Assembly (NCBI RefSeq): GCF_007748075.1
Contig: NZ_CP036280.1
Span: 1,560,001 to 1,592,000 of the forward strand
DNA from: Mucisphaera calidilacus
GTDB lineage: Bacteria; Planctomycetota; Phycisphaerae; Phycisphaerales; Phycisphaeraceae
Reading direction: 5' to 3'
Length of the DNA stretch: 32,000 nucleotides
Shown here: positions 1 through 32,000 of the stretch, in pieces
Layout: each line of letters starts with the position of its first letter
Position numbering within the stretch: the stretch's first letter is position 1
Notes under the pieces: generated by a model
The model's input: the letters and a program-made list of their open reading frames with translations, nothing else
The model's database searches: none
What the model was told of the DNA's origin: nothing
Made by a program: the position numbers and the translations under genes

Positions 1-1
1 G

Positions 2-226
2 ACGCGTTACGGTGCGTTGCCGGCGCAGATGGCTCATATCTGCGCGAGCAACATGGCGTTCTTTGATCTGGCGGCGACGGCGGTGGTTGAGGGTTCCCGG
101 GAGGCGGCGACGCACGCGTTGATGCTGGACCCGCTGACGCAGGCGGTCTGCACGCCTGGGGAAATCAAGTCCATGTCGGATGAGATGTTTGATGCAGAAT
201 CGGAGTACCTGGGGCATTATGCTTAG
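2..226 (+). CDS. C-terminal fragment of a glycoside hydrolase family 4-like enzyme (NAD/Mn-dependent alpha-glycosidase type); 5' end outside window
   Basis: Frame 2 is open from the window edge to TAG 224-226; the TTG at 17 is only the ORF caller's first start. The tail ...THALMLDPLTQAVCTPGEIKSMSDEMF... resembles the conserved LDPLT C-terminus of GH4 enzymes (by eye). G/T wobble bias matches other + genes. Confidence 0.4.
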   Translation, partial: TRYGALPAQMAHICASNMAFFDLAATAVVEGSREAATHALMLDPLTQAVCTPGEIKSMSDEMFDAESEYLGHYA

Positions 227-262
227 CGGCGTGATGGTTCGTGTCTTCGTGTCCAGGTTGCC

Positions 263-1906
263 ATGAAGTATCTATTCGGCTCGATATTTGCGGCGCTGGT
301 TGTGGCGAGTTTTGTGATCCGCGCGACGTTCCCGGACACGGCGACGCGTGTGCCGGTGCTGTACTGGGTGACGGACCCGGCACCGGCGCGTGTGGAGCAG
401 GTGAATCGGTTCCATCAGTGGCTGATCGAGACCGGGCGGTACACGGAGGATGTGATTGCGGATGAGGCGGGTCTGGCTCGTTTTCGGCGTGAGGTTCCGG
501 AGGCGTTGATTGATGACATCATCGTGACGCAGCCGGCGTTGGCGGGTGTTCTGGGGGATGAGCCTGACCTGTCGGTGTTGCCTGTGACGGTGCGGGTTCC
601 GGCGTGCGAGATGCGTCTGGACACGGCGAACCGTGATGACACGAAGCAGAAGGTTCAGGCGGTGTCGGGTGTGGCGGCGGACGTGATGGACGTGTTCAAC
701 GGTTCGAGCATGCGGATGTTCGCGGCGATGGGGGTTCTGCGTGACGTGACGGAGGATGCGGAGCGTCTGGGTTTCGGGTTGTCGGAGACGTATGCGGCGC
801 TTCGTCCTGAGGTGATTGTTGACGGTCGTCAGTACATGTACCCGTGCAATGTGTCGTCGTCGTATTACACGGTGAACAACGACCTGTTTCGTTCGCTGGG
901 GATGGAGCCACCGCCTCGTCGCTGGACGTTTGATGAGTTTGAGCGGATCGGTATTGCGTTCTGCGAGCGTGCGAATGAGGGCAAGCGTCGTCGGGACACG
1001 TTCTTTCTGAACAAGATCGACTGGACGCGGATGCATCGGGGGTTGGGGGTGTCTCGTTTCAACGAGACGATGACGGCGTGTGTGCTGGACTGCGCGGGAT
1101 ATGCGGAGGGGATGGAGCGTGGCAAGCGTTGGATGTATGAGATCAATATCATCCCGACGCCTGACGATGTGGATGCGTTTGCGTCGGCGCGGACGTATGG
1201 GGGGGCGGACCCGGCGATGTTCGGCGCGGGCCATTTCGGCATGATCGAGGGTGGTCGGTACTGGCTGATGCAGTTCCGGGAGTTTGATGAGTTGGGGGAG
1301 TTGGGGTTTGCGGAGCCGCCTCACGGGGGTTTTCCGAACACGACGATCGGGACGCGTGGGGCGCTGGTTTACAAGGGGACGCGTTACCCTGAGCTGGCGA
1401 CGTTGTTTCTGGCTTACCTGGCGAGCGAGAAGTACAACAATCTGATTGTTGAGGATTCGGATGCGTTGCCGCCTAACCCGGTGTACGCGCAGAGCGAGGC
1501 GTATCTTCGTCCGGCGGATCATCCGAACGAGTGGCTGATACACGGCCCGGCGTTCGAGATTGCGCAGACGATTGCGATCGGTGACGAGTACAGCCCGTTC
1601 GTGCTGCCGACGGTGGTGGAGGCGGAGATCAACTATCACCGTGATCGCTTTATTACGGGTCAGAGCACGGCGGCGGAGGCGGCGCGGAACACGGCGTCTG
1701 CGATCAACCAGGAGATCGCGAAGCGGTTGGGTCGTGAGCCGCGGCTGGTGCCTGAGTATGAGGAGCGTGTCGAGCGTCAGGCGCGGATTGATGCGTTGAA
1801 GGCGTCGGGGGAGCCGATTCCGGCGTCGTGGATTGATAACCCGTTTCTCAAGGCGTATTACAGGCATCTGGGTATGACGCGTGACGATGACGGGGGTGGG
1901 CTGTGA
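263..1906 (+). CDS. Extracellular solute-binding protein of a carbohydrate ABC importer (family 1 SBP-like), membrane-anchored
   Basis: ATG at 263. N-terminal hydrophobic anchor MKYLFGSIFAALVVASFVIRA. First gene of an SBP-permease-permease arrangement, with its stop overlapping the next start (GTGA 1903-1906). Family assignment is by eye and context only. Confidence 0.55.
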   Translation: MKYLFGSIFAALVVASFVIRATFPDTATRVPVLYWVTDPAPARVEQVNRFHQWLIETGRYTEDVIADEAGLARFRREVPEALIDDIIVTQPALAGVLGDEPDLSVLPVTVRVPACEMRLDTANRDDTKQKVQAVSGVAADVMDVFNGSSMRMFAAMGVLRDVTEDAERLGFGLSETYAALRPEVIVDGRQYMYPCNVSSSYYTVNNDLFRSLGMEPPPRRWTFDEFERIGIAFCERANEGKRRRDTFFLNKIDWTRMHRGLGVSRFNETMTACVLDCAGYAEGMERGKRWMYEINIIPTPDDVDAFASARTYGGADPAMFGAGHFGMIEGGRYWLMQFREFDELGELGFAEPPHGGFPNTTIGTRGALVYKGTRYPELATLFLAYLASEKYNNLIVEDSDALPPNPVYAQSEAYLRPADHPNEWLIHGPAFEIAQTIAIGDEYSPFVLPTVVEAEINYHRDRFITGQSTAAEAARNTASAINQEIAKRLGREPRLVPEYEERVERQARIDALKASGEPIPASWIDNPFLKAYYRHLGMTRDDDGGGL

Positions 1907-3399
1907 GTCGCAAGGTGAAGGATTTCGCGGCGGGGGTTGCGTTTCTGGCGCCGAACATCGCGGGCGTGCTGGTGTTCACGGTGTTCCCGGTGGTGGTGAG
2001 TCTGGTGATGGCGTTCAGCAACTGGGATCTGACGCTTCACAACGCGTACAAGACGGACGCGGAGCTTGAGTTTGTCGGTCTGAACAATGTGTATGAGATG
2101 TTTCAGGTGGGTGATCGTTTCGCGTGGGACAGCAAGTTCATCATCTTCTTCGGGAACACGCTGTTTTTCATGATGGGGATTCCGTTCTGCGTGCTGGCTT
2201 CGCTGTTCGCGGCGATCATGCTGAGCAAGGACACGCGTGCGGGTGGCGGTCGTCTGGGGCTGTATCTGTTGGCGGGGTGCGGGTTGACGGTGGGCTGCGT
2301 GATGCTGGCGGCGGCGGGCGCGGGTGCTTCGGCGATGATGCTGACGCTGCTGGGTGTGGCGGGCGTGATTCTGCTGGGTGGTGCGGGTCTGGGTTCGACG
2401 TTCTACCGGACGCTTTTTTACACGCCTTCGTTCGTGGCGGGTGTGGCGACGTTTCTGGTCTGGAAGAAGCTCTACTCGCGTGAGACGGGTCCTGTGAACC
2501 AGGCGTTGAATCCGGTGCTGGATGGTGTTGCGGACACGGTGAATGCGTTGCCTGCGGGGTTGATCGAGTCGCTGCTGTACGCGGGGTATGTGCTGTTCGT
2601 GGTGGTGCTGGCGTGGGGTCTGCGTCAGCTTCGGCGCGCGTACCTTGATGGCGACCTGGGCTGGCGTGCTGCGGTGCTGCCGGTGGTGCTGTTGTTTGTG
2701 CCGTTGCTGGTGGCGTCGCGGTGGAGCTATACGTCGGGGACGTGGTGGGTGTTGGGCGTGTTGTCGTTGGGCGTAGTGTTGTACGAGGCTTACCGGGTGG
2801 TGTCGACGGGTCGTTTCCCGGGTCGTGCGTCGGCGGGGTTTGGTCACGGGTTTGTGATGGCATTGATTGCGTTGGTGGGTCAGTTCGTGGTGCTGGGGCT
2901 GGCGGTGGTGGTGCACGTTCTGCCGTCGATGGCTGCGGATGGTCTGAACCCGCCTAGCTGGCTGAATAACGTGAACTTTGCGAAGCCGGCGTTGATGGTG
3001 ATGGGGTTCTGGGCGGCGATTGGTTCGAACAACATGCTGCTTTATCTGGCGGCGTTGACGAACATCCCGGAGGACCTTTATGAGGCGGCGGACATTGACG
3101 GGGCGTCGCGACTGGATCGGTTCTGGAACGTGACGTGGCCGCAGCTGGCGCCGACGACGTTTTTCATTCTGGTGATGTCGACGATCGGCGGGTTACAGGG
3201 TGGTTTTGAGATGGCGCGTGTTATGACGAACGGTGGTCCGGCGGGTGCGACGACGACGTTGAGTTTTTATATCTACGACCTCGGGTTCATCACGGGTCGG
3301 CTGGGTCTGGCTTCGGCGGTGTCGTGGGTTTTGTTTGTGCTGGTGTTCTGCGTGACGTTGTTCAACTGGAATTTCGGGAACCGTTATGTCAACGACTGA
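1903..3399 (+). CDS. Carbohydrate ABC transporter permease (MalF/CUT1-type), unusually long at 498 aa
   Basis: GTG start overlaps the upstream TGA. Many hydrophobic helices. EAA-loop motif YEAADIDGASRLDRFWNVTWPQLAP. Confidence 0.85.
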   Translation: MSRKVKDFAAGVAFLAPNIAGVLVFTVFPVVVSLVMAFSNWDLTLHNAYKTDAELEFVGLNNVYEMFQVGDRFAWDSKFIIFFGNTLFFMMGIPFCVLASLFAAIMLSKDTRAGGGRLGLYLLAGCGLTVGCVMLAAAGAGASAMMLTLLGVAGVILLGGAGLGSTFYRTLFYTPSFVAGVATFLVWKKLYSRETGPVNQALNPVLDGVADTVNALPAGLIESLLYAGYVLFVVVLAWGLRQLRRAYLDGDLGWRAAVLPVVLLFVPLLVASRWSYTSGTWWVLGVLSLGVVLYEAYRVVSTGRFPGRASAGFGHGFVMALIALVGQFVVLGLAVVVHVLPSMAADGLNPPSWLNNVNFAKPALMVMGFWAAIGSNNMLLYLAALTNIPEDLYEAADIDGASRLDRFWNVTWPQLAPTTFFILVMSTIGGLQGGFEMARVMTNGGPAGATTTLSFYIYDLGFITGRLGLASAVSWVLFVLVFCVTLFNWNFGNRYVND

Positions 3400-4255
3400 T
3401 CCCGTGCTGTCGCCTACGAAGCGTGCTGCCGAGCGCCGGAAGCTCTGGGGCACGTTCGGCCTGAATCTATTGCTGAGCGCGTTGGCGTTTACGCTGGCGT
3501 TGCCTTTTGTGTGGATGGTTCTGACGTCGCTGAAGCACGTTGAGGAGGTGGGGTTGCCGAGCTGGCTGCCGGGCGAGGAGGGTTTGCAGTGGGGGAATTA
3601 CGCTGAGGTATTCGAGCGTGTTCCTTTTGCGCGTTACTACGCGAACAGTCTGTTCGTGGCGTGCTGGGTGACGTTTTTGCAGGTGTTCACGTCGTCGCTG
3701 GCGGCGTTTGCGTTCGCGCGGATCAAGTGGCCGGGTCGTGACGCTGTGTTTCTGTTGTATCTCGCGACGATGATGCTGCCCGGTCTGGTGATGATGATTC
3801 CGAATTACCAGATCATGATTTCGCTGGGTCTGGTGGACACGCTGGCGGGTTTGATCATTCCGGCGTCGTTCACGGCGTTCGGGACGTTTTTGCTGCGACA
3901 GTTCATGCTGTCGATCCCGCCTTCGCTGGACGAGGCTGCGGAGATTGACGGTGCGTCGCGTTGGCAGGTTTACTGGGAGATCATCATGCCGCTGGCGCGT
4001 CCGGGGTTGGTGACGCTTGCGATCTTCACGTTCATGGGTAATTACAACTCGTTTTTCTGGCCGCTGGTGATGCTGAAGAGTCAGCACAAGTTCACGCTGC
4101 CGATCGGTCTGTTGAGCTTCGACACGACGGCGGGTCAGTCGACGCACCTGATGATGGCAGCGGTTACGATGGCGGTTGTGCCGATGATCGTTGTGTTTGT
4201 GGTTCTTCAGAAGCAGCTTGTGCGTGGCATTCAGCTTGGAGCCGTCAAGGGTTAA
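3386..4255 (+). CDS. Carbohydrate ABC transporter permease (MalG/CUT1-type)
   Basis: ATG 3386 overlaps the upstream gene by 14 nt. EAA loop LDEAAEIDGASRWQVYWEIIMPLARPG. About 6 hydrophobic helices. Confidence 0.9.
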   Translation: MSTTDPVLSPTKRAAERRKLWGTFGLNLLLSALAFTLALPFVWMVLTSLKHVEEVGLPSWLPGEEGLQWGNYAEVFERVPFARYYANSLFVACWVTFLQVFTSSLAAFAFARIKWPGRDAVFLLYLATMMLPGLVMMIPNYQIMISLGLVDTLAGLIIPASFTAFGTFLLRQFMLSIPPSLDEAAEIDGASRWQVYWEIIMPLARPGLVTLAIFTFMGNYNSFFWPLVMLKSQHKFTLPIGLLSFDTTAGQSTHLMMAAVTMAVVPMIVVFVVLQKQLVRGIQLGAVKG

Positions 4256-4267
4256 GGGATCAGTAAG

Positions 4268-5416
4268 ATGTCGGACCGCCCTGCCGTTGTTGTTGCGGGT
4301 CATATCTGCCTGGATATCATTCCGCGGTTTCTTCATGGTGACGGTTCGCTGAAGCCTGGCGCGTTGACGGAGGTTGGGCCTGCGGTGACGGCGACGGGTG
4401 GCGCGGTGGCGAACAGCGGTCTGGCGTTGCATCGGCTGGGTGTGCCGACGGCGTTGCTGAGCAAGCTGGGAGATGACCCGTTTGCGCAGCGTGTGCTGGA
4501 CATTCTCAATGGTTACAGCCCGTCGCTGACGCGATCGATGGAGCGGAAGGCGGGTGAGACGACGAGTTACACGGTGGTGATCTCGCCGCCTGGGGTGGAT
4601 CGTTATTTTCTGCATTGTCCGGGTGCGAACAACACGTTCGGTCTTGATGACGTTCCGGAGCGTGCGTTGGCGGGAGCGCGTCTGCTGCACTTTGGTTATC
4701 CGCCGCTGATGCGTCACCTTCAGGTTGATGGTGGCACGGCGATGCGCGGGATTTTCGAGCGTGCGCATGGTGCGGGTCTGGTGACGTCGCTGGACATGGC
4801 GGCGATCGATCCGGAGGCGGAATCGGGGCGCGTGGACTGGGTGGCGTGGCTCGAGCGTGTGTTGCCGGAGGTGGATTTCTTCGTGCCGAGTTTTGACGAG
4901 GTCAGCTTCATGCTGGATGGTTCGGTGTCCGAATTGTCGGCGGATCGTCTGAGCGATTTAGGTGACCGGCTGGTGAAGCTGGGTGCCGGTGCGGTGCTGA
5001 TCAAGCTGGGTCATCACGGGCTGTACCTGCGGACGAGCGGTGATGCGTCGCGGTTTGCGCGTGCCGCGGAGGTGCTGGGTGTGGATGCTGAGGCGTGGGC
5101 GGGGCGCGAGTTGTCGGTGCCTTGTTTCACGGTGGAGGTTGTGGGGACGACGGGTGCGGGAGACTGCACGATCGCGGGTTTTCTGTCGGGTTTGCTGCGT
5201 GGCGAGACGCCTGAGGGCGCGTTGACGAGTGCGGTTGCGGTGGGTTCGTGCAGCGTGGAGTCGGCGGATGCGGTCAGCGCGGTGCCGGCGTGGTCAGACG
5301 TGGCGAAGCGTCTGGAGGCTGGCTGGGCGACGGACCCGCTGATGGATCTGCCGGGGTGGTCGGTGGTTGGCGAGACGACGGTGGTGGGTTCGGCGCGGGA
5401 TCAGCGTTTGTCGTAG
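4268..5416 (+). CDS. PfkB-family carbohydrate kinase (ribokinase/fructokinase-like)
   Basis: ATG 4268, 12 nt after the permease stop. C-terminal PfkB signature VVGTTGAGDCTIAGFLSGLL. N-terminal VVAGHICLDIIP beta-strand typical of the fold. Confidence 0.85.
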   Translation: MSDRPAVVVAGHICLDIIPRFLHGDGSLKPGALTEVGPAVTATGGAVANSGLALHRLGVPTALLSKLGDDPFAQRVLDILNGYSPSLTRSMERKAGETTSYTVVISPPGVDRYFLHCPGANNTFGLDDVPERALAGARLLHFGYPPLMRHLQVDGGTAMRGIFERAHGAGLVTSLDMAAIDPEAESGRVDWVAWLERVLPEVDFFVPSFDEVSFMLDGSVSELSADRLSDLGDRLVKLGAGAVLIKLGHHGLYLRTSGDASRFARAAEVLGVDAEAWAGRELSVPCFTVEVVGTTGAGDCTIAGFLSGLLRGETPEGALTSAVAVGSCSVESADAVSAVPAWSDVAKRLEAGWATDPLMDLPGWSVVGETTVVGSARDQRLS

Positions 5417-6201
5417 ATGACGGGGCACTTGTCGTGGTCGTCGATGAACTGCGTGAGGATGCGTTCGTGGTCGGGGTTGAGGGTGCTTTTTTCGGTTCGG
5501 AGGTGGATGGCGAAGCTTTTGCGGGGTGATCCGCTGGTGTTGATGCCGCTGCCGTGGAGGGTGTGCCGGTGGTGGAAGCTGACGCCGCCGGGCTTGAGGA
5601 TGGAGGGTACTTCTTCCCAAGCGATGCCCTGGGGGAGCTGGATGCTGTTCTTGAGTTTGTCGAGGTCGTTGGAGAAGAAGTCGCCGCCTGCGAAGAGTCC
5701 GTCGCGGTGTGAGCCGGGGACGAAGGCCATGGGGCCGGCCTGTGGTGTGACGTCGCTGATGGCGACCCATGCGGTGAAGAGTTCGCTGTCGGGTGTCCAT
5801 TCGGGCCAGTACTGAGCGTCCTGGTGCCATCCGACGGCGGGTCCGCCTGCGTTGGCAGGGTCGACGGAGGGTTTGTGGAGGAGCTGGACCCACCAGACCT
5901 GGATCATCTTGGCGCCGGTGACGCGTGCGGCGAGTTCGCCGAGTGCGGGGTGTGCGATGCAGGCGTGGATGTCGGGGTCGGCGAGGTTGGGCATCTCGAT
6001 CTTGCAGAGTTTGGTGTCGTCGTCGCCTGGCTTCCAGGGTGATTCGAAGGGTTCGTTGCCTGAGGCGTATTCGCCTCGGCGCACGGCCTCCATGCCATGT
6101 TCGGCGGCGTGGACGGTGTCGGCCGGGATGACCGGCTGGTCCGCGATGTAGTAGCCCCGCTGAGCGTAGAACTCAGCGACGTTGGTGTCGCTCTTGAGCA
6201 T
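5401..6201 (-). CDS. Phytanoyl-CoA dioxygenase (PhyH)-family Fe(II)/2-oxoglutarate-dependent oxygenase
   Basis: ATG (cat 6199-6201), TGA at 5401. WHQDAQYWP, FVPGSH and HHRHTLHGSGIN motifs fit the PhyH facial triad and Arg region. Last gene of the minus-strand hydrolase operon. Confidence 0.75.
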   Translation of the reverse strand: MLKSDTNVAEFYAQRGYYIADQPVIPADTVHAAEHGMEAVRRGEYASGNEPFESPWKPGDDDTKLCKIEMPNLADPDIHACIAHPALGELAARVTGAKMIQVWWVQLLHKPSVDPANAGGPAVGWHQDAQYWPEWTPDSELFTAWVAISDVTPQAGPMAFVPGSHRDGLFAGGDFFSNDLDKLKNSIQLPQGIAWEEVPSILKPGGVSFHHRHTLHGSGINTSGSPRKSFAIHLRTEKSTLNPDHERILTQFIDDHDKCPVIYDKR

Positions 6202-6258
6202 GTCGAGTCTTCCCTAAAAGTAGCCCGAGTCTGTCTATTCAATCATGTATCGACAACG

Positions 6259-7395
6259 TCAGATAATCTCGAGTGCGTCGCGTTCCGGGAGTTTCGGGAA
6301 CGTGACGGTTGGCAGTGTCTGGTACCAGTAGGCGACGGAGGCGAGGTCGTCCTGGAGTGGGAGGTAGTGGAGGGGCTGGCGTTTGCGCCAGCCGAGCGCC
6401 TGTATGGTGACGGTGAGGTCCTGCTCGAAGCGAACGGGGTCGGGCAGGTGCCATCGGTAGAGGCCGAAGCGTTGCTGGCTGTCGTAGACGCCGTCGGGCC
6501 GTATGACCTGGGGCATGCCGGCGTAGGGCGTGGAGAATTCCTGGTACTGCTTGGTGTGGGGGTTTTCGAAGTTGTAGGAGCCGAGGAAGTAGTCTTCGGT
6601 GCCGGTTCCGCAGATGGTGGGGAAGGCGTCGCCGCCGTGCTCGGCGACGTCGTTGTCGACGGTCTGGCCGGGTTTGAGGTCGCCGTCGATGTAGAATTTG
6701 ATCTCGCCCTCGCCCCACCAGCCGGCGTTGTTGACGCCCCAGGCCATGTAGGTGCCGACGTATTGTCCGCGGCCTTTAATACCTTCGACGAGGGTGTATA
6801 CCTTGCCGTAGGGTTGTGGGTTGACGCGTCGGAACTGAGCGTGGAAGTAGGCTGCGTCGTCGGGGACGTCGTTGAGTGCGTAGTCGATCTGGTAGTAGAG
6901 GTAGGCGGGTTCGGTGCCGACGTTTTCGACGGTGATGCGGCAGTTTTTTCGGAAGGGCATGGGCCAGTAGCAGTTGAGGGCGCTGCCGGGGTTGACGGTG
7001 ACGGGTATGGAGTTGACCTGTGCGTATTGGCCCCATCCGCAGGCGAAGAAATCGCCCAGGGGGCATTCGACGCTGGGCTGTTCCTGTCCGTCCCAGTAGA
7101 TGCGGAGGATGAGGAATCGCCAGGCACCGGTGGGTGTCATCCAGAAGTGCTGGAGCGCGCCGGGTCCGTCGATGTCGGCGATGTTGGCGGTGGTTTCGGG
7201 TTGGATCTCGATAGCGGGGTTGATTTTCCATCCGCGTCCGAGGTCTTTAGCGCGGTCGGCGCTGATGCCTTGGGTGGCGCGTCCGCCGCCGGCCTTGGCG
7301 CCGTCGAGGTTTTCGGCGCTGATGGATCTTGTTTTGGCGCGTGAGAGTCGGTGTGCGGAGCTGAGGTCACAGAAGAGGCCGTCGAACTCAGGCAT
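6259..7395 (-). CDS. DUF2961 / glycoside hydrolase family 172 protein, cytoplasmic (no signal peptide)
   Basis: ATG (cat 7393-7395) with GGAG about 8 nt upstream. N-terminal ...RSISAENLDGAKAGGG...GWKINPAIEI...IADIDGPGALQHFWMT... matches the conserved DUF2961 N-terminal pattern as I remember it. Confidence 0.75.
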   Translation of the reverse strand: MPEFDGLFCDLSSAHRLSRAKTRSISAENLDGAKAGGGRATQGISADRAKDLGRGWKINPAIEIQPETTANIADIDGPGALQHFWMTPTGAWRFLILRIYWDGQEQPSVECPLGDFFACGWGQYAQVNSIPVTVNPGSALNCYWPMPFRKNCRITVENVGTEPAYLYYQIDYALNDVPDDAAYFHAQFRRVNPQPYGKVYTLVEGIKGRGQYVGTYMAWGVNNAGWWGEGEIKFYIDGDLKPGQTVDNDVAEHGGDAFPTICGTGTEDYFLGSYNFENPHTKQYQEFSTPYAGMPQVIRPDGVYDSQQRFGLYRWHLPDPVRFEQDLTVTIQALGWRKRQPLHYLPLQDDLASVAYWYQTLPTVTFPKLPERDALEII

Positions 7396-7413
7396 GGAAG
7401 GCTCCGGTTGGGT

Positions 7414-8838
7414 TCAGCGTCTGCGGGTGAGCGCGAGGGCTGCTGCGGGGATGAGGAGTGCGGGCTCGGGGACGTTGGATCCTGCGCCCCAGTTGGAGGC
7501 GATGATGCTGAGGTCGTTGAGGTCGACGCCGCCGAAGCCGTTGAAGTCGCCGTCGGCCCATCCGCCGGTTTTGTAGAAGTTGGCGGCGAGTGCGCTGAGG
7601 TCGAGGAGATCGACGACGCCGTCGAGGGTCGCGTCGCCGAAGGAGGTTCCGAGGAGGACCTCAACCATGTAGGTCAGGTCGTCGCTGTCGGCATCGCGGT
7701 CGCCGTCGAGGTCGAAGGCGGGGTTGCCCATGTTGTCGATAAGCAGGTCGATGTCGTCGGCGTCGGTGCGACCGTCATCGTTGAGGTCGCCGGGGAAAGG
7801 GTCGGGGAGGGTTCCTGCGATGCCGGCGGGGTATTGTGCTGCGTTCATCATGGCGGTCCACATGTCGTTGGGGTCGCCTTCGGGGTTGCCCTGTGATCGC
7901 CACCAGTCGAGTGACTGCGATTCCCATCCGCCGTAGCCCTGGTTCACGAACCATGTGGTGCTGACGATGTTGTGGTTGCCGAAGGTCTGGTTCCACTCGT
8001 GGAGGTCGGCGAGTGCCTTGGTGATGAACTGCGCGGTGACGGCTTCGTTGGCGGCGAGGTCGCCTGTGGTTGAGGTTCCGCGTGACCACTCGGTGATGTA
8101 GACGGGCGCGTCTTTGAATCCGGCGTTGTCAATGACGTTGAGTTGGGAGGCGTAGCTGGACTGGAATCCGGCGGCGATGGCGTCGACGTTGTTGGTGAAG
8201 GGGCTGCCGTAGGCGTGGATGGCGAATCCGTCGATGTCGCCACCGAGGTCGACGACGGCTTCGATGGATTGCTGGAGGTAGGTGTTGCCGCTCATCCATC
8301 GGACGCCACCGGCGGCACCGGGGCTGGGCGGAGCGAGGAGGACGAGGTCGTCGGGCCGCTGGGCCTTGATGGCGTTTCGTACGGTGTTGTAGATGGCGGC
8401 GTAGTCGTCGGGGTGGATCTTGTTGTCGACCCATCCTTCGCCCTCGACGGTGACGTTGGGTTCGTTGCCGATGATCCAGATGTTGGCGTGGTCGCCGAGG
8501 GTGTCAACGACGCCGAGGACGGAGTTGGCCCAGTCGCTTGCGGCCATGGTTGTGGGGGCGGGCACGGTCTGTCCCCAGTCGTAGTCGACGCGGGTGATCA
8601 TCTCGGCGTTGTACTGGGTGGTGGCCTGCTGATAGAGGGGCGCGAAGTGCTGGGCGCCCCACCAGGGCACGGAGTGGGTGAGGATGGTTTCGAGGGACGA
8701 TCCGCCGACGGGTCCGTCACCTGCGGTGCCGTTTTCGTAGTTCCACCAGTGGACGCCGAAGAGCTTGTCCTGGGCGAGGGTGGATTGTGTGGAGGCGAGC
8801 AGCGTGATCAGGGCGAGACCGTGGCACAAGCATCTCAT
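7414..8838 (-). CDS. Secreted clan GH-A (beta/alpha)8 glycoside hydrolase with C-terminal dockerin-type repeats and a PEP-CTERM anchor
   Basis: Signal peptide MRCLCHGLALITLLASTQSTLAQ. Candidate catalytic Glu motifs IIGNEPN and YITEWS. Ca-binding dockerin loops DLNDDGRTDADDIDLL, DLDGDRDADSDDL, DATLDGVVDLLDL and DGDFNGFGGVDLNDL. PEP-CTERM tail VPEPALLIPAAALALTRRR. Confidence 0.7.
   Translation of the reverse strand: MRCLCHGLALITLLASTQSTLAQDKLFGVHWWNYENGTAGDGPVGGSSLETILTHSVPWWGAQHFAPLYQQATTQYNAEMITRVDYDWGQTVPAPTTMAASDWANSVLGVVDTLGDHANIWIIGNEPNVTVEGEGWVDNKIHPDDYAAIYNTVRNAIKAQRPDDLVLLAPPSPGAAGGVRWMSGNTYLQQSIEAVVDLGGDIDGFAIHAYGSPFTNNVDAIAAGFQSSYASQLNVIDNAGFKDAPVYITEWSRGTSTTGDLAANEAVTAQFITKALADLHEWNQTFGNHNIVSTTWFVNQGYGGWESQSLDWWRSQGNPEGDPNDMWTAMMNAAQYPAGIAGTLPDPFPGDLNDDGRTDADDIDLLIDNMGNPAFDLDGDRDADSDDLTYMVEVLLGTSFGDATLDGVVDLLDLSALAANFYKTGGWADGDFNGFGGVDLNDLSIIASNWGAGSNVPEPALLIPAAALALTRRR
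7417..7800 (-). other. Dockerin-repeat plus PEP-CTERM C-terminal cassette (copy 1)
   Basis: The last 128 aa of the clan GH-A hydrolase have the same architecture as the last 132 aa of 20497-21675. The two share 27 identical nt at 7537-7563 and 20626-20652, encoding GWADGDFNG. Confidence 0.7.
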
Positions 8839-8841
8839 CGT

Positions 8842-11595
8842 TCATCCCTCCAGGTGCAGGGTGAGAATCTTCTTACGTTCAAGGGTAACACGGGCCTGGC
8901 CGTCGGCCAGTGAAACGGGCTTGTCGGCGGGGTTGCCTTCGAAGTCTACGGGTGTGGCCTGTTTCCATGCGGGGTCGAGTTTGATGGTTGTGTCGACTGG
9001 GGTTTCTTCGGGGTTGAAGAGACGGAGTTCGAGTTTGTCGTCGAGTCGACGAGCGGCGGTGAGGACGGCGGGGCCGTCGATCTGGACGAGTCCTGAGGTG
9101 GCGGGGAGTTTGGGTTCGGGCATGCCGTCGAGGAGGTGGGGTCGGTCGTCGTGCATGACGGTGCAGACGCGCTGGCCTGTGTTGAGGTCCTCGGCGATGT
9201 CGAAGAGGCGTTTGCGGTTGACGGTCGCGGGCAGTGGCGCGATGGCGTAGGTGAGGGTGACGGGACCTGGGATCTGTCCCTCGGGTTCGCCGTCGGTGAG
9301 GACGGTGCGTCGCGTGCTGCGGAGGAGTGTGAGGGCGATGGGTCGTTCGGGGACGTCGCGTACGGCGGTTTCGAGGAGTCCGACGGTGACGACGGCGAGT
9401 CCGCCTCGTGCGTCGTTGACGGCGGTCCATGACTGCTGGGGGCGGGTTTCGATTTCGAGTTCGCGGTAGAGGTGGTTGTCCTCGCGGAGGGCGATGTCGC
9501 GTTCGACGACGTCGAAGGCGGTGTCGGCGAGGTAGGTGGTCGCGGAGGTGCATCCGGTGGGGAGCAGCACGCGGAGTCGGTGGTCTTTGACGGTGTTGTT
9601 GACGGTGGTGGTGATCTTGAGGTGGTCGGAATCCTTGAACATCACGACGAGGGAGTCGATTTCGAGGGTTTCGAACTGTTCGACGCGTCGCATGCGTTTG
9701 AAGTCGAACTCGGCGGGGAGCCGCATGGAGGTTCGGACGCGCAGGGCGGCGTAGCTGGGGCTGCTGGCGACGACGGCGACGTCGGCGGCGCCGGCGGCGG
9801 AGGAGTAGGTCTGGTCGCTGAGGGGTTGTCCGTGGTACCAGCCGTCGCCGATGTCGGCGGCGTCCTCGAAGGCGAGGAGTTGTTCGTAGGTGCGTCCGGT
9901 GCGTTTGTCGGTGAGGGTGAGGAGGCCGCCTGTTTCTACGGTGACGGCGAGGTGCTGGTTTTCCATGGAGCGGTCGCTGGTGACGAGTCCGGGGACCATG
10001 GGGAAGCGTGTGTGTCGGTGTTCTTCGCCACGCTTGGCGGTGAGGGTGGTGTAGCCGGAGGCGGGGATGTCGAGATCGGCGACGACGGTGATGACGTTGA
10101 CCTGTCGTTCGGCGGGGAAGGAGGTTGGTGTGAGGCGTGTGCGTCGGCGGTCCATGTCCTGGGCGAGTCGTTCGTAGGCGACCTCGTTGCCGTTGGGGTC
10201 GTAGAGGCGCATGGCGGGTTTCTGTTCGAAGAAGAACCACTCGTTGAAGCGTGGCCATGCGACGGGGACTTCGATGTCGAACTTGACGGGTCCGTTGAGG
10301 GGTCTGCTGGTGGGGTTGAAGATTCCGATGCGGACCTGGTCTTCGGCGATGTCGCCTTCGACGCTGGCGGTGATGCGCTGGATGGCGCGGCTGGTGAGTT
10401 CGTTGCCGATCTGTTCGCACTGGCTGAACCGGAACTTCATGTCCTCGTGGACGCGGTCGACGCTGCATCCGCCGATGGAGTCGTGGGGGTGATTTTTGAG
10501 GAGCCATTTCCAGGCGACGTCGAGGAAGCCCTTGTCGCCTGTGGTTCCGAGGAGTTGTGTGGAGAGTGCGGAGAGGGGTTCTGCCCAGCGTGTGAGGAGT
10601 GTCTGGCAATGAGCGTTGGCGAGTTTGATCCAGACGCGGCTGGAAGCGACGCCGGGGATGACCCACTGCTCGCAGGTGGCCATGGGTTCCTTGCCGGGTT
10701 CGCGGAGTTCGCCGTGGACGCGTTGTGTGATGCGGTCGGCCTGCTCGGCCATGGCCTGTATGTAGGCGTCGAGGGAGGTGTGGAGGATCTCGTAGCCCTC
10801 GATGGGCTGGTCCATGCGTTTGGTGAGTGCGGCGTAGGCGGCGCGGTCCCATTCCATGTGGTCGCCGCCGTCGAAGAGCAGGAGTGCGTCGACGGGGGAC
10901 TTGGCGGCCTCGTCGTCGAGGAAGTCTTTGAGTCGCTGGTCGAGTTGTTCGGGGGTGGCGCATTCGTCGAAGTCGGAGGCGCCGCGGACGGCGGAGGCGT
11001 AGGAGCAGTAGCCGCGTTGTCCGAAGCGGTAGCAGGGAAGCTCGGTGCCGTCGGCGCCTTCCCAGATGAGGTGTCGTGTGTCGGTGTTGTTGGTGCCGCG
11101 CCAGACGTAGCCGCCCTTGACGCCGAAGCCGGCGAGCATCTGCGGCAGCTGGGAGACGTGTCCGAAGAGGTCGCAGACGAATCCGGCGGCGGAGGGCGTG
11201 GTGCCGTAGTCGCGGGCGATCTGTCGGCCGAGCGCGATGTTGCGGATCATGGACTCGCCTGAGACGAGGAATTCGTCGGGCAGGACGTACCAGGGTCCGA
11301 TGACGAGTTTGCCTTCACGGGCGAGGGTTTGGATTTCGTTGCGGCGTTCGGGCCGTATCTCGAGGTAGTCGTCGAGGATGATGGCCTGTCCGTCGGTCTG
11401 GAAGGGTCCGCGGAGTGTGCCGTTGGCGAAGCCGTCGAGGATGCGGTCGAGGAGCTGGACGAGTCGGTATCGGTAGAGCTGGAAGGGCTGGTACCACTCG
11501 CGGTCCCAGTGCGTGCTGAGGACGTAGTGGGCCTGCCGGGTGGCGGCGGTCTGTGTCTTGGTCATTTCGCTGGGCGGCGTCTGTGTGGTGCTCAT
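8842..11595 (-). CDS. GH38 alpha-mannosidase (mannosylglycerate-hydrolase-like), cytoplasmic
   Basis: 917 aa. N-terminal HYVLSTHWDREWYQPF motif characteristic of bacterial GH38. No signal peptide. The ATG overlaps the stop of the upstream gene (TAATG at 11593-11597). Confidence 0.9.
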   Translation of the reverse strand: MSTTQTPPSEMTKTQTAATRQAHYVLSTHWDREWYQPFQLYRYRLVQLLDRILDGFANGTLRGPFQTDGQAIILDDYLEIRPERRNEIQTLAREGKLVIGPWYVLPDEFLVSGESMIRNIALGRQIARDYGTTPSAAGFVCDLFGHVSQLPQMLAGFGVKGGYVWRGTNNTDTRHLIWEGADGTELPCYRFGQRGYCSYASAVRGASDFDECATPEQLDQRLKDFLDDEAAKSPVDALLLFDGGDHMEWDRAAYAALTKRMDQPIEGYEILHTSLDAYIQAMAEQADRITQRVHGELREPGKEPMATCEQWVIPGVASSRVWIKLANAHCQTLLTRWAEPLSALSTQLLGTTGDKGFLDVAWKWLLKNHPHDSIGGCSVDRVHEDMKFRFSQCEQIGNELTSRAIQRITASVEGDIAEDQVRIGIFNPTSRPLNGPVKFDIEVPVAWPRFNEWFFFEQKPAMRLYDPNGNEVAYERLAQDMDRRRTRLTPTSFPAERQVNVITVVADLDIPASGYTTLTAKRGEEHRHTRFPMVPGLVTSDRSMENQHLAVTVETGGLLTLTDKRTGRTYEQLLAFEDAADIGDGWYHGQPLSDQTYSSAAGAADVAVVASSPSYAALRVRTSMRLPAEFDFKRMRRVEQFETLEIDSLVVMFKDSDHLKITTTVNNTVKDHRLRVLLPTGCTSATTYLADTAFDVVERDIALREDNHLYRELEIETRPQQSWTAVNDARGGLAVVTVGLLETAVRDVPERPIALTLLRSTRRTVLTDGEPEGQIPGPVTLTYAIAPLPATVNRKRLFDIAEDLNTGQRVCTVMHDDRPHLLDGMPEPKLPATSGLVQIDGPAVLTAARRLDDKLELRLFNPEETPVDTTIKLDPAWKQATPVDFEGNPADKPVSLADGQARVTLERKKILTLHLEG

Positions 11596-13451
11596 TATCG
11601 GAGGATCTTCACGTCCTGGGGTTCGATGTAGGCGAGGTCGACGGGGAGTGAGATACGTTCCTCGCTGCCGTCGTCGGGGTCAAACACGAGAACGGGTGCG
11701 ACGGCGTTGTTGAGGTGCAGGAGTGAGCTTGTGGCGCCCATGGTCATGCGTGGGACGAGGGGTGGTTCGCTGTCGACGCTGATCATGACGGGGATGGTGA
11801 CGGTGTCGCCAAGGTCCTGGAGGTGTACGTGCTGGTCGGCGATCTCGTATCTCCAGCCTCGGGGGACGCCTTGGAGGCTGAGTTTGCCGGAGAGGTTTTT
11901 GCCGGTGGTGTTGGTGATGCGTGCGCGGAGCGCGACCCAGTCGCCGAGCTTGATCTCGCGTGCGTCGGTGGCGAGGCTGACGGCGGCGCCTTCCTGGTCG
12001 TTGAGGTCGAAGATGGGGACGTGTCGTCTGCCGGGCTCGAGGATGGTTGCGGCGACGGCGACGCCTGTGTTGATGCTGAGGGAGAACTCGAAGGTCCCGG
12101 CTCCTGCGGGGATGCGTTTGACGTCTTCGACGTCCTGGAAGTTGTGCTCGACGACGTCGACGCGGAGGACGCGGTCGTGATCGGCGGGCGGGAACTGGAG
12201 GGTGACGGGGACGTTGAGTCGTTCGCCGGTGCGGTTGTAGGCGACCATGGCGAGTCGCTGGCTGCCGTCGTGGTTGGTGTCTTTGGATCCGATGACATCG
12301 AGGACCTGAGCGGGTCCGCGTTGCATGACGTTGACGGCGTCGCCGTCGAGGTTGCGCATGATCCAGAAGGACCAGTAGGTGCCGAGCATGGGTGCGCCGT
12401 GGTTGGTCATGATGCCGAAGACGTGGTTGCCGTGTTCGTTGTAGGCGAGTGTGGTGAAGTGGTGGACGCTGAGGAGCCGGTCGCGGATGTCGTGGTAGCC
12501 CATGTGGCGTTGCATCATGTACTGGAACTTGCCCCAGCCCATGTGCCACGAGTCGATTTCGGTGAGTGCCATCTGTCCGGTTGCTTTGCCGGGGACGGTT
12601 CGGAAGAGGTCGGTCATCTCGATGATCTTGTTGACCTCGTAGTCGACGCCCTTGTCGGTGCCGTGGTAGATGTGGTGGATGACGAAGTCGGCGTTGTGTC
12701 CGCAGTTCTCGACGAAGCCCTTGAACCACTCGTCGGTGCGTGCCCAGTAGGCGGGTGTGAGAGCGGGTCCGCCGACCATGAGTGCGGGGTCGTCGCGGTG
12801 GAGTCGTTCGGCGGCGGTGTTGTAGAGCTCGTAGAAGGCTTCCTGGTTGCCCATGCCGAACATGGGCATGTTGGGCTCGTTCCAGATTTCGGCGTATCTT
12901 GCGCGGAGGTCGTCGCCGTCGGCGTTCCATGAGTGGAGTGCTGCGGCGGCGAATTCGGCCCACTCGTTTTTGTCGCTGATTTTGTCGTTTTCGTCGTCGG
13001 ATTCGAGCCACTCGGTGTTGTAGCAGAGGAGGGGCATCAGTTCGACGTTGAGTGAGGCGATCCACTTTTCGTAGGCCTTGCGGTCGTCGATGAAGCGGAT
13101 CATTTTGTCGGGGTGGAGTCGGTCCCAGTCGAAGACGTTGGGGTCGTCGTTGTCGTTTTCGGGTTCGAGGAAACCGATCCATGTTTCCATGCGTGCGTGC
13201 CAGCCGGTGGGGTTGAGTCGGTAGAGGGCGGTGAGGACGCCGGGGTTCTGCTGCCCGAGCATGAAGACCTTGGGCATGCCTTCGACGCCCCAGATGGCGC
13301 GGTTGATGTGTCCTGTGGTGTTGTTGAAGTCGACGACGACACGTGAGGGCTGGTGGCTGGCCTGTTGTTCGGCGGCGGCGCAGCCGCAGAAGAGGCTAAC
13401 GATGAGCAGGGTAAGCGCAGAGAGCGAGCGGGCCGAGTCAGGGGTTGCCAT
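11595..13451 (-). CDS. Secreted GH39-like / clan GH-A glycoside hydrolase
   Basis: Preferred start is ATG at 13451 (MATPDSARSLSALTLLIVSLFCGCAAAE signal or lipoprotein-like peptide) rather than the TTG at 13502. Motifs YAEIWNEPNMPMFG and ALTEIDSW fit the acid/base and nucleophile Glu of clan GH-A. C-terminal beta-sandwich-like region. Confidence 0.6.
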   Translation of the reverse strand: MATPDSARSLSALTLLIVSLFCGCAAAEQQASHQPSRVVVDFNNTTGHINRAIWGVEGMPKVFMLGQQNPGVLTALYRLNPTGWHARMETWIGFLEPENDNDDPNVFDWDRLHPDKMIRFIDDRKAYEKWIASLNVELMPLLCYNTEWLESDDENDKISDKNEWAEFAAAALHSWNADGDDLRARYAEIWNEPNMPMFGMGNQEAFYELYNTAAERLHRDDPALMVGGPALTPAYWARTDEWFKGFVENCGHNADFVIHHIYHGTDKGVDYEVNKIIEMTDLFRTVPGKATGQMALTEIDSWHMGWGKFQYMMQRHMGYHDIRDRLLSVHHFTTLAYNEHGNHVFGIMTNHGAPMLGTYWSFWIMRNLDGDAVNVMQRGPAQVLDVIGSKDTNHDGSQRLAMVAYNRTGERLNVPVTLQFPPADHDRVLRVDVVEHNFQDVEDVKRIPAGAGTFEFSLSINTGVAVAATILEPGRRHVPIFDLNDQEGAAVSLATDAREIKLGDWVALRARITNTTGKNLSGKLSLQGVPRGWRYEIADQHVHLQDLGDTVTIPVMISVDSEPPLVPRMTMGATSSLLHLNNAVAPVLVFDPDDGSEERISLPVDLAYIEPQDVKILR

Positions 13452-13525
13452 GGGCGGATTCCAGGAGAGGGGACGAAGCGTTATGGGATCACGATCCGAC
13501 AAGCGTATCTACAGAGATGTACTCA

Positions 13526-14440
13526 TCAGGGTTTGGCGGGATAAATATCGGGGAAGCTGGAAGACTCGGGAATCCACCAGTTGGGGTCGCTGTAGTGGGA
13601 GAGCCAGACGTCGTACATGAAGACGTCGGCCTCGTTGGATTCGTTATAGGTGTTGCCGCCGACGTGGCCTTCTCTGTAGAGCTCGCTGCTGGATCTCGAC
13701 TCGCCGTGTCCATCGAAGAAGGCGACGCTGACGCTGTCCTTGTGTCGATAGGCGACGACGCCACCACCGCCCATCACGCCGCCGCTCCCGGTGGAGTAAG
13801 CGTCTTCACCGTACTGCTCGTAGGGTTCGGGATTGGCCTTGGTGCCGACGCCAAGCGCCTGATAGCCTTCAAGGTGCCAATCAAGACCGTCCATCATCAT
13901 CATTCCCTTTGAGGGTGATGACATGACACGTTGCGTGTGCACCGATGCCTTGGGCCGCTGCGTGTCGCTGGGACCGCCATATCCGAGTGAGAGACCGTAG
14001 GTTGCGGCCCCGTCCATCACCATGCCGTAGGAGAACTGGATATCCTGCTGCTCGACGGCGGTTTCGGCGGACGGGCAGAGGAGAGAAGGGTCGTTGAAGC
14101 TATCAAAGTTGCCGGCGGCGTCCTGCTTGCCAACAAGAGACAGGTATTCGCCGTTGAGGAACCACTCGTCGTTTTGTGCGTAGAGGGGTTGGGGCGGTGT
14201 GCGATCCTTGTAGCCAAGGTTTTGTATTGGGACGTGGTATTCGTTGTTTTCGACGGCGTAGACCTGGTTGGCCATGCCGTACTGTCGGACGAGGCTCATG
14301 CATGAGAGTGATCGAGCGGTTTCTCGTGCTGCGCCGAGTGCTGGGAGGAGGATGCCGATGAGTAGAGCGATGATGGAGATGACAACGAGGAGTTCGATGA
14401 GGGTGAATCCGAGGGGTCGGAGTGCGTTTGGTGCGCGCAT
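13526..14440 (-). CDS. Prepilin-type N-terminal cleavage/methylation domain protein of the DUF1559 / H-X9-DG family
   Basis: Preferred ATG at 14440. N-terminus [28 protein letters not shown] (class III signal, G|FTLIE). C-terminal [15 protein letters not shown] gives exactly H-X9-DG. Confidence 0.9.
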
Positions 14441-14492
14441 GGGACAGCTCACGTGTACGAGGGGAGGGGGAGCAACCGTGTTCCGAACAAGT

Positions 14493-14520
14493 CCCGGATC
14501 GGCCGTTGAGCCGAACCGGG
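14493..14520 (-). terminator. Candidate hairpin/terminator downstream of 14536-15264
   Basis: cccggatcggc / gccgaaccggg arms (10 of 11 bp) with a 6-nt loop. The trailing sequence on the minus transcript is ACTTGTTCGG, a weak U-tract. Confidence 0.3.
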
Positions 14521-14535
14521 TGATGGGGTCATGGG

Positions 14536-15264
14536 TTACGCGCGACGGGCGAAGGCGAGGCCTGCGAGGCCGAGGAGGGCGACGCTGGCGGGTTCGGGGA
14601 CGGGGAGGACGTCGACTTCCCAGATGAGGGGTGCGACGAAGGCTTCGGAGAGGCCGTCATCGATGCCGGTGAAGGGGTTGACGCCCGCGAAGGGGTCGCG
14701 GTATTGGCCGCCGGTGTTGTCGACGGTGTAGAACTCGAGACGGAGATCGTTGACGCCGGCGGCGAGGGTTGCGGAGGCGTCGTCGAAGATCTCGACGAAG
14801 GTGGAGCGCCAGCCCTGGTCGTTGAGGGTGCCGGGGAGGTCGGACTCAACGTAGGCGAGGAGGCTGTTGTCGGCGTAGATGGCGACGGTCATGAAGACGC
14901 GTCCGTCGGCGCCGTCGTTACCGCTGAGGATGTTGATGCCGCCGATGTCCTGTCCGCCGAGGTCGTAGGAGACGATCTTGGTGGGGAGGCCTGCACCGGG
15001 GAAGTCGTTGAGCAGGCCGTTGAGGCCGGCGCCGGTGGTTCCGTCGGTGAGCTGGATGAGGCGGGCGGGTTCGCCTGGGGTGGCGGGGTGCCAGCCGTTG
15101 TCGGCGCCCTCGACGCCGACCTGACCTGCGATGAGGTCGGTGTTGCTGAGCTGTGCCTCGAAGCCGAACGAGTCGGTGCTGTGTGCGGTGGTGCTGGTGA
15201 CGGCACCGAACGCGGAGCCCGAAGCGAGAGCGACGAGAGCGAGTGACAGGGCGAGATTCTTCAT
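14536..15264 (-). CDS. PEP-CTERM-anchored secreted protein with an uncharacterised conserved domain (paralog of the N-domain of 20497-21675)
   Basis: ATG 15264 preceded by AGGAG. Signal peptide [29 protein letters not shown] tail [21 protein letters not shown]. Shares blocks [48 protein letters not shown] and [10 protein letters not shown] with the other gene. Confidence 0.75.
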
Positions 15265-15292
15265 AACGTTTCTCCTCTTTCCTAGAAGTGAT

Positions 15293-15312
15293 CCCGCGAC
15301 ACACGTCGCGGG
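15293..15312 (-). other. Perfect 8-bp GC-rich hairpin with tetraloop in the 5' leader of 14536-15264
   Basis: cccgcgac-acac-gtcgcggg, 28 nt upstream of ATG 15264. No U-tract follows, so it could be a leader structure or the regulator gene's terminator. Confidence 0.3.
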
Positions 15313-15360
15313 TGGTGAATCGGTGCGGCGTGAACGTACGCCACGTGAGACAAATCAGAT

Positions 15361-15377
15361 ACCCCGTACGCAGGGGT
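15361..15377 (-). terminator. Small hairpin just downstream of the regulator stop codon
   Basis: ACCCC-gtacgca-GGGGT (5-bp stem) 12 nt after the TGA at 15389. Followed on the minus transcript by ATCTGATTTG. Confidence 0.25.
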
Positions 15378-15388
15378 GTTTACCATCA

Positions 15389-16492
15389 TCAGGATACCCC
15401 CCCTGCGGCTGGAATCGAAGCAATACTGTCACGAACGACCATTTCGGGGACCTGCCAGACGCATCCGTGGGGTGCGTGGGGCTCCTTCAGGCGTGAGTGG
15501 GCGAGGTCGACGAGGGCTCGAGCGTGGCTGAGGCTGGTGCATCCGACCATGGTGAGGGGGACGTGTTCGAAGTCGCCGCCGAGGTCGGGGCTGTCGAGGA
15601 CGATGACGCTGAGGTCTTGGGGGACGTTGATGCCGAATTCGCTGAAGGCCTCGAAGGCACCGACGGCACTGGCGTAACTGCTGATGATCAAGGCGGTAAA
15701 GGGCAGTTTGCCGTTGTTTTCGCGGAGGACGGCTTTCATGGCTTCGCGCATGCCGCCTGTGGCGGAGCCGCCCTGCTCGGTCTGTGCAGTGATGACAGTG
15801 CCGTCGAGTGTGGGGCCGTTCTCGGATCCGAGTCCGTCGATCATGTCGTAATAGAGGGCGAGTTGCGCCCAGGCGCTGGCGGGTTCGCCGCTGGAGAGTG
15901 CGATGCGTATGTGGCCGAGGGACTGGAGGTGTCTGACGGTCTGTGTGAGTCCGGCGCGCCAGTCGATGCCGACGGCGTCGACGTCGACGCCATCGATGGC
16001 GTGGTCGACGACGACCACGCGGCTGACGCGGTGGAGTGCGCCGAGGACGGCGAGGGGTACGGTGGGGAGCATGGGCTGGAGGATGATGGCGTCGGGTTGT
16101 GCGCCGCCCTGGAGCATGTCGACGACCATGTCCATGCTGGAGTAGGTGATGACGAGTGAGGCGTCGCCTTCGTCGCGGAGGATGGCCTGGAGTTCTGCGG
16201 TGATCTGGTCGCCACGGCGGCTGGGGTAGTCGCTGCGGAGGATCATCATGGTGGCGGTGCCGACGCTGGACTCGGGCGTGGCGACGAAGGTGCCGCGTCC
16301 GATCTGTCGTACGAGGAGCCCTTCGCGTTCGAGTGATTCCATGGCGAGTTGGACGGTTGCCTGCCCGACGCGGTAGCGTTTCATGAGTTCGCGGGTCGAG
16401 GGGAGCTGGCTGCCATCGGGCATGCGTCGCGCGAAGGCGCGGAGCTCGCTGGCCATCTCGAGGACCGCTTTGTTGGTGGGGTTGGTGGACAT
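15389..16492 (-). CDS. Transcriptional regulator: GntR-type winged-HTH fused to a periplasmic-binding-protein (LacI/PBP1-type) sugar-sensing domain
   Basis: N-terminal LPSTRELMKRYRVGQATVQLAMESLEREGLLVRQIGRGTFV (GntR HTH). The remaining roughly 290 aa have alternating beta-alpha PBP1-like character. Divergent from the 16710 operon. Confidence 0.8.
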   Translation of the reverse strand: MSTNPTNKAVLEMASELRAFARRMPDGSQLPSTRELMKRYRVGQATVQLAMESLEREGLLVRQIGRGTFVATPESSVGTATMMILRSDYPSRRGDQITAELQAILRDEGDASLVITYSSMDMVVDMLQGGAQPDAIILQPMLPTVPLAVLGALHRVSRVVVVDHAIDGVDVDAVGIDWRAGLTQTVRHLQSLGHIRIALSSGEPASAWAQLALYYDMIDGLGSENGPTLDGTVITAQTEQGGSATGGMREAMKAVLRENNGKLPFTALIISSYASAVGAFEAFSEFGINVPQDLSVIVLDSPDLGGDFEHVPLTMVGCTSLSHARALVDLAHSRLKEPHAPHGCVWQVPEMVVRDSIASIPAAGGVS

Positions 16493-16709
16493 GACGCTTG
16501 TGTGACGATCAGGACGCGGCTCGATCTCAGATACAATACTTTCAAGATACCTGAATGCGCAACCGTGTCAAGCGAAAAAGAGGCTTCAATAACTCAAAAC
16601 AACGGCTTGGATTCGGTCTTATTGTGACTTATAGTGCAGGGAGTACCGGCAAGATCGTTCAGTTGCGCACCTCGGCCACCGTATTCTGAGTTTGCAGGAA
16701 GTATGACTT
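16493..16709. promoter_or_regulatory. Divergent AT-rich control region between the regulator gene and the GxGYxYP/isomerase/amidohydrolase operon
   Basis: 217-nt non-coding gap with much lower GC than its flanks. Contains TGAATGCGCAAC (16552-16563), its partial inverse GTTGCGCA (16662-16669), and an AGATAC direct repeat (16529-16534 and 16545-16550). Confidence 0.5.
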
Positions 16710-19149
<2,440 letters not shown>

Positions 19150-19150
<1 letters not shown>

Positions 19151-20418
19151 TGGCGACTGATCTTGATCTGCACGTTGACGGATTGTGTGTTGTTGACACG
19201 CATGAGCATCTGAATCCGCCGGGGTTGTATCCGGATCAGGAGCATGATCCGCTGCGGTTGTTGTTTGACAACTATTTCGCGCACGATCTGGTGTCGGCGG
19301 GTGCTACGCCGGGGCAGGTTCATGACGAGCTGTTCAATCCGGGATTCGGCGGTGTTGCGGAGCGTTTCGCGGTGGTTGCGCCGTTCTGGGAGCGTGCGCA
19401 GCACACGGGGTATGGGCGTGCGGTGAAGATCATGGCGCGGGATCTGTTCGGCATCGAGCGTGTCGGCGTCGAGACGATGGGGGCATTGGAGGCGGCGGCG
19501 CGGGCGTTGACGTCGGATCCTGACTGGCGGCTGAGGCTGCTGCGCGACCGTGCGAACCTGGACCATGTGCAGTGCGATCGTTTTGACAACGCGGACGAGC
19601 CGGCGGAGCCGGACAAGGGGTTTTTTCGTTCGGATATCTCGTGGGTGTGGAACAGCCGGGGCGAGGTGGACTTTGGTCGGCTGATGGCGCGGACGGGTGT
19701 TGAGGTGACGGGTGCGGCGTCGGCGCGGGAGGCGATCGCGGAGCAGTTTCGTCGTGAGGCGCCGGGCGCGGTGGCGTTGAAGTCGCAGCACGCTTATGCG
19801 CGGACGCTTCTGTGGGCGAACCGGACGGACGCTGAGGTTGAGGCGCTGATCGAGCGTCGGCTGCGGGGCGAGGATCTGGTGGGTGATGATCGTCTGGTGC
19901 TGGGTGACTGGATGTTTGCGCGTGGGATCGAGGGTGCTACGGATCACGGGTTGCCGGTGAAGATTCACACGGGTTACCTGGCGGGGAATGGCGGGTTGTG
20001 GCCGACGCAGATTTCGCCGAGCAACCTTGGGCCTTTGCTGGTGGGATTTCCGGAGGCGCGATTCGTGCTGATGCACGTTGGGTATCCGGAGCCGGGGCAG
20101 GTGGTGCAGTTGGCGAAGCATTACCGCAACACGTGGATCGACATGTGCTGGGCGTGGAGTATCGATCCGGTGACGTCGCGTGGCTTTGTGGCGTCGGCAC
20201 TGGCGGCGGTCCCGGCGAACAAGATCCTGGCGTTTGGGGGGGATTCGCTGTGGGCGACGGCGTCGTACGCCTACTCGGTGCAGGCGCGTCGGGAGTTGGC
20301 TGGCGTGCTGGGGACTCTGGTTGCGGACGGGACGTTTGATGAGGGCGAGGCGATCGGGATAGCGACGCGGTTGCTGCGTGAGAATGCGTTGGACCTGTTT
20401 CCGACGCCTGGGTTGTGA
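19150..20418 (+). CDS. Amidohydrolase-superfamily (Amidohydro_2-like) metal-dependent TIM-barrel hydrolase
   Basis: The ATG overlaps the upstream stop (TGATG 19148-19152). HxH motif VVDTHEHL, later KIHTGY, LMHVGYP and AFGGDS consistent with amidohydrolase metal ligands. Substrate unknown. Confidence 0.65.
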
Positions 20419-20428
20419 GTTGAAGGGG

Positions 20429-20468
20429 AAAAGCAAAAGCGGGCCCACCTCGATTGAGATGGACCCGC
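20429..20468 (-). terminator. Candidate intrinsic terminator for the 20497-21675 gene
   Basis: The minus-strand transcript reads GCGGGTCCA-(12-nt loop)-TGGGCCCGC followed by TTTTGCTTTT. The stem is 5+3 bp with one mismatch and lies 29 nt after the stop. There is no U-tail in the + direction. Confidence 0.45.
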
Positions 20469-20496
20469 TCATTGGAGAAGGGACTGGGGTTGGTGG

Positions 20497-21675
20497 TCAG
20501 GCTCGTCGTGTCATGCCGGCGAGGCCGAGTGCGAGGAGCGCGACAGCTGCGGGCTCGGGGACGCTGTTGGAGTTCTCGAAGTTGGCTGCGAGGATGGAGA
20601 GGTCGAGGAGGTTGACGCCCGCGTCGCCGTTGAAGTCGCCGTCGGCCCATCCACCGGCTGCGTCGAAGTTGGACGCGAGGGAGGAGAGGTCGAGGAGGTT
20701 GACGGATTCGTCGAGGTTGGCGTCGCCGAGGAAGGTTCCGAGGTTAACGGTGACAAATTCGTTGAGGTCGTCGACGTCGACGAGGCCGGAGCCGTCGATA
20801 TCGAGTTTGGGATCGGTGGTGCCGAATCCGGCGGCGATGGTGTCGATGTCGGCTGCGTCGACGACGCCGTCGCCGTTGAGGTCGTTGGGGATGCCGACGC
20901 CGGGCTCGCCGATGACGTCGATTTCCCAGACGAGGGGAGCGACGACGGCGCGGTTGAGTTCGTCATCGATGCCGGTGTAGGGGTTTTCGCCCTCGAAGGG
21001 GTCGCGGTACTGTCCCTGCGTGTTGTCGACGGCGTAGAAGTCGAAGCGGAGGTTGGTGACACCGCTGGCGAGGGGGCCCTGCTCGCTGTCGGTGATCTCG
21101 ACGAAGGTGGACTTCCAGCCGTTGTCGCCTGTCGCGTTGTTGAGTGTTCCGAGGGGGTCGGACTCGAAGTATCCGAGTTGTTCGAAGGAGGCCCCGTCGT
21201 CGGTGGAGTAGAAGATCATGGTGGTCGAGAAGACTCGGCCGTCGGCGTTGTTGTTGTTGCCGGTGAGGATGTTGATCTGGTTGATGATGGAGGGCTCGTC
21301 GAGGTCGAACTGGACGAGTTTGGTGGGGACGCCGGTGGTGGCTTCTTCGCCGCCGGGGTAGTCGTTGAGGAGGCCGTAGAAGGGGTCACTGCCGACGCCG
21401 TTGGTGCCGTCGGTGAATGCCGGGAGTCCGGAGGACCATTCGGATCCGAAGGTTGAGGCGAGGTTGACGGGGTGCCAGCCGTTGTCGCTCCAGGTGGTGC
21501 CGTCGAGTCCTTCGATGTCGGAGAGCTCGGTGCCGATTTTGCCGGCGATGAGGTCGTCGGTGGCGAGTTGGGCGTCGAAGGCGAAGGCGCTGGTGTCGTG
21601 GCTTGTGGTGGCCATGGGGACGGCGAGCGCGGGTGTCGCGGCGAGGCAGCAGGCGAGCAGAGCGTTGCGAAGCAT
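20497..21675 (-). CDS. PEP-CTERM-anchored secreted protein: uncharacterised conserved domain (paralog of 14536-15264) plus dockerin-type repeats
   Basis: Preferred ATG 21675 preceded by AGGAGG (the GTG at 21711 is less likely). Signal peptide MLRNALLACCLAATPALA. Dockerin loops DLNGDGVVDAADID, DIDGSGLVDVDDL, DANLDESVNLLDL and DGDFNGDAGVNLLDL. Tail VPEPAAVALLALGLAGMTRRA. Confidence 0.75.
   Translation of the reverse strand: MLRNALLACCLAATPALAVPMATTSHDTSAFAFDAQLATDDLIAGKIGTELSDIEGLDGTTWSDNGWHPVNLASTFGSEWSSGLPAFTDGTNGVGSDPFYGLLNDYPGGEEATTGVPTKLVQFDLDEPSIINQINILTGNNNNADGRVFSTTMIFYSTDDGASFEQLGYFESDPLGTLNNATGDNGWKSTFVEITDSEQGPLASGVTNLRFDFYAVDNTQGQYRDPFEGENPYTGIDDELNRAVVAPLVWEIDVIGEPGVGIPNDLNGDGVVDAADIDTIAAGFGTTDPKLDIDGSGLVDVDDLNEFVTVNLGTFLGDANLDESVNLLDLSSLASNFDAAGGWADGDFNGDAGVNLLDLSILAANFENSNSVPEPAAVALLALGLAGMTRRA
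20500..20895 (-). other. Dockerin-repeat plus PEP-CTERM C-terminal cassette (copy 2)
   Basis: See copy 1. Matching blocks are GDANLDESVNLLDLSSLASNFDAAGGWADGDFNGDAGVNLLDLSILAANF...VPEP here and GDATLDGVVDLLDLSALAANFYKTGGWADGDFNGFGGVDLNDLSIIASNW...VPEP in copy 1. Confidence 0.7.
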
Positions 21676-22016
21676 CGTGATTCCTCCTGAGCGGTCTGGG
21701 CGTGATCTCACAGAGACTGGAAGGCGTGCTGACGTGGCACGCGCGGGATTTACGAATCAAGCGTAATTCAGTGTAATCCATAAAGTGGGCGTGTCACGCG
21801 AGAAAACCAGAAAATTAACATATCTACCCTTTTTTCAACGTGTTGCATCAATGTGATGCGCGCCATTTACCTGATTTTCGGTAGATGTTTCGCCTGACGG
21901 GTCAGTTGAGGTATGGATGAATGAATGCGCAACTCTGACTCAGATGCGCGATTGATCAGTGGATGCTGCACAGGCTCGGGCGTGGGTCGTGAGATTTTGG
22001 TGTGCCGGACGGAGGC
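21676..22016 (-). promoter_or_regulatory. AT-rich intergenic region: promoter/leader of 20497-21675 and 3' end of the corrinoid operon
   Basis: 341-nt gap. Contains TGAATGCGCAAC (21922-21933), GATGCGCG twice (21855-21862 and 21943-21950), and the palindromes gcatca-atg-tgatgc (21845-21859), gcgtg-t-cacgc (21789-21799) and gcgtgc-N7-gcacgc (21724-21742). Confidence 0.4.
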
Positions 22017-23117
22017 CTACGCTGAGGATGCTTTGACGAGGGTGTTTTCGGGGATCGGCTCGTCGGGGTAGGACTTGATGGTCTCGATCATGCGGCAGTA
22101 GTTCTCGATGCGGACGTAGTCGGGGACGGTGTTGGAGATGCCGGGGATGTAGCCGCCGTGGGTGTTGAGCGTGTCGATTCGGTTGCGGACGGCGGCTTCG
22201 ACCTGATCGGGTGTGCCGCGAGCCATGAGGTCGAGGTCGATGTTGCCGAGGAGACAGAACCGTCCGGGCCAGCCTTTCTGGATTTCGAGGGGGTCCATGG
22301 ACTTGGGTTCGAGGGGCTGGATGCCCTTGACGCCGATGGCGGCTAGGTCGTCGAAGACGTCGTAGAGCTTGCCGTCGGAGTGGTAGATGAGGGGGAGGTT
22401 GCGAGCTTTGGCGCGGTTGATGAGTCGGGCGATGTGGGGGAAGAGGTTCTCGCGGAAGAAGTCGGGTGAGAGCATGAGGCCTTCGGTGTAGGCAATGTCG
22501 TCGGAGTAGAGCACGGCTCCGGCGCGGTCGCCGACGCGTTCGAGGATAGCCTGGAAGGCGTTTTCGATGGCGGCGGCAAGCGAGCCCATGACGTCCTCGA
22601 TCCACTCGGGCTGTTCGATGCTGGCGAAGCAGAAGGCGTCGAAGCCGATCATCTCCCAGGAGAAGGTGAAGATGTCGGCAATGTGGACGAGGAGTTTCGT
22701 GTTGGGGGGCGTTGCCTCGGCCATCTGTTCGATGAAGTCGAGGGTGTCGCTGATGGCGTCGAGTTTGCCTTCGGCCATGTCGTGCCAGCTCCATCGTCTG
22801 GCTTTGTAGGTGTCGTAGTCGGGCATGACGCCTGCGCCGGAGTGGGTGTCGGCGCCGGCGGCGAGTCGCTGCCGGTCCTGATGCTCGTAGAGCTCGGTCA
22901 TGGGTGGGTAGAGTTTGGCCTGGACGTAGTCGTAGCCGCAGAGGCGGAAGACCTCGACCTCGTCGGCGGGCGAGACGCAGGGCCTGCCGAGGATCTCGGA
23001 GCGGTGCGTGATGTCGATGTGGAAGTCGAACTGCGGGGGTCGCGTCCATGCCTTGCGGAGCAGGAGGGTGTCGAGGAAGCGGTTGAAGTCGGGTTCGTGG
23101 TTGATGTCGGGTCGCAT
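22017..23117 (-). CDS. URO-D (uroporphyrinogen decarboxylase)-superfamily protein, MtaA/CmuA-like methyltransferase candidate (not HemE)
   Basis: 366 aa. Family-typical C-terminal half LPLIYHSDGKLYDVFDDLAAIGVKGIQPLEP, LLGNIDLDLMARGTPDQV and GGYIPGISNTVP. Lacks the HemE PxWxMRQAGR N-terminal signature. Last gene of the corrinoid operon. Confidence 0.75.
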   Translation of the reverse strand: MRPDINHEPDFNRFLDTLLLRKAWTRPPQFDFHIDITHRSEILGRPCVSPADEVEVFRLCGYDYVQAKLYPPMTELYEHQDRQRLAAGADTHSGAGVMPDYDTYKARRWSWHDMAEGKLDAISDTLDFIEQMAEATPPNTKLLVHIADIFTFSWEMIGFDAFCFASIEQPEWIEDVMGSLAAAIENAFQAILERVGDRAGAVLYSDDIAYTEGLMLSPDFFRENLFPHIARLINRAKARNLPLIYHSDGKLYDVFDDLAAIGVKGIQPLEPKSMDPLEIQKGWPGRFCLLGNIDLDLMARGTPDQVEAAVRNRIDTLNTHGGYIPGISNTVPDYVRIENYCRMIETIKSYPDEPIPENTLVKASSA

Positions 23118-23130
23118 GGTGTTTCCGGTA

Positions 23131-24066
23131 TCAGGCTGCGTTGGCGCTGAGCAGGTGCTTGTTCTGGAGGAGTAGGGTCTGTACGGCGTCTCGCTGGCTG
23201 GCGGGTCCGATGATCACGAGTTGGGAATCGGGGTTTTCGGTGTTGGCGGGCTTCCATCGGACGCGGTCGGCGGCGATGTCGACGAAGAGGTGCTGGTTGT
23301 CGAGTAAGACAAAGCCCTTGGCGCGGTAGATGTGGTTGCGGAGGGTGTTGAGGAAGGCGTTGAGTTCATCCCGCGAGCGTGCGGGGTTGACGTGGATGAT
23401 CCAGCGTTCGTAGTTGGTGTCGGCGCAGGTGGCGTACTCGCCTTCGACGGAGGTGTGTGTTGTGTCGGGCTTTTGGAACGGGTTGATGTCGGTATTGCCG
23501 AAGCTGGCGCGGCGGATATCGAGGCTGGGGTTGATCTCGTGCAGCAGGGCGTGGGTCTGGTCGATCTGATCGGCGGGGTGCTGATCGATCATGGTGATGA
23601 TGGCGGTGTGGGAGGCGGCGATCTGTGCGCGTGTGTTGGGGAGTGTCTTGAGGAGTGTGTTGAGTTTGTCGGGTGCGACGAGGCAGATGGTGTGGGCGAG
23701 GTTGAAGTGCCGGTCGAGCTGGGTTTCGTGGAGCATGCGTTGCGCGACGGAGGGGTCGGCGATACCGCTTGCTTCGACGATGACGCCTTCGAGGGGGCTT
23801 GAGTTGTGCGTGTGCGCGAGGGTGTTCATGACCTCGCGGAACCGAGTGACGAGGCAGGTGCAGAAGATGGATCCGCCGGGGACGGTGACGGCGTTGGGGG
23901 CGTCGGCGAGGAGTCGGCCGTCGATGTCGTGCTGAGAGAACTCGTTGACGACGTAGGCGAGGCGTCGTTCGGCGTGTTTGCGCGCGATAGCGCGCAGGAA
24001 GGTGGTCTTGCCGCTGCCGAGAAACCCGGTGACGAGCGTGAGCGGGATGGTGCCTTGGTCTGTCAT
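23131..24066 (-). CDS. COG0523 / CobW-family G3E P-loop GTPase (metallochaperone-like)
   Basis: Preferred ATG 24066, 7 nt after the upstream stop. The longer ORF to 24171 would overlap the upstream gene and add a Pro/Ser-rich extension. Walker A LVTGFLGSGKTTFL. The metal-motif region reads GGSIFCTCLV. CobW C-terminal-like domain present. Confidence 0.85.
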   Translation of the reverse strand: MTDQGTIPLTLVTGFLGSGKTTFLRAIARKHAERRLAYVVNEFSQHDIDGRLLADAPNAVTVPGGSIFCTCLVTRFREVMNTLAHTHNSSPLEGVIVEASGIADPSVAQRMLHETQLDRHFNLAHTICLVAPDKLNTLLKTLPNTRAQIAASHTAIITMIDQHPADQIDQTHALLHEINPSLDIRRASFGNTDINPFQKPDTTHTSVEGEYATCADTNYERWIIHVNPARSRDELNAFLNTLRNHIYRAKGFVLLDNQHLFVDIAADRVRWKPANTENPDSQLVIIGPASQRDAVQTLLLQNKHLLSANAA

Positions 24067-24073
24067 TCGGCGT

Positions 24074-25468
24074 TCAGGCGTTGGCGGTCTGTTTCTCGTC
24101 GAGACGTCGTGCGATCCGGTCGGCGAGTGTCTTGGTGTCGGGGATGACGGAGGCGAAGGCGAGTTCGCCATCGATGCAGATGGAGGGGAGTGCGCCGACG
24201 TTGAGTCGGCTCATCATGCCGACGCCCTGGCGTGTGGTGATCTTGTGCTCGCGGATGACGACAGGGGTGTCTTCGGGGAAGCGTGAGCGTGCGTCCGTGG
24301 CGGCGGCGAACATGTACTGGCAGGGAGCGCAGGAGGCGGAGTCGAGGGTGATGACGTCGACGGTGACCTGTGCGGGGTCGTTGTAGTCGGGGAGTTGGAT
24401 GTCGGCGAAGTCGTCGGCGTCCTTGTCGGCGAGGGTTCGTGCGACGTCGCGTTGGTAGGGGTCGTGGACGAGTTCGGCGACGGCCTGGAGGTTCTCGGGC
24501 TTGACGTCGTAGGGTAGGTCGCAGCCGGGAGCGAGGATGAAGCCTGAGTCGCCGGCGGTGTCGATGCAGTGGATGGCGTCGCGTTTTGCGTCGTCGGTGT
24601 CGCCCATGAGGAGGACGACGGTGAGTTTGAGGTTTCCGCCGAAGCTCTTGTTGTTGGGGACGGTGAGTTCGCGGATGGTGTTGAGGTCGATCTGTTCGTC
24701 GATGGAGACGTTGTCGCAGGCGGTGGCTGCCATGACTTCAAGGTTGCGTGTGGCGTCGCCACAGACGAAGAGTGATGAGAGACCGCCCTTCTCGCGGATG
24801 TGGCTGAAGAGGTCGTTGAGTGAGGGTGCGACGAATTGCTCGAAGTGTTCGGGGCTGATCTGGGAGGTCATGGGGTCGACAACGGCGATGATGTCGGCGC
24901 CGTTTTCGAGGTAGCGGGAGGCGACCTGTTTGGCGATGTCGGTGCAGTGTGCCATGGTCTTGAGGACGAGTTCTTCGTCGTCGAACATCTGGAGGAAGAG
25001 GTCGGTCCCCATGAGGTGTGAGGTGAGGGTGAAGGGTCCTGTGAGGAGGCCGTAGAGGGCGAGCTGGTCGCCGAACGTGTGGCGCATGCGTCGTGTGGCC
25101 TCCCAGACGATGGGGAATCGTCCGGCGTCGGTCGAGAAGGCGGGGAGGTCTTCGAGGCTGGCGCCCGGGCCTTCCATAGCGCTCATGGGGTGTGAGGTGA
25201 CGGAGGGCGGGGTCTTGTCGGCCCAGTTGAGCTGGCAGCCGAGGACTTCGGCCTCGAGTTGGAGGTCGAAGGCGATGGGCAGGCCGTCGGGGCGGTAGAG
25301 CTCGACGGCTTTGGTGAGGCCCTTGACGATATTGTCGGCGGACTTGAGGTAGTCGGTAGCGGTCTGGTCGATGAGCTTTCCGCCGTGGACGCCTACGAAG
25401 GGCAGCCATGCCGGTCGTGGTGTGTTTTTGCCTGCGATGGCGTCGAGGATGATCTGTTTACCGGTCAT
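24074..25468 (-). CDS. URO-D/MtaA-superfamily methyltransferase candidate fused to a C-terminal thioredoxin-fold (Thioredoxin_3-like, CxxC) domain
   Basis: 464 aa. N-terminal roughly 360 aa URO-D-like: ILDAIAGKNTPRPAWLPFVG, SLFVCGDATRNLEVM, FILAPGCDLPYDVKPENLQAV. The C-terminal roughly 100 aa, VTVDVITLDSASCAPCQYMF...LPSICIDGELAFASVIPDTKTLADRI, match the small CxxC thioredoxin-like family pattern. Confidence 0.8.
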   Translation of the reverse strand: MTGKQIILDAIAGKNTPRPAWLPFVGVHGGKLIDQTATDYLKSADNIVKGLTKAVELYRPDGLPIAFDLQLEAEVLGCQLNWADKTPPSVTSHPMSAMEGPGASLEDLPAFSTDAGRFPIVWEATRRMRHTFGDQLALYGLLTGPFTLTSHLMGTDLFLQMFDDEELVLKTMAHCTDIAKQVASRYLENGADIIAVVDPMTSQISPEHFEQFVAPSLNDLFSHIREKGGLSSLFVCGDATRNLEVMAATACDNVSIDEQIDLNTIRELTVPNNKSFGGNLKLTVVLLMGDTDDAKRDAIHCIDTAGDSGFILAPGCDLPYDVKPENLQAVAELVHDPYQRDVARTLADKDADDFADIQLPDYNDPAQVTVDVITLDSASCAPCQYMFAAATDARSRFPEDTPVVIREHKITTRQGVGMMSRLNVGALPSICIDGELAFASVIPDTKTLADRIARRLDEKQTANA

Positions 25469-25488
25469 GGTGATTACTCTGCGTGGTG

Positions 25489-26118
25489 TCAGGCGTTGAT
25501 GAGGGTGCGGACGGTGTCGACGGCGGAGGCGGCGTCGGGTGCGAAGCCGTTGGCGCCGACTTCGTCGGCGAAGGCCTGGGTGACGGGTGCGCCGCCGATA
25601 ATGACGCTGACGCCTTCGAGTCTGGCCTCGTTGATGGCGTCGATGGTCTTTTTCATGGCGGGCATGGTGGTGGTGAGGAGTGCGGAGAGGCCGACGACGG
25701 TGGCTCCGGATTCCTTGACGGCTTCGACGAATTTTTCGGGGGACACGTTGGTGCCGAGGTCGATGACCTGGAAGCTGGCTCCCTTGAGCATCATGACGAC
25801 GAGGTTCTTGCCGATGTCGTGGAGGTCGCCCTCGACGGTTCCGACGACGGCGGTGGCGAGTGGCTTGTAGCCGGCCTCGACGAGTTTGGGCTCCAGGATG
25901 GCCATGGCTTCTTTCATGGCGCGTGCGGCGATGAGGACTTCGGGGACAAAGATCTGGTTGGCTTTGAAGCGCTGCCCGACGTCGTCCATGCCCTCGATGA
26001 GTGCTTCGAGGATGGTGTTGGGGGAGGTGCCGGCGGCGAGTTCGGTCTCGGTGGAGGCGGTGGCGAGCTTGCGGTCACCCTTTTTGATGGCTTCGGTGAG
26101 GTCGTTGAGTGCGGACAT
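25489..26118 (-). CDS. Corrinoid (cobalamin)-binding protein, MtaC/MtbC-like (B12-binding_2 cap plus B12-binding Rossmann domain)
   Basis: ATG 26118 preceded by AAGGAG; 209 aa. His-on motif VEGDLHDIGKNLV (DxHxxG), downstream GLSALLTTT (SxL) and VIIGGAP (GG). First gene of the minus-strand operon. Confidence 0.95.
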   Translation of the reverse strand: MSALNDLTEAIKKGDRKLATASTETELAAGTSPNTILEALIEGMDDVGQRFKANQIFVPEVLIAARAMKEAMAILEPKLVEAGYKPLATAVVGTVEGDLHDIGKNLVVMMLKGASFQVIDLGTNVSPEKFVEAVKESGATVVGLSALLTTTMPAMKKTIDAINEARLEGVSVIIGGAPVTQAFADEVGANGFAPDAASAVDTVRTLINA

Positions 26119-26364
26119 CGTTGCTCCTTGGCCTTGTGTGGCGCTTGTGTCAGGGGTCTGTGCGTGGCGTCGATTGTACGCGGATCAAGAGACTCACGCG
26201 TCTGTGGTTCGGTAGTATTGTGTACGAAATTGGCGTTTTCAAGAGGTATTTGACATTTATTCTGATAATTACAGTGTTATACTCTGAGGCAGGTGTATCC
26301 CGCCGGTTGTTTTTCGTTCGTGCTGGTTTGTTCGTTGATCAGGAATGACGCCTTGGATGGCAAG
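26119..26364. promoter_or_regulatory. Divergent control region between the corrinoid-protein operon (-) and DUF1638/RACo (+)
   Basis: 246-nt gap with an AT-rich core at about 26221-26290. TTGACA (26250-26255) and TATACT (26278-26283) are present but 22 nt apart, so no canonical promoter is asserted. Confidence 0.4.
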
Positions 26365-27117
26365 ATGCGACATGAGGTGGCGGCGCCGGGCGGGGTTTGG
26401 GTGATCACGTGCGCGGTTCTGGAGCTTGAGGTCGAGGCGATGCTGCGTGACCGGGCTGACGTCGTGGGTGTGACCCGGCTGCCGCAGGGTCTGCACAACG
26501 AGCCGGATCGTCTTCGCGAAGAGCTGCAACTGCGTATCGATGAGGCGGAGACGTGCGCTGGGTGCGGGGTGATCGTTCTGGTTTATGGGTTGTGCAGTCG
26601 GGGTACGGAGGGTTTGCGGACGCGTCGGTGTCGTCTGGTGATCCCGCGTGCGCACGACTGCATCACGCTGCTGCTGGGGTCGAAGGAGCGTTACGCGGCT
26701 TATGTGTCGGAGCACCCGGGGACGTACTGGTATTCGCCGGGGTGGAACGCGCATCATGTTCCGCCCGGGCCGAAGCGGTATGAGCTTCTGCGTCGGGAGT
26801 ATGTCGAGAAGTATGGCGAGGACAACGCGGACTTTCTGATGGAGATGGAGCAGGGTTGGTTCAAGGAGTACAACCGTGCGACATACGTGCACCTGAGTAT
26901 CGGGGCGACGGACGAGGATCGGGCCGAGACGCGTCGCTGTGCGGACTGGCTTGAATGGACGTATGACGAGGTGGCGGGTGATCCGGGGTTGATGGAGGCG
27001 TTGTTGTCGGGCGCGTGGGATGAGGAGCGTTTTCTGGTGCTGGAGCCTGGCGAGGCGTTTGTGATGACGGCGGACGAGCGTGTGATTGAGCGTGTGAAGG
27101 GGGAGGCTTCGTCGTGA
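26365..27117 (+). CDS. DUF1638-family protein (function unknown, recurrently linked to corrinoid methyltransferase genes)
   Basis: Preferred ATG 26365; the upstream 24 codons from 26293 lie in the AT-rich intergenic region. VLELEVEAM, GLHNEPDRLREELQ, VLVYGLCSRG and IPRAHDCITLLLGSKERY resemble DUF1638 conserved blocks (by eye). The stop overlaps the next start (GTGA). Confidence 0.65.
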   Translation: MRHEVAAPGGVWVITCAVLELEVEAMLRDRADVVGVTRLPQGLHNEPDRLREELQLRIDEAETCAGCGVIVLVYGLCSRGTEGLRTRRCRLVIPRAHDCITLLLGSKERYAAYVSEHPGTYWYSPGWNAHHVPPGPKRYELLRREYVEKYGEDNADFLMEMEQGWFKEYNRATYVHLSIGATDEDRAETRRCADWLEWTYDEVAGDPGLMEALLSGAWDEERFLVLEPGEAFVMTADERVIERVKGEASS

Positions 27118-28694
27118 GTGAGGGGTGTCGTCTTCGGGTTGTGGCGGAGGGGGTGGACGATGTGGTGATCGATGTGGGGCGTGATGCGCTGGGCGAGAGT
27201 GTGGCGGAGATTCTGTACGGAGCGGGTTTGGGGTTGAACACGCGTTGCGGGCGGCGGGGCGTGTGTGACGGGTGTTTCGTCGAGGAGCTTGGCCGCGAGC
27301 GTGTGGAGCGTCGGCGTGCGTGTGCGTGGCGTCTGGAGGCCGGCGAGGCGGTGATTCGGATTCCGCGTCGGAGTCGTGCGTCGCATCGGCCGCAGGTGCT
27401 GGAGCATTTTGATCTTCGGGTGCCTTATGCGCATGACCCGCTGGCGGATGAGGGCGTGGGGATTGCGGTTGATCTGGGAACGACGACGGTTGCGGTGGTG
27501 GTGGTTGATCTTGCGGACGGGCGTGTGCTGGCGCGTCGGAGCCGGTTCAACGGGCAGATTGAGCTGGGTGATGACGTGCTGAGTCGGATCAATCTGTGCG
27601 GTCGTGGCGCGGGGCAGTTGGTGTTGCTACAGAAGGCGGTGGTGGCGGGGACCTTGCGGCCGCTGATTCTTGAGGCCCTGGGAGAAGCCGGGGTAGAGCT
27701 GCGTGATCTGGGCTGCGTGACGGTAGCGGGGAACACGACGATGCTGCACCTGCTGGTGGGTGAGGATCCGACGCCGATGGGTGCGGTGCCTTTTACACCT
27801 GGGTTTGTGGAGCACCGCGTGGTGACGGCGGGGGAACTGGGGTTGGCGTTGCCGGGGTGTGGTGATCTGCCGGTGCACCTGCTGCCGTCGGTGAGTGCGT
27901 ACGTGGGTGCGGATGTGCTGGGGGGCGTGTTGTCGACGGGTCTGGCGTATGAGGCGGGTGCTTCGCTGCTGGTGGACGTGGGGACGAACGGCGAGATGGT
28001 GCTGGTTCATGAGGGGAAGATGACGGCTTGTGCGACGGCGGCGGGCCCGGCGTTTGAGGGTTCGGGGTTGTCGCACGGGATGCGGGCGGCGCGGGGGGCG
28101 ATTGAGCGGGTTGATCTGGAGCGCGAGCCGTTCGGGGTGGCGTGCGGGACGATCGGCGATGCGGAGGCGGAGGGGTTGTGCGGGACGGCTTATCTGGATC
28201 TGCTGGCGCAGGGGCGTGCCGTGGGGTTGTTCAACGAGCGGGGTCGGTTTGCGGATCCGCTGCCGGCGGGTGCCGAGTCGTGGATGGTTGATCACGAGGG
28301 TGTGCGTGGTCTGGCGGTGGCGGAGGGTGTGGTGGTGACGGAGGTGGACGTGGCCTTGTTGCTGCAGGCGAAGGGCGCGATCGCGGCGGGGATTCTGACG
28401 CTGCTGGAGCTTGCGGGCGTGTCGGCGTGTGATGTGGGGCGTGTTTATCTGGCGGGTGGGTTCGGGATGTCGTTACGGGTGGAGCATGCGATCGCGATGG
28501 GTTTGCTGCCCGGATTCAGGGTGGATCAGGTTTCGCTCGCGGGGAACAGCTCGCTGGCCAGTGCGTATCTGGCGTTGGTGGATCGGTCGTCGCTGGAGGA
28601 GTTGGAGCGGTTGCGCGGTGAGGTTGAGAGCATCGAGTTGAATCAGGTGGCGTCGTTTGAGGATCACTACATTGATTGTTTGTCGCTGGGTTAG
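27114..28694 (+). CDS. RACo-type ATP-dependent reductive activator of corrinoid proteins ([2Fe-2S] ferredoxin domain plus ASKHA ATPase domain, DUF4445)
   Basis: GTG 27114 with GGGGGAGG 8 nt upstream, overlapping the DUF1638 stop. Cys cluster CGRRGVCDGC...ACAW. ASKHA motifs GIAVDLGTTTVAV, LLVDVGTNGEMVL, AAGPAFEGSG and YLAGGFG. Confidence 0.9.
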   Translation: MSEGCRLRVVAEGVDDVVIDVGRDALGESVAEILYGAGLGLNTRCGRRGVCDGCFVEELGRERVERRRACAWRLEAGEAVIRIPRRSRASHRPQVLEHFDLRVPYAHDPLADEGVGIAVDLGTTTVAVVVVDLADGRVLARRSRFNGQIELGDDVLSRINLCGRGAGQLVLLQKAVVAGTLRPLILEALGEAGVELRDLGCVTVAGNTTMLHLLVGEDPTPMGAVPFTPGFVEHRVVTAGELGLALPGCGDLPVHLLPSVSAYVGADVLGGVLSTGLAYEAGASLLVDVGTNGEMVLVHEGKMTACATAAGPAFEGSGLSHGMRAARGAIERVDLEREPFGVACGTIGDAEAEGLCGTAYLDLLAQGRAVGLFNERGRFADPLPAGAESWMVDHEGVRGLAVAEGVVVTEVDVALLLQAKGAIAAGILTLLELAGVSACDVGRVYLAGGFGMSLRVEHAIAMGLLPGFRVDQVSLAGNSSLASAYLALVDRSSLEELERLRGEVESIELNQVASFEDHYIDCLSLG

Positions 28695-29356
28695 TGCAGG
28701 CAGCGGCGTGTCAGTGCCGCGAGGCCGAGTGTGAAGATTCCGATGCTGAGGGGTTCGGGGATGATGGTAGTGACGGTGAAGGTGCCGGGTTCGATGGTGG
28801 TGTCGAGGGCTGCGATGCCGTCGAGGGTGAGTGTGAATTCGCCAACGAGCAGGTCGTCCGCGAGGGTGAAGATGGTGGTCTGGTCTTCGAGATTGCCGGC
28901 CTGGATGATGAGCGAGCCGATGTAGACGTCGCGGCGGGCGCCGATGGGTTGCGGGGTTTCGGTGCCGAGGACGCCGAGTGGCTCGAAGGGGTCCTGGAAG
29001 AGGACGGTTCGGAGTTGATCGGGTGTGAGGGTGACGATGGGGCCGAGGGGGTCGTTGAAGTCGAGGTCGTTGGTGTTGAAGGCGGTCATGGTGGCGGGGT
29101 CGGTGTCGGCGGAGGTGGCGTCGACCCTGACGTCGAGGGAGATCAGGCCGTTCTCGGCGATGAGCGTCGAGATGGCGAGGTCGGGGATGTCTTCCTGGAG
29201 AAAGAGGTCGACGATGACGGTTTCGCCGACGAGGACTTCGTAGGCCGGCTCGGCGGCGACGAAGCGGAAGACGCCGGCATGGGCGGTGGTGCTCGCGGAG
29301 GCGAGTGCGAGCGCCGCGAGGATCAGCGTTGAGCAGAGTATGTTGTGGGTACGCAT
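28691..29356 (-). CDS. PEP-CTERM-anchored secreted protein, possibly with a cohesin-like beta-sandwich
   Basis: Preferred ATG 29356 (GGAGA 6 nt upstream). Signal peptide MRTHNILCSTLILAALALASASTTAHA. PEP-CTERM tail IPEPLSIGIFTLGLAALTRRCLH. The cohesin-like pattern (VLVGETVIVDLFL..., GLISLDVRVD..., VYIGSLIIQAGN..., GTFTVT) is judged by eye only. Confidence 0.6.
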   Translation of the reverse strand: MRTHNILCSTLILAALALASASTTAHAGVFRFVAAEPAYEVLVGETVIVDLFLQEDIPDLAISTLIAENGLISLDVRVDATSADTDPATMTAFNTNDLDFNDPLGPIVTLTPDQLRTVLFQDPFEPLGVLGTETPQPIGARRDVYIGSLIIQAGNLEDQTTIFTLADDLLVGEFTLTLDGIAALDTTIEPGTFTVTTIIPEPLSIGIFTLGLAALTRRCLH

Positions 29357-29421
29357 GGGATTCTCCAACTCCTCATCGGCCGGCCCTGAGCGGGGATGGT
29401 GGCCGTGTCGGTCTTGGTCAT

Positions 29422-32000
29422 TCAGGAACGCTGCTGCACCTCGTTGCGAGCGAGGCTGTAATCGTTGGCGTCGATGTCGCCATCGGCGTCGAGGTCGAGA
29501 TAGGCAATATATCCGGCGTCGCCTTCGAGGCTGCCGAGTGCGGTCCGGTAGAGCCGCAGGTCGATGGCCTCGACGGTGGTGTTGCCGTCGGTGTCACCGG
29601 GCAGGCTGATGATGTCGCCCTGTCCCTGCTGGCCGTCGTTGTTGCCGTCGGTGTCGCTGAGCAGGACGCCCTTGGTGGTGGCGATGACCATGGTGTCTAT
29701 GCGGAGTTCGAATCCGTTTTCGGATCCGAGTCCGACGAGGTCGGGGTCGATGCGGTCGGAGCCGCCGATGCCGTCGTCGGTGAGGTCGACGCGGAGCGTT
29801 CGTGTGACGGCGTCCCAGCTGTAGTCGCTGGCGTCGAGGACGTTGAGGATCAGCTGGTTGGTGTCGGCGTCGAAGAGTCGGACGGCGTCGACGATGGAGC
29901 CGTCGTTGATGAGTGACTGGAACTCCATGGGTGTGTTGAAGGTGACGGCGATGGAGGTGATGGTGGACCGCTGTGCCGCGCCGTCGTTGAGTTCGACGCT
30001 GGTAACGACGGGTTGGTCGCCGGCCTTGATCCATGAGGTCTGGAAGACGGTTTCGCCGAGGTTCCCGAAGAGGTCGGTGATGCCGTCGCCGTCGAGCGAG
30101 AGGACGTAGGTGCCGTCGTCTGCGGTGAGGTTGGTGAGTCCCTCGATGCGGTAGCGTGTGGTGGTGAGCCGTGTGAGTGTGGTGGAGCTGAGGTCGATGT
30201 CGTTGTTGTTGCGTGTGAGGTTGAGATCGTCGAGGTCGAGGGTGCCTTCGGCGAGTGGCTCGGAGACCGAGAAGGTGACGCTGTTGACCGGGCTGATGCG
30301 GTGATCGGGTGTGACGGTATCGAAGGTGACTACGGGTCCGTCGCCATCGATCGGCTCGTAGATGAGGGTGTAGGAGGTGCCGGTGTCTTCGGGGTCGCCC
30401 GTGGCTTCGGGTCGTGAGTCGAAGACGTGGATGATGTCTTCGTAGATGGGGAGCTGGTTGACGCCCGGGAAGGTTCGGTCCGTCTGCCAGAAGTTGTTGT
30501 CGAGCAGGGAGGATCCGTCCTGTCGCTGGACGTCGATGAGTCGGTAGCGTCCTCGGCCGGGGTCGTCGAAGCGGAAGTAGCCGTGGCCGTCGAAGGATTC
30601 GACGGTGACGGTGGTGGTGAGGTCGTTGAGGGTGACGTCGGCACCGATGTTGGTGACGACGAGGTCGCTGACGGGCTCGATGGAGCCGTCGGACTGGTGG
30701 ACCTCGTCGGGTATGAACTGCGGGTCTTCGGTGGCGTTGACGAGGAAGTCGGGCAGGTCGTCGGAGCCTTCGAGGTCGACCTGGACGGTGCGGATGGTTT
30801 CGTGGATGCGGACGTCCTTGACCTCGCCGAGTCGCTCGTCGCCGAGGGCGTTGACGTTTCGGAAGGAGGCGGAGAAGTCGACGAAGTGTCCCTGGATGGT
30901 GGATTCGAGGAACCAGAGGACGGTGACGATCTCGCCGGGCTCGATGTCGCCGAACTCGAGGTTGAAGGCGGGTGTGATGTTCTGGTTGTTGATCTGGCTG
31001 GCGAGGAGTGTGAAGTCGATCAGCAGGCCCTGTGCGTTGTCGATGATGCGCGGCTGGGCGGAGCTGAGCGTGACCTGGTTGGCGGTGCCGACGCCCTCGT
31101 TGCGGATGTAGACGCCGAGGTTGTAGGGCACGCTGGGTTCGATTTCCTGGGTGAACGGGTCGTCGGAGTAGACGTCGCGTTGGTGGTAGTAGTCGATGAA
31201 GAGCTGTGCTCGTGGCTCGACGGTGATGGTGACGGGAGTGAAGTCGCTGGTGACGAGTTGTCCGTTGTCGACGTAGCTGAGGGTTCCGCCCACGGAGTAG
31301 CCGGTGAGGCCCTCGGGGGCTGCCTCGTCGAGGGGCACGATGATCCAGGTGGAGGATCCTTCGGCGTTGGGTCCGATGAACCCGGTGCCGTCGACGGCGC
31401 TGATGCCGTCGAGGTCGGGTGCGGAGATGGCGAAGAGGTCGTTGGCGATGTTGCCCTGCGCGTCGAGGATCTTGATGTCGACGTCGATGTCGGAGAGCGG
31501 GTTGTCGGTGTCGTTGAAGAGGTCGAGTGTGGCGTCGAAGGCCTGGAGAGTGGTGGTCAGGTCCTGGCTGAGTTGCAGGGTGACGTTGGCCGAGACGAAC
31601 TCGGGCAGCTTGACGACGGGCTGTGGCGCGGGTGCGCGGAAGACGGGGATGACGGGTCCTGTGCCGCCGCCGCCGAAGCCGCCTCCGCCGCCAAAGCCGC
31701 CACCACCACCTCCTCCGCCGCCGCCGCCGGAGCGTGGGATGACGCTCGGGGGCAGGAAGCAGTTGCCGTCGACGTTGGTGATGTAGATCGGCGTGGTCTT
31801 GTTGACGGTGATGAGGCTGCCGGGAGCGCCGGTCTGGTAGGACCAGTTGACGCCTGCGCTAATATCACAGGCGATGAAGATGCCCGGGTCTTCGAGCACG
31901 GCGGTGCGGGTGACGATCACGGGGATGGTGACGTCGCTGGAGCCGGGCAGGGTGCCGAGGGTGTCGGTGAGGGGTGTGAACTCGTAGAAGGGGTGGTCTT
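29422..32000 (-). CDS. Very large secreted surface protein (N-terminus outside window): poly-Gly linker, CARDB/Ig-like beta-sandwich repeats, C-terminal dockerin-type repeats
   Basis: The frame stays open upstream of the caller's GTG at 31920 to the window edge (…DHPFYEFTPLTDTLGTLPGSSDVTIP-VIVTRT…). TGA at 29422. C-terminus GDTDGNTTVEAIDLRLY...DLDADGDIDANDYSLARN (two Ca-binding dockerin loops). No PEP-CTERM tail. Confidence 0.8.
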   Translation of the reverse strand, partial: DHPFYEFTPLTDTLGTLPGSSDVTIPVIVTRTAVLEDPGIFIACDISAGVNWSYQTGAPGSLITVNKTTPIYITNVDGNCFLPPSVIPRSGGGGGGGGGGGFGGGGGFGGGGTGPVIPVFRAPAPQPVVKLPEFVSANVTLQLSQDLTTTLQAFDATLDLFNDTDNPLSDIDVDIKILDAQGNIANDLFAISAPDLDGISAVDGTGFIGPNAEGSSTWIIVPLDEAAPEGLTGYSVGGTLSYVDNGQLVTSDFTPVTITVEPRAQLFIDYYHQRDVYSDDPFTQEIEPSVPYNLGVYIRNEGVGTANQVTLSSAQPRIIDNAQGLLIDFTLLASQINNQNITPAFNLEFGDIEPGEIVTVLWFLESTIQGHFVDFSASFRNVNALGDERLGEVKDVRIHETIRTVQVDLEGSDDLPDFLVNATEDPQFIPDEVHQSDGSIEPVSDLVVTNIGADVTLNDLTTTVTVESFDGHGYFRFDDPGRGRYRLIDVQRQDGSSLLDNNFWQTDRTFPGVNQLPIYEDIIHVFDSRPEATGDPEDTGTSYTLIYEPIDGDGPVVTFDTVTPDHRISPVNSVTFSVSEPLAEGTLDLDDLNLTRNNNDIDLSSTTLTRLTTTRYRIEGLTNLTADDGTYVLSLDGDGITDLFGNLGETVFQTSWIKAGDQPVVTSVELNDGAAQRSTITSIAVTFNTPMEFQSLINDGSIVDAVRLFDADTNQLILNVLDASDYSWDAVTRTLRVDLTDDGIGGSDRIDPDLVGLGSENGFELRIDTMVIATTKGVLLSDTDGNNDGQQGQGDIISLPGDTDGNTTVEAIDLRLYRTALGSLEGDAGYIAYLDLDADGDIDANDYSLARNEVQQRS
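31663..31728 (-). repeat. Low-complexity GGN codon run encoding G11-F-G5-F-G4
   Basis: Read directly: GGC GGC GGC GGC GGA GGA GGT GGT GGT GGC GGC TTT GGC GGC GGA GGC GGC TTC GGC GGC GGC GGC on the minus strand. Confidence 0.9.

Follow-up and report, generated by a model that had tools for sequence, protein, structure and literature searches.

Codon choice bound to the DNA strand in the GC-rich chromosome of Mucisphaera calidilacus, with a probable origin in replication-linked cytosine loss

Introduction

What makes the genes of a chromosomal stretch take their wobble bases from the DNA strand on which they lie? We address this question for a window (the whole 32-kb stretch analysed here) from Mucisphaera calidilacus Pan265 (Phycisphaerae), a free-living, aerobic mesophile with a growth optimum of 30-33 C and a genome of 3.49 Mb at 63.9% GC. 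The window, which holds sugar-utilisation genes and a corrinoid methyltransferase cluster, is ordinary M. calidilacus chromosome, and its oddity is a property of the genome's regime and not of a local element. Strand bias of this strength had been considered not to arise in genomes that are large, GC-rich and free-living, as this one is; we found no published description of it.

Results

Composition and codon choice in the window

The plus strand contains 12844 G, 7268 C, 7203 T and 4685 A, giving a GC skew of +0.277, an AT skew of -0.212 and a G+T content of 62.6%. By our own arithmetic, G and C depart from parity by 39 SD; the per-base G excess is 17.4%, and k, defined as (G-C+T-A)/N, is 0.253. 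The skew keeps one sign throughout the 32 kb, with GC skew above zero in 32 of 32 one-kb windows (range 0.169 to 0.404), so that the flip of sign that a sequence-only reading had weighed against its own claim does not occur. The hand counts of that reading were reproduced exactly on recounting: 27 of the first 30 codons of the RACo (reductive activator of corrinoid protein) gene end in G or T and 25 of the first 30 of the corrinoid-protein gene in C or A, with G25 C10 T16 A9 at positions 9001-9060 and G29 C12 T14 A5 at 27481-27540.

Gene calling by the GC3>GC1>GC2 pattern together with Pfam yielded 24 genes, listed with coordinates, strand and product, followed by the fraction of codons ending in G or T and the base counts at four-fold degenerate sites.

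263..1906, +, ABC solute-binding protein; 0.81; G210 C13 T65 A4
1903..3399, +, ABC permease; 0.80; G223 C17 T59 A3
3386..4255, +, ABC permease; 0.79; G106 C12 T38 A6
4268..5416, +, PfkB sugar kinase; 0.81; G164 C19 T58 A5
5401..6201, -, PhyH dioxygenase; 0.17; G7 C97 T5 A21
6259..7395, -, DUF2961/GH172; 0.17; G10 C146 T7 A26
7414..8838, -, 474-aa gene without Pfam match (orthologues: weak Glyco_hydro_cc and dockerin matches); 0.18; G17 C192 T11 A36
8842..11595, -, GH38 alpha-mannosidase (product 100% identical to an M. calidilacus protein); 0.16; G25 C411 T14 A72
11595..13502, -, GH39-like; 0.18; G17 C243 T14 A45
13526..14452, -, prepilin-type N-terminal methylation motif gene (least biased in the window); 0.29; G14 C97 T21 A28
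14536..15264, -, 242-aa gene (orthologues: weak PEP-CTERM match); 0.15; G7 C124 T10 A12
15389..16492, -, regulator with GntR HTH and periplasmic-binding-like domain; 0.19; G13 C169 T8 A27
16710..18566, +, GxGYxYP putative glycosidase; 0.79; G229 C38 T68 A4
18563..19150, +, D-lyxose isomerase-like; 0.77; G68 C10 T22 A2
19150..20418, +, Amidohydrolase_2; 0.81; G173 C16 T47 A6
20497..21711, -, 404-aa gene (orthologues annotated as PEP-CTERM sorting domain proteins); 0.12; G12 C184 T7 A29
22017..23117, -, URO-D family (MtaA-like) methyltransferase; 0.19; G14 C143 T4 A17
23131..24171, -, CobW-family GTPase (true start probably downstream of 24171); 0.20; G29 C130 T7 A26
24074..25468, -, URO-D family methyltransferase; 0.15; G10 C197 T10 A37
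25489..26118, -, corrinoid (B12-binding) protein; 0.14; G3 C111 T1 A10
26293..27117, +, DUF1638; 0.79; G94 C16 T35 A2
27114..28694, +, RACo; 0.85; G243 C28 T57 A8
28691..29368, -, 225-aa gene without Pfam match; 0.16; G16 C109 T3 A11
29422..31920, -, 832-aa gene with C-terminal dockerin; 0.16; G44 C351 T11 A56

The fraction of G/T-ending codons is 0.77-0.85 in 9 of 9 plus-strand genes and 0.12-0.29 in 15 of 15 minus-strand genes. These ranges do not overlap, and full separation has a chance probability of 1/C(24,9) = 7.6e-7; the claim that wobble bases track the strand and not the gene is thereby borne out. Four-fold sites read on the plus strand are.731 G,.168 T,.072 C and.028 A (RG ~0.82, RT ~0.69). 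Read on the gene strand, their GC skew is +0.80 in plus-strand genes and -0.84 in minus-strand genes, and therefore consists of a strand-dependent component of ~0.82 and a gene-dependent one of ~-0.02. The bias is thus tied to the strand and is strongest at four-fold sites. The two strands use nearly disjoint codon sets: threonine is ACG (.94) in plus-strand genes and ACC (.77) in minus-strand genes, leucine is CTG/TTG as against CTC (.88), and the share of AAA for lysine is 0 as against.46. Coding DNA amounts to 11,280 bp on the plus strand and 19,344 bp on the minus strand, matching the earlier estimate of about 11 and 19 kb, and ~63% of it lies on the C-rich strand; were the G+T-rich strand the leading one, the 19 kb would be lagging-strand coding DNA, as the sequence-only reading had put it. 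A small component follows the gene instead: coding strands carry more T than A (by ~0.15), and GC3 depends slightly on orientation.

Protein composition

Amino acids differ measurably with the strand of the gene. Relative to minus-strand genes, the plus-strand genes of the window are raised in V (1.33), G (1.16), W (1.20) and R (1.46) and lowered in T (0.65), P (0.86), Q (0.53), N (0.57) and I (0.65); V, G, W, T and P were among the residues that the sequence-only reading had put forward for such a test. RACo allows orthologues on opposite strands to be compared, its gene being on the G-rich strand in the window but on the C-rich one in Poriferisphaera. When 120 RACo homologues were ranked by a keto/amino codon index, the top ranks were held by P0001 (+4.7 SD) and the window protein (+3.8 SD), and the Poriferisphaera protein (P0036) ranked last (-3.85 SD), which places the two orthologues at opposite compositional extremes. 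Replacements between the G-rich-strand and the C-rich-strand orthologue are one-directional (V:I 41/0, A:P 10/0, E:Q 9/0, G:A 16/2). Orthologues thus acquire the bias of the strand they occupy, and the bias is positional rather than intrinsic to the gene.

Magnitude relative to known strand asymmetries

The bias is far beyond ordinary replication skew, as had been suggested from the sequence. A G excess of ~2.5% per base is typical according to SkewDB, and the window RG is about 11 times the E. coli four-fold value of 0.07. Like the window, the chromosomes surveyed by Morton and Morton (2007) show a strand-dependent four-fold G excess regardless of gene orientation, but the maximum RG among those 352 chromosomes is 0.433, in Blochmannia floridanus, followed by Clostridium acetobutylicum (0.426) and Ehrlichia (~0.35); the window value is roughly double this record, in a phylum, Planctomycetota, that has been described as low-skew.

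Strand-specific codon usage is known from Borrelia burgdorferi and nine other bacteria, among them Treponema pallidum, Chlamydia, Buchnera, Blochmannia, Bartonella, Tropheryma and Lawsonia (PMC2671203), in which, as here, the strands form separate codon-usage groups, one G+T-rich and the other A+C-rich, and amino acids follow. All ten have genomes below 2 Mb and 26-52% GC, in keeping with the earlier remark that such usage was not known at this strength at high GC; most are host-associated, and their k is mostly 0.035 to just above 0.1 (PMC2671203). The authors of that list proposed that a small genome is necessary and that high GC is adverse to strand-specific codon usage (PMC2671203), and Mucisphaera, a free-living aerobe with more than twice that k, contradicts both conditions.

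The heavy and light strands of animal mitochondrial DNA are similar in four-fold magnitude, in being G+T-rich and A+C-rich, and in affecting protein composition. There, the asymmetry is attributed to deamination of long-exposed single-stranded DNA, vertebrate four-fold GC skews span a range that includes ~0.8, and the pattern keeps a single sign around the entire molecule, with a time-dependent gradient and both C-to-T and A-to-G changes. The window differs in that its model (see Discussion) needs only C-to-T to be raised, and on a 3.5-Mb bacterial chromosome.

Distribution among relatives

The bias is inherited by a clade, the Mucisphaera/Poriferisphaera branch of Phycisphaeraceae. Four-fold strand skew is -0.65 to -0.91 in 16 of 16 genes of a Mucisphaera sp. 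(3.25-Mb contig), ~+0.8 in Logan contig L002, and -0.5 to -0.9 in 15 of 15 genes of Poriferisphaera sp. WC338, whose four-fold sites have T ~ A and G much above C. In the flanks of a Phycisphaeraceae MAG (GCA_040222855.1) it is mostly 0.7 to 0.92, except for two left-flank genes (0.36 and 0.47) and one AT-rich gene near 0; a low-skew island in the same MAG carries the same syntenic orthologues with their bias lost or reversed. Strong skew was absent at the six other related loci examined (L001, L003, L004, L010, L013 and L014). Weakly skewed genes also occur inside strongly skewed surroundings (L002 4415-7857 and L008 667-1500) and are likely recent acquisitions.

By our own tally, about half of the coding DNA at the independent skewed loci is on the G-rich strand and half on the C-rich strand, a split that gives no independent support for equating the G-rich strand with the leading strand. 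Neither the window nor ~140 kb of related sequence contains an origin, terminus, rRNA, tRNA or ribosomal-protein gene, and no replichore boundary was seen within that ~140 kb. Record orientation is known for three skewed loci, all of them skew-negative.

Discussion

We consider it probable that the bias reflects a mutational asymmetry that is peculiar to this lineage and linked to replication, and in which the loss of cytosine on one strand predominates. On the Mucisphaera/Poriferisphaera branch, the strands would be under very different substitution pressures, one of them steadily losing cytosine, so that its synonymous sites would drift to ~73% G, 17% T, 7% C and 3% A. NNG/NNT codons would come to prevail in genes on this strand and NNC/NNA codons in genes on its complement. 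The pressure would also leak into codon positions 1 and 2, such that proteins of the G-rich strand would gain V, G, R, E and A and those of the opposite strand I, T, N, Q, P and K. Known bacterial skew and deaminase experiments in E. coli suggest that replication direction sets the asymmetry, that the G+T-rich strand is the leading-strand sequence, and thus the lagging-strand template exposed as single-stranded DNA, and that the primary lesion may be cytosine deamination escaping repair. In those experiments, a cytosine deaminase combined with ung deletion raised GC skew and enriched G on the lagging-strand template (PMC6263442), and deamination of single-stranded DNA was the hypothesis of Klasson and Andersson for strongly skewed genomes (summarised in PMC2671203). 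The likeness to APOBEC3G-CTD in ung-deficient E. coli (Bhagwat 2016; Kono 2018) lies in C loss from the lagging-strand template raising GC skew; that effect is engineered and short-term, whereas any deaminase gene or repair defect in Mucisphaera would be hypothetical.

A mutational model that takes as its starting point an unskewed relative, GC-rich and symmetric between strands in composition, and changes a single directed rate is consistent with this reading. Raising one-strand C-to-T ~30-fold gives A.04, C.075, G.75 and T.14, where.028/.072/.731/.168 was observed; changing any other directed rate singly left a distance of at least 0.10, or of at least 0.16 when base composition was fixed at that of the unskewed relative. 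At the four-fold sites of Poriferisphaera the C-to-T model fails and C-to-G fits, so that a single shared lesion is an assumption, under which deamination would yield chiefly C-to-T changes in Mucisphaera and chiefly C-to-G changes in Poriferisphaera. APOBEC signatures show that one uracil lesion can have either outcome. Acceleration of deamination by heat is ruled out as a cause by growth at 30-33 C.

Loss of C on one strand and loss of G on the other yield the same composition and are inseparable by composition alone. The damaged base might thus be guanine on the C-rich strand, with replication direction still setting the sign and with G-to-A arising by alkylation and G-to-C from further-oxidised guanine. 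A G:C-to-C:G transversion, of the kind that oxidised-guanine lesions are known to cause, fits the Poriferisphaera pattern. We nevertheless regard this as unlikely: two lesions would be needed for two genera, where one cytosine lesion with two processing routes is enough, and the classic 8-oxoG outcome (G-to-T, equivalent to C-to-A on the G-rich strand) fits poorly. Moreover, an exposed strand losing G would make the leading-strand sequence C-rich, against the G-richness found in nearly all bacteria (PMC2099444).

We give little credence to non-canonical replication, in which one whole strand would stay single-stranded for long for example through strand displacement or through replication that is strongly unidirectional, of the animal mitochondrial kind, giving one skew sign, or a gradient, round most of the chromosome without mirror-image replichores. 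A four-fold GC skew of ~0.8 does fall in the vertebrate mitochondrial and not the bacterial range, no locus shows a flip, gene-strand bias is absent, and the three loci of known orientation agree in sign. However, agreement among three samples has a chance probability of one in four, RACo clusters lie on opposite skew strands in two genera, as inversions between two replichores predict, and the low prior is joined by no other sign of an unusual replication system.

Comparably improbable, in our judgement, is that the bias is maintained not by raw mutational input but by selection on coding DNA, or by biased repair there, for example by favouring a G-rich leading strand or by repair coupled to replication and translation-relevant sites. 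Pooled intergenic DNA (7.3 kb) has a TA skew of 0.14 and a GC skew of only 0.23, about a quarter of the four-fold GC skew, where the usual published intergenic/four-fold slope is 0.68. Intergenic GC (46-60%) is also far below four-fold GC (77-83%), so that mutational equilibrium alone does not account for the four-fold sites. The weak intergenic skew would mean either that nearly all of the very short spacer DNA is under constraint or that the bias is amplified specifically in coding DNA. Against selection, spacers, which are largely functional, account for only ~4% of the DNA, translational selection is blind to the DNA strand while both codon sets are used in one cell, and proteins are pushed in directions unlikely to be adaptive. 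In addition, the likely recent acquisitions are weakly skewed, as gradual mutational amelioration predicts.

Transcription-associated skew, in which coding-strand effects combine with gene-strand bias, as in much Firmicutes skew, could account for the small gene-linked component but is refuted by the per-gene counts, the plus-strand skew being equal in sign and size for both gene orientations and most coding DNA lying on the C-rich strand. A sequencing or assembly artefact is likewise refuted: C+T (14,471) does not equal G+A (17,529), which excludes a simple chemical C-to-T conversion, and the artefact reading is further countered by the concentration of bias at synonymous sites, by proteins that retain strong Pfam matches, and by the recurrence of the regime in five assemblies made independently from isolates and metagenomes.

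The skew had also been held to explain the many long antisense ORFs of the window, six of which gave no match in a Pfam search. This was right only in part: the skew modulates the frequency of stops in the codon-aligned antisense frame (2.1 per 1000 codons opposite plus-strand genes and 7.9 opposite minus-strand genes), but the unskewed GC-rich relative, at 3.5 per 1000 codons in the same frame, falls between these values, and the main cause is therefore high GC3.

Strand-specific codon usage in the window

On the + strand of the window we counted 12844 G, 7268 C, 7203 T and 4685 A, corresponding to a GC content of 62.9%, a GC skew of +0.277, an AT skew of -0.212 and a G+T content of 62.6%. 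GC skew was positive in 32 out of 32 one-kb windows (range 0.169 to 0.404), and the sign does not flip inside the window, as the sequence-only reading had held. Genes were called from the codon-position GC pattern (GC3>GC1>GC2) together with Pfam matches, which yielded nine + genes, 11,280 bp in total, and 15 - genes, 19,344 bp in total; Pfam gave no match for six long antisense ORFs of the window. G- or T-ending codons accounted for a fraction of 0.77-0.85 in all + genes and 0.12-0.29 in all - genes, and such a complete 9/15 separation has a chance probability of 1/C(24,9) = 7.6e-7. These non-overlapping ranges confirm, for all 24 genes, the earlier claim that the wobble base follows the DNA strand and not the gene, and its four hand counts were exact on recount. 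Over tens of kb of the window, G exceeds C and T exceeds A on one strand, whatever the orientation of the genes. Between the two strands there is very little overlap in codon tables.

Base and codon usage in + and - genes of the window
Site or codon; + genes; - genes
Four-fold sites; G.696, T.207, C.078, A.018; G.067, T.038, C.766, A.128
Thr; ACG.94; ACC.77
Val; GTG.72; GTC.89
Leu; CTG.62 + TTG.25; CTC.88
Lys AAA; 0;.46
Glu GAA;.04;.61

Expressed in + strand terms, four-fold degenerate sites have a GC skew of +0.80 (+ genes) or +0.84 (- genes), which resolves into a component of about 0.82 that depends on the strand and one of about -0.02 that depends on the gene. The strand component of T versus A at these sites is about 0.69. 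The skew is greatest at synonymous sites (about 0.82 at four-fold sites) and smaller at constrained ones; in gene-strand terms, GC skew is 0.27 versus 0.19 at codon position 1 and -0.05 versus -0.18 at position 2. At two-fold sites on the + strand, the G/A ratio is 19-26, as in any GC-rich genome, and the C/T ratio is only 1.1-1.3. The skew also alters which frames look open: on the C+A-rich coding strand the two sense off-frames carry 5.9 and 11.2 stops per 1000 codons, versus 40-43 in + genes, and these nearly stop-free frames give rise to same-strand shadow ORFs of 500-700 aa inside real genes (e.g. window 8879-10963 and 11680-13182, both on the - strand).

Protein composition and orthologues on opposite strands

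The sequence-only reading had pointed to amino-acid composition and to orthologues on the opposite strand as places where the bias might also appear, and it appears in both. In the window, + genes are enriched in V, R, C, E, W, A and G, and - genes in Q, N, I, T, K, D and P. Since permeases lie on the + strand, function could confound this contrast, and we therefore compared single proteins with their own families:

8842-11595, - strand: GH38 alpha-mannosidase
27114-28694, + strand: RACo, a corrinoid-protein activator

Among 119 homologues, RACo, on the G-rich strand, ranks at or near the top for V, G and E, and at or near the bottom for P, Q, T and I. GH38, encoded on the C-rich strand, has the third-lowest value among 120 on a codon-based keto-versus-amino index. 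M. calidilacus and a related Logan contig (L002) carry RACo on the G-rich strand, Poriferisphaera on the C-rich one. Among 120 RACo proteins, the keto/amino index is highest in the homologue P0001 (+4.7 SD) and lowest in the protein of Poriferisphaera (-3.85 SD), with the window protein at +3.8 SD.

Aligned RACo replacements (G-rich strand : C-rich strand)
Pair; forward/reverse
V:I; 41/0
G:N; 11/0
A:P; 10/0
E:Q; 9/0
D:N; 9/0
G:A; 16/2

The replacements between strands are one-directional. A:P, E:Q and G:A are pure G/C exchanges, which the unequal GC content of the two genomes cannot explain. Orthologues on opposite strands diverge artificially: the identity of RACo to its Poriferisphaera counterpart is lowered, with all V:I exchanges in one direction. 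For the M. calidilacus GH38 (8842-11595, - strand), only the N-terminal and middle Pfam domains match at E<=1e-5, and the same is true of the GH38 protein P0121, whereas orthologues that are 70-71% identical also match Glyco_hydro_38C; the missing match may reflect compositional drift that hampers profile detection.

Distribution of the skew among relatives

The sequenced strain, Pan265, is a free-living aerobic mesophile (optimum 30-33 C), isolated from biofilm at a shallow-sea hydrothermal system, with a genome of 3.49 Mb and 63.9% GC (PMC8882080). We compared the window with related loci, of which the following carry the skew:

L002: Logan contig with a RACo at 70% identity and an overall skew of +0.29
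L005: 3.25-Mb contig of Mucisphaera sp., in synteny with window 263-21711
L006-L008: MAG GCA_040222855.1, sister to L005 by protein identity
L009: Poriferisphaera sp. WC338 (4.24 Mb), CP194516.1 2,061,565-2,083,208, locus GC 52.8%

The Mucisphaera sp. locus has an overall skew of -0.307 and a four-fold strand skew of -0.65 to -0.91 in 16 out of 16 genes, with the same gene-to-strand relation as the window. Four-fold skew is about 0.8 in L002, three genes excepted, and in the MAG it is mostly 0.7 to 0.92 on either side of a low-skew island (two left-flank genes have 0.36 and 0.47). The Poriferisphaera locus, at 48.6-49.1% of its record, is negatively skewed (overall -0.30; four-fold strand skew -0.5 to -0.9 in 15 out of 15 genes, in both orientations). 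Skew is at most ordinary in L001 (Verrucomicrobia), L003 (GCA_028277745.1), L004, L010, L013 and L014; L010 (GCA_030432595.1) carries the same syntenic GH38 locus. The contrast between skewed and unskewed relatives indicates that the trait belongs to a small clade within Phycisphaeraceae and not to these genes.

The P0160 and P0076 lineages, predicted from protein composition to be skewed, had only ordinary skew on inspection. Skew was also absent from the Phycisphaera mikurensis plasmid pPSMK1 and from 'Poriferisphaera phage ZRK32', both of which are uninformative. A genome-contig scan with RACo gave a sole match (42%, Oceanipulchritudo), and a metagenome scan with the alignment of the window and P0001 sequences gave one irrelevant locus (40%). 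In the N-methyl and GntR families, within-lineage paralogues are no closer to each other than cross-lineage ones.

Magnitude of the skew against published genomes

The typical G excess per base is about 2.5% (SkewDB), and in the window it is 17.4%. The replication-dependent part of four-fold skew (RG) is 0.07 in E. coli, and in a set of 352 chromosomes it is at most 0.433 (Blochmannia), followed by 0.426 (C. acetobutylicum) (PMC2099444). With an RG of about 0.82, the window reaches roughly double the published bacterial record, in keeping with the earlier judgement that its strength is far beyond the usual and unusual for a high-GC genome. Strand-specific codon usage has been proposed to require a small chromosome (<2 Mb), with high GC as an adverse factor (Guo and Yuan, 2009; PMC2671203), and Planctomycetota were among the low-skew, high-GC phyla in a survey of 4,012 replicons. 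Our observations contradict both generalisations on strong strand bias, its dependence on a small genome and its being disfavoured by high GC. As in Borrelia-type genomes, codon usage and amino-acid usage separate by strand, but those genomes are below 2 Mb with 26-52% GC, whereas that of M. calidilacus has 3.49 Mb and 63.9% GC (62.9% in the window). Unlike Firmicutes-type skew, which follows gene orientation or gene excess, the + strand sign is the same in both orientations. The phenomenon is thus of a known kind, a replication-type strand asymmetry with strand-specific codon usage, in a large, GC-rich, free-living setting thought to exclude such bias. We found no description of the trait in the literature on extreme GC skew, Mucisphaera/Pan265 or Phycisphaerae, and the paper describing Pan265 nowhere mentions skew (PMC8882080); the trait is apparently undescribed.

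What causes GC skew in bacteria remains contested, since the effect commonly amounts to a few per cent; in the culturable, free-living Pan265 it is ten-fold larger, which makes the origin of the skew experimentally tractable. Methods for codon usage, gene finding, binning, detection of horizontal transfer and phylogenetics that assume a single codon or amino-acid regime per genome will misbehave in this clade.

Mechanism of the strand bias

We infer a mechanism from a four-state equilibrium model that starts from the strand-symmetric composition of an unskewed relative. Under this crude model, which assumes equal transversion classes and stationarity, a C-to-T rate raised about 30-fold on one strand yields A.04, C.075, G.75 and T.14, close to the observed.028,.072,.731 and.168. 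The distance to the data is 0.035-0.047 for C-to-T and at least 0.16 for each of the other 11 directed rates, given the start composition of the unskewed relative. G would then act as a sink, reached by C-to-T followed by T-to-G. In mitochondrion-like asymmetry, C-to-T and A-to-G would both be raised on the exposed strand; the model requires only C-to-T here, and A-to-G may contribute as well.

The classical account of skew is deamination of the single-stranded lagging-strand template. The C-to-T model agrees with this account and with the strengthening of E. coli skew by a cytosine deaminase plus ung deletion (PMC6263442), in which case the + strand would be leading-strand sequence. According to the account in PMC2671203, Klasson and Andersson proposed a link between strong skew and long exposure of single-stranded DNA at stalled forks. 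In Poriferisphaera (L009), four-fold sites have G.57 and C.11 with T close to A (.165/.176), whereas in Mucisphaera T is six times A, and the Poriferisphaera composition fits C-to-G (raised 8- to 10-fold) and not C-to-T. Different substitution spectra seem to underlie the shared G/C skew of the two genera, whose common denominator is that C is lost on one strand, or G on the other. By our reasoning, one uracil lesion could be processed by two routes, C-to-T in one genus and C-to-G in the other. We tentatively propose, as a possibility that we consider somewhat doubtful, a change at the replication fork of the Mucisphaera/Poriferisphaera clade that makes exposed-strand cytosine tens of times more mutable than cytosine on the protected strand, with asymmetry of mitochondrial grade and genus-specific processing. 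Candidates for such a change are lost or rewired uracil/AP-site repair, an endogenous cytosine-modifying activity on single-stranded DNA, a lagging-strand template that stays single-stranded for very long, or replication in a non-canonical mode. If true, this would place mitochondrion-grade strand asymmetry in a free-living bacterium of 3.5-4.2 Mb.

The intergenic spacers fit less readily. Pooled over six skewed loci (the window, L002, L005, L007, L008 and L009; 7.3 kb), they have a GC skew of 0.23 and a TA skew of 0.14; they make up only about 4% of the DNA, with 46-60% GC and GC skews of 0.14-0.34, all well under four-fold sites, and the intergenic/four-fold ratio is far under the usual 0.68 (published slope). 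These very short spacers are probably constrained; alternatively, a coding-specific amplifier of the bias could leave spacer skew weak.

Other sources of the skew were rejected. The sign is equal in both gene orientations, which shows that the bias does not follow transcription. A gene-strand bias is contradicted by the 63% of window coding DNA on the C-rich strand. A sequencing or chemical-conversion artefact is at odds with C+T differing from G+A, with a bias concentrated at synonymous sites and with its presence in five independent assemblies. The reading of the window skew as a local island was also rejected. No replichore boundary or sign flip occurs in the window and about 140 kb of related loci, which are local samples; no tRNA or Rfam matches were found in the window, and no tRNA in seven related loci. 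The sequences covered hold no rRNA, tRNA or ribosomal-protein gene by which the leading strand could be assigned, and over independent skewed loci the genes are split about 50:50 between the strands.

Low-skew island and low-skew genes

Within the MAG GCA_040222855.1 and L002, the following stretches depart from the strong skew:

L007 ~10,000 to L006 ~16,000 and beyond (JAVKCD010000025 ~334-360 kb): low-skew island, the MAG's syntenic sugar locus, orthologous to window 263-21711
L002 4415-7857 and L008 667-1500: individual genes, weakly skewed or unskewed (-0.11 to 0.47), amid strongly skewed neighbourhoods

The left edge of the island is sharp and lies where synteny with Mucisphaera sp. breaks; over about 25 kb from this edge, four-fold strand skew passes through +0.3, 0, -0.3 and -0.7 and returns to about -0.9. 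Four-fold GC is also reduced in the island, and its LyxIso and GxGYxYP genes have a reversed sign, with a keto fraction at positions 1+2 of.455-.469 versus.514-.552. Identity of the island proteins to L005 is uniform (73-89%). As candidate causes, replication may have changed direction here in the past, the locus may have recombined with an allele of opposite orientation, or it may hold a local initiation site. Strong skew records the local history of replication and rearrangement at high resolution, and this graded island is an example. The low-skew single genes, including the three in L002 and one that is AT-rich (GC4 0.35), are probably recent acquisitions with incomplete amelioration, and horizontal transfers in the Mucisphaera/Poriferisphaera clade could be dated by skew.

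Other features of the window

Three further features were observed:

22017-28694: corrinoid methyltransferase set (two URO-D/MtaA-like proteins, CobW GTPase, B12-binding corrinoid protein, DUF1638, RACo)
24074-24171: 98 bp shared by the longest-ORF calls of CobW and the upstream URO-D gene
~31663-31728, - strand: run of ~20 glycines (GGGGGGGGGGGFGGGGGFGGGG) near the N-terminus of an 832-aa dockerin protein

The corrinoid set adjoins a glycan-utilisation locus in an aerobic heterotroph, and L003 and L009 have clusters of a similar kind that include MtaB; the set may serve the demethylation of methylated sugars or methoxylated compounds. The CobW Pfam match begins at residue 43, and the real start of CobW is therefore probably further downstream. 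The glycine run is a low-complexity stretch in a protein called from its first GTG, which may not be the true start.

Follow-up and report, generated by a model that had tools for sequence, protein, structure and literature searches.

A corrinoid methyl-transfer locus in Mucisphaera calidilacus as a candidate oxygen-independent system for demethylating sugars

The 32-kb stretch of the Mucisphaera calidilacus genome analysed here (the window) carries a six-gene corrinoid methyl-transfer set at 22017-28694 (Table 1). An initial annotation, made without database searches, had already assigned these genes to families, and Pfam supports all six, with the URO-D, B12-binding, B12-binding_2, DUF1638, RACo and cobW profiles it had suggested all found, whilst Thioredoxin_3 stays below threshold (E 0.016). 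The host, taken from its DNA to be PVC-like, is a planctomycete of the Phycisphaerae and an aerobe. The four minus-strand genes run in the order corrinoid protein, UROD464, COG0523 GTPase and UROD366, and with gaps of only 20, 7 and 13 nt they look like one operon. Transcribed divergently from them are DUF1638 and RACo, coupled by a GTGA start/stop overlap at 27114-27117 as had been noticed before. A promoter scan of the intergenic region between the two groups returned 2 sites where 1.0 is expected, so that the one sigma-70-like site (minus strand, 26242 to 26214) is weak, and no riboswitch or any other Rfam family was found across the window.

Table 1. Features of the locus and its surroundings, in positions of the window
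Feature	Position	Strand	Basis
CUT1-type ABC system	263-4255		
GxGYxYP putative glycosidase	16710-18566	+	Pfam
Cupin-type lyxose/mannose isomerase	18563-19150	+	Pfam
Amidohydro_2 protein, uronate-isomerase-like fold	19150..20418	+	Pfam; HxH at residues 18-20
UROD366, divergent URO-D/MtaA-fold barrel	22017..23117	-	Pfam URO-D E 3.6e-20, partial, profile positions 116-346
COG0523 (CobW-type) GTPase	23131..24066	-	Pfam cobW E 2.7e-28 + CobW_C
UROD464, MtaA-like URO-D TIM barrel + thioredoxin-like domain	24074..25468	-	Pfam URO-D E 7.8e-58, full length
Corrinoid (cobamide) carrier, B12-binding_2 cap + Rossmann B12-binding	25489..26118	-	Pfam, translation
Divergent intergenic region, corrinoid-protein operon / DUF1638-RACo	26119..26364	.	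A+T-richer than flanks
DUF1638 protein, translationally coupled to RACo	26365..27117	+	Pfam E 2.6e-41; GTGA overlap
RACo/RamA-type ATP-dependent reductive activase of corrinoid proteins	27114..28694	+	Pfam RACo middle + C-terminal (ASKHA)

The surroundings of the set are rich in genes for sugar use, and the glycan-utilisation context previously described holds for its transport, kinase, hydrolase, isomerase and regulator genes. Pfam calls SBP_bac_1/8, two BPD_transp_1 permeases, PfkB, DUF2961 (GH172), GH38, a GH39-like protein, a GntR/Peripla_BP_3 regulator, GxGYxYP, Lyx_isomer and Amidohydro_2. For the genome as a whole the count of glycoside hydrolases is 85 over 3.49 Mb (PMC8882080), a mean of ~0.8 per 32 kb, against three or four within 12 kb here, thus their clustering exceeds chance. 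The last three of the Pfam calls overlap by 4 and 1 nt and are therefore read as one operon, which converges on the corrinoid module and ends with Amidohydro_2. The AF2 model of this last protein (pLDDT 90) matches 4I6V in Foldseek with a TM of 0.83 and the uronate isomerases TM0064, 2Q01, 3IAC and BH0493 with query-normalised TM of 0.70-0.80, and on the strength of that fold it is proposed to be a downstream sugar or sugar-acid isomerase.

The corrinoid protein has the His-on motif GDLHDIG (the DxHxxG reported earlier), along with LSALL (SxL) and IIGGAP (GG), and its best NCBIfam matches are MtgC and pyl_corrinoid, each below its cut-off. When full MetH is searched against the window by tblastn the B12 domain alone matches, at this protein. 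With MtaB and full MetH as queries tblastn turns up no homolog of the MtaB, pterin-binding or homocysteine-binding kind anywhere in the window, in keeping with the lack of an MtaB-, MttB- or pterin-type partner remarked on in the initial annotation. RACo reaches 324 bits against NCBIfam AcsV, the cut-off being 800. It had been described as having both a 2Fe-2S and an ASKHA domain, of which the ASKHA part is borne out by Pfam and the 2Fe-2S part is weaker, as Pfam does not call it (Fer2_4 E 0.22). The protein is 37% identical to an ortholog from Pontiella in which a Fer2 domain is called, and C45, C51, C54 and C70 align with that domain across a deletion of ~13 residues, the N-terminus probably being a shortened Cys4 ferredoxin-like domain. 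The DUF1638 protein may act as a helper in corrinoid reactivation by analogy with Phaeobacter, where B12-dependent methionine synthesis requires both DUF1638 and a RamA-like protein (PMC5764234), and with Ruegeria, where the two are induced together with MtgC (PMC12478193). Aerobes do run corrinoid methyltransferases with RamA and DUF1638 (PMC12478193). That the locus encodes a corrinoid methyl-transfer system can be held with high confidence.

The candidate for the substrate side of this system is UROD366. Its AF2 model (pLDDT 94) is closest in fold to MtaA among PDB structures, with TM 0.67/0.72. Across 40 homologs H246-S-D248, E270 and N329 are invariant, eight other Asp/Asn residues are invariant alongside H246, D248 and E270, and most of the invariant acidic or polar residues are predicted to lie at or beside the ends of barrel strands. 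In a profile alignment with MtaA, H246, D248 and E270 fall on H240, C242 and E263. At the zinc-ligand positions UROD366 has His-x-Asp and Glu where MtaA has His-x-Cys and Cys. Replacement of Cys by a carboxylate is held to mark O- rather than S-methyltransferases in this superfamily (PMC10418091), and UROD366 has a metal-ligand pattern of the oxygen type. The family is small and reaches no curated NCBIfam family. Two of its members, P0375 and P0411, are fused to B12-binding_2 and B12-binding domains whilst retaining the FHSDG and SSNS..YVP motifs, and these fusions indicate that the family works with a corrinoid. UROD366 is therefore probably a corrinoid-dependent MT I, and it is proposed to be the substrate:corrinoid methyltransferase for an O-methyl donor.

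The second barrel, UROD464, is closer to known enzymes, with an E of 2.3e-25 to PDB MtaA 4AY7, in an alignment that has Phe at the His of MtaA, and a score of 174.5 against TIGR01463 (cut-off 235.4). Its barrel spans residues 1-340 and is followed by a thioredoxin-like domain, sub-threshold in this protein and called in many orthologs, with a CAPC motif that is invariant in them. The residues of its putative metal site, F234-x-C236 / D257-E258 / C316, are invariant in 30 orthologs. Of the thiol-activating site of the MtaA/MetE type they retain Cys, Glu and Cys, whereas the His ligand is invariantly Phe. UROD464 is proposed to be a second methyltransferase, which passes the methyl group from methyl-corrinoid to an acceptor. 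The COG0523 GTPase, which has the P-loop GFLGSGKTT and a GGSIFCxCL motif (CxC where the canonical form is CxCC), is proposed to be the metallochaperone for UROD464, and COG0523 subfamily 13 is known beside mtaA/mtaB/mtaC/ramM (PMC2770081).

The six genes, described as one module in the initial annotation, do not form a single conserved unit. UROD464 and COG0523 make up a separate, widespread pair, kept together in 38 of the 42 metagenome loci. Most of its occurrences are outside glycan loci, and UROD366 accompanies it in none of the 42. The pair is the most conserved part of the set and is usually solitary or accompanied by a corrinoid protein only. Conversely, 12 of 17 Planctomycetota loci with UROD366 orthologs lack a corrinoid protein within 10 kb, the other 5 having a true one, as does L004 in addition, and none of the bacterial homologs of 30-40% identity has one nearby. 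The apparent corrinoid proteins near UROD366 homologs in L027, L031 and L043 were rejected, these being MetH.

In other genomes it is UROD366 that lies beside genes of sugar catabolism. In four other Phycisphaeraceae genomes the order is xylB-xylA-UROD366-(DUF1638)-RACo-Amidohydro_2-AraC-corrinoid protein-(UROD361 or MtaB), with GH4 and lyxose isomerase adjoining, XylA passing TIGR02630 and the corrinoid protein 61-75% identical to that of M. calidilacus. A Lyx_isomer gene is also found at the edge of L004, and in L002, L004, L008 and L009 the gene between RACo and AraC is an Amidohydro_2 ortholog of 42-44% identity. Homologs of 30-40% identity in Firmicutes, Armatimonadota, Chloroflexota, KSB1 and Spirochaetes have AP_endonuc_2, GFO_IDH_MocA, GH127, GH78, SSF, CUT1 ABC and PfkB genes as neighbours, and xylose-isomerase-like TIM barrels and sugar transporters are also near distant homologs. 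The commonest neighbours are AraC-type regulators, and around close orthologs the neighbours are scattered over many families, 104 for 111 proteins. PVC, Armatimonadota and like genomes are dense in sugar genes, with the distal genes used for comparison sugar-rich too and not a clean background. As to the class of donor sugar, the genes of the window point to a mannose type and the sister loci to xylose and uronate.

The distribution of the UROD464-COG0523 pair fits a general methyl-corrinoid hub, one in which corrinoid protein, UROD464, COG0523, DUF1638 and RACo are the core, UROD366 is a plug-in paralog among several, and the module lies in a glycan island by accident. UROD464 might then serve as the donor enzyme, with methylated sulfur compounds or methanol as the source of methyl, or else as a methylcobamide:thiol methyltransferase that could for example convert homocysteine to methionine, as in the URO-D-clan core-MetE, which transfers methyl from methylcobalamin to homocysteine (PMC7005905). 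The retained Cys, Glu and Cys of UROD464 fit this, as do the proposal of Mlp clusters as S/Se-methyl systems, hub loci with MtaB and up to five URO-D paralogs, and a Pontiella locus where FolD, Fhs and a formate channel join the UROD464-COG0523 core. However, with its invariant Phe UROD464 fails the HxC...C rule of S-methyltransferases, and neither the recurrent linkage of UROD366, corrinoid protein and RACo to xylAB, the uronate-isomerase-like gene and GH4 nor the sugar-locus setting of distant UROD366 homologs is explained. A hub not directed at sugars is considered somewhat unlikely, and a hub as such is compatible with UROD366 as its sugar-specific plug-in.

It is also possible, although unlikely, that UROD366 acts on methoxylated aromatics, such as the aglycones of glycosides, or on small methyl ethers, with the surrounding CAZymes serving to deglycosylate such compounds or reflecting gene density alone. 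All characterised URO-D MT I enzymes with a carboxylate site use aryl methyl ethers or halomethanes (PMC10418091; PMC13222342), a GH78 rhamnosidase adjoins a Eubacteriales homolog as flavonoid glycosides would predict, two members of the family have an N-terminal domain weakly matching the C-glycoside deglycosidase beta subunit, and the AP_endonuc_2 neighbours share the fold of its alpha subunit. Yet the cavity of CdmB is aromatic and metal-free (PMC13222342) whilst the barrel mouth of UROD366 has invariant residues that are overwhelmingly acidic or polar, its profile matches CdmB only marginally and in part (E 0.0036), and its most tightly conserved gene neighbours belong not to aromatic-ring catabolism but are xylA, xylB and the uronate-isomerase-like gene.

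That methanol, released by esterases from methyl-esterified glycans, is the true donor, assimilated or detoxified with UROD366 as an accessory or methanol-type methyltransferase, is very unlikely: MtaB homologs (422 bits to MtaB_Meth) do directly follow the corrinoid protein in L003, L004, L018 (where the contig then ends), L076 and L101, and Zn-assisted activation of methanol is an established way of dealing with a poor leaving group, but the window has neither MtaB by tblastn nor a carbohydrate esterase by Pfam, and in L003, L004 and L018 MtaB occurs alongside UROD366, to which it is unrelated, and this speaks for separate donors. The MtaB genes of the sister loci do allow methanol, for instance from methyl esters, as a co-substrate or alternative link to glycans.

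The methyl-sugar demethylase first suggested for this locus gains from the oxygen-type ligands, the corrinoid fusions and the sugar linkage, and is weakened by MtaB in the sister loci. The best reading is a three-component O-demethylation that depends on corrinoid and most likely draws its methyl group from a methylated sugar or sugar acid that the cell takes up. That the donor is a carbohydrate is put forward tentatively, and the same caution applies to the full scheme, in which UROD366 moves the methyl group of the donor to the corrinoid protein and UROD464 passes it on. Neighbouring hydrolases would release a methylated mono- or oligosaccharide, for whose import the CUT1-type ABC system is one candidate, and the strongly acidic, polar barrel mouth of UROD366 would bind it. 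The His246/Asp248/Glu270 site, probably with Zn2+, may polarise the ether oxygen, much as Zn does with methanol in MtaB, so that Co(I) of the corrinoid protein could attack the methyl carbon to give a methyl-Co(III) protein and a free sugar hydroxyl. The methylated protein would then dock on UROD464, its metal presumably loaded by the COG0523 GTPase, and hand the methyl to an acceptor. Cys236, Glu258 and Cys316 suggest that this may be a thiol, and by analogy the Pontiella locus suggests a tetrahydrofolate-linked oxidation to formate. From the known roles of their families, RACo with ATP would re-reduce Co(II) corrinoid, helped by DUF1638. The demethylated sugar would enter catabolism through the adjacent Amidohydro_2 protein, lyxose isomerase and kinases.

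Candidate donors are 4-O-methyl-glucuronate, O-methyl-xylose, 3-O-methyl-mannose and 6-O-methyl-galactose. We know of no biochemical precedent for corrinoid-dependent cleavage of alkyl (non-aryl) methyl ethers except methanol, and no corrinoid-dependent methyl-sugar demethylase is described in the full-text literature searched, as the initial annotation had supposed. Since the host is aerobic, the term oxygen-independent describes a property of the chemistry and not a need of M. calidilacus. Overall, the module can be regarded as a plausible, though unproven, candidate for removing methyl groups from methylated sugars in an oxygen-independent way.

The Mucisphaera calidilacus module appears to be a variant corrinoid system of an already known type, and whilst the claim made for its substrate is unproven it is directly testable. 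All six domain calls that the initial annotation had made for the module, together with their coordinates, were borne out by Pfam (see table), and the glycan context in which it had been placed, between carbohydrate-active enzyme, sugar transport and sugar catabolic genes, is by Pfam as had been described. The four genes on the minus strand are separated by 20, 7 and 13 nt, and the genes for DUF1638 and RACo share the start/stop overlap GTGA. The corrinoid protein is small, with a cap domain and a Rossmann B12-binding domain as in three-component systems, and its translation has the motifs DLHDIG (DxHxxG), LSALL (SxL) and IIGG (GG). By its Pfam domains RACo is an ATP-dependent reductive activase of the RACo/RamA type, although the 2Fe-2S domain claimed for it is softer than had been thought, as it is inferred from the alignment of four cysteines with an ortholog's Fer2 domain. 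The thioredoxin-like domain attributed to UROD464 is below threshold in the window copy, but is called in its orthologs, where CAPC is invariant. The window was also said to lack any MtaB, MttB or pterin-binding gene, and neither Pfam nor a homology search of the window found one, nor a homocysteine-binding gene.

Genes of the corrinoid module with their window positions and Pfam matches
Gene	Position	Strand	Pfam match
UROD366	22017-23117	-	URO-D, 366 aa
COG0523 GTPase	23131-24066	-	cobW E 2.7e-28 + CobW_C E 4.6e-08
UROD464	24074-25468	-	URO-D, 464 aa
Corrinoid protein	25489-26118	-	B12-binding_2 E 2.7e-20 + B12-binding E 9e-26
DUF1638 protein	26365-27117	+	DUF1638
RACo	27114-28694	+	RACo_C_ter E 4.6e-68 + Raco_middle E 3.2e-43

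UROD366, a divergent URO-D barrel, is the candidate substrate:corrinoid methyltransferase (MT I). Its AlphaFold model has a pLDDT of 94 and the top fold match is MtaA (TM 0.67/0.72). Searched as a single sequence against solved structures in the PDB it gives no match, and the profile of its family matches only MtaA (E 4.2e-5) and, partially and weakly, CdmB (E 0.0036). The resemblance to an MT I is at the level of fold and superfamily only, with no curated family cut-off reached; the NCBIfam scores are 39.2 for MtaA_Meth (cut-off 400) and 42.1 for mtaA_cmuA TIGR01463 (cut-off 235.4), and there is no match to MtbA (cut-off 600). A HemE function was rejected, there being no match to TIGR01464 (cut-off 302.95), and where public annotation calls both URO-D proteins "uroporphyrinogen decarboxylase family" it gives no more than their superfamily.

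In the profile alignment His246, Asp248 and Glu270 of UROD366 fall against His240, Cys242 and Glu263 of MtaA, and the MtaA-type zinc site, His-x-Cys...Glu...Cys (H240, C242, E263 and C319 in MtaA), is not found. The site that is found, H246-S-D248, E270 and S328-N329, is invariant or nearly so in 40 homologs, in which D52, D63, D148, D206, D207, D296, N329 and N339 are also invariant. Most of the invariant residues are at or beside the ends of strands of the barrel in the AlphaFold model, and because invariant Asp, Asn, Glu and His residues cluster at these ends the mouth of the barrel is predicted to be acidic and polar. It has been proposed from a comparison of the superfamily that His-Cys-Cys marks methyltransferases acting on sulfur or selenium, with carboxylates in place of Cys marking O-methyltransferases (PMC10418091). 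The ligand pattern of UROD366 fits that of the aryl O-demethylase MT I enzymes, in which Cys is replaced by a carboxylate or lost, and an Mlp-type function on sulfur or selenium was rejected as there are no Cys ligands. Zinc is present in some URO-D-type MT I enzymes but absent from others, CdmB being an example of the latter (PMC13222342).

When 1.84 billion representatives were searched exhaustively, the UROD366 family came to 95 clusters at E<=1e-30 and 2154 at E<=1e-10. In P0375, P0411 and the truncated P0501 there is a fusion to corrinoid-binding domains in a CmuA-like arrangement, and the two of these three members that are full length keep FHSDG and SSNS..YVP and have complete B12-binding_2 and B12-binding domains with DLHDIG. 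Such fusions remove most of the doubt that the family would be dependent on a corrinoid. Whatever the donor, it stands that the family of UROD366 is small, is sharply conserved and includes fusions to corrinoid domains. In two metagenome members, P0409 and P0461, the N-terminal ~120-185 aa form a domain matching HMG-CoA_red_N, and that of P0461 also matches, just below threshold, the beta subunit of C-glycoside deglycosidase, a possible sign of a connection with keto-glycoside chemistry.

Of 17 Planctomycetota loci with a UROD366 ortholog, five have a true corrinoid protein no more than 10 kb away, as does one metagenome locus, and the remaining orthologs are solitary; corrinoid matches near distant homologs in loci L027, L031 and L043 were dropped, as they are the B12 domain of full-length MetH. 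Four Phycisphaeraceae loci, L002 (the same as L009), L008, L004 and L018, have an arrangement in common that runs xylB, xylA, UROD366, (DUF1638), RACo, Amidohydro_2, AraC, the corrinoid protein and then an H-x-C URO-D or MtaB homolog, L018 ending at a contig edge right after the corrinoid protein and MtaB. The XylA of these loci passes the xylose isomerase equivalog cut-off (663.5 vs 533.25), the kinase is nearest to xylulokinase, and a GH4 gene adjoins the arrangement, with a cellulase/dockerin protein and a lyxose isomerase also found in L004. Their Amidohydro_2 protein is the ortholog, at 42-44% identity, of that at 19150-20418 in the window, which is the last gene of an overlapping operon, GxGYxYP-LyxIso-Amidohydro_2, that is convergent with the module. 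The nearest structure to the model of the window protein (pLDDT 90) is that of an uncharacterised planctomycete protein, 4I6V (TM 0.83), followed by the uronate isomerases of Thermotoga (TM0064), Caulobacter (2Q01), Salmonella (3IAC) and Bacillus halodurans (BH0493) with query-normalised TM of 0.70-0.80, and its profile matches BH0493 marginally (E 0.016). The modelled fold thus matches that of the uronate isomerases, the activity being only predicted.

By Pfam the 111 neighbouring proteins of the 17 close orthologs are diffuse, with AraC found five times, URO-D four times and then pairs, so that by themselves they show no conserved glycan locus. Homologs of 30-40% identity occur in Firmicutes, Armatimonadota, Chloroflexota, KSB1 and Spirochaetes, and amongst their 105 immediate neighbours are seven xylose-isomerase-like TIM barrels, four Gfo/Idh/MocA oxidoreductases, four sodium:solute symporters, three GH127, three ABC permeases and one GH78, with CUT1 binding proteins, permeases and PfkB kinases found farther away. 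These counts are only suggestive because there is no clean background; the set of distal genes was rejected as such since genes for sugar transport and kinases abound in it too, these being large sugar loci that offer no valid negative control.

The second URO-D protein, UROD464, matches MtaA in the PDB (4AY7) with E 2.3e-25, and its NCBIfam scores are 144.6 for MtaA_Meth (cut-off 400), 142.8 for MtbA (600) and 174.5 for mtaA_cmuA TIGR01463 (235.4); a HemE function was rejected with a score of 74.5 for TIGR01464 vs a cut-off of 302.95. The His-x-Cys...Glu...Cys site of MtaA is not found in UROD464 either. At the zinc positions it has Phe234-V-Cys236, Asp257-Glu258 and Cys316, which are invariant in 30 orthologs, and with Phe234 at the position of the His this ligand is therefore lost, the Cys, Glu and Cys being retained. 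It has ~4000 relatives at E<=1e-10, the best 120 of them all at least 57% identical, and these relatives include Pontiella agarivorans, Tichowtungia aerotolerans and other Kiritimatiellota. Of 42 metagenome or genome loci of at least 8 kb each, 38 have a COG0523 gene following UROD464, 16 a corrinoid protein, six RACo, four DUF1638 and three MtaB, and UROD366 is found in none of the 42. UROD464 is neighboured most often by AraC regulators and corrinoid proteins, and in Tichowtungia the UROD464-COG0523 pair is alone.

The COG0523 protein of the window has the motif FCTCL, and the GGSIFCxCL conserved in the partners of UROD464 (L065-L146) is a CxC, the third Cys of the canonical metal-binding motif CxCC being absent. 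In NCBIfam this partner falls below all of the equivalog cut-offs (CobW, ZigA, YeiR-like). The presence of COG0523 genes beside mtaA, mtaB, mtaC and ramM was noted in 2009, with MtaA and MtaB described as zinc enzymes (PMC2770081). With this precedent and such a constant partnership, the simplest reading is that the COG0523 protein is a dedicated metal chaperone of UROD464. It stands, whatever the donor, that UROD464-COG0523 is a widespread and previously undescribed unit that is separate from the UROD366 half. In Pontiella agarivorans, an anaerobic agar degrader, the locus L066 (1354-12319) has AraC, FolD, a formate/nitrite transporter, formate-THF ligase, the corrinoid protein, RACo, DUF1638, UROD464 and COG0523. 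This looks like a methyl-to-formate operon, and the gene order ties the core of corrinoid protein, RACo, DUF1638, UROD464 and COG0523 to the oxidation of C1 units to formate.

In the methyltransferase islands of acetogens variable MT I enzymes, each specific to its substrate, feed one corrinoid protein from which a conserved second enzyme removes the methyl group. On this pattern UROD366 would be the MT I for an oxygen-bound methyl group, feeding the corrinoid protein, and UROD464 would unload the resulting methyl-Co(III) with the COG0523 protein as its putative chaperone. RACo and DUF1638 would be the repair system of the corrinoid protein, a role suggested by the genetics of Phaeobacter and the proteomics of Ruegeria, both of which are aerobes. 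A thiol acceptor is suggested by the retained Cys-Glu-Cys of UROD464 and by the precedent of core-MetE from Dehalococcoides, a barrel of the URO-D/MetE clan that passes the methyl group of methylcobalamin to homocysteine (PMC7005905), and a route through tetrahydrofolate-linked oxidation is suggested by the Pontiella locus. Whilst core-MetE is a possible model for UROD464, it has the MetE family fold, whereas UROD464 is MtaA-like, lacks the His of the site and has a thioredoxin-like domain. The metal site of core-MetE is a full His-Cys-Glu-Cys. No link of UROD464 to homocysteine was found in this analysis.

The likeliest donor for UROD366 is a sugar or sugar acid that is methylated, as the predicted pocket of the protein is polar and acidic, its tightest conserved partners are of xylose catabolism and a uronate-isomerase-like protein, and its distant homologs are found in glycoside and sugar loci. 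MtaB must displace hydroxide from methanol with the assistance of zinc, and by analogy a sugar alkoxide should be no worse a leaving group. It is therefore proposed, tentatively and with well short of even confidence, that the UROD366 family are the first corrinoid methyltransferases that cleave alkyl (carbohydrate) methyl ethers, such as those of 4-O-methyl-glucuronate, O-methyl-xylose or O-methyl-mannose, independently of oxygen. The family would be spread through the Phycisphaerae and more distantly the Firmicutes, Armatimonadota and Chloroflexota, with the methyl group fed through an undescribed MtaA-like/thioredoxin fusion that has its own COG0523 chaperone.

A more doubtful explanation is that the module is a general methyl hub, dealing with methylated sulfur compounds, methanol or methionine synthesis, and that its position amongst glycan genes is incidental, although a sugar-specific UROD366 could to some extent be accommodated. 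Locus L003 is a hub locus, with a corrinoid protein, MtaB, UROD385, UROD366, UROD464, a 361-aa URO-D-like protein, UROD396, COG0523 and UROD365, and divergent AraC, DUF1638 and RACo; L001 is a smaller version of it, and both unite the UROD366 and UROD464 halves with more methyltransferases. The URO-D paralogs of the sister loci (named by length) split into the same two ligand classes as in the published scheme (PMC10418091), UROD362, UROD365 and UROD385 being of H/D-x-D...E...D-H types and UROD361 and UROD396 of H-x-C types. The module is also like the type 1 mlp clusters in having several MtaA-like proteins, a corrinoid protein and an activase but no tetrahydrofolate methyltransferase; these clusters, described in a preprint by Kountz and Balskus, have a RACE activase and their function is unproven (PMC10418091). 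However, Mlp proteins are almost invariably His-Cys-Cys, and the clusters are tied to sulfur/selenium genes in obligate anaerobes, mostly Firmicutes (PMC10418091), whereas neither URO-D protein of the module is His-Cys-Cys, COG0523 and DUF1638 are additional to it, and the bacteria are of the PVC group and include an aerobe. Against the published description of a type 1 mlp cluster, with Mlp2 and Mlp3 of the His-Cys-Cys type, membership was rejected on the missing site and the aerobic host. The split methionine synthase/glycine betaine demethylase of marine Roseobacters (MtgB/C/A/D) is similar in that one corrinoid protein serves several methyltransferases in an aerobe, with a RamA/RACo-like protein and DUF1638, but its MttB-family donor enzyme and its pterin- and homocysteine-binding acceptor modules have no counterpart in the window.

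It is unlikely that UROD366 is instead an aryl or other non-sugar O-demethylase, with the neighbouring carbohydrate-active enzymes serving to deglycosylate methoxylated glycosides. The aryl methyl ether O-demethylases Odm/Vdm of Acetobacterium dehalogenans, Mtv of Moorella thermoacetica and Mto of Methermicoccus shengliensis, and Cdm for chloromethane, share with the module an MT I of the URO-D fold (here the candidate UROD366), a small corrinoid protein and an ATP-dependent activase of the RACo type; the place of their methyl-corrinoid:acceptor methyltransferase (MT II) would be taken by UROD464, and they too have carboxylates rather than Cys at the metal-ligand positions of the MT I. However, their MT II is pterin-binding and methylates tetrahydrofolate, whereas here there is an MtaA-like barrel with a thioredoxin-like domain that is paired with COG0523. 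Unlike the aryl enzymes UROD366 has no match to a curated family and its mouth is predicted to be polar and acidic, and the partners of the module are sugar isomerases, kinases and hydrolases in an aerobic planctomycete.

MtaA of the methanol:coenzyme M methyltransferase MtaABC (Methanosarcina, 4AY7) is the best match in sequence and fold for both URO-D proteins, COG0523 genes are known neighbours of mtaA, mtaB, mtaC and ramM, and sister loci have MtaB homologs. These lie directly after the corrinoid protein in L003 (7429-8808), L004 (16206-17603), L018 (~12079), L076 (~4789) and L101 (~6749), and score 422 bits on the model of methanogen MtaB, for which the cut-off is 720. Their occurrence in loci of planctomycetes and other PVC-type bacteria suggests that these bacteria use methanol. 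The window itself has no MtaB, and with Phe-x-Cys...Cys in UROD464 and His-x-Asp...Ser/Asn in UROD366 neither protein has the His-x-Cys...Cys of MtaA or reaches the NCBIfam cut-offs. Coenzyme M is not expected in Planctomycetota. That methanol released from methyl esters is the real donor, as the sister-locus MtaB homologs might suggest, is quite improbable for a window without MtaB. The module would work like the aryl O-demethylases and MtaABC, yet it belongs with neither the MtaA/MtbA families, HemE nor the type 1 mlp clusters.

For sugar methyl ethers the role proposed resembles that of the P450 6-O-methyl-D-galactose demethylase of marine Bacteroidota, which with its ferredoxin and reductase removes a blocking methyl ether within a polysaccharide-utilisation locus (PMC6292453). 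The P450 belongs to an unrelated family, is oxidative, needs O2 and releases formaldehyde, and its activity has been shown by experiment, whereas the role of the module is predicted from its genes. A PhyH-family Fe(II)/2-oxoglutarate oxygenase recurs by UROD366 orthologs and in hub loci (window 5401-6201, minus strand; L011 8146-8550; L013 4591-5025; L068 ~3786 and 16344), and may offer an O2-dependent route for these methyl groups, or else be unconnected with them.

The strand asymmetry of the window (1-32000) is extreme, with 12844 G vs 7268 C, a GC skew of +0.28 and an AT skew of -0.21, and it follows the same DNA strand whatever the orientation of the genes. Skews of this size far exceed those known from most bacteria. 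At third codon positions the GC skew is +0.53 for plus-strand and -0.67 for minus-strand genes, and R, V, E and C are commoner in proteins encoded on the plus strand, with N, Q, I, T, K and D commoner on the minus. Long open reading frames at 272-1867, 16659-18554, 19003-20472 and 21940-23049, all on the minus strand, were rejected as genes; they are antisense to or out of frame with real genes, are at most 631 aa, are rich in Arg, Pro and His, have no family matches and arise as artefacts of a G+C content that is both high and skewed. No Rfam family, including the cobalamin riboswitch, was found in the window, and a scan of it for promoters and terminators gave counts at the level of chance, the one strong hairpin worth noting being at 20437-20470. 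This has a G+C-rich stem of 15 bp, lies between the convergent Amidohydro_2 and PEP-CTERM genes and is likely a bidirectional terminator. Four proteins encoded on the minus strand look secreted (29422-31920, 20497-21711, 14536-15264 and 28691-29368); Pfam calls PEP-CTERM anchors in 20497-21711 and 14536-15264, and in 28691-29368, where Pfam calls nothing, a PEP-CTERM-like C-terminus is seen by eye only. That at 29422-31920 (832 aa) has the run GGGGGGGGGGGFGGGGGFGGGG near its N-terminus and a type I dockerin domain, which is unusual in a planctomycete. In the first ABC permease (1903-3399, plus strand, 498 aa) BPD_transp_1 spans only residues 328-487, so either it has a long N-terminal extension or its start codon is called too early.

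The two URO-D proteins and the Amidohydro_2 protein of the window are 100% identical to NCBI proteins of Mucisphaera calidilacus. This species of the Phycisphaerae is mesophilic and aerobic, and its genes for glycoside hydrolases number 85 (PMC8882080). Methyl ethers shield sugars against degradation, and methylated sugars resist gut bacteria and build up in surface sea water (PMC6292453). In the full-text literature searched no corrinoid-dependent sugar demethylase was found, and the only sugar demethylase found there was the O2-dependent P450, which is specific for 6-O-methyl-galactose (PMC6292453). The question on which the module bears is how methylated sugars are handled without oxygen, or without that P450. 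If the proposal is true, alkyl methyl ethers would be a new class of substrate for B12-dependent methyl transfer, the process could be followed in sediments, guts and digesters by a marker gene, an oxygen-free biocatalyst would be on offer for the demethylation of carbohydrates, and in PVC bacteria the turnover of glycans would be joined to C1 metabolism and to the demand for B12 and zinc.
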